Shown here piece after piece: positions 1 through 64,000 of a stretch of DNA of 64,000 bases (its first letter is position 1; each line of letters starts with the position of its first letter). Made by a program: the position numbers and the translations under genes. The notes beneath the pieces are model-generated. The model made no database searches. It had not been told where the DNA came from and saw only the letters and a program-made list of their open reading frames with translations. Source of the DNA: Strigamia acuminata (Eukaryota). The stretch is from the NCBI GenBank assembly GCA_949358305.1, contig OX442314.1:6448001-6512000 (forward strand), written 5' to 3'.

Positions 1-750
1 TTTTCGACTAAAATTATCACTTTTTCGACTAAAATTCTCACTTTTTCGACTGAAATTATCAGTTTTTCGACTAAAATTATCAGTATTTCTACTGACATCA
101 TCATATTTCCAAATGACCCCATTGTCCAAAATCTATTGTTGCAAATCAACAATTAAAGATTTGCTTCCATTATTCCAACCCAAAAAAAAAGATTTGACAA
201 CGTTTCGACAATCCCCTAAAAAACCCCAAAATCCATCAACCTTTTTTCCCTTTTTCTTTTTAATATTTAAAAATCCTAACTCGAATACAAAGGAACAGGA
301 GTTTGTTGCCCAGCGGGCCCAAGGTGCTAATTGGTCCGAGAAAAGTGCAACCCTATCATTACTGCAAATCTACTTGTCACTTGACTGCAATTGATGAACT
401 TTATGCCGCCATTTTCCTCAATGGCCACTGGCCATATCTCTATGACTGATGATCATTTTTATCTCACATAGAGACAATAAGTGAATCATTAACAAACAAT
501 TATTTCCCTCCTTCCAAAACCTTTCAAGTCTCATGGAAAATAATGATGAAAAAAAGACCGAACACCTCAGCCGGGGTCAACCTTTTGATAAATGATGCTG
601 ACTTTTCCTTTTCAGCCATTGGCCTTGTTCTAACTGCCATCAAAAACAATTTTTACTTTCAACAGCCATTTTTTCTTGCGTAGTGCCAAGAAAATGAGAG
701 AAAATGAGGAATGGTCAGGATGGGGTTGAGTTTGATTAAGTGCTACTTAC

Positions 751-3700
751 TGAGTTTGTGTTTGCTTTGAGCTTCCCTCATGTGCTCCCAGTGAACAAGT
801 TGGTACCAGGATAGGCCTTGGATGTTCGCTTTGGAGTAGCCCAAGTAGAATTCACCGCTGAATAAAATAGATGGGATGTATTGATTAAGTCTGAGCGGTG
901 GATTATTCGGTTTGTGGGTCGATGTATTGTATGTCGATGTTTCGGGTAAGTTAACACGCTTTGTATTCACATTCATTTGTGGATGAAAATTAGTAAAATA
1001 TGAGCACAATAAGGTAAATAAACCACCCTCTGCTACCACACACTTGTGTTCTCGGTAGACGAATAATTGTATGTTTCTAGTAGGTTACCGTACCGCCTAC
1101 ACCAGGGGGTAATTTGATACCAGGCGTTTATTTGAGCCAGGCATTTAACCAGAAAAATAGTCAAAAATAAGTTATCGGGAAAACAAAGTAGCAGAAAAAT
1201 ATTTTATTCACTACAATGCGTACCGAACTCCACTCACAAGGAGAGGGCAGGAGTGTGTCCCTCACAATTGTTTAATTTTTGTCAAAATAAAGTATTGTTA
1301 TTATCTAAACAGTCAATACTTTCATTATTTAAATGCAACGCTCTTTCACATTGTTACAAACAGTCAAAACACACAGGATTCTTTACTGTGTGTAGAATCA
1401 TCCTTTTATCACTTTTTTGAGTAAAAAGGTCAAGTGTAGCACTACACTTGGTGATTAGCCTGTTCAAACCTTACTCTGGAACCCAGGTAATTTGATATCT
1501 CATGACATATGACATCACAGCTTTGTTCACCAACATGACTGACTGCATGAAGGCAAGAATAGTGTGTTGTGATGGTCCAGTGGTTAAGGCAATGGATCAG
1601 GAATCTTTCCATGCAGGTTCAAATCTTGTTGTCTCTGAAAATTTTTGCTTTTATTTTTTATGTATTTTTAGCAGTCAAGTTAATGTTTGTTATTTTATAT
1701 TTGTTAAAAAATTAAAATTAATAAAATTAAATTTTTTTTAAAACAAATATAAAATAACAAACATTAACTTGACTGCTAAAAATAAATAAAAAATAAAAGC
1801 AAAAATTTTCAGAGACAACAAGATTTGAACCTGCATGGAAAGATTCCTGATCCATTGCCTTAACCACTGGACCATCACAACACACTATTCTTGCCTTCAT
1901 GCAGTCAGTCATGTTGGTGAACAAAGCTGTGATGTCATATGTCATGAGATATCAAATTACCTGGGTTCCAGAGTAAGGTTTGAACAGGCTAATCACCAAG
2001 TGTAGTGCTACACTTGACCTTTTTACTCAAAAAAGTGATAAAAGGATGATTCTACACACAGTAAAGAATCCTGTGTGTTTTGACTGTTTGTAACAATGTG
2101 CAAGAGCGTTGCATTTAAATAATGAAAGTATTGACTGTTTAGATAATAACAATACTTTATTTTGACAAAAATTAAACAATTGTGAGGGACACACTCCTGC
2201 CCTCTCCTTGTCAGTTTCAATTCGAATTTAAATTCGGATTTTGTGACGTCAAATACACAAAAAACTTCAAAAACAGGATTTTGTGACGTCATTTACACTC
2301 AATATTTTAACAACTGGGGTTTAATGACGTCATTTAAAGCCAATATTTCGCAAACTGGAGTTTTCTGTTGTCATTTAAGCCAATTTTTGCCACCAGATGG
2401 GCTTGCCTGACGTCATTCCAACCATTTTCCCCCGTAAATCGGATTTTACGACGTCAGAAATTCTCACTTTCCACCTCAACGTCAAAACCGATTCAGAACC
2501 GACAATTATCGATTTTCCAGCACCCGAACAAATCAAATTTATCGCGCCAATCTGCGGCGAATAAATCGCGAAAAGCCGTAAATAATCTGACCAAATTCAG
2601 CCCGAAGCCGATATGGTTTCAAATCGCTAATGAAGTGTCGGATTGCATGATTACAAACACTTTGCACGCGAGCGATGCAGCCGAGGGAGACGAGGGAGCG
2701 CCGGGGCTGACGACACTGCGCGGCGCGGCGCGGCACCGCGCGGGCGCCCGCCCGGGTGATGAAAGACTTTTGCTCGGTTGTAAATTTCCCTTTTGCACCC
2801 CTCTTATCAACAAGTCAAATTGTCCATGCTCGCTTCGTGCTCGGATCCATGCTTGGGTTTTTAATTTTCCTCGTTTGACATTTCCCGAATCTCTTCCCCG
2901 CCGAGTGTCCCGGGTGAGAGGTGACGCGAGCCGGTCGACCTTGACGCCTTACGCATTTGCCTTCGTCTGTCTCCGGTGCAGCGTGTGCGAGGTTTCCTCC
3001 CCCGCATTCCGAACGAACTCGCGGGTCAAAAAACAGCGCAGTTTGCGAAATAAGACATTTTGCATTCATTCATTCATTCATTTTTACAATTCAATTGTTT
3101 TTATCGAGTAAGTTTGGTGTTTAATTACTTTTTATCGACTAATTTTGCTTTTAAATCAAATTTTATCGACTAATTTTGCTTTTAAATGAATTTTTTCGAT
3201 TAATTTGGGTTTTAAATCAATTTTTATCGATTACTTTGGTTTTAAATCAATTTTTATTGATTAATTTGGTTTTAAATCAATTTTTATTGATTAATTTTGC
3301 CTTTAAATTAATTTTTATCGAGTAAGTTTGATGTTTAATTACTTTTTATCGACTAATTTTGCTTTTAAATCAAGTTTTATTGACTAATTTTGCTTTTAAA
3401 TCAAGTTTTATCGACTAATTTTGCTTTTAAATAAATTTTTATCGACTAATTTTGCTTTTAAATCAGTTTTTATCGATTAATTTGGGTTTTAAATCAAGTT
3501 TTATCGACTAATTTTGCTTTTAAATAAATTTTTATCGACTAATTTTGCTTTTAAATCAGTTTTTATCGATTAATTTGGGTTTTAAATCAATTTTTATCGA
3601 TTAATTTTGCCTTTGAATTAATTTTTATCGATTAATTGTGTTGTTTGATTATATTTTACCAACTAATTTTGCTGTTTGATTACTTTTTATCGACTAAATC

Positions 3701-6700
3701 GTGAAATTATTCGATAAAAATTCGTGTAATTAAAAATGTAGTCAATAAAAATTTGTGAAACTGATAATTTAATCGATAAAAATTTGTGAAATTGATAATT
3801 TAAACGATAAAAATTTGTGAAATTTATAATTTAATCGATAAAAATTGGTGTAACTACAAATTTAGTCGATAAAAATATTTGAAAATGAAATTTAAATCGA
3901 TAAAAATTGGTTTAATTCGAAACTTATTCGATAAAATCTTTACTCGATACAACAAAAGTAAAAAAAAAAAAATTATTCAATAACACAACACAAACTTTCA
4001 AAAAATGAATTCGATCATTTTCTTACTTTGTGTCCAGATGAATAAACTTCATATCCATCGAATGTATGGACGTAAAGACGTGAGTTGCGCCTTGCACGAC
4101 GCATTCACGAGTCTCCGGCATCGCGACTGGGGTACACAAGGCCAAAAACACGGGCTCGTTTCGACTGCACAGGGGCAGAAAACTCACAAAATGGCCTCTC
4201 AGCAACACCACCTGCACGAAAACGAGCAAATGATTGAAAAAATGTATGCAAACGCAATGAAATACGAACTTTTTGATCACCAAATCTCATTTGTCTTCGC
4301 GCATTTCTCGAGACGTTCATTCGACACAGAAAAAGCCGCTCGTCGTCGCCGGGCAAAGATGGCGACCTCATCAACTCGGATTGCACGGCTTGGTGGTCTT
4401 GTTTGTCGATTATATCGTAAACACTGTCGCCGTGGATGAGTAAATCTTCCTAAATTTAAAAAAGGAAAACTTATTGTGATGATTCTGACGATTTTTAGTT
4501 TTATTATTTGGAGCTGATGTCTTATCAACTCCAAATTACTAAATTACTAAATTCCCCAAAATACCAGATTACCAAAAATATCAAAAATACCAAAATATCA
4601 AAAATATCATATTACCCTAATTACCCAGAATATTAAATACCCAAAATGTGAAATTACTAAATGTCGGATTACTATACCAATTTTCAAATTACCAAGTTTT
4701 TAAATTACCAAATTGCCAAATTATCCAAATTACTATATTACTAATATAGTAATTTGGATAATTTGGCAATTACTTATTTAACCATATTACCTTACTTATT
4801 TGACCATATTACCTTACTTATTTAACCAAATTACCTTGCTTGATTATCCAAATTTCTTTCTTTAATTATCCAAATAACCAAATTACCCAAAATATCAAAT
4901 GACTAAATTACCCAAAATATCAAATGACTAAATTACCCAAAATATCAAATGACTAAATTACCCAAAATATCAAATGACTGAATTATCCAAAATATCAAAT
5001 GACTAAATTACCCAAAAAATCAAATGACTAAATTACCCAAAATATCACATTACTAAATTACCCAAAATATCAAAATATCAAATGACTAAATTATCCAAAA
5101 TATCAAATTACTAAATTACCCAAAATATCAAAATATCAAATTACTAAATTACCCAAAATATCAAAATATCAAATTACTAAATTACTCAAAATATCAAATT
5201 ACAAAAATATCAAATTTCTAAATTTAAATTACCCAAAATACCAAATTACTCAATTACCCAAAATACCAAATTACTAAATTACCCAAAATATCAAATTACT
5301 AAATTACCCAAAATATCAAACTACAAAAATATCAAATTTGTAAATTTAAATTACCCAAAATACCAAATTACTCAATTACCCAAAATACCAAATTACTAAA
5401 TTACCCAAAATACCAAATTACTAAATTACCCAAAATATCAAATTACTAAATTACCCAAAATATCAAACTACAAAAATATCAAATTTGTAAATTTAAATTA
5501 CCCAAAATACCAGATACCAAATTTAGGAATTACCAAATACCAAATTTTAAAATCCCCAAAGACCAAATTCTAAAAACAACAAATACCAAATTTTAAATTC
5601 CCCAAATACCAAATTCTAAAAACAACAAATACCAAATTTTAAAATCCCCAAATACCAAATTTCAAAAACAACAAATACCAAATTCCAAAATCCCCAAACA
5701 CCAAATTTTCAAAAACAACAAATACCAAATTCCAAAATCCCCAAACACCAAACGACCAACTACCCAATTTCAAAAATTCCCAAACAAAAAACCAACATTC
5801 ACTTTACCAAACATTACGAAACCACCTCGCCGATTCTCCAACCAAAAGGTTAAACCCCGTAATATCACATTTTTCGAATACTCTCTCGCTCCCCATTAAA
5901 TTGAAATTCCAGCCGAGTATTTCGAAAGCCAAGCCGTACGCAGTAGTGACTTCTACTTCGCCGCGGCAGCATAAAATTAACTTACGACCTCAACTCGACT
6001 GGAATAACAAACATTACATTACTCGCGCCAAAAACACCCAAGTTGAACACATTTAATCACCAATTTCCTTCTCACCACCGCCAAAAAAACGAATATTTAG
6101 ATGAAAATAAAAATTAACGCTCTTTTTTTTCCTCGCGAATAAATGGAGGGAGAGACGGGCGAGTCTGCCCACGCCTGCGCATTAGATCGCGCTGCATTTA
6201 CATAATTGGCTGAGGAAGGAAGGGAAGCAACGTTGATGTCGCGTGGCAACTTGTGTCTAGGCAAACCACATAATAAATTTAAGATGGCCGCCGTCGTGCA
6301 GTCACTTTTGGGTTTTTTTTTTTGTTTTTGTTTATTAGTTTGGTAAGAGGTTGGGATTTTTGGGTTTTCGTTGTTTTAAAATCGATTTTGTGGGTTTTTT
6401 GTGGTTTTTATTCGATTATAGGATGAGTTTTTTTGGTATTAATTTTCGATGGTTTTCGGTAGTTTTTTTTTAGATTTTAAAATTAATTTTTTGAGATTTT
6501 AAATCGATTATTTATATTTGTGTTGTCTTTAAGCCGATTTTTTGCATTTTTGATGTCTTTGAATCGATTTTTGTTTACATTTTTGATGTTTTAAATCTAT
6601 TTTTTTGCATTTTTGGTGTCTTTAAATCGATTTTTTATATTTTTGTTGTCTTTAAATTGATTTTTTATATTTTTGTTGTCTTTAAATTGATTTTTTGCAT

Positions 6701-9700
6701 TTTTGATGTCTTTAAATCGATTTTTATTTCATTTTTGATGTTTTAAATCGATTTTTTGCATTTTTGGTGTCTTTAAATCGATTTTTTATATTATTGTTGT
6801 CTTTAAATCGATTTTTTACATTTTTGTTGTCTTTAAATCGATTTTTTGCATTTTTTATGTCTTTAAATCGATTTTTTGCATTTTTTATGTCTTTAAATCG
6901 ATTTTTTGTATTTTTTATGTCTTTAAATCGATTTTTCTGTACTAAAATCGATTTTTCTGTATTAAAATCGATTTTTCTCTATTAAAATCGATTTTTCTCT
7001 ATTAAAATCGATTTTTCTCTATTAAAATCAATTTTTCTCTACTAAAATCGATTTTTCTCTATTAAAATCGATTTTTCTCTATTAAAATCGATTTTTCTGT
7101 AATAAAATCGATCTTTCAACATTTAACTTTTGACACTTATATGTTTTTCAACTTTTAAATCGATTTCATGCCTTTTTAATCGATTAATGTGACCTCACAA
7201 TGTTAAAATCGATTTATTACAACATTTAATCTCCAAAAATAACAAAAAAAAAATTTATTTTCTACAATTTCCCCACCATTTTCCCTCCAAAATCGATTTT
7301 CTCAAACCCCAACCCCCCAACAATCGACTAAAACTCCATATTCCCCAATTCGACTACACGAACGATTTTTTCTTCCCATTCCACACACAAGTTCCGGAAT
7401 CTCGTCCCTCTAGGCAAGACTGGATAACGTCACATCATCGTAACACCCACAACATTAAAAATAAGCAACAAAAAAATGGCGGTCAAGGACTACACCATAT
7501 CAAAATCCAATTATCAAATAAATAAATAAATAAATAAATAAGTAAATAAATAAATAAATAAATAAATAACTTACCATCGAATGGCCCAAATATTCAGCCG
7601 CGTTGTCCGAGATGTAAAGGAGTTTTCCATTTTGGGTGCACATCATCAAAAAGCCGCTCAAAGCCTTCGAATAAACGAAATTCAAATGTTAGTTTTTGGT
7701 GTTTTAATTCGGTCGTCAGGATTCAGGTGGTGATGGCGAGGATGTGGTGCGCCGTTGTTTATTTTGGACCGTTAAAGTCGAGATTTGGGGTTTAGATGGC
7801 TGCTGTGCTGACATCGGATTATTCGGTTTAATTAGTGGTTTAGGAAGTTAATTAAATTTTGAAATTTTTTTTTTTTATATTTTTTTTATTATTATTATTA
7901 TTATTTTTATTTTTGTTTTATTTTTTTGTTTTTGGAATTCAATTAAAAGTCAGCTGAAATTCAATTAAGAGTCAGTTGAAATTCGATTAAGAATCAGTTG
8001 AAATTCAATTAAAAAGCCATTGAAATTCAATTAAAAATCAATTAAAAATCAATTGAAATTCAATTAAAATTCGATTAATATTCAATTGATATTCAATTAA
8101 TATTCAATTGAAATTCAATTTTATCCAAAATATTCAATTTCCATTCTAAATAATGCAAATTTCATCCAAAAAATTCAAATTTTATCCAAAAATTCAAATT
8201 TCATAAATAAATTCACATTTTATCAAAGAATTCAAATTTCATCCAAAAAATCCAAATTTTATCAAAAAAATCCAAAATTTATTAAAAAATCCAAATTCTA
8301 TCAAAAAAATCCAAATTTCATCAAAAATTCATATTTCATCAAAAAAGTCAAATTTCATCAAAAAATTCAAATTCCATCAAAAAAATCTAAATAAAATCTA
8401 AATTTTATCCAAAAAATTCAAATTCCATCAAAAAATTCAAATTTTATCAAAAAAGTCAAATTCCATCAAAAAATTCAAATTCCATCAAAAAATTCAAATT
8501 TCATCAAAAAATTCAAATTTCATCAAAAAAGTCAAATTTCATCAAAAAATTCAAATTTTATCAAAAAATTCAAATTTTATCAAAAAATTCAAATTTTATC
8601 AAAAAATTCAAATTTTATCAAAAAATTCAAATTTTATCAAAAAATTCAAATTCCGTCAAAAAAATCTAAATAAAATCTAAATTCCATCCAAAAAATTCAA
8701 ATTTCATCCAAAAAGTCAAATTTCATCATAAAATTCAAATTCCATCAAAAAATTCAAATTTCATCCAAAAAGTCAAATTTCATCATAAAATTCAAATTCC
8801 ATCGAAAAATTCAAATTCCATCAAAAAATTCAAATTCCATCCAAAAAATTCAAATTTTATCCAGCAATTTCCAATACTTAAAAAAAAAATTAAAACCAAA
8901 TTTTAATCCAAGTTCCGTTCAAATGACTTAATGACTAACTATCATTACACGACAAATCTCAACATTCTCTTCCCTCGCATTGATATTAATTCAAACATGC
9001 TCGGTAGCATTTTCCACCACCCCCCACCCGCCAAAGTCCAGAAGCCAATATCAAATTGCAAACAACTTGTTACTTGTAAACCTGTCAATGCCTTGTCACG
9101 ACCCATCAAACAACCAGTTGCAACTAATTACCACCAGAGTGATGCTGAATTCAAATTCACAGCACCAAAAGGTCAGATTCACCGCACACACCGGAAGTAC
9201 CCTTCACAACTCTACTGGAATCCGCGGTTTTTTCCAATCCCAGCACCCCAACCGTAATGTTTACGGAAGTGAAAATTAAAACCAAATTAATTTTATTTTT
9301 AAATATTAATTTCACCTTGGAAAATCCGACATTCGGAGTGATGTTCGAGGGCGAGTCGTATTTGCGAAAAACTACAAAAAAAAATAGAAAAATATTTATA
9401 AAAACGAATTCGAATTAACATTAGGAAAAATTTGAATTGATATCGATCGATACGTGAATAATTTCATTTTTAATCGCGACTTTGACCTTCGCCAAGGCCA
9501 TTTTAAATGTTAAACGAATCTTCATGTTTATGTAGGGCTAGGGCCGAAGAAAGGCAATGGCCGACCGAACGAGCGACGCGCCGCGGCAAAAACCTCAAAC
9601 TCGCTATCAATCGTCGCGATCAAATTGAACAGTAAAATTCGCATTCCGATCGAAAGATCGGAAAAGTATTTTTATCATCACACCTGTTGAATTTGATGAT

Positions 9701-12582
9701 TAAAATGTTTTAGAGAAGTTTTATATTTATATTTTATGCGTTGGTGTTGAAATTTGGGATACGAATATGATTTTTTTGAAGAGGTTTCAAATACCAGTAC
9801 AGTTTTGAAGGGACGATTTGTGAGTTAGGCTTTTGTGTGTACCTACCTTGGTGGAAGTAGTTGGCTTTTCGGACGTAGACGCACACAAGGGCCATGAGTT
9901 GGAGTTGGGACAGTCTCTGACGGGTGGAGGATGCAAGTGGCAACAAATCTCGCAAGTTTGCGATTTCTGCGTTGATTAGATCACGGCGCAACTTGGACGC
10001 GCCTTTAGTCGATTTGTTGGCGTCCAAACTGTAAAAAAAATAAATTAAACTAAATTAAAATATTATTTTGATTTTTTTGATTTTTTTGATTTTGTGATTT
10101 GTCTGCTTTTTGTGTTTTTTGTACTTTTTTGTGCATTTTTGTGCCTTTTTGGTGCATTTTTTGTGCATTTTTGAGCATTTTTGTGTTTTTTTGTCCTTTT
10201 TTGTGCATTTTGTGCATTTTTGTGCATTTTTTTTGCATTTTTTGTGTAATTTTTGTGCTTTTTTGTGCACTTTTGTGCATTTTTTGCATAATTTTTGTGC
10301 ATTTTTTGCATAATTTTTGTGCATTTTTTGGATAAATTTTGTGCAATTTTGTGCCTTTTTGGTGCCTTTTTGTGCATTTTTTGAGCATCTTTGTGATTTT
10401 GTGATTTATGTGACTTTTGTGCTTCCTGTAATTTTTGGATTTTTGTGATTTTTGGATTTTTGTTATTTTTGGGTTTTTGTAATTTTTGGGTTTTTGTAAT
10501 TTTTGAATCTTTGAATCTCTGATTTATGTACTTTTTGTAATTTTTGGATTTTTGAATTATTGAGGTTTTGTGGTTTTTGTAGTTTTTATAATTTTGTGAT
10601 TTTTGTGATTTTTGTGATTTTTGTGATTTTTGTGATTTTTGTGATTTTTGTGATTTTTGTGATTTTTGTGATTTTTGTGATTTTTGTAATTTTTGTGTTT
10701 TTGTAATTTTGTGAGATTTATGTTTTCGGATTTTTGAATTTTGAATTTTGAATTTTAAATTTTGAATTTCAAATTTTGAATTTTGAATTTTAAATTTTGA
10801 ATTTCAAATTTTGAACTTTTGAAGTTTAAGTTTTTGAATTTTAAAGTTTAAATTTTAGAATTTAAAAATTTAAATTTTTGAATTTCAAATTTTAAATTTT
10901 TGAATTCTTTATTTATTTTTCAATTTGAATTTGCAAATTTTTCAAATTTTTTGAATCTTAATAAATCGAAAGAAAAAGTCGAGAGTTATTAGGGCGTCGG
11001 TATTTCTCTTCTTCTTCTCCTCTCATATTCCCACGTTCCCCTTGGCCCCTCGCCACTGACCCGGCCTCATCCGTTTCGTTGGGCCGCGTCTTTTTCGCAA
11101 ATAAAATAAAAACGGCTAACTCGCAAATACTGTAATTTCATACACTTCAATCTCTGCCTCAACACAAAATTAAATTCTTACAAAAACCAACTAAAAACAA
11201 GAAGAAAAAAATATTTCCTTTTACATTTAAAATAAAATTAATTTTCATTTCACATTTAGATTATACCGAAATTCTTTGCATTATTTGATAAATATTTTTA
11301 AAATTTGATTCTTTTTTGTTTGTTTGCTGCAAAAAGAGTTAACACCAACTTTCACTTGACAGGACAACTTTTTTTGCTACAGTTCAGGCCATTTCTCTGG
11401 TTTTCACTCAACTTTTGGTTGGTACAATTTTTCATATTTTGTAAACAACATTTTAGTGCTTTTCACCTGCATTTTAATGCATTTCACTTCCATTTCAGTG
11501 CATTTCACTTGCATTTTAGTGCATTCCAAATTAATTTTAGTGCATTTCAAATTAATTTTAGTGCATTTCACTGCATTTTAATGCATTTCACTGCATTTTA
11601 GTGCATTTCACTGCATTTTAATGCATTTCACTGCATTTTAGTGCATTTCAAATTAATTTTAATGCATTTCACTGCATTTTAGTGCATTTCACTGCATTTT
11701 AGTACATTTCACTGCATTTTAGTGCATTTCACTGCATTTTAGTGCATTTTAGTGCATTTTATTGCATTTCACTGCATTTTAGTGCATTTCACTGCATTTT
11801 AGTGCATTTCACTGCATTTTAGTGCATTTTAGTGCATTTTAGTGGATTTTAGTGCATTTCACTGCATTTCACTGCATTTCACTGCATTTTAGTGAATTTC
11901 ATCTGAATTCTAGTGCGTTTAAGTGCATTTTAATGCATTTTAGTGTATTTTTTAGTGCATTTTAGTACATTTTAGTGTATTTATTAGTGCATTTAAGTGC
12001 ATTTTAATGCATTTTAGTGTATTTTTTAGTGCATTTTAGTGTATTTTAGTACATTTTAGTGTATTTATTAGTGCATTTAAGTGCATTTTAATGCATTTTA
12101 ATGTATTTTTTACTGCGTTTAAGTGCATTTTAGGGTATTTTTCGAGCGTTTTAGTGGATTTTAGTGCATTTCACCTGCATTTTAGTGCATTTCACCTGCA
12201 TTTTAGTACGTTTCACCTGCATTTTAGTTAATTTTACTTGCAATTTAATTCATTTCCTTTGCATTTCAGTGCATTTTACCTGCATTTTAATGCATTTTCT
12301 AAAACTTCAGCTACTTTCTTAAAACTCATCTCATTTCTTAAACTCCAGTTCACTTCATAAAATCTCTGCAAAACTTGAGAACACCTCCCCAAACAACATT
12401 CACAAAACATAAATCTCCACAAAAAAAAAAAAAAAAAAAATCCAAATTTTCACAAAACCATTCCCAAAAAATCCACCCACAAAAAAAAACAATTAACAAA
12501 CCAATTAATTAAATATAAAAAAAATAAAAAATGCAACCTACCTCATAGTCGGGGTGCTTGTTAACTACCTAGGCGGATGCAT
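751..12582 (-). CDS. dysf: bHLH-PAS transcription factor, dysfusion/NPAS4 orthologue; 7 coding exons, 3' end lies outside the window
   Basis: GT-AG, phase-consistent exons: 12582-12569 (or 12546-12542), 10028-9847 (bHLH KSTKGASKLRRDLINAEIANLRDLLPL...LSQLQLMALVCVYVRK), 9371-9316, 7664-7575 (PAS-A ALSGFLMM..GKLLYISDNAAEYLGHSM), 4449-4270 (EDLLIHGDSVYDIIDKQDH), 4211-4027, 857-751 (PAS-B GEFYLGY..SWYQLVHW). Family recognised from the motifs. Confidence 0.93.
1237..2210. mobile_element. Palindromic (foldback) non-autonomous DNA transposon/MITE with tRNA-derived core, copy 1
   Basis: Near-perfect 974-bp palindrome centred near 1725; termini CAAGGAGAGGGCA...TGCCCTCTCCTTG; 3-bp TSD TCA (1234-1236, 2211-2213); core shared with 32871-33895. 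Confidence 0.85.
1566..1637 (+). pseudogene. tRNA-Ser-like degenerate sequence in the palindrome arm (mirror copy ~1810-1881, minus strand)
   Basis: GGTCCAGTGGTTAAGGCAATGGA...CAGGTTCAAATC resembles tRNA-Ser (GGCCGAGTGGTTAAGGCGATGGACT...CAGGTTCGAATCC) with A- and B-box-like motifs; variable arm shortened. Confidence 0.6.
3110..3950. repeat. Intronic ~30-bp tandem repeat (TTTTTATCGACTAATTTTGCTTTTAAATCAA-like) that switches to an inverted A-rich version near 3700
   Basis: Directly visible periodicity. Confidence 0.85.
4535..5790. repeat. Intronic ~24-bp tandem repeat (AAATTACCCAAAATATCAAATTACT-like)
   Basis: Directly visible periodicity. Confidence 0.85.
6500..7110. repeat. Intronic 30-bp and 20-bp tandem repeats built on TTTAAATCGATTTTT
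   Basis: Directly visible periodicity. Confidence 0.85.
7935..8865. repeat. Intronic ~19-bp tandem repeat (AAAAAATTCAAATTTCATC)
   Basis: Directly visible periodicity. Confidence 0.85.
10065..10930. repeat. Intronic T-rich 9-11-bp tandem repeats (TTTTTGTGCA / TTTTTGTGA / TTTGAA)
   Basis: Directly visible; gives rise to spurious Lys-rich ORFs. Confidence 0.85.
11450..12300. repeat. Intronic 10/20-bp tandem repeat (TGCATTTTAG / TGCATTTCAC)
   Basis: Directly visible periodicity. Confidence 0.85.
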
Positions 12583-14160
12583 GTTGGTAGTTGCAGCCTC
12601 ACTTGCACATTGAAATCCGCACATTGAAATCGAAATCCGTGGGCGCCGTCTAGCGAGCAACTCACTCCGCTGGAGAACGGCACGCGCACCTCGGTAAAGG
12701 GACCCACCTGTGTGCGCCGACTAATCATTGGTCGCCTCGCACTCCTACGTCACCCGGGCAACAGGTGTGCGCCGGTAACACACGTGCAACCAACATCTGG
12801 CCCCGGGCGCTTCCTTACGTTACTCCACTCCACCGGTGGATGGAAAATTAAGACGCGATTTATGCGCATAAATTTGCTGCGGATTCGCGAAATGCGATCT
12901 TTGCTCAAATGATCGTTGCAGAAGCGCTTTTGCCACTCAATTTTGAATTTTGTCAAAATTAACGGTTTTTTTTTTTATTTTTACATTATTAAATTTTTAC
13001 AAAATATATTTATTTGATAAAATTATTGTTTTTTTTTTTTTTTTAATTTTTTAGTTTGAAGAAATTTGGAATTTATTTTATGGTTTAGGGTTGGAAGACT
13101 AATGTTTTAGTACGGGATTTTGCCGCTTCGCGATGGAGCATTGTGGGACTGTGAGTGCTGTGGTGGCGCCATCTATTGAGCCGAATATGAAACTATCTGA
13201 ACGACGGAGAAGATGTTTTGATTTCCATTGAGGATGAATCATCGGGTGCAGACTGTAAAGATTTTTAAAATTGATTTTTAATTTTTAAATTTCTTGTGTT
13301 GGTAATTGTAGTTAATAGTTTTGTCAATGGATGGCGCTGGAAGGTTTTCTGTCAACAGAGAGGATCATGGGATACAACGAAAGGGGAAATGGCGTTGAAA
13401 CAAACAAGACGCAACGGTTGGATTTGGTAATTAATTAATTATACGGTCAATTAACATCGTGCTGCATAATCCGGGGTTGAGATGTTACTTTCAGAGAAAT
13501 AAGAAATGGAATCAATTGAAATCAATTTGCGCCACATGTCATTTACAGTCTGTTCAAGCTGTCTACGCATGCGTGGAATTGAAGCCAGATTCACATGAAA
13601 ACTGACGAGTAATATCTGAAATTGAAATCTTTACTGTTTGTTGTTTTCTGTCTATAATCTATGCCAATCATTAAAATCATTTTTTGTTTATTTACCAGCC
13701 CAAGGAACCTGTGATCGCTCGACACATTTAACTTATGTCGTAGATTGAATGAACTTTCCAATGTCAAAAAGTTTTATTTCATTTTAATTTTTTACAATTA
13801 TCTGAGTAAATGTTTTTCTTTTTTTAACGACAATTATTGCTAAAAATATTTCAAACATCTGAGAGAGTGAAGCAGGGTCTTTACAAACTAGGCGCATTCG
13901 AAAAGTAATTTGCACTAAACGACCAGTGCAACTGATAGTGTAAATGTCAAGTTAAACGACCCACTTTTCGAATGTAAAAATAAATTTCTGTGCAAATTTC
14001 AGTGTAAATTCAAGTGTAAATAAATCAGCCCAAATAATAACCATAGTCAAAATTGTTTACTCTTAAAAAACAGGCGCGTTCAATTTCAACTTGTAAAATT
14101 ATAAAAACTTGGTTATAATTATAAATGTAAGTTTATTTAAATTATTTTTTGTATTATTAC

Positions 14161-14376
14161 CAGGGGCGGATCTAACTTTTCGGGGGCCCGGAGCTTGAGG
14201 TTTTTTCGGGGCCCCTTTCTCAAAATTTTTAATGGCGACCTTTCTTCCTTTTTCTTTTTTTAGCGACCTTTTTTTTATTTTATTTTTTTAGTACATGGCC
14301 TAGAGTCTCGGGGGCCCCCTAGAATTTGGGGGCCCGGGGCTCAAGCCCCAATAGCTGGGTGCTAGATCCGCCACTG
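14161..14376. mobile_element. hAT-type MITE nested in the 13890-14940 element
   Basis: TIR CAG(G/T)GGCGGATCTA; 8-bp TSD ATTATTAC (14153-14160, 14377-14384). Confidence 0.85.
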
Positions 14377-14399
14377 ATTATTACTTATTTAAGAACGGG

Positions 14400-14685
14400 G
14401 AATTGGCCGAACGTCGGCCGAACGTCGGCCGCATTCGATCGCACAAATGCGGCCGAATACTGGCCGCATTCGATCGCATAAATGCGGCCGAATTCTGGCC
14501 GCATTTGATCGCACAAATGTGGCTCAACACCGACCGCATTTGTGCGAACATTGGCCACATTTGTGCGATCGAATGCGGTCGGTGTTCGGCCACATTCGAT
14601 CGCACAAATGCGGCCGAACATCGACCACATTCGATTGCACAAATGAGGCCGAACAATGGCCACATTCGACCTCACAGATGCGGCT
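14400..14685. repeat. GC-rich ~38-bp minisatellite of self-complementary units (TGCGGCCGAA...GGCCGCATTCGATCGCACAAA)
   Basis: Visible tandem units, one of them inverted near 14555-14590. Confidence 0.75.
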
Positions 14686-15571
14686 AATAACTGCTACAAA
14701 ATTGTTCTTACCATTGAAATCGATGGAACCGATCTAACGAAAATCCAAGATGGCTGCCAGCAAGACCCGATTTGAAGGAGAAAACTCGTTGCACGGAGAT
14801 TTTAAACGGAAACGTGGCGTACAGGCCGTTTCCGTTTAACCAGTTTACACGACATTTACACCAATTAATTCGTGTAAATGTCGTGTGAAAACGAGTGTAA
14901 ACACGTTTACACTCGTTTTAATGACTTTTCGAATGCGCCTACTGTGTCTACATTAATATATTTTTACATGTACCGTGCCGCCCCGTTTAATAGCCGGGTT
15001 TCATTAAGGCGCCGGCCCCGTTTTAGCACTGGGCGGTCATTGGCCAAAAAATCTATTGGCGCCGGACCCGTATTAGCGCCGGGTTTCAAATTGGCGCCGG
15101 TTAAACGTTACGTCCAGATAACGTTCTATACGTATTGTACAACCAGTATTTTCGGTTGGTCAGATCTGGTATGTAATAAATTAATATACAGGGTGTTTCG
15201 TTTAAGACGCCCCAGTCAATTTCCAGAATAAGTATATGTTTTTTTAAAAAATTAAGCAGACTAGCCTGTAGCAAAGTAGGGATGACGAATCCAATGGTGT
15301 AATCAAATTTCATGCCAGACATGCAACAATGCATTTTTCATTCGCTAACTCGTTAGCTGGTCGAGATAGAGCAAAATTTCCAAATACAAAGTTGTAGAGC
15401 ACCATCAAATTAGTACTATCCAAATTATCTTAGACACCTTAAGTAAACTGTTTTTTTTTTAAAAAAAAAAAAGGAAAACAAATCAGCAAATTGAAATTTT
15501 TTATTCTTGGAAAATAAAATAATTTAGGCATTAAAAAAATAGTTGTTTTTCTTGTTTACTTGCAATCTAAA

Positions 15572-18139
15572 ACTCCAAAACCCCCTTTTTAGAGCCTTGA
15601 CTTGCAGCGCAGCCTCCCAACTACCCCTTAATGTGTGTTAATATTAATATTATTACCCCTCATTAATTATTCACGTCACAACACTTATTACATTCCAAAC
15701 AGACAAATTGTATATTTTTAATGTATTATTTGGGTATTTAGCATCCAAATCTGATGTAATCTATTTAATTTCCACAAACTAATCAGTTATTTGCATTCTA
15801 ACTAATAAATTATATTTTTAGGAAAACACAAATATTTACTCGTAATTATTTATAGTTTTATTTTTTCATTTTACAACATTTATTTTCACAGGGGATATTT
15901 TAGTGACCATCACAACTTTTGACTTAATATATGCATCATCACTCAACAGTCGCCAATTTACCACTGCTGCAAATTCCCTCTGCTGAATTTACAAAGTAAG
16001 ACGTAATTTTTGCTATCTCTGGACACTGCTCTTGAAGGCAATTGAAGTATGCGGTAAGCTAGATTTTAAAAGTTTAAAAAAGTTTAGAAGTTTTTAAAAG
16101 TTTTAAAAGTTATTGTATAAGTTAATTTACATCTGCTTTTGCTTCGCCAGGAAGAACTTCTTTACAGTTGGACAATTTCGTGTCAAGTGCCTTCCCCTGG
16201 TAAATGTGTGAATAAGTTATCTATCAGCAATTGTTAAACATACATAAAATCTAATACTCACAGTTTGGGTTGAAAAGCTTTGCAAATGTCTTACGAACCT
16301 TTTGTGGTTAATAGTCGTTTTAGTCTGCACATAAAAATGAAAGAAAGTTTGAGACAAATATAAATTATTGAAACCTTGGCTATGTCATACGTTTATGCGC
16401 AATGGGTTATAAAAACAAAAAAAAAACATCGATTGGTTAAGGGCACATTCCTGAAACAATTACATATGTATAATTAAATGATTGTAATAACTTTGTTAAA
16501 TGTATTGTTTTGTACAAATTTGATAAAATTTTAGAGAATTTAGTTTTCAAATCTGATAAAATTTTAGAGAATTTAGATCAAATCTGATAAAATTTTAGAG
16601 AATTTAGATCAAATCTAATAAAATTGTAGAAAATGATAAATTTCTTAAAATTAAATCAAATTTCATTTTTTTTTTAAATTTAAAACTGATAAAAATCGAA
16701 AGTTAACAGCGTATACTGGCATGAAGCTGAAAGTGTACGGCGTACACCCGCGTATACTTTCCACTACAGCACCAGTTACACATCGATTTTGGGCAAATTA
16801 ATGCGCCCTGTGCGCCCCGCTCGATCCAATCTTGAGTCGGCCCTGAGTCACCGGAGATTGCTCACCTGTCTGAGTCACGACAGTTTTAAGGGAATACTGT
16901 TACAACTTAACTAAAAAAGTAGAGGAATTGGAAAAACAGGAAGCGGGCAGATGTGTTAACAACCGCGGTTGTTGGAGTTTGCAATACCCATACAATAAAC
17001 CGAAACTGATGTGACTCAGGCAGGTGCACCATCTAGATTTAGATTCTGTGCAGATTGCGCGGAAACCTTCTCGTAAAAAGTAAAATTCGAATAGAAAATC
17101 AACAATGCAATGATACATAAGCTTATGTACATTTTCACTGCTCCAGTTTCCGCTGTATTTCTCAAAGCATCGCTTGTAGACTGAATAATCCTGCAATATT
17201 TTTAACGATAATTTAGTTGATCATGTTGAAGTGGAAGTAAAGAAATACAACCTTTTCATTTAACTTGTCTGCATCGAAGCAATCCTGAAATAAAATTATA
17301 TATTGATTGTATTAGTTTTACAGTTTAAAAGTTTAAACCACGTTCAGTTTACCTCTGCAGTAATAAATGAGGACACAACAGCAATACATACGAAAATACT
17401 CAGCAACATGTTAGAAAACTGAAAATGAATATAGTTATTTTGTAATTTGAAGGTTAGGATGACTGCAATGTATAAATGCATACAGTGTATAGCTGTATAT
17501 ATATCTTTTTTCTCATACGACCTAATCACCAATCAAAAGTTAACACATTGGAAAATGGGTTGAGCTTCTGATTGAAAAATAAATAAACAATAAATAATTA
17601 ATTAATTAATTTTTATTCTTTATGATATTAGCTATGAAAATTATTTTGAGCTTGTGTTTTAATTGCCAGATGGTGTTTGCAGTATTACTCATCAAAAGCT
17701 GTTTTGGAGGATGGGCTGGGGTGTGGGGGGGGGGGGGGGAGGGGCACATGAACTGGGCCCCCAATGTCAAAGCTTATCAAGTGAGAAAAATTTTAATAAA
17801 TTTTACTAAAATTTCCTCATTGCACGTTTGACACATACAGAATTTGTGTGTTCAAATTGGAACTTAAAGTTTGCTTAAATGAATAAAAATAAGTGAAATA
17901 AATGACTTACTATTGAATGCTCCTAAGGTTAGATAATATGTTTATATTATCTAACAAAGGTAGATTCGTCAGATTAAAAGAAAAAGAATATCTATATTCA
18001 TTTGTAGACCCCGGATATTTATGCAAAATAAAATTGGTTTTATGTGCATAAAATATGCACCAAAAATTCCATTTTATGCAAAATAAAAATAAAATAAAAA
18101 AATAAAAAAATGTATCTGAGTGAAATCAGGTGTTAAATT
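15572..18139. repeat. Left arm of a large inverted duplication; right arm is 19712-20275 plus 48741-50570, split by LTR element A
   Basis: Reverse-complement identity followed along the arm, e.g. 15572 ACTCCAAAACCCCCTTTTTAGAGCC matches 50546-50570; the 17521-17570 junction is restored by removing element A. Confidence 0.9.
15939..17409 (-). CDS. Putative small multi-exon secreted Cys-rich protein (exon structure tentative)
   Basis: Signal-peptide-like exon MLLSIFVCIAVVSSFITAE|gt, then AG/GT-bounded short exons DCFDADKLNEK, DYSVYKRCFEKY..., GKALDTKLSNCKEVLPGEAKAD and LTAYFNCLQEQCPEIAKITSYFVNSAEGICSSGKLATVE*. Confidence 0.45.
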
Positions 18140-20275
18140 ATATCTTATGCCATTTCCAAGTGTTCTTAATGTAAATGAATTATAATTAGTAATTACAATT
18201 TATTTTTTTCTATTTTTTTAAAATTTTTTTATTTGTTTATTTCTGAAAAATTTTTCTAGACACTAATTTAGTGATTCCCCTGGTGTCTGTTATTGGCAAA
18301 GTCCTCAGTTTTCCGAACACAAAGCATATGTACACGATACAAGTAAAACAAAACAAGTAAAAAAAAAGCTACGTTTTTGAAAAAGGCTTTTATGCTGTAT
18401 CCCTGCGAAATTGGAATCCAGAATAAAAATTTGGCAATTGACAGATCGTTTTTTAGCAAATAAAAAAAACTAAAGTTTAGATCAAAAAATTGTTGTCACC
18501 CTTTGAAAGAGCGTCAAATTCTGCACAGGAAACATATTTTAAATATTCTAATCGGTTCATTTTTCATATTTTTGGTTTTTTTATGGTTGAATTCAAATTT
18601 CCCACTAAATTTGCCATGCGGTCGCTGGCTACAATCGTAAAAAAACGTACTTTTTCTTTACCAAATCAAAAGAAAAAATATACAGGCTCGTGCAGAATGC
18701 AATTTCGAATCGAATAAGCCTGGTTTCAGAATTTTTAAATCCCTTTTTAGTACTGAAAGCATCAAAATTTGTATCGAGCGAACATGAAAAATACAACAGG
18801 ACTTTATACGATGTATTTTTATACATAGTTATCAAATTTTCGGTCAAAAATTTGATAACTACAACAATTACGTTGATTTTAAGGGATTGCCCTTTGCGCT
18901 TCACTGCCTTGCTTCAAAATCAGGGAAACAACAAAATTCTGCCGATGACGTCATTTAAGGTGTATCCACCGATGACGTCATTTAAGGTGTATCCACCAAT
19001 GACAGTGTTTGGAATGACATCAGTATGACGTAACACAGAAATAAAAACATACAATTGTTGAAAAAATGTACATAAAACCTAATACTAAGACTTGGAAGTA
19101 CATTTTGTGATTGATTTGAAGAAAATTAAATATTAAAAACCAACAAATTGAAAAAAAAATGTCAATTTTTTTTTTAAAAAAGCTATTTAAAAAATTTAAA
19201 ATCACTCTATTATACAGTCTTAAATTTTCTGAAGATTACAGAAGCCCGACTTCATCAATCACACAAAAAATTACACGATTCCTTTTCATTTTTTAATTGC
19301 AATATCGAATTTTTTGGTTTTTTCTGTATGCAGCTATTGAAATCTGTTCTGCCGATGACGTCATTTCCGGTTTTGGTGTTTTTTATGAGGGGGGCGTGGC
19401 TTCGCATTATTAACTCGCATTTTTAATAAAACTAACAATGTTTAGAAACATATATTTGTTGGAAACAATTTATTAAACAATCTACATTCATTTTTTACAG
19501 TTTAAAAAAAAATTTTTTTTTATGTTGCAACTCCTTTAAAAAACACGGGTTCCGCCAGGTGGCGCTCCGATATGCTTACAGTTTGCCGTAAATTCGTTTA
19601 ATTCGTTTAATTCGTTTAATTCGTACTTCCAGTCCACAGCGCTTAAAAATAAATCTTTTTTTTATTTTTTTTTATTATAATGTATGGAATGACCTGTTCT
19701 AGGGCTTGACGAATTTAACACCTGATTTCACTCAGATGAATTTTTTTATTTTTTTATTTTTATTTTTATTTTGCATAAAATGGAATTTTTGGTGCATATT
19801 TCATGCACATAAAACGAATTTTATTTTGCATAAATATCCGGGGTCTACAAATGAATGTAGATATTCTTTTTCTTTTAATCTGGCAAATCTACCTTTGTTA
19901 GATAATATAAACATATTACCGTATCTAACCTTAGGAGCATTCAATAGTAAGTCATTTATTTCACTTATTTTTATTCATTTAAGCAAACTTTAAGTTCCAA
20001 TTTGAACACACAAATTGTGTATGTGTCAAACGTGCAATGAGGAAAATTTTAGTAAAATTTATTAAAATTTTTCTCACTTGATTAGCTTTGACATTGGGGG
20101 CCCCCACCCTCCAAAACAGCTTTTGATGAGTAATACTGCAAACACCATCTGGAAATTATAACACGAGCTAAAAATAATTTTCATAGCTAATATCATAAAA
20201 AATAAAAACTAATTAATTAATTATTTATTTTTTATTTATTTTTCAATAAGAAGCTCAACCCATTTTCCAATGTGT

Positions 20276-21877
20276 TGTTGCGAATCTGGGAATTTATTCA
20301 CGAAATGCTTACCTGCTCGTGAATATCTCGCAATTGAGATGCCGTTTATAGGACTTAGACTCTAGTGCCTGTAAAAATGGTGTCTAGGGGTATTCTTAGT
20401 GAAATGAAAACAGCAGTTTGAGTTGAATAAAAATGACAAATGAATTTTATTCGGTGAATTTACAAGTAATTTCAAAGAAATATATTAAATTAAGGAAAAC
20501 AGGTATTAATGACTAAAATTAAGAGTTAGTAAACTAGAAAAATAGGAGAGGAAACGAGTGAGCGACGAGACTCACTTGAAACAAAGGGAAAAGGCGCCAA
20601 CAACGACGGTTAATCGTTGAGCGCGAATATTTGGCTCCGATATGCTTACAGTTTACCGTAAATTCGTTTAATTCGTTTAATTCGTTTAATTCGTACTTCC
20701 AGTCCACAGCGCTTAAAAATGAATCTTTTTTTTATTTTTTTTATTATAATGTATGGAATGACCTGTTCTAGGGCTTGACGAATTTAACACCTGATTTCAC
20801 TCAGATGAATTTTTTTATTTTTTTATTTTTATTTTTATTTTGCATAAAATGGAATTTTTGGTGCATATTTCATGCACATAAAACGGTTGTTTGTTGCGCT
20901 CGGAAAATGGCGAGACGGACTCGCCTGAGAAATTATTCTCGTTCGTAAGCTGCTTCGTATCTGTAAACTCCAGAGAAAGCTCGCGGTGGCTTACAGATAA
21001 TCGGCGACGGTTCGCAACGAGAAGTTTGCCGGTGACGACGACGATGATGAGAGTACCAGAGTAAACTCGATGGCGCTCTCACAATATTCGGCAGCGGGCG
21101 GAAATAAATTCCTTCGCTCGTTTGATGGCGATGAACAGTGAACTCCGGAGGAAAGCTCGCAGGTGGTTCACTGTTGTCTCACGATGGTTGACGGCGACGG
21201 TTTGCTCGTATCAACGATGGCAAAGTCTCGGATGAAATCAACGAGACCCGATGATGGCTGACGGTGAGCGGATATTTTCTCGGGCGTTACCCGAGATTCG
21301 TAATCTGAGCGCAAATGTGGCTGGTTCCACCGAAAATATTCAGTGGAAACAGCAGAGTCTTGACTCACCAAAACGGTCAGCACTAGAATCCTTGTATTTG
21401 AAGTTCGTAGCAATGATCATTTGTGTTGTTGTTGTTGGTGTGTATGTGTCAAGAGTGGGCCAAACCGCCAAAATTTGGTGTTTTATGCACTCTCGAAATC
21501 TGCGCACCAAATATGTGCAGATTGCTAATTTTGGCACAACAAAGGGATTTTTGCTGCGCCAAAACCGTTAGTATTACATCATAACCGTTGGCTATGGGAA
21601 GGGTGGAGTGTGTGTTGGCACACTTCAAACATGCGCGGGGATGCTGCGCGGACAGCATAATTTAGTGAAACAAAGCATTTTGCTTCACTAAGCGGTTAAT
21701 TAACGCCTCACCCCACTCAATATTGGGGTGAACTATGCTAGGGGAGGTTTTTCTCCCTTCGTTATGTAATTCTGAAAACGAATAAAACAATACAAAAAAA
21801 TTTCAACCTTTTCCGTGGTGACGTTTTTACTAAATAAAGACACTAAAATCATATAAAAACGACTCAGGGTCACCACA
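20276..21877 (-). repeat. 3' LTR of element A (carries a 245-bp templated insert)
   Basis: TG...CA termini; matches 47344-48736; PPT AAAGGAGGGAAA adjoins on the minus strand. Confidence 0.9.
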
Positions 21878-21909
21878 TTTCCCTCCTTTTTATTTAAATC
21901 CCATAAGAT

Positions 21910-24886
21910 TTACAAAAACGAATAATAAAAAGAATGAATAATGGAATAAAAACACAAATAAAAGAACATGAAACGTCTTGTTCTTCTTGTTCCCGCGATT
22001 AATGCTTGGGTCGGGGTCGTCGAACTTGCGCCCGACTGTTGCGCCTTCTTCAAGGCGCCGAGCGATACTGCGGTAGTTGCTCGAGTGGCAGGCGGAGGAG
22101 GAGCTCTCGCTGGTTGAGCTTTGGCACGTTCTTGTTGTGGAGTGGGCATGTAGGCCCACTCTCGTCGCAGACGAATTCCTGCGTCGTAGGGCCTTTCCCC
22201 ACGTGCCAATATCTGGCGCACCAATTCAGACCGGACCGCGGGTGGGTCCAGTCGGATCGAGTACCAAGCGTCCAGGTACTCTGGGGCTAAGCCCATCGGC
22301 GCTGACCACTGTGACGGTCATGACGTCATATTTAGTCCCAAGTTCACCGATAGATGGCGCTATTTCCCATTTCGGCGGGAAATTCGAATATACTTATTAT
22401 TTATGTGATGTTTATATAAAATTAAAGGTTTTATATAAATCCACGGTATTCCTAGATATTATATCATACTAGTATGATATATTTGAGTCTTTATTCCTCC
22501 AGTTGTGTTATGATTTGGACAAATTATAACAACACCTGGGCAAAAGGATTAAGTCACCCCTCACCACCCACAGTGTTTGAAGATACACTTTGAATTAAGA
22601 CAATAGCCTTAATTGCAAATGTGTCCTCCGTATCCACTTCCTGGGACAGACTTTGTAGAAGACTATGTCCCCTGTATCCACTTCCTATTTACTAGGATTG
22701 GACAGTTTGGAGTGACCAGTGTTCCTATTGGAGCAATGGCCACTCATTCTTCTCTCTGAGTATATAACCCGGTGTAAACCGAAAATAGCTCGCTCTTGTT
22801 TTTGTTTTTCTGTTTGATACTTACTTGAGCCCATATTCTACGCTTCGCTTCGCTTCGCTTCATGCCAACATTCCGTTGTAGGGGCACGTGCATTAAATTC
22901 TGTGCTCAACCCTTTTCCCGTACTTCATGCCAACATTCCGTTGTAGGGGCACGTGCAGTAAAATGCCGTGCTCAATTCCTTTTCCAACGAGACATTAGGG
23001 TCAAACCTAGTGTTGGATTGACGTGAGCGCCATTGATTCAATTCTGGGCTGGTTGTACTTTGGTGCAACAGAATCGACAGGGTCTTTTCATAATCGTTTT
23101 ATTTATACAGGTTTTAGTTATGTTTGGTTATTAGATTATTTGTAATTTAATAATTCAATTCATACCTTTGTTTGTTTGGATTTATTCGTAAATTCAACAT
23201 GATTTTCGAAGTCTAACTTTGAGTAACTTATATTTATGGTTATTTTGATAATCATAAACAGACCAATTGATAAATATCTACGAATAGATATTTAAACCAA
23301 TGGTCACCCAAAGTTGTGACGATGCGGCAAAGTCAACCGCACTTCTCGGATAATTTAGTTACACAGAACCAACCGAAGCAGACGACAATCAGTCCGATTG
23401 CAGACGACACCTTTTACGCCCGAAATAAGAACTTTACACACTCTTATTTCAAGGCTGAACACAACTGTTAGCGTTACTTTAGGGCTTTTGAGCCACTCGT
23501 TTGTATAGCTAGTTACACTCATATTTTACTGGCCATTTTGTCGGCCATAGTTATTATATAACTTATTTTTGACTTGAATAAATGTTCTATGTTTTGAGAA
23601 ACATAAACGCTTCATTCTTTGCACTTTACTACACTCTGCAGTTTCACTTGTCCTTTTAGCATTAATTCCTATCCCGGGTAGTCATCGTCACACCACAAGT
23701 ACGAGGCCGCGGCCAAAGCTTGTCGGTGCGACTCGAAAACGCCAGGAAATAATAATCTGGTTAGTCCGGAGACTAATTCACGTTGTAACGGATTTAGCCT
23801 ACGATGGTTGACATCCGTAATCCCCAAGTGGCTGAGCTTTCCCGCCACTCGTTGCCAACTCTTGATGGCTTCGGCAATCTGAGTGTTCTGGTAGGACTCT
23901 AGCTCAAGAAGTATTTGCATTTGTATTTGACTGGAATACTTCTCGCATTGATTCCAGTGCGTCCGAAAAAACTCGTCAAAGTACGGATCCGGTTCCATAC
24001 TTCGAAATTCTCCTTTCGGACGATTAGTGTGTTCCGGGATGGGCACACCAAACTTGGCAGCGGTGCTGCCGATCACTCTGCGCATCGCGTTGGGAGGGAT
24101 CGGAGTTTCCGGAAGGTATTCCATTTGCTTCACTTCAGCTTGGTAGTCTCCCATCGACAGGTCGGAGTCTGACGAGGGTGCCGGCGAACAACCTTTCTCA
24201 GGTGCGGGTGGCGTTGGGCAGCACAGTGACTCGTTGGACCAGTCTCCACGACACATTGACAGTGCGTTCGCCTCCCATTCGTCGATTTTGTCAGGCATTG
24301 GCTTATCGGCCGGTTCTTGCTTCGGCGGAGGTCGTGCCAACGGAGCTTCGGGTTGGCTGGCCTCGTGGAGTGATGGTGTGGACGAATCGGACTGATAAAT
24401 TTCGTCCAAGTCCTGTTCGGTCGTTTCGTCGCTGGATGCGGACTAGTCTTGTTTAGGGACTGGAGTTTCCTCTTTAGGAACAGGCCGGCGCTGCAATGGC
24501 ATTCCTAATTTCTCTTCAAAAAAAAGAAGTTCCTCTTGAGCCTCCTGCTCTTCGATGAGTCGCTGTTCCACGATGGCTCGAGCGACTGCTCTTTTCAACT
24601 TTTGGGACGTGGAGCGACTTGCGGTGGTCACGGCCGGGTCGTCCATGTCAATCGAGTCCGGGTGGAAAGGCGACGGGACCTCGATTACTTCTTCTCCGTA
24701 AAACGGAAGGGATTCGTGGGCCTCGTGCTCCTCGGCAAGTTGACGTTTTGGGGCGACTTGAGCTGCTATTTGAGCGGCCGCTTTCCGCGCCCTTGGCGAT
24801 GTGAAGTGACCCAAAGTGGTGATCACTTGTTTGCCCAACGCGATATGAGTTAAAATATCGGATGGTGATTCCTGACTTTGTTCAGC
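21910..24886 (-). pseudogene. Element A 3' accessory gene, ~530 codons once solo LTR E is removed; one in-frame TAG; unknown function
   Basis: 24886-23693 joins 22305-21910 in frame (AASYLW|SAPMGLAPEY); TAG at 24443-24445 is in frame; acceptor TTTTTATTCGCCAG ends at 24887; candidate donor ATG|GTAAAT at 25182/25181. Confidence 0.7.
22310..23692 (+). mobile_element. Solo LTR E
   Basis: TGTGACGG...TCGTCACA termini, 4-bp TSD CCAC (22306-22309, 23693-23696), TATA-like box near 22761 and AATAAA near 23577; removal restores the host ORF. Confidence 0.88.
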
Positions 24887-25607
24887 CTGGCGAATAAAAA
24901 TAATTACTAATTATGTTTGTAAAAACAATTATTTAAAAATAAATTGATTTAAGTTCGTCAAAACTTAGTTTTTTGTTGCTATTTTTTATACTAGCTCACC
25001 TACGAGTTGTCACGGCAACTCCCTCTTTCATGTTCAGAGTCGCGATCACGTGACTCGCGTCATCTTGCTAATTATAGCAATCAGTGCAATTTTCGACGTG
25101 AAATTCAAATTTCTTTGAATTCTCCGTGAAATATGCACTGAGTTTATAATATAAATAAAAAGTTTAGTTCAAATTATTTACCATTGTCAGATTTCGGGAC
25201 TTGATGCCTGTCAAGCGTCCCTTTCCTGCTTCGCATTGGTTAGACATCAAAACTTGTCCGTTTTCTGTGGAAATTGAAATTTTCTTTCATAGAAAGAAAG
25301 AAAACAATGAGAATGAATAATTGAAAGCAACTTTCATTCAGAAAAAACTACTTACAGTAAGTTTTTCTTTGTAATGATCGGGACGCAAGTTGAATACTTG
25401 TTGGCTTGATCACGCTACTTCGAAAAGTGGAATAATCCAATCTCCGGAGTAGAAGAATTATGTTAGTGATATGAAATGTTGTCACTAATTATCACCGTTT
25501 GGTTAACGTTTATTAGGTGATGACCGATCAACTCTGCATCACAGAGATGATTTTTGAGTTGGGTAAGCTCAAAGGATGGAATACAAAGTTCACTCTCGAT
25601 TTGAGGA

Positions 25608-26321
25608 TTAAACTTTGATTTTTGAAAAATAAACAAACTTGTACAAACTATCGGGTGAGTTGTTTAGTTTATTTTTTAATGTTTTCATTGCTAAAAACAT
25701 TTTCTTCTTTTTTATGACCATGTCTCTAAGTCGACACGACATCGGCGTGATCTCCGTGTGAAATTCTACATCTTTGTTGATTTCAGCTTTTACCGGAAAC
25801 TCGGATATTTTTGCGCCGTTTGTCGTAATTATGATTTTGTCGGGTTCTCGACCGACTTTTTTTTGTTTTTGTATCTTGAAAAGTGGAGGAGGATTATTGT
25901 TAAAAGTTTCAACTATCCTGCTTTCACTTCGTTGTAAATTTTTTGAAGTTTTAATAAAAGACTTCCTTTGTATTTTATCTAGTAATTTGTCGGTCACTAG
26001 CGTCGTTAAATTAATTAATTTAATAAAATCTTTGATTCCTTGAACATCTGAAATCAGAGGTGGTCTGTAATTTAAATTTTTCTTCATCAAAATTTCAACG
26101 ATGGAAGAGGTTTGTTTAGCCAATCTTTTGAGAATTAACTTTTCAAATTTAGCTATTTTAGAGGGTGTTTTTACACTTGTCCAATTGATTTTTAAGGAAT
26201 TCAAACTTTTTAATTCCTTCGTGATTCCTTCCATCATTTTCAGATTTTGTTTCAGATTTTCCGATTCTTTAGAAAACGCAGTATTCACTAGACCGGGTGA
26301 ATCTGCGTCTATAAGTTTTTT
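25608..26321 (-). CDS. Element A ORF2, reached by -1 frameshift from gag; Lys-rich, no pol motifs
   Basis: Slippery A_AAA_AAC at 26321-26315 just before the gag stop; the -1 frame is open into ORF 25608-26288. Confidence 0.6.
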   Translation of the reverse strand, partial: KKLIDADSPGLVNTAFSKESENLKQNLKMMEGITKELKSLNSLKINWTSVKTPSKIAKFEKLILKRLAKQTSSIVEILMKKNLNYRPPLISDVQGIKDFIKLINLTTLVTDKLLDKIQRKSFIKTSKNLQRSESRIVETFNNNPPPLFKIQKQKKVGREPDKIIITTNGAKISEFPVKAEINKDVEFHTEITPMSCRLRDMVIKKKKMFLAMKTLKNKLNNSPDSLYKFVYFSKIKV

Positions 26322-27040
26322 CGAATAAGCTTATTTAGATTTCTTATAGCTTCTTCGAAATCAGCTACTATCGTATTTTTGTCACTTTCTTCTAGTGGAC
26401 AAATCTCTTGCCAATGACCACGAGTATTGCATATACTGCATGGATTGGGCATTGGAGCTCTGTCTGCTGCGGTAGGTAAGGCCATTTGATTTGTTGTAGT
26501 TGGAAAGGACCGGCGAGAACGAGTACTGGTTTCAGTTGGTTCTCTGGATGCTATAAGTGGTTTCGAATTCTTATTCGGTTTCACTTTTTTGGTGCCAAAT
26601 GTAACTTTTTTCTGTGTTACATTTGGTCTGAATTTTCCGGCTACTGGTCCATTTTTTGTTATTAGGACAGTATCGATGCTATCTAATCCTATTTCTTCAG
26701 TCTCCTCTCGGGGACTGATTGCTTTTGTCTTCATTAAATGAGGTAACTTCTTTAAAATAAAACGAGAAGTTTTTAAATCATTTTTCTGTTTAATTCATTC
26801 AGGACAGTTGTTTCCTCCTGCGGAATGTGTAAAGGAAACTTTAGTTTTTCCCTTTTGGTCATATTCTGCACTTGAACATGTATTTCCTTTAGCATTTAGA
26901 TGCGCCCTTTTGGCTGCACTTAGGCAAGCTTCATATCTTTCGTTCAAATGAACCTGATTTTCCAGCAGAAATTTCACTGTTTTTGAAATCTCTCCATAAT
27001 TAGGTGCATCGGGTAAGAGTAATAGTTTGCTGAAATAGTA

Positions 27041-28658
27041 CAGTGGGGGGCAAAAGTAAGTTTACAACAGCTACTTTCAAAGTTAAGGGCTTATATCTTT
27101 AAAAATAATAATGCTAGAACCATGAAAATTTAATCCTGTATTTATTAAATGTGTACCATTATTCAATTAAATTTTCAGAATTTTTATTCTATTGGTTTTT
27201 AAATAAAAAAAAAATTTCAAAACCAAACCGAAAAATGATGGGCAAAATTAAGTTTACAAATGACATTAGAGGGCAAAAATTATCAAAACACACAAACTGA
27301 GGATGTGGAAAATGAACACACGCAGTCTAATTTGCATATTAGACACACTGACGTTTTGAATGCAGCTCTAAAAGTTTTACAGAGAAAAATGGTGAAAACA
27401 AGAGAGTTATCGCTGACTGAAAGAGCAGCTCTAATAAAAGACCGCTTGGACCTTAATTTGACCTACAGGCAATTAGAGAAGAAGTATGAAATAACAGCAA
27501 TGGGTGTCCAAAAGATAATTAAAAAGTTTGAAACTACTGGACAGATTATTAGTGCAAAGAGAAGTGGCAGAAAACCAAAGTTCACTGAGAGAGAGCGGAA
27601 AACTGTTATAAGAGCAATCAAAAAAAATCCAAGCACAACTAGAAGAGAAATTCGAGAAGAATTTAAAGATCAATTCAATAAAGACATATCAAGGAGGCAG
27701 ATTACAAGAGAATTACGAAAGGAGGGATATAAAGGAAGAAGAGCACGCCAAAAACCCTACATCTCTCCTAAAAACAAAAAAAGGAGATTGGAATTTGCTC
27801 TCAAATATGTTGATAAACCACTCAAATTTTGGGAGTCTGTGATGTGGAGTGACGAAAGCAAGTTCACCCTGTTGAAACAAAGGAAGAAAACAGTGTACAG
27901 AAAGGATGGGACTGCATTCAACAGAAAGCATGTGCAGCCAACAATTAAGCATCCACCCTCTGTCATGGTCTGGGGTTGTTTTGCCAACAGTGCAACTGGA
28001 AATTTGCAGTTCATTGATGGAATTATGGATAGTAAGAAGTATAAAGACATTTTAGAAATTAATTTGGCTCCATCCAAGATAAAGCTGGGGTTAAAAAGAT
28101 GGTGGCATTTTCAACAAGACAATGACCCCAAGCATAAATCGAAACTTCTGACTGCCTATTTTGCCTTTAAGAAGATTAGTGTGCTTGATTGGCCCTCCCA
28201 GTCACCCGATCTCAACCCCATCGAGCATCTATGGGAGATTTTGGACAATCGGGTGCCTTTAGCAAGTCGCACAAACATTCCTGCATTCAAAGTTGCTTTG
28301 CAGGATGTTTGGAGTAAAATCCCTCCCAATGTGTTGCTGAATCTGGTTCACAGTATGCCACGACGACTCCGAGATGTTCTTAGGGCCAAGGAAGGCCCAA
28401 CAAAATATTAAGTGTATTATTTATAAGTTTTTTATTCATTTGTAAACTTAATTTTGCCCATCATTTTTCGGTTTGGTTTTGAAATTTTTTTTTTATTTAA
28501 AAACCAATAGAATAAAAATTCTGAAAATTTAATTGAATAATGGTACACATTTAGTGAATACAGGATTAAATTTTCATGGTTCTAGCATTATTATTTTTAA
28601 AGATATAAGTCCTTAACTTTGAAAGTAGCTGTTGTAAACTTACTTTTGCCTCCCACTG
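27041..28658 (+). mobile_element. Tc1-family DNA transposon, IR/DR type, apparently intact
   Basis: TA TSD (27039-27040, 28659-28660); ~220-bp near-identical TIRs starting CAGTGG; internal direct repeats GGGCAAAA(G/T)TAAGTTTACAA near 27048 and 27241. Confidence 0.95.
27389..28411 (+). CDS. Tc1 transposase, DD34E (340 aa from MVKTRELS; an upstream in-frame ATG lies at 27260)
   Basis: HTH region, GRKPK AT-hook, WSDESKF, QQDNDPKH, WPSQSPDLNPIEHLW; 34 residues counted between D and E. Confidence 0.95.
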   Translation: MVKTRELSLTERAALIKDRLDLNLTYRQLEKKYEITAMGVQKIIKKFETTGQIISAKRSGRKPKFTERERKTVIRAIKKNPSTTRREIREEFKDQFNKDISRRQITRELRKEGYKGRRARQKPYISPKNKKRRLEFALKYVDKPLKFWESVMWSDESKFTLLKQRKKTVYRKDGTAFNRKHVQPTIKHPPSVMVWGCFANSATGNLQFIDGIMDSKKYKDILEINLAPSKIKLGLKRWWHFQQDNDPKHKSKLLTAYFAFKKISVLDWPSQSPDLNPIEHLWEILDNRVPLASRTNIPAFKVALQDVWSKIPPNVLLNLVHSMPRRLRDVLRAKEGPTKY

Positions 28659-29585
28659 TATGTTAAACCATTTCGAAATTTTTCGTCAACTGTGGCATCG
28701 TCAGGTTGAGGAGTCATTTGCCACAGTATTTCTTCCCTTCGACGTAGGTAAGAGCGTAGCCCTTCTCCTTTTTCTTGCTTTAAATTTTTCCAAAGCAAGA
28801 GAATGTCTTCGAATGGTTCCGGGAATGTGTACATAAATTCTCTTACAAACACATTCCAATTAGTAAACTTTTTTCTTCTAAACCAATCTCTGGCTTTACC
28901 TATCAAGGCACGTGGTACTAATTTGTTAAGCGTGTCTTGAGGTCCACAGCCGTGTTTTTGGGCTATGTTTAAAATTTCATCTAGAAAACTGGATCCAATT
29001 GACCATTCTCCATTAAAAATGGGAGGAGACATTTGATCCCAACGAATATATTTTTCGTTGACTCTTGGATGCGTCCAGTTTACAGACGCGAAATTGTCAA
29101 TTTTGCGCAGAATGTATTCTTCACGTTGATCATCTTGTTCGAAGTTATCGACGTCTTCGTCAATGTAAAAAGGTGTAGATGGACCTTTTTTGTGTATCCT
29201 AACTCTAGGTTGACTTCTCTGGTTTACTAGAGAGGAGTCTTCTGTGACCGGAAATTTATTCAAACTTTCATTTGTCGGAAAAGAGTAGTCAAGTTGCTTG
29301 TCGTTTGTAGTTAAACAAACTTTCCTTTCTGCAAGTTCTCCTTCCGTAGATTTATTAACGGTTACGTTAATATTACCGTCATTTTTTAATAGATCATTAA
29401 CGTCGACTTGATCTTCTTGATTCATTTTCTCCCTGGATGAGTCGTCAGACGACTCGGGTTGATCGGCGATTACTTCACAGGGGGTGTCAAGTATATTTTG
29501 TAGATTGTCGCTAATTTCACTTAAGCGATCTAAATCTCTTAAAATTTTCTTTGTAGCGTTGTTCCGAGATGTGTGTGCTGATTTT

Positions 29586-32500
29586 TGTGACGGTGACGAC
29601 CACAACTCCCATTTAACAATGGTACCGGGAATAGATCGCAATAGAATAACAGTGAATATAATACGAGATAAATACAAGACAGTTTATTGTTGGCAAACAA
29701 TATGAATGAACTAGATTATACATAGGACTAATGCCGACATTTGGCAAGTTAACTTACTAATTAAACTATACATCAAATTGGCCAATTGGCCCTAAAATAA
29801 TATCATTATGTGTCGAAGATGCGGGAGCGGTTTCCACATCGCTCGACCTGTTTTACAGATGTCATCTAAGCCGGATGGCTGTCTCCTGGAGTCCGATACG
29901 GCTTCACTGGTTCCTTGGTTCGCTTGTGTAAATTATCGCACGTCGATAAATCGAGAGATCTGAGAGATGCGGTTGACTCATGTGCACCGCCACAACTTTA
30001 GGTTGGATATTGGTGTAAGTAAATGTATTCATTTACTTATCAATATTCCGATTATGAATTATATTTAATTCATAAGTGTTGTGAGTTTTCTACTGGATAT
30101 TTCGTCGATAAGTTGTCGTCAACTTATTTATCCCATTGAGTTCAATGTATTCGTGTTTTAAGTCTTCTGACTTGATTAATTAACTTGTTGCCAAGTTAAT
30201 ATTGTTCTGTCGTAAATGTAAAGGATAAATGTTAGACTTCCCGTCGCAACACACAATTGCCGTCGATAGAAAACGCCTTGCCATGCAGAACGGTATCAAG
30301 CGTCCCCTGCGCCGCAACACGGTCGTTCGTCTAGCGATTGACGGTATTACGTACACAGGAGTCGATAGCTCGCGGCTCCGCACAGCAGTTTAGTCCTTCG
30401 CGGTACTAATAACAAAACGACTGCTTTGGCACCAAATACCATGTGACGATTCTACTTTTGGCTGATTTATTAGCCATTTAACAAGATAAATCGGTCGGAA
30501 CAAGACGTTGTTAAGACTAACAACAACCTAACCGAGATAAGCTACGAAATGTGCGCTAAATGAATAAATGACCAAATAATACGTACTTACGATTTTACCT
30601 GCTTGTTTCTACGAATACAAATGGTTCGGGGTTCTGGTTACGTGTAAACGGGCGGCTACACTGGTTGAGGATCCGGGCGATGCTCGAAGGGTACGGCTGA
30701 CTTTGCGGCATCGTCACAAATAACGCTACGGAGACGTATTCGGCTCCGCAGCACGAACGACTTTGAATGCGAAGAATCCTTCGCATTCGCCGAGATCTAA
30801 ATTTGCTGATCATTCAATCGAATGATTCAGACTTCGAATATAACTAGAACTATAAAAATGCAACAAATAAAAGTTAGATATTATTTTTATGGGCGGGGAC
30901 AGTCACGATAGTCGAGGGGACCATCGCGGGAGGTTTTGACACCTCCATCCGCCAGCATGCCTTACGACGTCGAGATCTCGTGATCAGGCGCCGGGTAATT
31001 AATTAATGGATATACCATTTAGTGGATTTACCAGTATCCAAGTAGTTTGTTTAGCACGGTATTTTGTATACCGTTCACGGGCTACCAACCCGGAGCAACT
31101 ACATTATATTAGACCTTCACCGACCTTTAACGTACGGAAGGGCCAGCCATAGAAAGACTGGGACCTGAGAGATTGCGGCACATGATTGTCCATAACAACC
31201 ATCCTTACCGCGACCATGGGCCAGTTAGTTGAGGGGCCCACTTTCATCTGGCAAGGCCAACTGTATATAAACATTATACTATGTCACCGTACGAAATCCT
31301 ACTGCTCCTTAGAGCAGCTGGCTAATCGCTACGGGACCATTTGTTTACCGGAGTTAGTCTTCCCGAAATGACGCTACAACAACAATATCCATTAGGATGA
31401 GAGTCGAGGGGGCCTGATGTGTCGATAAGAAAGAGAGAAATCAAACGATAACCAACAATACATACAAACATTATTCAGAGCAAGCCAGGGGGGTGGTAGA
31501 AAACCAGAGCTTATATAGTTCTGGAGAACAATCAGATTGGCGATAGCCAATCAGGTGCCTGAATCGACGGATTCGTGGATCACTAGTCCGGACCTAATAT
31601 AGACTGGGGTTCGGACCTAATATGAAATTGGGTCAAGAAGGGTCCGATTGGTCCCCTTCAACAAGTAAATATAAAATATAATATTGATTCGGTAGAATCA
31701 ATTGTTTAAGTAAATAATACTTTATCATGTTTAATAAATATCTTATATTTATTCACATCATTATAACAATTAATTATAATTGTCGCAATTCATTCGAAAA
31801 TGCGCGCTTTTAATCAAATAGCGCCGTCTGGCGATAAATCTGGGAAAATACGGTTTTATAACCGTCACAACCATGAGAATCAGCTTGCCAAACACTTGGT
31901 GCTACTCGTGGTTACTGTGAAACAGACTGCTTTGGCACCATCAGGTGAAGGAACCAACTCTCAACAGTCCCGGTGCTTACTCGCGGTTACGAGATGCGTT
32001 CATACCGAAAATGACCACTCAGTCCTGCCCGGAGGATACTGAATTGCACAGAAGGCAGGTTCTTCTCGGCGAGACCGTAAATTGAAACATGTATGCAACA
32101 TAACAATCCAATACGTCGGCTTCAATTGCCGGTGGTTGCATGATTCTGTAGAATCATGCAGCGGTTCTTTGTGAATAAATCATCAAAGAACCAAGTGGTT
32201 TTTCATGGACAACGAATCATATTTCTTAAGTAATAATACCAAACAGAAATAATCAAAACAGAGCCGCGGGATGGCCGGTTGTTTGGGTTTATATAACCTG
32301 ACTGGATTAGGGATTAATCCAATCAACCAATTGGAACATGGGTTCCACGAATCCCTCCAATCCCGTATCACCGGAAGTGGATACGGAGGAGCAATATGCT
32401 AATTCTCACCACAACCGGAACTGGATACCCAGGACCGGAAATGGATCCACCAATCACATCGGTCGGTTGATCGATTGATCGCCAAATCTCCTTTTCTGCT

Positions 32501-32758
32501 GAACTAGAGATTCAATTCACTTATTGTGAATAATAACCATTAATATATATTTATATTAATACGAAAATAAGCTTTGTTTATTCTAATAAATATATTCTTA
32601 TATTTATTTTACCAGTTTTTAACTCGTAATTTGAATTTACCGCTGAAACGTAATCGCGCCATCTAGTGGCGACTTGAAGCATTGACAAATGCGGGTTTTG
32701 CCGAAAACTACTAAAATTCAGCCGTGTTATTAATAAATACCACCTACAAACCGTCATA
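29586..32758 (-). repeat. 3' LTR of element B, interrupted by solo LTR D
   Basis: Matches 44283-46023 with only a handful of substitutions. Confidence 0.92.
30442..31869 (-). mobile_element. Solo LTR D
   Basis: TGTGACGA...CCGTCACA termini, TSD ACCA (30438-30441, 31870-31873); empty site AAATACCATGAGAAT is present in the other B LTR at ~45131. Confidence 0.9.
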
Positions 32759-32870
32759 CATCCCCCTTAATCACTCAACTTAGGAATTCTTTTCATAAGT
32801 TTATGTTATTCTTGCGAAATGACTTTATTAATATCTCAAAAACAGGACTTTTTTCATCCCGAACAACTGA

Positions 32871-33895
32871 CAAGGGGAGGGCACCAATAAGCTATCACAG
32901 ATTGTTGTAATATTAAACAAGAAGGATTGTTATATCATGCTGAATGAGACCCTAAAATAATTTCATTCCATAAACAGCCAACAATGCAAACAATGAGCTG
33001 AAAGTTGGCACTATTTTGTCTGTGTATACATCAAATCTGAGCAATCAGGCCTAGTGTATGAATACTGTAAACAACAGTTGCTAGGTAAAAAATAGTTCCA
33101 AGATCCAAGTTCAATTTTATCATTTGAGATTCAATGATGTCATTTCCTCTTTTGATATCACATGACATATGACATCAGAACTTTGTTCAACAACATGACT
33201 GTCTTCATGAAGACAATAATAGTTTGTAGTGGTGGTCCAGTGGTTAAAGCAATGGACTAGGTATCTTTCCACACAGGTTCAAATCCTGTTGAGTGTGAAA
33301 ATTTTTACATTTATTTTTGTTAAATTTTAGCAGTTATTTTAATGTTTGTAATTTTATATTTGTTTTCAGAAAATTTTAATTTGATTAATTTTAATTTTTT
33401 AACAAATATAAAATTACAAACATTAAAATAACTGCTAAAATTTAACAAAAAATGAATGTAAAAATTTTCACACACAACAGGATTTGAACCTGTGTGGAAA
33501 GATAGCTAGTCCATTGCCTTAACCACTGGACCACCACTACAAACTATTATTGTCTTCATGAAGACAGTCATGTTGTTGAACAAAGTTCTGATGTCATATG
33601 TCATGTGATATCAAAAGAGGAAATGACATCATTGAATCTCAAATGATAAAATTGAACTTGGATCTTGGAACTATTTTTTACCTAGCAACTGTTGTTTACA
33701 GTATTCATACACTAGGCCTGATTGCTCAGATTTGATGTATACACAGACAAAATAGTGCCAACTTTCAGCTCATTGTTTGCATTGTTGGCTGTTTATGGAA
33801 TGAAATTATTTTAGGGTCTCATTCAGCATGATATAACAATCCTTCTTGTTTAATATTACAACAATCTGTGATAGCTTATTGGTGCCCTCCCCTTG
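32871..33895. mobile_element. Palindromic tRNA-core MITE, copy 2, inside the 3' region of element B
   Basis: 1025-bp near-perfect palindrome; termini CAAGGGGAGGGCA; TSD TGA (32868-32870, 33896-33898); tRNA-Ser-like sequence at ~33226-33298 with mirror at ~33470-33541. Confidence 0.85.
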
Positions 33896-34288
33896 TGAGT
33901 GCGTGTGCGTATGACTCAAAATAAAATTCATATTTCTGATGTGCGCAACAATTCTTTTTAATGAATTATCAAGAATAAAATATTATTTGGTTACAATAAA
34001 ACAAACTTGAAACTTTACAACACTTAGTCTCACTTCTTCACACAATTATTATTTCAAATAATGGGAATTTTAACATAATTTTTTGGTAAATTATCTCTTT
34101 TTAGCTTTTCATTAATAAATATTAAAAATTATTCTTTTTTAGAATCATCTCTTGATTTTCCCTTAAAAACATGACTTTTCATATCACAAAATGCTTATTT
34201 AAATTGTCTTAAACAGAATACTCTTGTATTTTTACGTTAATTCTAACACTTTTTAAAGTTTTCTAATTTTAGTAATTAACTCCGCGAG

Positions 34289-35968
34289 TCACTTGACTTC
34301 TTCTTCATCGGACTCCGATCCTTCGCTCTCTTTCTTAAGAGTCTCGCTAGACTCGCCGACTTTGGATTTTTCTAGGGGAAGAAATTCTGCTGGTTTTCGG
34401 TCGATGACGAAACTGGGTTCTTTTGAATCTTCGCCTATATCTTCGGCGGGTGGAGATTTCGGCGCGTACTCCGGAGACCTTGGTTCATATTCTGGCGTCT
34501 TCTCAATTAAGTTGTCGTTATCCTCCATGTCCTTCTTAGAGGCATCATATATTTCCGCAATGCAGGGAAGTCCGTAGAACCATGAAGGATTGATTAATCC
34601 TCTTCCTTCCGTGTTGATTCTGTCTATTAACAGTGTCCATACATGCTCTAATAAGGCAAAGGATTCGCCTCGATTGGCGTTAAATATCAACTTCATCACA
34701 TGGACAGCATAGTTCGAGGGATCGGTAGAGCCTGAGTGCATTTGTCCCGTAATTCTCTCGGCAATCCTAAAAAGCGTCGGGAAATAGTAGCTCACCTCGA
34801 ATTCGAACAGGTGCGCAATTTTCGCTTTTGGTGGAGGGAAAAAGGGTTCGACAAGAAGTTCATTCTTGGCTTCTTGTTCGCGGTTCTTGGATACCGTTTG
34901 ACAACCTTTATCGATGGTAATCGCATTTCGTGGGTTGTTTGAGCTTTCCAAAGCTTCTTGTGGAATTCTTAAATCCTGCATTTCCCTGCCTAGCGGAGTG
35001 GTTATGGCGTTCAAAAAGTCCGGGCTGATGTAAGGCGATCTTCCATCACTGGAGAGGACAATTTTACACTCCGGGCAGGTTGCCCACAACCTGGCCGGGG
35101 GAGGGTGAATTCCCTTAACCACAAACGGCAGAAAGCTGGGACGCCAAGGTTGGCTTTTGGGCCGCTTCTTTGTGCCCTCGCAATTGGAACATTGCGCCAG
35201 GTGGCCTCCTGTTCCCGATCCTGAGACCCACCCGACGGCGGAACAGAAAGGACACGGCACTTCGTTTTTGGAAAGTACCATGTTGTCGTGTGGTTTGCCG
35301 TTCTCCGAATCGCGTTTACACTGGTCCCGTCTTTTCTGAATCTGACGGACCTTATTCGCCAATTTTTGGCGATCGGACCATGAGCTGGTATTGGACCTAT
35401 TTCTAGGTTGGTCGGACCTTCGGTAGGAAGAATACGACCTCTTTTCCCGATCTCGGTCGGGTGAATCGTTAAACTTAACGTATTCTCTTTTTGAACGTTC
35501 CTGACCAGTACAAGAGGAAGGTGTAGCGTCTTCAGAGGTTCGGCGGCGCTTAGCTTCCGTTGGTGGAGATTTTCTCCTTCGTTCTGGCGACTTGACTCGG
35601 TTGTACACAATCTCCACCTTTCGCGATTGACTGGTACCCGGCTGATTTTTCTCAATCGGCGGATTATTTCTAGTGAAGTCGTCCGCTTTTATCTTTGGGA
35701 TAACAAATGGCTTCGCCGTTGATTCTTTCTTTGCCGGTTCCTCCTGTAACGTGGGGAGTCCGGGTGGACCAAGCTCAGCGGGGAGCAATTCGGGATGTTG
35801 GCGCGCCCAACTCAAAATATCCCAGCCTCTGGCGTTGATAATTACAGGTGTTTTGGGACACCCTTCTACGAATACGGCGGCGGCCGAAGGTGGTGCCGTT
35901 ACTTCTTCATCGGATGAAGAGGACTCAATCAGCACGTACTTTCTCTTCTTTTCGATCTTTTTTCCCAT
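34289..35968 (-). CDS. Element B 3' accessory protein, 559 aa, not env; basic NLS-like N-terminus and CxxC pairs
   Basis: Intact ORF between pol and the 3' LTR; ATG follows acceptor TTTTTTCTCTAG; motifs CPFC, CSNC, CPEC; no evident signal peptide or transmembrane segment. Confidence 0.75.
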   Translation of the reverse strand: MGKKIEKKRKYVLIESSSSDEEVTAPPSAAAVFVEGCPKTPVIINARGWDILSWARQHPELLPAELGPPGLPTLQEEPAKKESTAKPFVIPKIKADDFTRNNPPIEKNQPGTSQSRKVEIVYNRVKSPERRRKSPPTEAKRRRTSEDATPSSCTGQERSKREYVKFNDSPDRDREKRSYSSYRRSDQPRNRSNTSSWSDRQKLANKVRQIQKRRDQCKRDSENGKPHDNMVLSKNEVPCPFCSAVGWVSGSGTGGHLAQCSNCEGTKKRPKSQPWRPSFLPFVVKGIHPPPARLWATCPECKIVLSSDGRSPYISPDFLNAITTPLGREMQDLRIPQEALESSNNPRNAITIDKGCQTVSKNREQEAKNELLVEPFFPPPKAKIAHLFEFEVSYYFPTLFRIAERITGQMHSGSTDPSNYAVHVMKLIFNANRGESFALLEHVWTLLIDRINTEGRGLINPSWFYGLPCIAEIYDASKKDMEDNDNLIEKTPEYEPRSPEYAPKSPPAEDIGEDSKEPSFVIDRKPAEFLPLEKSKVGESSETLKKESEGSESDEEEVK

Positions 35969-36775
35969 TTTTCTAGAGAAAAAATAACATAGGAAACTCT
36001 TATCAATACGATTTATTTATACCGCCATCTATCGTGAAAATTTATCAACTTTCTTGATGGTTTCGATATATTTTTATATCGGGGTTTTATGCGCAGCTTT
36101 TTTACTTATTCGTAATATTCGATAAAATTATCTTGGAAGTACTTACACTAAGAATCTCCGGAATCCACTTAAATATTCACGAGGATGTGGCGTCGATTTT
36201 TTAATTGACAATTCTCGTTGTTTTTAGCAAAGATGTTCTCCGCCCGCGTAGAAATTCTAATTTTATAAATAAAATAGTTGTGAACATCTCTTGATGTACT
36301 AAATTTATCATTACTTACACGTAACACTCTAGTAAAAACGTTGAAATGTCGTGACGATATTTCGAATTTTCTCGAAGGAGAAATTTTCTTCCTCACGCCG
36401 AGGTCACGTGTTCGTCTCTTTTCAGACGAAATTAATCACCGAAGTTTTCTCTCGTCCTTTTCTATCATGAAAGGATTATAACATTAAGTCCCGACACATA
36501 ATTTCCAAGTTTATTGGTAATACATGAGTCTTACCACGAATCTTGAGGTTTTCTTGAACGAAATCGCGACGAACTTTTCTATCGACACAGGTGTCAAAGT
36601 TGGCTCGCACATGTGTGTGAAACTTGTGAGAGAACAAATCCTCTACTCTCTACCCGGGGTATTTTCACCATACTCTCCTATAGGTTATGATTTAACCATA
36701 ATTAATTTGTGGGTCAAAAGTGACCCGATTTTTATCTTTTAAATACTTTATATTTATTTAAAAAATACGCTATCA

Positions 36776-39700
36776 CTAGCGGCGATCTTGAATCAGATGT
36801 ATAAAATCTGTTGTGTATTCTTGATCTGTCGTAGAAATTCGCTTCGTACGAGGTTGCAGTTGTGGAAGTTCACAACTTCTTTTCCTTTTTCTAAGGTTAT
36901 AATCATGTTTTGGATTATTAACTACGATGTCGCTTTCTCTTGAAGTGGGTATCGTAACTTCTTCGGGATCTACTTCCATGTTAGCAGAGTTATTTCCTAA
37001 CTCCTGATTATTTAATTCACTTGAATTATTTACAATTGAACTTTCGTTCATCCAATCGGGGTTTGGGTGATTCTCTACTTTTCCACTTTTTTGGTCGAGT
37101 GTCCAAGTCTCAATCGGGTAAGATGGGATATAAGGTGAGAGATCATCAGTATTTATCGATGGTTCTATTGATCCATCAACTAATTTTCTCAACTTATAAG
37201 CACCTCCTGGTAAAACTTCTGTAATTTCCCATGGTCCGTCTCGTTTCTCTGCGAAACCTTTAGTAATTCCTTTCTCTTTATTAGAAAGAATGTGAGTGGC
37301 TTTCCATACTAAATCACCGACAGTATATTCACAAATGTGAAATTTATTCCTGTGAATCTTGTCGTGTCGCTCATAATTTGCTTGAATACGCAAATGCATC
37401 TCTTGATGTGCTCGACGTAAAATTCCAAGTAAATTATATACGTATTCTTCCGGGTTATTCTTGTCAAATGCATTTGCATGTTGGATGATCCGAGGATCAA
37501 AGGGAAGAGGTACATTTCTTCCTATGTTCAGTAAAAATGGCGTCGCACCAGTTGCTTCGGACTTAGCCGTTCTTGAGGCAAATGCGAATTCATTTAAGAA
37601 TCTTGGCCAATGGGAGTGAATGTCAGAATAAAGAGCCAGCATAACTTTGATGTCTCTATTGGCCCTTTCTGTAGGGTTGGCCTGAGCGTGATACGGACTC
37701 ATATGAGCCATTTTGATGTTGTGTTTTTTACAAAACTCTTCATAAATCGTGGATATGAATTGGCTCCCGTTATCGCTAACAATTTTCTTTGGGTATCCCC
37801 ATCTATGAATCACTTCTCCTAACCTATTCACGATAGATTCACTAGATGCCTTACTTAAAGGGAATAATTCTACCCATTTAGTACATTGATCGATAATTAC
37901 TAATACAAATCTGTATTGGCTTCTTCCTGTCGGTTTGGGACCCATTAAATCAATACAGATTACTTCCCAAGGATAAGACATGTTATGAGGAGTATAACTC
38001 GCTCTATGTTTCTTATGCTGACAGGGTTTGTATTGCTGGCAATGAATACAACTACGAACATAATTACGAGTATCTTTATTCATTTTCGGCCAGTAATATA
38101 TAAGTTTCGCTCGTTCGAGCGTCTTACTCATCCCTGCATGTCCACTTAATGGATGTCCGTGACAGGCAAACAGTACTCTTCGTACTAATGAAGGTGGAAT
38201 GACAGCTTTAAATCCGTTTCCGGAGTCATTCAATTCTTCTTCGAATGTTGGTTTGAAGTAAATCAGCATTTCATTACCATTGTCTTCTTGAAAATCTAAT
38301 TGGTAACCTTGGACTGCTTTCATCCATTCTTTAGTTTTCTTAAACTTTCTCTGTTCGACCTCATCTCGATTCAGATGATCGATTATCATTCTACACTCTT
38401 TGTCGGCCAACTGAGCTTTTATAATCTCTTCTCGAGTCGGTGGGACTTCCTTCAAAACTTCAGTTAAAGCACTAAATAGTGTTTCTTCTGTAGCTTCATT
38501 CATTTCCTCCCCCTTTTCCAAAGTATTGTATAATATTTTGGAATAATCGAAATGAAGCTGCACATTCGTTAGAAATTGGCAATCTTCTCTATTATTCCTT
38601 CGAATAATTTCTCGATTTCCGTCCCATTCTGGCCAAAATTGAGTAATCTCGATTGGCTCACAATAATCATTCTCTGGAATATCTTCGATCTCTAAAGGTG
38701 CTCTCGAGAAGGCGTCGGCAACTTGGTTCTGGGTGCCTTGTCGATATTTAATCTTAAAGGCGCCACATTGAAGTTTAATTGCCCAACGACCAAATCGGCC
38801 CGATGGTTCTGGTGTTCCCATCAACTATTTCAATGCTTCGGCATCCGACTCTAGAGTAAATGTCGTATATTCGATATACGGTCGGAATTTGTCTACTGCC
38901 CATACTACTGCTAAACACTCGAGTTCAGGTGTTGAGTAGCGTACTTCTGCTCCTCTTAGGACTCGACTAGCATAAGCTACGGGTCTAGGAGTCATGATCA
39001 TTTCTCCTTTTCCTTCATCGAAGAATTCTACGTCTTGACATAATACACTACCAAGTCCATCATGTGACGCGTCAGTCAAAATCACGAATGGTTTCATCAT
39101 ATCTGGCATTAACAAAACTTGTGTTTCGTCACATAAGATATTTTTTATTGCTTCAAAAGCTTTTTCTTGTTCTTCTCCCCATTCGAACACTGCTTTATCA
39201 TGCATCATGCTAGTTAGAGGCCTAGCAATTTTTGCATGTTCGGGAATAAATTTCCGGAAGAAATTCGACAGGCCGTAGAATCGTTGAATATCCTTGGAAT
39301 TCTTAGGAGTTGGATATTTCCTAACTGATACTATCTTGTCTGGGTCAGGTGCTAATCCAGTTGGAGTTATTAAATGACCCAAAAATTTGAGTGTAGTTTT
39401 TCCAAATTTTGATTTTTCCTTATTCACCGATAAGTTGGCTTTATCCAATCTTTCTAACACATCCTTGATGTGTCCAAGATGTTTCTCCCAGGTGGTGGAG
39501 AAAATTATAACGTCGTCTAAATAGACTAGGGCGTGTTGGTATAACGCTTCGCCCATCACTCGTTCCATTAAGAACTGAAATGTACACGGCGCATTGCAAA
39601 GACCAAAAGGCATGCGGACAAATTGATAATTGCCTTTTGGAGTATAAAAGGCTGTTTTCTGTCTATCTTCCTCGTCCATCTCGACCTGATAATAACCTTT

Positions 39701-41077
39701 GGTAAGGTCAAGAGACGTGAAATATTTTGCCTGATTTGTATTGTGGAGTAGCAGATCAATACTGGGCATTTGTATGGCGTTGATTTCGGTGATTGCATTC
39801 AACCACCGATAATCGATACATAAACGATAAGTACTATTTGGCTTTGCTACGATCACTGGATGACTTATGTAAGGTCCAGTAGCTCTTTCGATCAAATTAT
39901 CCGTTTCTAATTCTTCTTCCAATTTAGTCATAATGGCTATTTTAGCAGGGTTATACATTCGAAACGGTTGTTTTTTCCACGTCACATCCTTTTTGAAGGT
40001 GATCTTGTGCTTGATTATGTTAGTACACCCGACTTTATCTCTAAAGACGTTCCTAACACCAGCAATTACTTCTCGTAATTTACTTTTTTCCTCATCTGAA
40101 CAGTCACAATCCTTTACCAATAATTCTTCCTAATTATCTGGCGTGTGTGTGGCTGTGGCGTTGTCAGTCAACACTTGTACTCGAGCTAAATTGCAATTTA
40201 ACTCGTCAGTTTCGTAGGGTGCAGTCCAATCAGACTTGCTGTCGCAAGTAAATACAGCTCGTGCTGGATTTAGATTAATCTTAGTTCGGCGCATAAAGTT
40301 ATGTCCGATAATTAATCCACACACATTATTATCCAAAATGATAAAATTTATCGGTGTGAATTCTGCTCCATCTGCCCATTGTACACACAAAGTAATTTGT
40401 CCCAGTGGAATATGAGTAACTCCAACTGCACAAACTCTCATGTGCTTTGAACAATCTTGTATGAAATCGGGAGATGCACAAGTTTTACTTAGTAATTGTA
40501 ACCCAATAAAACACTGTGTGGCTCCTGAGTCCATCAAAGCATTATAGGTGAGTCCACCTATCGTAATTTTCATTCGGGGGTCATCTATGTGATTTCCCAA
40601 TTTATTAATTCGTTCGATGCCATCTTTTCGTTTTAACTGATTCTCGTTAATGTAAGATTTCAATCTCGCAAATCTGGAGGATTTGGAGTCGGGATTCAAA
40701 TTATCAATCATTGATTGTAAATTCTCGAATACTCCTCCACTAGAACTGGTGGGCTCGTCACGAATATTAAGATTGGACGTAACTTGTATTAGTCGAGCTA
40801 AAGATTCGTCCCCCTTATCTAGAGAAAACAGGTTGTCGTGAAAATTCAAGAACGGGTTTGCTGTCTCCTCTGCCGAAAAGGGCGTATTTGATGCAATTTT
40901 AAACTTATAATTCCAGTTTCTTTTCCGTGTCTTCCGGTTAGGACGAGCACGCTTTATTTCTTTATCTTGAATAGTTAAATTATCCAAAGTTTCGGAAAGT
41001 GTCTGTTCCAAGTCTGGTGGTAAAATTCCTTCGGAATTAATGATAGGGGGCTCGAGGACCCCCGCCACTAGTTTTTT
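36776..41077 (-). pseudogene. pol: Element B pol (PR-RT-RNase H-IN) with two in-frame TAG codons
   Basis: LMDSGA, YLDD, TDAS, HHCC zinc finger, SDNGSQF, ERAN; ORFs 40130-41068, 38825-40120 and 36776-38824 share one frame, separated by TAG at 40130-40132 and 38825-38827. Confidence 0.93.
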
Positions 41078-43448
41078 GGAACCGGTGGGGTTTCAGTACT
41101 GGGTGCCGTAGTCGCATTCTTAGGATCTAAGAATTTACTAAATAAATCCGACACTGTCTTACTTATCGTTGTTTGCATACTGTTATTCATATCAGTTTTT
41201 AATTCTTCCATTTTTTGATCAATTGCCTCGGCAGTTACCCAATTTTGGCGTGGTCGCTTAAATTCGTTCGGCTGCTGAGTAGCGCTATTGTTATTGGAAT
41301 TATTATTTCCAGGGAAATTATTGCTAAATTTTCGCTTTGGAAGCAGAGGACATTTTCTTTTGAAATGACCTGGTTGTTTACAATGAAAACATTTCCCTGT
41401 CTGATTTTCTGACATGGCACATAATAAACTATCCATTGATACGTTATTTTCTGTCAAGTCGTTGACTTCAGTCGTTTCTTCTTCCGGCTCTATTTCCATC
41501 ATTTGGGTGGATCGAGCGGAAGGTCTCGTGTTTTTGGTATCTTTAGAATACTTCTGGTTGTTAGATACCACTTTATCAATTTCTTTGGAATTCTCTGTAC
41601 GAATTCTTTGGGGTTCGAAGAGTGCTCTATTCATTCGTACGAACTGAAAGATTTTATCCACAGAATTACTTCTGTATAGATCTCGATCGATTAATCTATT
41701 GTAACTTGTCCAATTCAAGTTGTTGAAGAGAGTGGCAACATTCCCTCTTTCGGAGTATGATCCCTGGGCTTTAGTGAATCTGACTAGAAATTCATATAAA
41801 GGTTCATCATCTCCTTGGATTACTTTTCGTAAATTTCGGAGTCGAGTAGTTGGAATCATGTCGAATTCTTCACGAAATAATTCTACGAAGGTTTCCCAAT
41901 TGGTAAACTTGGTTTTATTCTCGTCATACCATTGTTGGGCTAATCCTGACAAGTAGGTTGGAATACCTTGATTAACCATCTCGTCCAGGGTCAGTCCCTT
42001 GGAAATAGCTACTGTTTTAGCCACTGATAAAAATTTATCTATATCCTCCTGTTTTCCGTCGAAAACTGGAAGGTCTTGTCCTTTGAAAAAGACTTTACTG
42101 GGTCCTGGATTATTAGATCGTTGAGGCCCAGCAGCTTGTTGAGTTTGAACGAATGTGTCCATTCGACTATCCAATTGCTTTTGGAATTGGGCGGCCATAT
42201 TTTGTTGCATCTTTAAAATATATTCAAACGAAATATTGGTTTCTTCCGAGGGAAGTCTAGTTCTGGTAGAGCTTCCTGCAGAAGAGTGTGAACTTGGAAG
42301 GTCACCTGTTGACGCACGTGAGGGGTTTGACTCGTATCGAGGTTCACTTCCGTGACTAGTATGGGTGGATGCCGCAAGATTAAGACGAGAGTTTAAGAGT
42401 TTTTCTTTATCTCTTTGGTTGTCTTCGGCGCGATGCAAAAGCGCTGTCGTTTCTTCGAGTTCTTTTCGTCGTTGGTCCAACTCATCCCGCTGTCTCTGGA
42501 TTCCATCTAAAAGTTTGTTGAAATCTACATTCGGCACTTGATCTTGTAAGATCTTATCTTGGCTGCTAGCAGCTTGTTGGATGTTTTCAGCTTCTGCCGC
42601 CTTCTGACGAATTTCAGCTTGTTTAGTAGCTTCTTCGTCGAGCTGATTTTGACGAATTTTTTCGTCGTTAATCTTCTTTTGATTAATGGATTCTTGTCGA
42701 AGTCGCTCTTTTTCCACTTCGTCTAATCTCAATTGTTCTTGTCGATTTTGAGGTAAGACTGGAGATGGTAGTGGAGATAATTTCCGTCGAATGGCGGATT
42801 TATTTCCTCGCCCTTTAGGGGTTTGTTTGGCAAAATGTCTCGTCCCATTCTTCGTATAAATATGCGGATTGGGTTGCTTTTTAGCATTTCAGGTTGAAAA
42901 GTTGAAAAATTGGATCTTCCTGTCTCCGAAATACTTGGAGTATTGTGACAACTGGCGTTACGGGAGTGAGGAGTTCTATTTCCCAAACTGGACTGATCAA
43001 GCAATTCCTTGCTTGATGTTCGAAATAACTCTCGAATATCTTGATTTCGAACTGACGGAGTTTTAACTCTTGCTTGATCTCCCAACTTTCGTTGCGGGGT
43101 CTTTGATCGTGAACTGTTTTCTTCAGGCAGATCTTTTGGCGAAGGAGTTGGGTCCTTTTCAAAATTATGGTTCGCCAAACTCTCCTTTGAAAGTTCTACT
43201 CGTTTTTCCGGAGTTGGATTAATACGTATGTTACGTAACGCCCGCTTCGTCACAAATTCAGAAGCTTCGATTATGGTTTTGAACTGTGTTCTGTCCAGTT
43301 CATAATGCGCACAAAACTGTGTGAGTTCATCGGGAATCATTTCCGTTTGATCACAAAGTTTTACATAACTTGAATTCAAGCTAGATACTTCTTCTGCGGC
43401 TTTTTCTTCGGCCACTTTTTCTTCGTTAGGAAGATTGTTTGGATCCAT
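41068..43448 (-). CDS. gag: Element B gag, in two overlapping frames (42729-43448 and 41068 to ~42889)
   Basis: LSGLAQQWY...FREEF gag domain; knuckle CFHCKQPGHFKRKC; ends at slippery A_AAA_AAC followed by TAG. Confidence 0.85.
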
Positions 43449-44262
43449 TATATAAAATATAATTGAATCGGTCGTTTTACTAATTTAGCGATGTAAACTT
43501 CGAATCGTAACTAAAATCGGAAGGCGCGGTCAGGATGGTTACTGAAACACGTCTGCTGGTCTGGTCTGGAAGCGAATGATCACTGTCTGATCTGGCTCTC
43601 CTTTAATAGCAGGGGGCTGGGGATCCCTAGATCTCCTAGCTCCTGATTGGCTGATTTGTTATCAAACGGTTGTACAACGAACGTATTATTTTCGTTATCA
43701 GTTCTCTACTAAGTCCGTTCTCTTCGACATTTTAGTTTTTACCGATAAAATAAAATTCCTTCGGGAGATATTCGTAAAAATTCTCAAATTTGTATATTTC
43801 CACGAAAATAAAATAAAATTCACTGTCAACCTTTGTCAATCATTTTCCATTTATGTAACTTCTCCTTAATACTGGATTTTACTTTGAAATTCCATATCTT
43901 GCAAGTTTTTTCTTTTTCTTGCGATTCGTTAAACAGGTTTAAACTTGTCTTACTTTTTACTTTTCACGAAAAAATAAAGTAAATATCAAAATATAACTTA
44001 TTCTGTGTTTTATATTCATCAAATTCTCCGAAGTTTTTAGTTTTTAAATACTTCGATTAAAACCTATCTCAACCATCGTGTGATAGATTTTTAGAAATCC
44101 TGGTTGCAATTCCTTCGTCCAGAATTGTATTATTCATTTTCTTTGAGAAAACTGAATGTACTTTCTAAAACCACAATTTGTAAAATTTATTTACAAATTT
44201 TTTAGTCTTTATTTTATCTCAAAAATTAACTTTTTACAATTCAATCGAATTAATTGCAACCT

Positions 44263-44280
44263 ATCTCGGTGGGACCTCCA
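44263..44280 (-). promoter_or_regulatory. Primer-binding site of element B, tRNA-Gln
   Basis: TGGAGGTCCCACCGAGAT, 2 nt inside the 5' LTR end; complementary to the tRNA-Gln 3' end. Confidence 0.85.
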
Positions 44281-44282
44281 CG

Positions 44283-46023
44283 TGTGACGGTGACGACCAC
44301 AACTCCCATTTAACAATGGTACCGGGAATAGATCGCAATAGAATAACAGTGAATATAATACGAGATAAATACAAGACAGTTTATTGTTGGCAAACAATAT
44401 GAATGAACTAGATTATACATAGGACTAATGCCGACATTTGGCAAGTTAACTTACTAATTAAACTATACATCGAATTGGCCAATTGGCCCTAAAATAATAT
44501 CATTATGTGTCGAAGATGCGGGAGCGGTTTCCACATCGCTCGACCTGTTTTACAGATGTCATCTAAGCCGGATGGCTGTCTCCTGGAGTCCGATACGGCT
44601 TCACTGGTTCCTTGGTTCGCTTGTGTAAATTATCGCACGTCGATAAATCGAGAGATCTGAGAGATGCGGTTGACTCATGTGCACCGCCACAACTTTAGGT
44701 TGGATATTGGTGTAAGTAAATGTATTCATTTACTTATCAATATTCCGATTATGAATTATATTTAATTCATAAGTGTTGTGAGTTTTCTACTGGATATTTC
44801 GTCGATAAGTTGTCGTCAACTTATTTATCCCATTGAGTTCAATGTATTCGTGTTTTAAGTCTTCTGACTTGATTAATTAACTTGTTGCCAAGTTAATATT
44901 GTTCTGTCGTAAATGTAAAGGATAAATGTTAGACTTCCCGTCGCAACACACAATTGCCGTCGATAGAAAACGCCTTGCCATGCAGAACGGTATCAAGCGT
45001 CCCCTGCGCCGCAACACGGTCGTTCGTCTAGCGATTGACGGTATTACGTACACAGGAGTCGATAGCTCGCGGCTCCGCACAGCAGTTTAGTCCTTCGCGG
45101 TACTAATAACAAAACGACTGCTTTGGCACCAAATACCATGAGAATCAGCTTGCCAAACACTTGGTGCTACTCGTGGTTACTGTGAAACAGACTGCTTTGG
45201 CACCATCAGGTGAAGGAATCAACTCTCAACAGTCCCGGTGCTTACTCGCGGTTACGAGATGCGTTCATACCGAAAATGACCACTCAGTCCTGCCCGGAGG
45301 ATACTGAATTGCACAGAAGGCAGGTTCTCCTCGGCGAGACCGTAAATTGAAACATGTATGCAACATAACAATCCAATACGTCGGCTTCAATTGCCGGTGG
45401 TTGCATGATTCTGTAGAATCATGCAGCGGTTCTTTGTGAATAAATCATCAAATAACCAAGTGGTTTTTCATGGACAACGAATCATATTTTTTAAGTAATA
45501 ATACCAAACAGAAATAATCAAAACAGAGCCGTGGGATGGCCGGTTGTTTGGGTTTATATAACCTGACTGGATTAGGGATTAATCCAATCAACCAATTGGA
45601 ACATGGGTTCCACGAATCCCTCCAATCCCGTATCACCGGAAGTGGATACGGAGGAGCAATATGCTAATTCTCACCACAACCGGAACTGGATACCCAGGAC
45701 CGGAAATGGATCCACCAATCACATCGGTCGGTTGATCGATTGATCGCCAAATCTCCTTTTCTGCTGAACTAGAGATTCAATTCACTTATTGTGAATAATA
45801 ACCATTAATATATATTTATATTAATACGAAAATAAGCTTTGTTTATTCTAATAAATATATTCTTATATTTATTTTACCAGTTTTTAACTCGTAATTTGAA
45901 TTTACCGCTGAAACGTAATCGCGCCATCTAGTGGCGACTTGAAGCATTGACAAATGCGGATTTTGCCGAAAACTACTAAAATTCAGCTGTGTTATTAATA
46001 AATACCACCTACAAACCGTCATA
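44283..46023 (-). repeat. 5' LTR of element B
   Basis: Direct repeat of 29586-32758; termini TATGACGG...CCGTCACA in element orientation. Confidence 0.92.
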
Positions 46024-47323
46024 TTTTTTACGATCAGTAACATCCTTTAGTGATTCGTCGCTATCTGATAAATCTATCTGATTTTCGATTGAAAAATCAG
46101 ACCAATTTAGATTAACTGTTAGAGGTGAGTTTTGGGCACCTTTTGATAATATCTGTGTAGACTGCACAAAAATATCATCTTTGCTTTTGGTTGGTTCCTG
46201 ATTAGCTATTTTTTGGGCATTTGCCGATGCTGATCCGGAACTTTTAGTTTCAGGGGTCTTGTTGGAGGAATTTGCTCGTGGAGGACGTCCCCTGGTAGGC
46301 TGTCGCATCGTAAGTCGATCAGCCTCGTCAATTGCTGTCAAACGAGCGAGAAATCTTGCATTTGCCTGTTGCACCATCTGCAAATTTGCTTCAGCAGTTT
46401 GTGCATTTGAATTGGCAATTTTTAATCTTTCTCTTGCAACTTTCAAATTTTTATTTGCAATTTGCAATTTTTTGTGGGCAAGTTCGACTCCTTTTTCAGT
46501 TTGTGACGAACTTGTTTCTTTTTTAGTCTTGTGACTAACTTCTTGATTTTGAATATGTTCCTCAGCGTATTGTTGGTTGAGTTCAGCATTATGTTTTTGA
46601 AACTCAATAGGCGGGCTATTATTAATAGTTTGACTTTCTTCACGACTGTAGGTTGACCCAGGTAAATCGGGTGTTTTATCTATAGTCAATTTAAGATTCC
46701 GACTATTTTTGTTTAGCACATTTTGCTCACACAACGAGTTTGTTGGAATAACATACTTGAGAGAGTCTGTAATTCCGATATTGGAATTTTCATGCAATTC
46801 AGGTGGTATTTTACTGTGTGGGTGAAGGTGAGGATGAAGTTGTTCGTATCTCATCCGACCACCCAACTCGTAAACCATTTGGGTCAATTTCAACCATGTC
46901 AGGTTCACAACAATTATTTTTGATTGTAATTTCGAGTTCTGACTGGTTGTTGAGTGATTTTAGAACACTCTTTGCTGCTGGTGAGGCAGCTGTTGTTAAT
47001 GTATGGCTACGTGCCGGAGAAGGAGGTGACTCCACTCCCTGTGCTGACGGCAGCATGAGCCATGAGTGCGGCACACTCTGTGACTGATTTTGCGGACTCA
47101 AATTTAAGTCATTTCGAGCTTGTTTTGTGCTCGGCTGATTGATGGTCAAAGGAGCTTCGGCTAATTTCTTCTTAGCTGGTCTTCCTCTGGGTGTTTTCAC
47201 TTTTGGAGATGCCTCCATATTTGTTAGTAGAAGAACAAGAAAGATGAGGAAGAAAGACAAGATGGAGGGGTAGATTTAAAATTTAATATTTTAACGTTGA
47301 ACAATGAAACGATCAATTGATCG

Positions 47324-47341
47324 ATCCCGGACAGGCCCCCA
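47324..47341 (-). promoter_or_regulatory. Primer-binding site of element A, tRNA-Pro-like
   Basis: TGGGGGCCTGTCCGGGAT next to the LTR; identical to the PBS of element C. Confidence 0.85.
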
Positions 47342-47343
47342 AG

Positions 47344-48736
47344 TGTTGCGATTCCGGGAATTTATTCACGAAATGCTTACCTGCTCGTGAATATCTCGCA
47401 ATTGAGATGCCGTTTATAGGAATTAGACTCTAGTGCCTGTAAAAATGGTGTCTAGGGGTATTCTTAGTGAAATGAAAACAGCAGTTTGAGTTGAATTAAA
47501 ATGACAAATGAATTTTATTCGGTGAATTTACAAGTAATTTCAAAGAAATATATTAAATTCAGGAAAACAGGTATTAATGACTAAAATTAAGAGTTAGTAA
47601 ACTAGAAAAATAGGAGAGGAAACGAGTGAGCGACGAGACTCACTTGAAACAAAGGGAAAAGGCGCCAACAACGACGGTTAATCGTTGAGCGCGAATATTT
47701 GGCGCGCAACAAACGGTTGTTTGTTGCGCTCGGAAAATGGCGAGACGGACTCGCCTGAGAAACTATTCTCGTTTGTAAGCTGCTTCGTATATGTAAACTC
47801 CGGAAAAAGCTCGCGGTGGCTTATACAGATAATCGGCGACGGTTCGCAACGAGAATTTTGCCGGTGACGACGAAGATGATGAGAGTACCAGAGTAAACTC
47901 GATGGCGCTCTCACAATATTCGGCAGCGGGCGGGAACAAATTCCTTCGCTCGTTCGATGGCGATGAACAGTGAACTCCGGAGGAAAGCTTGCAGGTGGTT
48001 CACTGTTGACTCACGATGGTTGACGGCGACGGTTTGCTCGTATCAACGATGGCAAAGTCTCGGATGAAATCAACGAGACTAGACGATGGCTGACAGTGAG
48101 CGGATATTTTCTCGGGTGTTACCCGAAATTCGTAATCTGAGCGCAAATGTGGCTGGTTCCACCGAAAATATTCAGTGGAAACAGCAGAGTCTTGACTCAC
48201 CAAAACGTATAACACGGTCAGCACTAGAATCCTTGTATTTGAAGTTCGTAGCGATGATCATTTGTGTTGTTGTTGTTGGTGTGTATGTGTCAAGAGTGGG
48301 CCAAACCGCCAAAATTTGGGGTTTTATGCACTCTCGAAATCTGCGCACCAAATATGTGCAGATTGCTAAATTTGGCACAACAAAGGGATTTTTGCTGCGC
48401 CAAAACCGTTAGTATTACATCATAACCGTTGGCTATGGGAAGGGTGGAGTGTGTGTTGGCACACTTCAAACATGCGCGGGGATGCTGCGCGGACAGCATA
48501 ATTTAGTGAAACAAAGCATTTTGCTTCACTAAGCGGTTAATTAACGCCTCACCCCACTCAATATTGGGGTGAACCGTGCTAGGGGAGGTTTTTCTCCCCT
48601 CGTTATGTAATTCTGTTTGGCGTGTGCCAAACAGAAAACGAATAAAACAAATATAAAATATTCAACCTCTTCCGTGGTGACGTTTTTACTAAATAAAGAC
48701 ACTAAAATCATATAAAAACGACTCGGGGTCACCACA
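47344..48736 (-). repeat. 5' LTR of element A (1393 bp)
   Basis: Direct repeat of 20276-21877; termini TGTGGTGACCC...CGCAACA in element orientation. Confidence 0.92.
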
Positions 48737-48740
48737 GTGT

Positions 48741-50570
48741 TAACTTTTGATTGGTGATCAGGTCGTATGAGAAAAAAAATATATATATAGCTATACACCG
48801 TATGCATTTATACATTGCAGTCATCCTAACCTTGAAGTTCCAAAATAACTATACAGTCAAAGCTGCGTAGACCGGACATAGCACCGACCGGACAGCTGTG
48901 TGGACCGGACAGTTTGGAGGGCCTAATTTGGTCCCGCCCTATAAACAGCAATGTTAAATCGCCTCTCCCATCCGGACATTCCCTAGACCGGACAAGTTTC
49001 TGGGACCCGTCCTATGTCCGGTCTACACAGCTTACACTGTATTCATTTTCAGTTTTCTAACATGTTGCTGAGTGACTCAGACAGGTGAGCAATCTCCGGT
49101 GACTCAGGGCCGAGCGGGGCGCACAGGGCGCATTAATTTTCCCAAAATTGATGTGTAACTGGTGCTGTAGTGGAAAGTATACGCGGGTGTATGCCGTACA
49201 CTTTCAGCTTCAAGCCAGTATACGCTGTTAACATTCAATTTTTATCAGTTTTGAATTAAAAAAATTAAAAAATTTTATCAGATTTGAACTAAATTCTCTA
49301 AAATTTTATCAGATTTGTACAAAACAATACATTTAACAAAGTTATTACAAGCATTTAATTATACGTATGTAATTGTTTCAGGAATGTGTCTATAACCAAT
49401 CGGTGTTTTTTTTTTGTTTTTATAACCCATTGCGCATAAACGTATGACATAGCCAAGGTTTCAATAATTTATGTTTGTCTCAAACTTTCTTTCATTTTTA
49501 TATGCAGACTGGAACGACTATTAACCACAAAAGGTTCGTAAGCCATTTGCAAAGCTTTTCAACCCAAAGTTTGAGTATTAGATTTTATGTATGTTTTACA
49601 ATTGCTGATAGATAACTTATTTACACAATTGACCAGGGGAAGGCACTTGACACGAAATTGTCCAACTGTAAAAAAGTTCTTCCTCGCGAAGCAGAAGCAG
49701 ATGTAACTTAACTTATAAAATAACTTTTAAAACTTTTAAAAACTTCTAAACTTTTTTAAACTTTTTAAAAACTTTTTTAAACTTTTTAAAAACTTTTTTA
49801 AACTTTTTAAAAACTTTTTTAAACTTTTTAAAAACTTTTTTAAACTTTTTAAACTTTTTAAAAACTTTTTTAAACTTTTAAATTTTTTAAAAACTTTTTA
49901 AAAACTTTTTTTAAAACTTTTTTAAACTTTTTAAAAACTTTTTTAAACTTTTTAAAAACTTTTTTAAACTTTTTAAAAACTTTTTTAAACGTTTTTAAAA
50001 ACTTTTTTAAACTGTTTAAAAACTTTTTAAAAACTTTTTTTAAACTTATTTTTTAAACTTTTAAAATCTAGCTTACCGCATACTTTAATTGCCTTCAAGA
50101 GCAGTGTCCAGAGATAGCAAAAATTACGTCTTACTTTGTAAATTCAGCAGAGGGAATTTGCAGCAGTGGTAAATTGGCGACTGTTGAGTGATGATGCATA
50201 TATTAAGTCAAAAGTTGTGATGGTCACTAAAATATCCCCTGTGAAAATAAATGTTGTAAAATGAAAAAATAAAACTATAAATAATTACGAGTAAATATTT
50301 GTGTTTTCCTAAAAATATAATTTATTAGTTAGAATGCAAATAACTGATTAGTTTGTGGAAATTAAATAGATTACATCAGATTTGGATGCTAAATGCCCAA
50401 ATAATACATTAAAAATATACAATTTGTCTGTTTGGAATGTAATAAGTGTTGTGACGTGAAAAATTAATGAGGGGTAATAATATTAATATTAACACACATT
50501 AAGGGGTAGTTGGGAGGCTGCGCTGCAAGACTTCTTGCAAGTCAAGGCTCTAAAAAGGGGGTTTTGGAGT
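48741..50570. repeat. Distal part of the right arm of the inverted duplication; deleted copy of the Cys-rich gene
   Basis: Reverse complement of 15572-17545, lacking ~16875-17398, with a MITE insertion and an expanded AAACTTTTTT repeat (49725-50065). Confidence 0.88.
48854..49039. mobile_element. Tc1/mariner-type MITE (186 bp)
   Basis: TA TSD; TIR CAGT..AAGCTG.GTAGACCGGACATAG; empty site present in the left arm near 17430. Confidence 0.85.
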
Positions 50571-50754
50571 GGCTTAACAGGAGATGGCGCTACTATTTGG
50601 GTTACGTCACTTTCGGTTATACTAATGGGTTGCGCGGTCAGGTTCGAATTGCTTCCAAGAGGAAAAATTTTTTATTATTATATTTTTCATTAAAAGGATA
50701 CTTTTAATTAAAAATGCATTGTTTGAGTTGCTGTTCTTTCACAATTATAACATA

Positions 50755-51585
50755 TGGTTATGGGCCCAGCAATGCGGGATGTCGTGAATGAGCAGTTTGG
50801 AGTTTGAAAACTCAAGGGTGAGAAACATAAACGATCAACAAGGACGACGCACAACACGGAGCGCATTTGGCCAAGAAAGGAATCAAATTACGAACTGAAA
50901 TCAAGAAATAGTGAGTGTTGAAAAACTATAAAATTAGCTGAGATTCATGAGCCCAAAAATAAAGAGACGAAAAGGGAACAGAAGTTAATTTTTGTGGTGC
51001 AACATTCTGAAGTGCAACTTTTGAGTTTTGGTTTTGATTTTCACACAAGGTGTGGCAACGCCCAATCATGGCAGAGGCAACAAGTTCAAACCAGACCTCG
51101 TATGGCATCGAGAAATTGGACGGTGAGAATTATCTGTCGTGGGCATTTAATGTGTGATTGGTGCTGGCTGAAAGGCGTGCGTTGGATGTGGTTGAAGGGA
51201 CAGAAAAAGAAGTGGATCCAGTCAAGTTGAAGGCATTGAATGACAAAGCATTCGCCATCATTGGACTCACAATGAAGACCCAACAACAGGTCCACATCCG
51301 AGGCGCCAAAACACCATAAGAAGCTTGGGAAAAACTGAAAACAGTTTATGAGCCCAAAAATCCCCTCAGGATTCTACAGTTACGCCAGGAACTGTACACA
51401 ACAAAGAAAACAACAGATGAGACAATGGACAAATATTTGTCTCGAATGACGGAAACTCATGAGAAGTTGGTAAATGCTGGCCAAACAGTCACAGACACAG
51501 AACTAGCATGGGCAACTTTATGCGGTTTTCCAAAAGAATATGAGAATTTGATCATGAGTGTGCATTCATTATCAGATGTTGAATG
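50755..51585 (+). pseudogene. Copia/Ty1 relic: PBS plus degenerate gag
   Basis: TGGTTATGGGCCCAG copia-type PBS after ...ATAACA; gag remnants LDGENYLSWAFNV, EAWEKLKTVYEPK...LQLRQEL...ETMDKYLSRM...GFPKEYENL with stops and frameshifts. Confidence 0.8.
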
Positions 51586-52944
51586 TTGATGCAGAATATT
51601 TATACAATTGTAAATTTCCTTGAAACATCAAAATACAAATGTACAACAGTGAAGTCTACAAGACAACTAAATATGGCATGATGCAAGCAATGACATTACT
51701 CTCACAATTAAACACTTTGGGCCGCTCAAATGCAAAATATAACCATCTTAGCAATTGCACATCACCAGCGCACTAAATCAGAAACGTACGCTTAAAACAG
51801 ACACGCAAATAACAATGCGCCCATCCACTATATGAGTTGACATAAGTCGATCATTCTCAACAATTAATTCCATTAATTTGTCAAGTTGTGAATCAGCTTC
51901 AAACAATGTTTTCGAAAAATCAAGTTTCCTGGGATTGTGGTAATCAAAAGATTGTAGGTTCCCAGATGCCGCTACTCTTAACACGTCACCATGGGGGTAG
52001 CTTCATAAAGACAGCGTCTGTTCGTGAAATCTAATATTTTTGGGTGCAGGATATCAGCCCAGGCGCCTCGCAAAATGGCGAACAATGGTATCCGAATTGC
52101 GAATGAAATACCGTGCCTCACTGGGGGAGAACGTCATCACTCGCAAAGCGTGTTTGTGACTTTTGTGAGGCGAATATTTCTTCTCCTAAGCTCATGCACA
52201 CATTGGGTGTACAGGCAGACAGGTGCCGGAATGTAAACTGAGTCTTCAAACCGTAAATGTTGAAATAAATGCATAATTGAGGCGGAAAATATTCGCAAAA
52301 TGTCCAGAATGGAGAAGAAGTCACAGTCGTGGCTAAAATGTGTTGGCGAATTAAGACCGACCAACGCGCTTTTTCTTCAGTAAACAGTGCTGCGATCCGA
52401 CAATTTAACTAACTTAAATAATAAAATACTAACTTGTAAGTTAACTCGCAGGTGAGTACCGTTGATAGGACTTACTCTCGAGTGTGGCTAAGTGTTGTCT
52501 ATGGGACCCATAGACAACACATGTTCAAAACCAGGCAAAAACATACATAAATGGGAAAAATAAACAAAGAAAATAATAACATTGAAAATCAAAAGAAATA
52601 AAATCGTTTGAAGAAATCAAGACAATTTTCAACCAAAATTGGGCAAAATAAGGAAAATGGCGCCAAATGCGCACAAAATTTTCAAAATTTCCTGCTGTCG
52701 CTAGTCAGTTTCGTGACAACTTCTTGATCCTTTCTCTGCTCCGCAGGAAGGTCTAAGTGTTGTTCTAGACACTGAGTAAAGGCTTTAAAAGAAATAATAC
52801 AGATCCTTGTGTCACTTTCTATTTACCTGTCATGCTTGTAATGTCCCTAACAGAGACTGTACCATGAAGCATGTGGTAGGAAATTACAAATTAGTAAACA
52901 CAAGAGGGAAGGAGAATAATAGAAAAATGAACATATCTTACGGT

Positions 52945-53345
52945 TTTTGTAGGTCTGTAGTTTAACTTGATTATTTCGAAGCAGTCGTGATCGCTTTGTA
53001 GAGGATTCTACTAGGATTGTGAGTGCGGTGGCGCCATCTATTGACCCGAATGCAAGCTAAATTGTAATCAACTGCACCGAGCACCATCTATCGTAGGCGC
53101 CTCGCAGGTCAGAAAAGTTGTGTTTGATTTCAACTCAGAATGAATCAGACGCAAACCCATATGTATTTAAAATTAATTTTAAAATTTAAAATTCTCGTGT
53201 TGGTAGTTGTAGTTATTAATATTGTCAATGGATGGCACGCTGCAACATTTTCACCAAAGAGGATCATGGGATATGAAGAAACTAGAAATGGCGTCATTCG
53301 ATCGCGCAGAAGCATAACGCATCAATTTGGTAATTATACAGTCAT
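52945..53345 (+). repeat. Diverged direct duplicate of ~13080-13440; contains a signal-peptide-like ORF fragment
   Basis: Shared blocks GGTGGCGCCATCTATTGA, GTGTTGGTA.TTGTAGTTA, TTGTCAATGGATGGC, AGAGGATCATGGGATA, AAATGGCGT, TTTGGTAATTA. Confidence 0.7.
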
Positions 53346-53990
53346 TTAACAGTGAGTAATTTTTTTTTTTTTTTTAACAACTATTGCAAAAAATATTTCA
53401 ATCCTTCTCCCCAGAAATTGAGGCACAAAATTTAGTTAACTGTGTCTACATCAATATATTTTTCCACACAATACAAAAGGAAGGGACCTAAATCCCTTTA
53501 CTTGGAACTAAATAATAATCTAGGTTACTACGTCTAAGAGGACAATCCCATATAATGTATGTTTCTTGCCCGTGGATGTCAAACCCACAAGTTGTGTCGA
53601 TTAAATACATTTTTGTTTGTTTAATTGCGATATAAAGATTTGAAATGCTTTCATGTGGGTAGCGTTGATGGTAATATTTTATGGCCTTGTTGTGAGTGCA
53701 AATTGACAACCCATTTACTGATTCTGATACCAATTGTAAGTGTTTAAAATCCAAGCATAGAAAGACAGTAGTGACATTCCCAAACCTAATCCAATGATGC
53801 TGCCTACATCGCTTAACAGTTGCGATACTGGATATGCCTGATTCTCTTCCGTCGTTTCTATTAAATTATTAGCAGGTTCAACAGATATGTATGTGATATC
53901 GGCAACTGGTAAATTACTCCCCTGATAATTGGTTTGGTAATAAATATTTTCACAGGACAGTTTACATTTGCAGTGTTTTTGATTTGCGTT

Positions 53991-54809
53991 TGTGGTGACC
54001 CAGTTGGATAGGTGTCCCCCCAGGGCGGATACTTGTCCTCTGAGTCACTATGATTGAAGAGTCGTTCCCCCCGAGTTGGCTCCACCTCCCCATGGCAGGT
54101 GTGTGCCCCGAGGGGGAGGAAGCGGCTGGTGGTCAGCCCCCATTGGTTGATCGCCGGCCCTTCACCCCACTGCATAAAAGGCTGTGTTTCCCGCCTAAAG
54201 TCAGAACTTACACAAACGACACCAAGAACACAGCAACTACCTCACCGTCAGGCCAACTTCAACTACAAGTTAGGATTGATCGAGGATCGCTGAGTAAAGT
54301 GCAAACTGTAACTCTCACGAAGTCACTTGCGAGCTATTCCTGCGAAAGCACGAGAATAGCCCTTGTGAAATCACCCAGAATAATCGCCCAGTCGATTATT
54401 CGCCGAAGTAAGTGTCCGAGTGCTTTGTAGGGAACCCCAAAGTTCCTAGACGAGGCCTCTGCGACGCTAAACCAAACCCTAGACAACAGGCACGGATAGA
54501 AGACTCGAAAGAGCATTCCACCGCGTTCGTGAAGACGAATCCGTGACGAATTAACGACAACTCGAGACGCCGCCTTTGTTCCGCCGACCACGCGGAACCG
54601 ACGACGCCATCTTGAGAAATCCTTTGTTCGACTTTGACCAAGTCGACTTTAGTTGTATACTGAGTGTATTTTAAAGGCATAAAGCCTGGTGAATAAATTA
54701 CCTGTTTATTTACATACATTTGGTATTCATTTGGGTATTTGCATAATTGATCACAGGTAAAGTATTACACGTTAGCGCTATTTAAACCTATACCAAGTAG
54801 GACGCGACA
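53991..54809 (+). repeat. 5' LTR of element C (819 bp; left boundary inferred)
   Basis: TGTGGTGACCC...CGCGACA followed by the PBS; termini match element A; no second copy in the window. Confidence 0.75.
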
Positions 54810-54811
54810 CG

Positions 54812-54829
54812 TGGGGGCCTGTCCGGGAT
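54812..54829 (+). promoter_or_regulatory. Primer-binding site of element C, tRNA-Pro-like
   Basis: TGGGGGCCTGTCCGGGAT. Confidence 0.85.
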
Positions 54830-54903
54830 TTAGAAATAAATCTCAAATCTGAACTTGTGATCTCTCAATAAGATAACCCAAATCGTAGAATTACCGAAAG
54901 AAA

Positions 54904-57900
54904 ATGTCAGACAAAGATGAACAATCCGCGTCTGAAACCGAGCAGAGAATGCCCGAGAAGGGAAAAAGGACCTCCGACTACCACCTAAGGTCGGATGGTC
55001 CAGTCCCTGAAATGTCCGCAAAGGCGAAAGCCCGAGCGAACAAAAGGAGAGCGAAGGCGCAGAAAGAGGAGCAAGCTGCATCGCTCGCGGCCCTAGACGG
55101 GCGAGAGCGAGAGCGGGTTCCCTTGAATATGCAAACCTTCGAAGATACCGATACGGAAGCCCTAGAAAATCGAGAAGAAATTCACGACGTATCACCGGGA
55201 CGAGTATCGATATTAATGGCCGAGGAGACGAATGCAACTCCAAAGAAAACGGCCACGGTCGGCACGAACCCATCGCCACCAACGGCTCAGACGTCCGTAG
55301 AGCAAACCCCACGGAAAAACGACGGCGGGACCCCGATAACCCCCCGAGTTACGGCGAGTCCTGCAGTTGTTTCCTTCGAAGTATCTCACCTAATTCGGTT
55401 GACGCAGCAAGCTGCCCAACTGAAAGCGATGATAGACATTCCAGTAGGAACGTCAGTCTGGGAATCGATTACTCTACTCACTGACGCTGTCTGTGCGGCA
55501 CAAGCCCCGACGCCGGTCGCAAGACCAGCAGCGGAGACGCCCATGCCCCAGGTAACGCCCAGTGACACCGGAGGTTTCGTACCAGACCCCAGCAAAGCCC
55601 TTCGCGAATCCAGAGAGAAAGCCCGCGAAGAAGCCAGACAAGAGGCAATTAATCGCCAACGAAGGCTGAGCGCGGAAAGACGAGAACTCTGGAAAGAAGA
55701 GGAAGAAAGGGAACAGCGTGAAGAAAGGACCACCGAGAGAACAGAGAAACTGGTCCAAAAAATGAGGGAAGAACGAGAAGCTAAAATTCGAAAAGAATGG
55801 AACGCCACAGTAGAAGGGCGACATCGAGAAGCTCAAGAGTACGAGGACCAATTTCAAGCCCTCATAGCTCAAAGAAAAGCAGAAAAGCTACAAATGTTGC
55901 GAAAAGAAGCCATTTTACAACATCAGAAATGGGAAGAACAGCATCGCGAGAGGTTAAGAGAAGAGGAAGCCAGAAAAGAAAAAGAACAGTTTCTGAAAGA
56001 GAAAGAAGAATGGGAACGAGACAGATGGACCGAAGAGTACAAAGCGAAGAAGCAAGCCATAATAGATGAGCAAAAAAGATGGGAAGCCGAAAACTAGGAA
56101 AAAGAAACAGAAAAGTTCCAAAAAGAGTACGAACAAGACGTTTCGGACAGGAAGAAAAAGGAAGAAAACCTGAAACGGAAATCAGAACCCCCCAGCGGCT
56201 CTGATACCGACACAGGAGAAGATGCAACAAAGCCGGCAAAAACGGCGAAAAAGGGGAAATCTCAAAAGAGAGACGAGTCGGTCCCAAAAACAAAGGACCG
56301 TCACCCCTCAAAAAGATCCGAGACGGGAGCAGCCATCGACGCGTTACTCGAAAAGAAAAACGCGAATAAAAACCGGGAACGCCCCGAAAGCGAGGAAAAC
56401 AGATGGCATTCTTTTTACGAGAACAACGACGGAGAGGAGCCGCCGCCATCCGGAGGCTCGAAACAGAAGAAGGCTGGCGGGGAGACCCCACCGAGAGGGC
56501 CGAGGTTTCACCCCCAAGGAGATCCCTCCGAGCCCTCCGATTCGTCGGACGACGACCATCCGAGTCGACCGTCTACAGGGAGGAGTCGAGAGGGCAGCGA
56601 CGGGCACCGGTCGAACCGGCCGAATGCCTCGAACCGCTCTTCCCGGAGCTCCAACCCTCGCTCGCAGGAAGGAAACTTTCAGGACTCATCTGGCCGCCAT
56701 TACACGATGGCTGAGCTAGGCCGAGCCCTGCTGAACTCTTTCAGAAGAGAAGGGATCGATCTAGGCCATCCAGGCGACGAGCATAACCGCGCAGGAGAAA
56801 GGGTTAAGCGCAAATATGGCGTACGCAACGAACCAAGCGGTGAAGCCACGGGTAACATCCGCTGGCAGCACTATATTCAAACGCGATTTGACGGTTCGTG
56901 GAAGGCCGGAGACCGCTTCCTGGACGAAGTGATGCGTATCAAGAAAGCGACAAAAGCCACCGTCGCCGACATGCTAACCCACGGTCTGGTGGAACTAACC
57001 ACGGGATCAGCTCGAGAATGGTATCAGGGTCTAAAAAACCCAACCTGGGACGATTTTCTCGTCCGTTTCGATCTCCGATACGGCGAGACTCCAGACGAGA
57101 TCAGTAACAAATTACGTGGTCTACGACAAGCCCCAGGAGAAACATTAGCCGACTACGACGCCCGAGCGAAACTACTGTTTGCAAGAGCGCCGTATGAAAT
57201 AAACCCCGCTGGTTTTACGATGATCTTTTACGGAGGATTATCGGCCCACTCGCAAAGAATTCTGCTAGACATGCGTGCACCCCGCACTGGCGATTACCAA
57301 GATGTCAGTAACTATCTTCTAACAAACACGTTAGAAATAGAACAGCGATATTACGCCACTCTGCCCCCGGAAGAAGCTGACGCGCACGAGAAACGGTTGC
57401 AGACGAGCGCCGAACGTCACAAGACCTCAGAGAAATTAATGAGGCCAAGTGAATATTTGAGCGGCATAATGAGTCTCACCGAGGCGTCCTCCGGACGGAT
57501 GCTGACGTCTAAAGCAGGCAATACTCTTCCAGCCAACCCGATAGCTGCCCCAAAGACAGCACCGGCAGCGACGGCGATGCAGGTGACCTCGACGGACTCC
57601 ACCCAGGTGGAGAAAGTCGAAGAAACAACACCTCTCGCCACGACTAAAGAAGAGGAGCCAGCGTCGAGCGACAAGGAAGCCCTAAATGAGCACCTCGAAA
57701 ACTTATCAACGGGATGCGACGATCAAGGTCCCTATTTGCACCACGCGCACCGAGCCCTAGCGATCGCACAATTCAGAGCGCACGTGCAGGCAACAAAAGC
57801 GAGAGGGGCATTGGGAGGAAAAAGACGATTCCCGACGCCCTTCGTCCCGAAAAAACCGGGATTCACTCCCACAGGGAATAAAAGTAACATCAAATGTTAT

Positions 57901-58044
57901 AGCTGCGGAGAATACGGTCACTATTCAGACAAATGCGAAAAAACCGTCAAAGAAAAAGACATCATGCAAAGCATGATGAAAATGATGATGGAGTTAAATA
58001 CTAATCTGGCAAAAAACTCCCAAGCGCAGGCGTCGCCGAAATAA
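54904..58044 (+). CDS. gag: Element C gag, ~1046 codons with a single in-frame TAG at 56095-56097; long coiled-coil N-terminal region
   Basis: Frame stays open from 56098 into ORF 56707; LTTGSAREWY...LRQAPGETLADY gag domain; knuckle CYSCGEYGHYSDKC. Confidence 0.88.
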
Positions 58045-61000
58045 ATTCAGCTTCGTCTGCGCCAGCCGCGGAAATTAAAAAGAAGAAATATCACACTGGA
58101 CCCGCAGGTCATGCCCTGGCAGAAGCACAGATCAAAGATCGCATACAGACCGTTCCGAAGAAGGAAGAAAAAGTGACGTTGACGGGTATGCAAGTGAAAA
58201 CGAAATCGGACGTCGACATGGATTGGACGGACCTACCGTTCAATCTGGAGGTCGAGCCGCAAAAACTACGCGTATTTCACTGCCACGTCACGAAAGCACA
58301 TTGCGAAACTCTGTGTATGCTACCAGTGGAAATAGAGAATCAGAAACTGTTTGGTCTGCTAGACTCGGGAGCGGACCGCTCATTCATATCCGAAGACATA
58401 GTGAAGGATTTGGATATCGAAAAAAAAATGGCACAAGTAAACGCGAACGTAGAACTACTCACCGCCAACGGTTACGTCAAGCCAAAAGGCGTAGTTCGCG
58501 TCACTATCGACTGGAAGGGGGGAAACCTGTCCCACCCCTTCATAGTCTTGCCATCCAACGACAAAGTATTCCTCCTCGGGATGGATATCATGGCAAAACT
58601 GAAAATTCAGCCGAACCCGATAACCCGTTCATGGAACTGGATAAGTCCCGAGGGAGAACGGCCCGTCCCCGTAGTTCCCCAAAAATTACTGGACGAAGCC
58701 AAGGACAAAGAGGAATACGGACGAGGATTGCAAAAATTCGTCCAAGATTACGATTTCGCAGCCTTCACTCTGGAATTGCAGAGGAGTAACGTCGTGGAAA
58801 CATTAGTCGAGGAAGCAGCACTGCGTGTTAACGAGGCATCGCTACTGAGGCGAGTGCTTCGAAAACATGAAAGAATTCTGACCAAGACACCTGGTCGAAC
58901 AACTGAAGCAGTGCACGAAATAGTCTTGACCACGGACAAGCCGATTAGAGTGCCTTACAAGGGGATGAACCCCCAAAAAAGGGACATTGTGACGCAAATG
59001 TGCCAAGACATGCTCGACAAGGGCATAGTAACGCAAGCCCTGGGCAAATACGCCATGCGGATCGCCCTGGTAATGCGTCCAGGCTCGGAACCTCGACTAT
59101 GCATTGATTATCGCCCCCTGAACGCGATAACAGTTATAGACCCGATTCAGATGCCGTCTATAGACTCGATTCTCCGGGAGCTGAGCCCATTCAAGTGGGT
59201 AACCACCATGGACCTGTCAAAGGGGTATTGGCAAGTGGAGCTCAAACCCGAAGACAAACTGAAAACGGCTTTCTACTCCCCGATAGGAAGATTAATGTTC
59301 AACGTGATGCCGTTCGGGCTTGTAAACGCCCCGAGCACGTTCCAGAAATTGATCGAAAGCGTGTTGGGAGATATGCTTCACGACTTCGTGTGGGCGTATC
59401 TCGACGACATCATAATAACGTCGGACACATTCGAAGAGCATATAGACCACATCGATAGAGTGGTCTCTCGCCTAGCCAAGGCGGGACTCCACATCCATCC
59501 AGGGAAGAGCAAGTTTTGCAGAAAAGAGCTTGCCTTCCTAGGATATCGAATAGGAGTCGAGGGAATCGCGATTGACCCCGAAAAGGTCAAAGCAATAAAC
59601 GGATTCCCCGCCCCCGAAGATATAAAAGGTGTCCAGAGATTTATGGGCATGGTCAATTTCTTCGGCCGACTACTTGCTGGTCTGGCTGAGGTGGCCGCGC
59701 CTATAACGGATCTCTTACGAACGTATAAAGAATTTGAGTGGACGGTCCAGTGCGAGGCCGCATTTAGCACCATCAAGCAAATGCTGGCTGACGTCGAAAA
59801 GATGCCATTGCCGGACCTAAACCGACCGTTCGTGTTGCACACCGACGCGAGTCAAATCGGACTGGGTGCAGCCCTTCTGCAGACCCACGTGTACAACGGA
59901 ACCCCGCAAGAAGTACCCTGCATGTTTATAAGCAGAAAAATACAGGGCGCGGAGAAAAATTACACGGCAACGGAACTGGAGTGCCTAGCAGTAATTTGGG
60001 CAGTTCGGAAATTTCGCGATTATCTGGAGTACACGAACTTCGAGGTTCAGACCGATCACCAGGCACTAAGCTGGTTGATGAAACTCAAAGAACTTTCAGG
60101 CCGACTCGCGCGATGGCAACTGGAGTTAATGGCGTGCGACATAACAATTACGTACCGCCCCGGGAAGTACAATCATGTGGCCGACGCCCTCTCGAGAGCC
60201 CCCGCGTCCGACCCCCAAGGTCCAGACGACGACGGCGAGGACGACACCCATCTCTTGTACTGCCCAACTCCACGGAGAATATGGCACTTGCGGAAAGCGA
60301 ACGAGCTACCAGTGATGGAGCCCGAAGATAGAACGTTTTGTGGTTTTTGGACCCGAACGTACCAGCCAGCTGGGACGAGCGATGCAACATCCGAAATTCA
60401 ACCTCCGCCCCCCGGAGAGACCCACAAAGCACTACTACGCGCCTTCACAACAAAAATTGAAGAAAAGACGCAATACGCTCCACCCACGAGACGTGAGTTC
60501 GTCGAACACCAGGCAGCCGACACAAAATGTCAAATTATAACGCAATATTTGCTAAACGGCGAATTTCCGGAAGGGATGACAAACCCACACCGCCGGAAAC
60601 AGTTCGTCAAAGAAGCAACAAGCTACCTCATAGATGATGAACTCCTGGTAAAATACCACCCGACGTTTCAAGATGACCTCAGCGGAGCGGGAAACTCGGT
60701 GAAAGTGGTCGTACCGGCATCGCTGCACACCCGACTGTTGTGGCTGATGCACGGACACCCGCTCGCCAGCCATTCCGGCGTGGCGAGGACCCTTTATCGA
60801 GTAAAACAACTTTTCTTCTGGCCGGGCGCGCGGCAAAAGATAACGAAATTTATCCGACACTGCCCCCGGTGCCAAGCGTGCAGACCGCGAGATAAAGTGG
60901 CCAGAAACGCCATGTCTCTCGGACCCTACGCACCGTTTGACTGCTTAAGCATAGACTTGATGGGCCCCAAGCCCACAACGGGAAACAGGAACATGTATAT

Positions 61001-62147
61001 TCTCGTAATTATGGACGTGGCCACCCGATGGCCGGAGCTGTACGCCCTCGTGAAGCCCTCGGCTGAAAACATAGTCGAGTGCCTTTACGACGTGGCAATG
61101 CGATTTGGGTTTTCCAGAAAACTCATTTCGGATAACGGCCCCCAATTCCGATCAAGAATATATAAGGACTTCTGTAGAAAATTTAGAATGGATGCATCGA
61201 ACACCTCCACGTATAATCCTCAGACAAATCCAGTCGAGAGATTAAATAAAGACATAAAATATGCGCTGACAGTATTCACCGATATTCACAATCGATGGGA
61301 CGAATACCTGCGAGAAATCGCTTTCAGCATTCGCTCAACCGTGTCAAGAACACGCGAATTCTCACCGGCGTACCTCAACTTCGCCCGCGAATTAAGGATG
61401 CCATGGGACCCACGCGTTGCCGAAGCTGTTAACGTATTAGACCCATCGAGCCCACATGAGTACGTGTGCCGGTTGGAACAGACTATATCCGACACATACC
61501 AGCATATGATGGCGCATATTTTCAACATGAGAGAGAGAATCGCAGATAAAGAAGGCGATCTCGCTTTCGCGAACTTTAAAGTGAATGATCTAGTGTGGAA
61601 GGAGGCACACACGTTGTCCAATGCAGCGAGGGGCATCGCCGCGGGTTTAGCCGACAAGAGGGACGGTCCCTATGTAATTGTGGCCGAACACGGCGGCAAC
61701 GCATACCAACTGCGCCGCTTAGAGGACAACAAAAATTTTCAGTCGATACATGGCCGAGATTTAAGGCCATATCTGCCAGAGTTTCCCCAAGAAATCTGGC
61801 TGGAAGGTCAGACACACAGCGGCCAAGGGGGCACCGTGGTCGACACGTTCCAAAAACCAAATGAAGCTGAAAATGTAGCGGAGAGCGAGGATGAATTTTT
61901 CGACGCCGAATCCCCAGCCGACGAGGCTCCAGCTCAGCCGGAGCAAGCAATTTCGGAGAGGGAGGAAGCAGAAGAATGTACTTCTGAAATGGAAAATAAA
62001 AAAATTAATAATGAGAAAAATGCCAACACATCGGAGATGAACGAGCAAGTAGAGTCACGATCTACCAGCATGTCGAAAATCAACCTTCGACCACGACGAA
62101 GCAATAATCCGTTCATTCGGGACGGCAAAGTCGTGGGGAAGAACTAA
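58017..62147 (+). CDS. pol: Element C pol (PR-RT-RNase H-IN), intact, entered by -1 frameshift
   Basis: LLDSGA, YLDD, HTDAS, TDHQAL, HHCC zinc finger, SDNGPQF, GPY motif; A_AAA_AAC at 58011-58017 with the -1 frame open to 58173. Confidence 0.96.
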   Translation, partial: LPSAGVAEINSASSAPAAEIKKKKYHTGPAGHALAEAQIKDRIQTVPKKEEKVTLTGMQVKTKSDVDMDWTDLPFNLEVEPQKLRVFHCHVTKAHCETLCMLPVEIENQKLFGLLDSGADRSFISEDIVKDLDIEKKMAQVNANVELLTANGYVKPKGVVRVTIDWKGGNLSHPFIVLPSNDKVFLLGMDIMAKLKIQPNPITRSWNWISPEGERPVPVVPQKLLDEAKDKEEYGRGLQKFVQDYDFAAFTLELQRSNVVETLVEEAALRVNEASLLRRVLRKHERILTKTPGRTTEAVHEIVLTTDKPIRVPYKGMNPQKRDIVTQMCQDMLDKGIVTQALGKYAMRIALVMRPGSEPRLCIDYRPLNAITVIDPIQMPSIDSILRELSPFKWVTTMDLSKGYWQVELKPEDKLKTAFYSPIGRLMFNVMPFGLVNAPSTFQKLIESVLGDMLHDFVWAYLDDIIITSDTFEEHIDHIDRVVSRLAKAGLHIHPGKSKFCRKELAFLGYRIGVEGIAIDPEKVKAINGFPAPEDIKGVQRFMGMVNFFGRLLAGLAEVAAPITDLLRTYKEFEWTVQCEAAFSTIKQMLADVEKMPLPDLNRPFVLHTDASQIGLGAALLQTHVYNGTPQEVPCMFISRKIQGAEKNYTATELECLAVIWAVRKFRDYLEYTNFEVQTDHQALSWLMKLKELSGRLARWQLELMACDITITYRPGKYNHVADALSRAPASDPQGPDDDGEDDTHLLYCPTPRRIWHLRKANELPVMEPEDRTFCGFWTRTYQPAGTSDATSEIQPPPPGETHKALLRAFTTKIEEKTQYAPPTRREFVEHQAADTKCQIITQYLLNGEFPEGMTNPHRRKQFVKEATSYLIDDELLVKYHPTFQDDLSGAGNSVKVVVPASLHTRLLWLMHGHPLASHSGVARTLYRVKQLFFWPGARQKITKFIRHCPRCQACRPRDKVARNAMSLGPYAPFDCLSIDLMGPKPTTGNRNMYILVIMDVATRWPELYALVKPSAENIVECLYDVAMRFGFSRKLISDNGPQFRSRIYKDFCRKFRMDASNTSTYNPQTNPVERLNKDIKYALTVFTDIHNRWDEYLREIAFSIRSTVSRTREFSPAYLNFARELRMPWDPRVAEAVNVLDPSSPHEYVCRLEQTISDTYQHMMAHIFNMRERIADKEGDLAFANFKVNDLVWKEAHTLSNAARGIAAGLADKRDGPYVIVAEHGGNAYQLRRLEDNKNFQSIHGRDLRPYLPEFPQEIWLEGQTHSGQGGTVVDTFQKPNEAENVAESEDEFFDAESPADEAPAQPEQAISEREEAEECTSEMENKKINNEKNANTSEMNEQVESRSTSMSKINLRPRRSNNPFIRDGKVVGKN

Positions 62148-62525
62148 AAATAAAAAGAAAATGTGATAACATGGAGCGGAGGCCTTGTAAAATAAAAAGA
62201 TTTACTTACGAGAGCCGCTGCACATGTTGAGACGCGAAAATTTGGCTAAGTCCAAACTTCGCAACGAATTGTCGCAGTCACCACTAACAGACGAGAAGTT
62301 ATAACGTATTGGGCGACCACGTGACAATGAAACCACGCGGTCGACCCCGTAGCGTCATTGCCAGCACGGCGGATCTCGCAAAGCACGAGACGCGTTCGAG
62401 ACCCACAATTCTCAGCGTCGATAGGCCTAGTTTCCGACTGTTTTTAACAGGAAGAGACGTGTCTTTCGCTTCTCCCCCAGAGAAAGCCGAAAAACCTCTC
62501 AAAACCTTCAATTTTGTGATTTAAA

Positions 62526-63599
62526 ATGGCCGATCGACGAAACCCACGATTAGAGCCGAGCGCATCGTCGAGAGACGAGAGCGACGGCCTAATCGTGAAC
62601 GCTGAAGATGATGAGAATTGGGACGAACAACCGCCGTTGCTGGTAAATTAATGTGATTTCCCCAGAGAAATCACATAGTTCTTTGAATCTGTTGCATCCA
62701 ACCCAAATTGGAGCGTGACTTGTGACTGATATATTTCTTTCTGTTTTATTGTTGATTTAAGGCTGGCTAAAAACCCGAGAGTGGACCCAGATTCACCTCG
62801 GAGTCAAGGCCGCCAAAAAACCAGAACAAAGGAAGTGTTCGCGGAATGGCGTCGTGGCAAACCAAAACCAAAACTAAAGGTTTTCTTTCTTTTAAAATTA
62901 AACATCGTAATAAATTAAAATACGATTAGAGTTAAAATAAAAAGTTTAACGTAAAATTAAGAATTTAACGATCGGTTTTGCCTGCGACCCCTTCCTGAAG
63001 CGGACTACCTGAGTTCAAAAAGTAGTGTTGGATCAGCGCTACGACGGCGGAGATCATCGCAGAACTGCGAAACAAGAAAATAAGACCGACGGCCGCAGCA
63101 AAAGAAAGGAGTTGCTGCCACCGTCGATCTTGAGCATATTTCTGATCCCCATCGTTAACTGGGATTTATTATATTAATCTTGTGATCTAAAATTATTCAG
63201 GTCGACCCGCTAGAATCGTGGGACGCCCTGCCTTCGACGGTGTCAACCGCCAACAACATCTTTCGTGGAGCCCTGCCGATTTACCTGCGGCAGGCCTATC
63301 CTGCGGAGACCAGCGCCTGGAAAATCCGATTGATGTATTCCAGGACCCTCGAGGAAAAATTCGAGCGATCGAAGACGCTGGTCGAGTGCATGACGAAGGA
63401 GATGAGGGAGCGAGTGGGGCCGCGGATCCCACCTGATGCGGATCCGCCGAGCCCCGTTTACTCCGAGTATCTGGAAGAGGCTTACCCAGGCACGGTGGCC
63501 GAGCTGCACACCTCCCACAGGTGGCGCGAGGCCCCGACCATGGCAGCCCGCCAGAGAATAGTGGACGACGAGATCGAACGCTTAAAGTGTTGGTTTTAG
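62526..63599 (+). CDS. Element C 3' accessory gene, predicted spliced (62526-62642 + 63201-63599, ~171 aa)
   Basis: ATG...CTG|GTAAAT donor and TTATTCAG|GTC acceptor are both phase 0; acidic N-terminus; motif repeat IYLRQAYP / EYLEEAYP. Confidence 0.6.
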
Positions 63600-64000
63600 A
63601 CACCAAACTGAATATCGATGTGATATAGAATCACATTTTGTCTTGTATTTATTATTTATTCGTATATCTTTTTAGAATTCGATATGTTTTATTTATCTGT
63701 TATTTTATATAACAAGTTCAATGTTATTCGTATGCCAAATGGTTTATTCTAGATATTTATCTCATGTTTGTGCATGTAACACCATGCAGCATCTAGTTAT
63801 CACGTTTAATTCCCATGTTTACATTTATGTATTTCAACTTACCGACACAAGGTGTCACTATGTATGTTTTCATTCGTTCAACATGGCGCCCACCTCGAGA
63901 AAGAGCTGTCCCGCCATTTTTCACTATATTGGAATCTTTTGTTAAGTATATTATGATTAAATCTTCTTTTATGTTTTTAACAAGTGTTTAGCTTTGTTTA

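What the first reader, a model, noticed from the sequence alone, without database searches (positions are those of the whole stretch)
21910..63599. Three Gypsy-type elements each carry an apparently spliced, non-env accessory gene at the env position
Seen: A (~530 codons, 24886-21910 after removing solo LTR E), B (559 aa, 35968-34289) and C (~171 aa, 62526-63599) each have a sense-strand ORF in the 3' internal region, each preceded by a canonical acceptor. A and C have the same candidate donor G|GTAAAT. None shows a signal peptide or transmembrane helix, and all have charged or disordered N-termini. Known: errantivirus env is expressed from spliced mRNA but is a membrane protein. Inference: this may be a lineage of retrotransposons with fast-evolving intracellular accessory proteins, for example silencing suppressors or trans-activators.
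Basis: partly seen in the sequence, partly recalled or inferred. Interest (0 to 1): 0.85.

Follow-up and report, generated by a model that had tools for sequence, protein, structure and literature searches.

The report
Three unrelated accessory genes in retrotransposons
Three related jumping genes in this animal genome each carry a different extra, non-membrane gene where a virus would keep its envelope gene; one has relatives only in centipede jumping genes and likely makes a zinc-binding nuclear protein that would help the element's own RNA get out of the nucleus.

Summary
B and C are Ty3/Gypsy elements of one clade; A is a gag-related relative with no pol. Each has a sense frame after pol or its slot, behind a strong acceptor, with frame-specific codon signal and no transmembrane segment. 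The three proteins are unrelated to each other. B's intact 559-aa protein found 2 hits among 1.84 billion proteins. Both are Strigamia (centipede) gene models that join B's closest integrase relatives to a 28-38% identical ORF3 with three conserved CxxC pairs, so ORF3-B is a clade-linked accessory gene. For C, 5 of 5 listed exon substitutions are third-position. Corrections: A's frame also has an in-frame stop, and the shared G|GTAAAT donor is weak evidence. Splicing and expression are untested (no RNA run listed), and both folds failed. Most likely function, inferred by analogy with C. elegans CERV: nuclear regulator of the element's unspliced RNA (0.4); anti-silencing or trans-activation is the main rival. 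Non-env ORF3s are a known kind, and this scan noted similar cases in other genomes (no sequence look-alikes). This protein family and A's pol-replacing ORF were not found in print.

The parts
47344..48736 (-). Element A 5' LTR; followed by a PBS (tRNA-Pro-like, label recalled) shared with C; candidate donor at 47380
   Evidence: LTR pair differs at 35 of 1362 sites, 2.6%; 4-bp target duplication ACAC
46030..47218 (-). A gag, first part (two overlapping frames), cut by insertion of element B
28640..29585 (-). A gag, capsid-like part
   Evidence: Pfam Retrotrans_gag E 7e-5, below cut-off; 29% to C gag, 32% to B gag
26309..27038 (-). A gag end with CCHC knuckle and AAAAAAC slippery heptamer (26321-26315)
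25608..26330 (-). A: 240-codon lysine-rich frame at the position where B and C start pol; no pol similarity
   Evidence: open-frame chance 1.7e-9; codon z 3.3; no Pfam, PDB or pol hit
25182..25247 (-). A: candidate first coding exon (ATG, 22 codons, phase 0, donor G|GTAAAT at 25181)
   Evidence: no codon signal detectable at this length (z 0.5); inferred
23693..24886 (-). A ORF3 main part, behind the acceptor at 24887; broken by an in-frame stop at 24445-24443
22310..23692 (-). Solo LTR E inserted in A ORF3
   Evidence: TG..CA ends, 4-bp duplication
21910..22305 (-). A ORF3 last piece (codon signal only in 22305-22060)
20276..21876 (-). Element A 3' LTR (with a ~230-bp insert)
44283..46023 (-). 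Element B 5' LTR; PBS tRNA-Gln-like (label recalled); candidate donors at 44454 and 43953
   Evidence: LTR pair differs at 9 of 1741 sites; target duplication AAAA
36776..43484 (-). B gag (two overlapping frames), slippery heptamer 41077-41071, pol PR-RT-RH-IN with two in-frame stops
34289..35968 (-). B ORF3, intact 559 aa: basic N-terminus (KKRK at 7), Ser/Pro/Arg-rich linker, basic helix, three CxxC pairs (C239/242, C260/263, C298/301), C-terminal helical domain, acidic tail; acceptor at 35973
29586..32758 (-). Element B 3' LTR, split by a second solo LTR (~30442-31869)
53991..54809 (+). Element C 5' LTR, candidate donors at 54408 and 54757; inserted in a host amiloride-sensitive channel exon
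54889..62147 (+). C gag (one in-frame stop at 56095-56097), slippery heptamer 58011-58017, intact pol PR-RT-RH-IN
62526..62642 (+). C ORF3 candidate exon 1 (39 codons), 45 nt behind the strong acceptor at 62480
   Evidence: codon z 3.9; 4 of 4 listed substitutions third-position
62643..63200 (+). C ORF3 candidate intron; two GC-rich blocks without codon signal, one folding above chance
   Evidence: 4 of the 12 listed indels lie here
63201..63599 (+). C ORF3 candidate exon 2 (132 codons)
   Evidence: codon z 4.4; open-frame chance alone 0.012

Best explanation
[quoted passage not shown] Shown: the open frames, the codon signal, the lack of a transmembrane segment, the clade linkage of ORF3-B to centipede elements and its conserved CxxC pairs. 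Inferred: (1) a donor in the LTR or leader is joined to the strong acceptor in front of each ORF; (2) in A and C a short first coding exon is joined to a main exon; (3) strong splice sites would leave full-length gag-pol RNA with a retained intron, so a factor made from the spliced RNA would give the Rev/CERV feedback loop; (4) the basic helix plus zinc ribbon of B would contact RNA, and the N-terminal basic cluster would be the nuclear signal. A's and C's proteins are unrelated to B's and lack its motifs. They would be independent occupants of the same slot, and their function is less certain than B's. A, which lacks pol, would be a non-autonomous element that kept gag, a frameshift-fused 240-aa extension and ORF3.
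For: HMMER over 1.84e9 proteins with B aa 227-499: 2 hits, E 3e-23 and 4e-19, both Strigamia maritima models T1IH97 and T1IMA5 with Gypsy pol pieces in front. Those pieces are B's best matches among 125 stored proteins (integrase core 64.6% vs next 54.9%; C-terminal 60.0% vs 47.5%) and B's sisters in two trees (0.94, 0.97). All six CxxC cysteines, the basic helix and, in the one model that reaches it, the C-terminal domain are kept. The longer model also starts MG-basic...ESSS like B. B ORF3 is intact while B pol carries two stops. Top-scoring acceptors lie directly before all three ORFs, and donors at about the 99th percentile lie in the LTR or leader (47380, 43953, 54408). C: 5 of 5 listed exon substitutions are third-position, 4 of them synonymous (chance 0.004 for position). 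Precedent (PMC10309623: abstract, passages, section 15): CERV, 517 aa, env-position ORF, spliced, KRKK signal, Cys loop, no outside homologues, required for gRNA export.
Against: No RNA data: splicing, expression and localisation are unobserved, and none of the 15 of 47 joints shown in the two DNA-like runs had GT..AG ends. No homology to CERV was seen: the HMMER search returned no nematode protein. CERV shares exons with gag, whereas B appears to start at its own ATG. A and C pieces have no K[KR]x[KR] motif and no CxxC. Folded RNA is not clearly enriched in the spacers over the rest of the elements (7 of 22 vs 25 of 161 windows at z<=-3, p 0.07), so there is no specific support for a response element. 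C's synonymous share (4 of 5) is not significantly above gag+pol (12 of 30; p 0.16) and rests on 40 of 677 rows. A CxxC ribbon fits DNA or protein binding equally well. The Strigamia sequences are automatic gene models, and one runs on into a hydrophobic stretch at residue 831 (hydropathy 1.93), outside the region that matches B.
Confidence: 0.4

Rival explanations
1. The ORF3 proteins are nuclear anti-silencing factors or trans-activators that bind the element's DNA or chromatin (VANC-like or Tat/Tax-like in effect), rather than RNA-export factors.
For: Same basic N-terminus and zinc pairs. Long (0.8-1.7 kb), CpG-rich LTRs and ORFs (CpG o/e about 1.0-1.3 in most element parts). Strigamia methylates transposons, and a Copia family there captured a methyl-CpG domain (PMC6673714, passages). 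12 of 21 transitions between A's LTRs are at CpG. Fast, family-specific turnover fits an arms race (VANC and accessory proteins: PMC13547354, passages).
Against: No chromatin-reader or DNA-binding family above cut-off. Some host flanks are equally CpG-rich (o/e up to 1.21). The host's methylation state is unknown.
Confidence: 0.27
2. The proteins act in the cytoplasm, as particle-assembly or transport adaptors or as small-RNA suppressors, and each of the three may do a different job.
For: The three are unrelated. A and C lack nuclear-signal patterns. A kept ORF3 together with gag while lacking pol, which fits a gag partner. Bdelloid elements show several unrelated ORF3 types (PMC5408684, passages).
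Against: B has three basic clusters including an N-terminal KKRK. No nuclease or esterase family hit.
Confidence: 0.2
3. B is a real accessory gene, but A's and especially C's frames are decayed remnants or captured host sequence no longer under selection, and the proposed C intron is not spliced.
For: C's two frames are short (chance 0.21 and 0.012). C's internal acceptor is weak. A's copy is broken twice. No homologue was found for A or C, in limited searches.
Against: Frame-specific codon signal in A1, A2, A3a, C1 and C3. Third-position bias in C. Contigs of both runs cover C's ORF3 region. Sharp GC steps at the proposed boundaries (0.56/0.34 and 0.24/0.60).
Confidence: 0.1
4. They are divergent envelope or fusion proteins.
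For: Position and acceptor are those of env (PMC12992720, passages). A's frame as read ends in a mildly hydrophobic stretch.
Against: No 19-residue window above 1.27, hydrophilic N-termini, no env family in Pfam. A's tail lacks codon signal. The cysteines form CxxC pairs typical of zinc sites (established knowledge).
Confidence: 0.03

Closest known systems
CERV of Cer1 (C. elegans Gypsy/Ty3 element; PMC10309623)
   Same: ORF in the env position, no env likeness, similar size (517 vs 559 aa for B), basic nuclear-signal motif, cysteine cluster, host-lineage-restricted and fast-evolving; CERV comes from a spliced RNA, which is predicted here.
   Different: No sequence homology seen. CERV's first exons share the gag frame, whereas B seems to start at its own ATG. 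CERV has a G-protein-like domain, with none detected here. Function is shown for CERV and only inferred here.
Non-env ORF3s of bdelloid rotifer LTR elements Juno and Vesta (DEDDy, GDSL, coiled-coil, TM; PMC5408684)
   Same: Several unrelated ORF3s in one slot among related families; a non-autonomous family (TelKA2n) that lacks most of pol but keeps its ORF3.
   Different: Those ORF3s are mostly recognisable enzymes or membrane proteins; none of A, B, C hits such families.
Errantivirus env-F (PMC12992720) and MDG1-group sORF2 (PMC11952523)
   Same: env-F: third ORF after pol from a spliced RNA, in some subclades with a short upstream exon. sORF2 lies after pol in some Lepidoptera.
   Different: Both are membrane proteins. 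A, B and C have no transmembrane segment, and all are longer than sORF2 (63-107 aa).
Sense additional ORFs (aORF-3S) of plant LTR retrotransposons (PMC7264820)
   Same: [quoted passage not shown]
   Different: Plant hosts, often with TM segments; no homology tested or seen.
Strigamia maritima gene models T1IH97 and T1IMA5 (UniRef)
   Same: True homologues of B ORF3, fused by annotation to pol pieces of B's sister elements.
   Different: Annotated only as polymerase or retropepsin proteins; the ORF3 part is unnamed.

Membership tests
Ty3/Gypsy (Metaviridae) LTR retrotransposon | pol domain order PR-RT-RH-IN | tested here: met
   B and C, Pfam
Ty3/Gypsy (Metaviridae) LTR retrotransposon | paired LTRs, PBS, short target duplication | tested here: met
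   A and B; C has a 5' LTR and PBS, and its 3' LTR lies beyond the window
Ty3/Gypsy (Metaviridae) LTR retrotransposon | pol present (element A) | tested here: not met
   no pol remnant by tblastn; A is placed only by gag similarity, PBS, LTR start and slippery heptamer
A named Gypsy clade (Osvaldo, Gmr1, Mag, Cer1) | RT phylogeny with named reference elements | not testable with these tools
   best RT hits 40-45% and not assigned to named clades; trees hold no named references
Errantivirus env-F | signal peptide and C-terminal transmembrane anchor | tested here: not met
   hydropathy scan only, maxima 0.95, 1.27, 0.57; no dedicated signal-peptide predictor was available
Errantivirus env-F | homology to baculovirus F / env families | tested here: not met
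   Pfam, PDB, HMMER for B
Errantivirus env-F | furin site and fusion peptide | not tested
   not scanned in the window's proteins
CERV family | sequence homology to CERV | tested here: inconclusive
   no nematode hit for B core; CERV itself was not at hand for direct comparison; A and C were not run through that search
CERV family | basic nuclear signal and cysteine finger | tested here: met
   B only; absent by pattern in A and C
CERV family | spliced mRNA sharing 5' exons with gag | not testable with these tools
   no RNA holder listed; B has its own ATG behind the acceptor
CERV family | required for export of unspliced RNA | not testable with these tools
   needs experiment
sORF2/FAST-like fusogens | 63-107 aa, one TM helix, MGxxxS/T start | tested here: not met
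   lengths 171-559 aa, no TM; B's start does not fit the motif
Enzymatic ORF3 (DEDDy, GDSL) | detectable nuclease or esterase domain | tested here: not met
   Pfam none; profile-profile search against family libraries not available
DnaJ-type / Anti-TRAP zinc ribbon | repeated CxxCxGxG motifs | tested here: inconclusive
   three CxxC pairs with partial glycine pattern; Anti-TRAP E 0.038, DnaJ_CXXCXGXG E 8, all below cut-off

The most novel reading that the evidence does not exclude
A myriapod-associated Gypsy clade behaves like complex retroviruses. It has an exchangeable, spliced regulatory slot that has been filled at least three times by unrelated soluble proteins, among them a new zinc-ribbon family that is the first arthropod counterpart of Rev/CERV. 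It also has non-autonomous members that replaced pol with a new frameshift-fused protein and keep the regulator.
Probability: 0.3. Interest if true: 0.75.

Novelty: new variant of a known kind. Interest (0 to 1): 0.52.

Why it matters
How LTR elements with strong splice sites get unspliced RNA out of the nucleus, or past host silencing, is answered for very few animal elements (CERV is the element-encoded export factor that turned up). An intact, conserved, soluble 559-aa candidate from an arthropod clade can be tested directly. Three unrelated genes in one slot would show that the env position is a general-purpose accessory cassette. The finding also flags an unnamed protein family hidden in Strigamia annotation.

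Tried and rejected
No own genome was held, so copies could not be collected. No RNA holder was listed, which is not evidence either way. Word-based homologue searches missed B ORF3, and so did the atlas; no atlas answer was obtained for C. PDB sequence searches gave only non-significant rows (SerRS E 0.15, 91, 92, 93). AlphaFold on B aa 227-499 alone (pLDDT 36) and with the 3-row alignment (pLDDT 34) was unusable, and Foldseek on the latter had no match at E<=0.001. A homodimer-plus-zinc prediction returned no answer. Scans of viral and metagenome contigs for pol or ORF3 relatives found none; the single locus is a 19-residue chance match in a phage-like contig and was rejected. A suspected A-C similarity was rejected (shuffle p 0.13-0.75). 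The idea that C's two GC-rich intron blocks are extra coding exons found no codon signal (z 1.0-1.2). Rfam: 0 matches in 20000-64000. The five hairpin folds (z -2.9 to -4.9) were picked for low z and are not a test. Variation across copies was seen for C only, as 40 of 677 substitution rows and 12 of 24 indel rows, so dN/dS for A, B and C stays open.
Full report
Anatomy. Self-comparison and end inspection resolve a nest. Element A (minus strand, 48736-20276; LTRs 2.6% apart) contains element B (46023-29586; LTRs differ at 9 of 1741 sites), a Tc1 element (27039-28660) and solo LTR E. Element C (plus strand, from 53991) runs off the window. B and C have gag and pol in the Gypsy order PR-RT-RH-IN. 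B's pol has two in-frame stops; C's pol is intact and its gag has one stop. A has gag related to both and shares its PBS and LTR start with C, but shows no pol remnant. All three carry AAAAAAC at the end of gag. In A this site leads into a 240-codon lysine-rich frame with no match. The host is an animal (NPAS4-type bHLH exon and ASC channel exon). An arthropod, possibly a myriapod, is inferred from the nearest named relatives of B.

Are the third ORFs real? B: 559 codons, chance 6e-13. A: pieces of 147, 250 and 131 codons separated by an in-frame stop and the solo LTR. C: 39 and 132 codons, individually unremarkable (0.21, 0.012). I trained a codon model on B and C gag/pol and scored frames with stops ignored. 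It gave the annotated frame the top score and z 3.7-7.8 for A1, A2, the first part of A3, B, C1 and C3. Five non-coding controls gave z 0.9-2.9 with no clear frame preference. A's candidate first exon, A's last 49 codons and C's two GC-rich intron blocks gave no signal. Two runs of unrecorded kind cover the unique flank without differences, so they behave as DNA and may be the source sample. Single contigs inside C reach depths over 100 times the flank contig, which points to a large family, although the tool warns that depth is no copy number. Of 677 substitution rows 40 were shown and 35 were classed (the row in a stop codon and four non-coding rows were left out). In C's ORF3 exons 5 of 5 are third-position and 4 synonymous, against 5 of 11 synonymous in gag and 7 of 19 in pol. 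The position bias has chance 0.004; the synonymous excess is not significant (p 0.16). Of 24 indel rows 12 were shown: none in gag, pol or the two exons, four in the proposed intron (within the 3' part alone, p 0.20).

Splicing. This is a prediction only. On a crude score, the acceptors in front of the three ORFs are the best in their spacers and at or above the 99th percentile, and strong donors lie near the LTR end or in the leader. This is the layout of a subgenomic RNA like env-F (PMC12992720, four passages). A and C additionally fit a short ATG exon joined in phase 0 to a main exon, a layout recalled from Tat and Rev. Against this: the shared heptamer occurs 16 times in the window, A has a stronger competing donor at 24999, C's internal acceptor is weak, and none of 15 joints shown (of 47) has GT..AG ends.

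What the proteins are. They are unrelated to each other and lack transmembrane segments. Pfam, PDB, a word-based search and the atlas gave nothing significant for B. Full HMMER with B aa 227-499 gave exactly two proteins, the Strigamia maritima models T1IH97 and T1IMA5. In both, Gypsy pol pieces precede the matching region. Those pieces are B's closest relatives among 125 stored proteins and its sisters in trees of two integrase parts (113 and 87 of 127 sequences kept; support 0.94 and 0.97). An unnamed pol and then C come next (0.995 in the C-terminal tree, 0.76 in the other). An RT-RH tree of 120 sequences also groups B, C and that pol (0.96); the other sequences were C's own search hits, with no named references. 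ORF3 identity is 28-38% against 50-65% in integrase and protease. The alignment keeps a basic helix, three CxxC pairs with a WATCP motif and, in the longer model, a C-terminal helical block; the models have one further CxxC that B lacks. Weak, sub-threshold Pfam rows point to zinc ribbons. A and C pieces did not match these models and could be searched only shallowly. Folding failed.

Mechanism. The best-supported reading is a spliced accessory cassette. For function I commit to a CERV/Rev-like nuclear RNA regulator for B (0.4). The reasons are that strong splice sites create the export problem, and that B shares CERV's position, size, basic signal, cysteine cluster and host-restricted divergence (PMC10309623: abstract, 12 passages, section 15; its supplementary alignments were not seen and could bear on homology). 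This is analogy, not membership. The search for a response element was inconclusive: the elements fold better than three flank regions overall, but the spacers are not clearly special (p 0.07). The rivals are anti-silencing or trans-activation (0.27; Strigamia methylates transposons, PMC6673714, 12 passages), cytoplasmic or mixed roles (0.2), decay of A and C (0.1) and env (0.03).

Comparison and novelty. Non-env third ORFs are known: bdelloid elements (PMC5408684, 12 passages), plant aORFs (PMC7264820, 8 passages), MDG1 sORFs (PMC11952523, 12 passages) and CERV. VANC context is from PMC13547354 (12 passages); PMC2238898 (3 passages) did not help to name the clade. Searches for a centipede or myriapod Gypsy third ORF found no such paper: 0 papers; 3; 36 with at least three of four terms, 20 listed, judged by title and start of abstract; 0; 1, Troyka, listing only; subscription journals are mostly not covered. 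The scan's own notes hold similar orphan ORF3 cases in other genomes but no sequence look-alike. Verdict: a new variant of a known kind, with one undescribed, testable protein family and an unusual pol-less member; interest 0.52.

Noticed in passing
window 25608-26330 (-): In pol-less element A the conserved AAAAAAC frameshift site leads into a 240-codon lysine-rich frame unrelated to pol, so it may be a fourth gene fused to Gag.
   Followed up: partly
window 53715-54044 (-): Host amiloride-sensitive channel (ASC/DEG-ENaC) coding stretch at C's insertion site; both runs hold a contig over this flank and the first bases of the LTR without differences.
   Followed up: partly
window 9734-10054 (-): NPAS4/dysfusion-type bHLH exon (Pfam E 1e-23), flanked by many different AT-rich tandem arrays with units of about 8-35 bp (3000-14700).
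   Followed up: partly
window 27039-28660 (+): Tc1/mariner element with 225-bp inverted repeats and an open 390-codon transposase frame, inserted in A's gag.
   Followed up: no
window 1232-2215 and 32866-33900: Two related near-perfect hairpin elements (arms 460-480 bp, 98-99% complementary; 85% alike to each other) with a tRNA-like stretch in the arms by eye; no Rfam match for the second at gathering score.
   Followed up: no
window 15572-17546 and 48737-50570: Long inverted repeats about 33 kb apart enclose element A, so A appears to sit inside a large inverted-repeat DNA element.
   Followed up: no
window 51060-51590 (+): Short broken frame resembling a Copia-type gag start (resemblance recalled, not tested).
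   Followed up: no
window 63679-64000: Summed contig depth falls about 10- to 30-fold just after C's ORF3 stop in both runs, so this copy's 3' untranslated region may be a minority variant of the family.
   Followed up: no
window 62460-62500 (+) and 25141-25082 (-): C's strong acceptor is predicted to pair into a hairpin with the sequence just behind it, and a long hairpin lies ~40 nt behind A's candidate donor; either could tune splicing (windows were picked for low z).
   Followed up: partly
window 22310-23692 and 30442-31869: Two different ~1.4-kb solo LTRs with TGTGAC...GTCACA ends, sharing only short patches with B's LTR, point to at least two further families of the same kind.
   Followed up: partly
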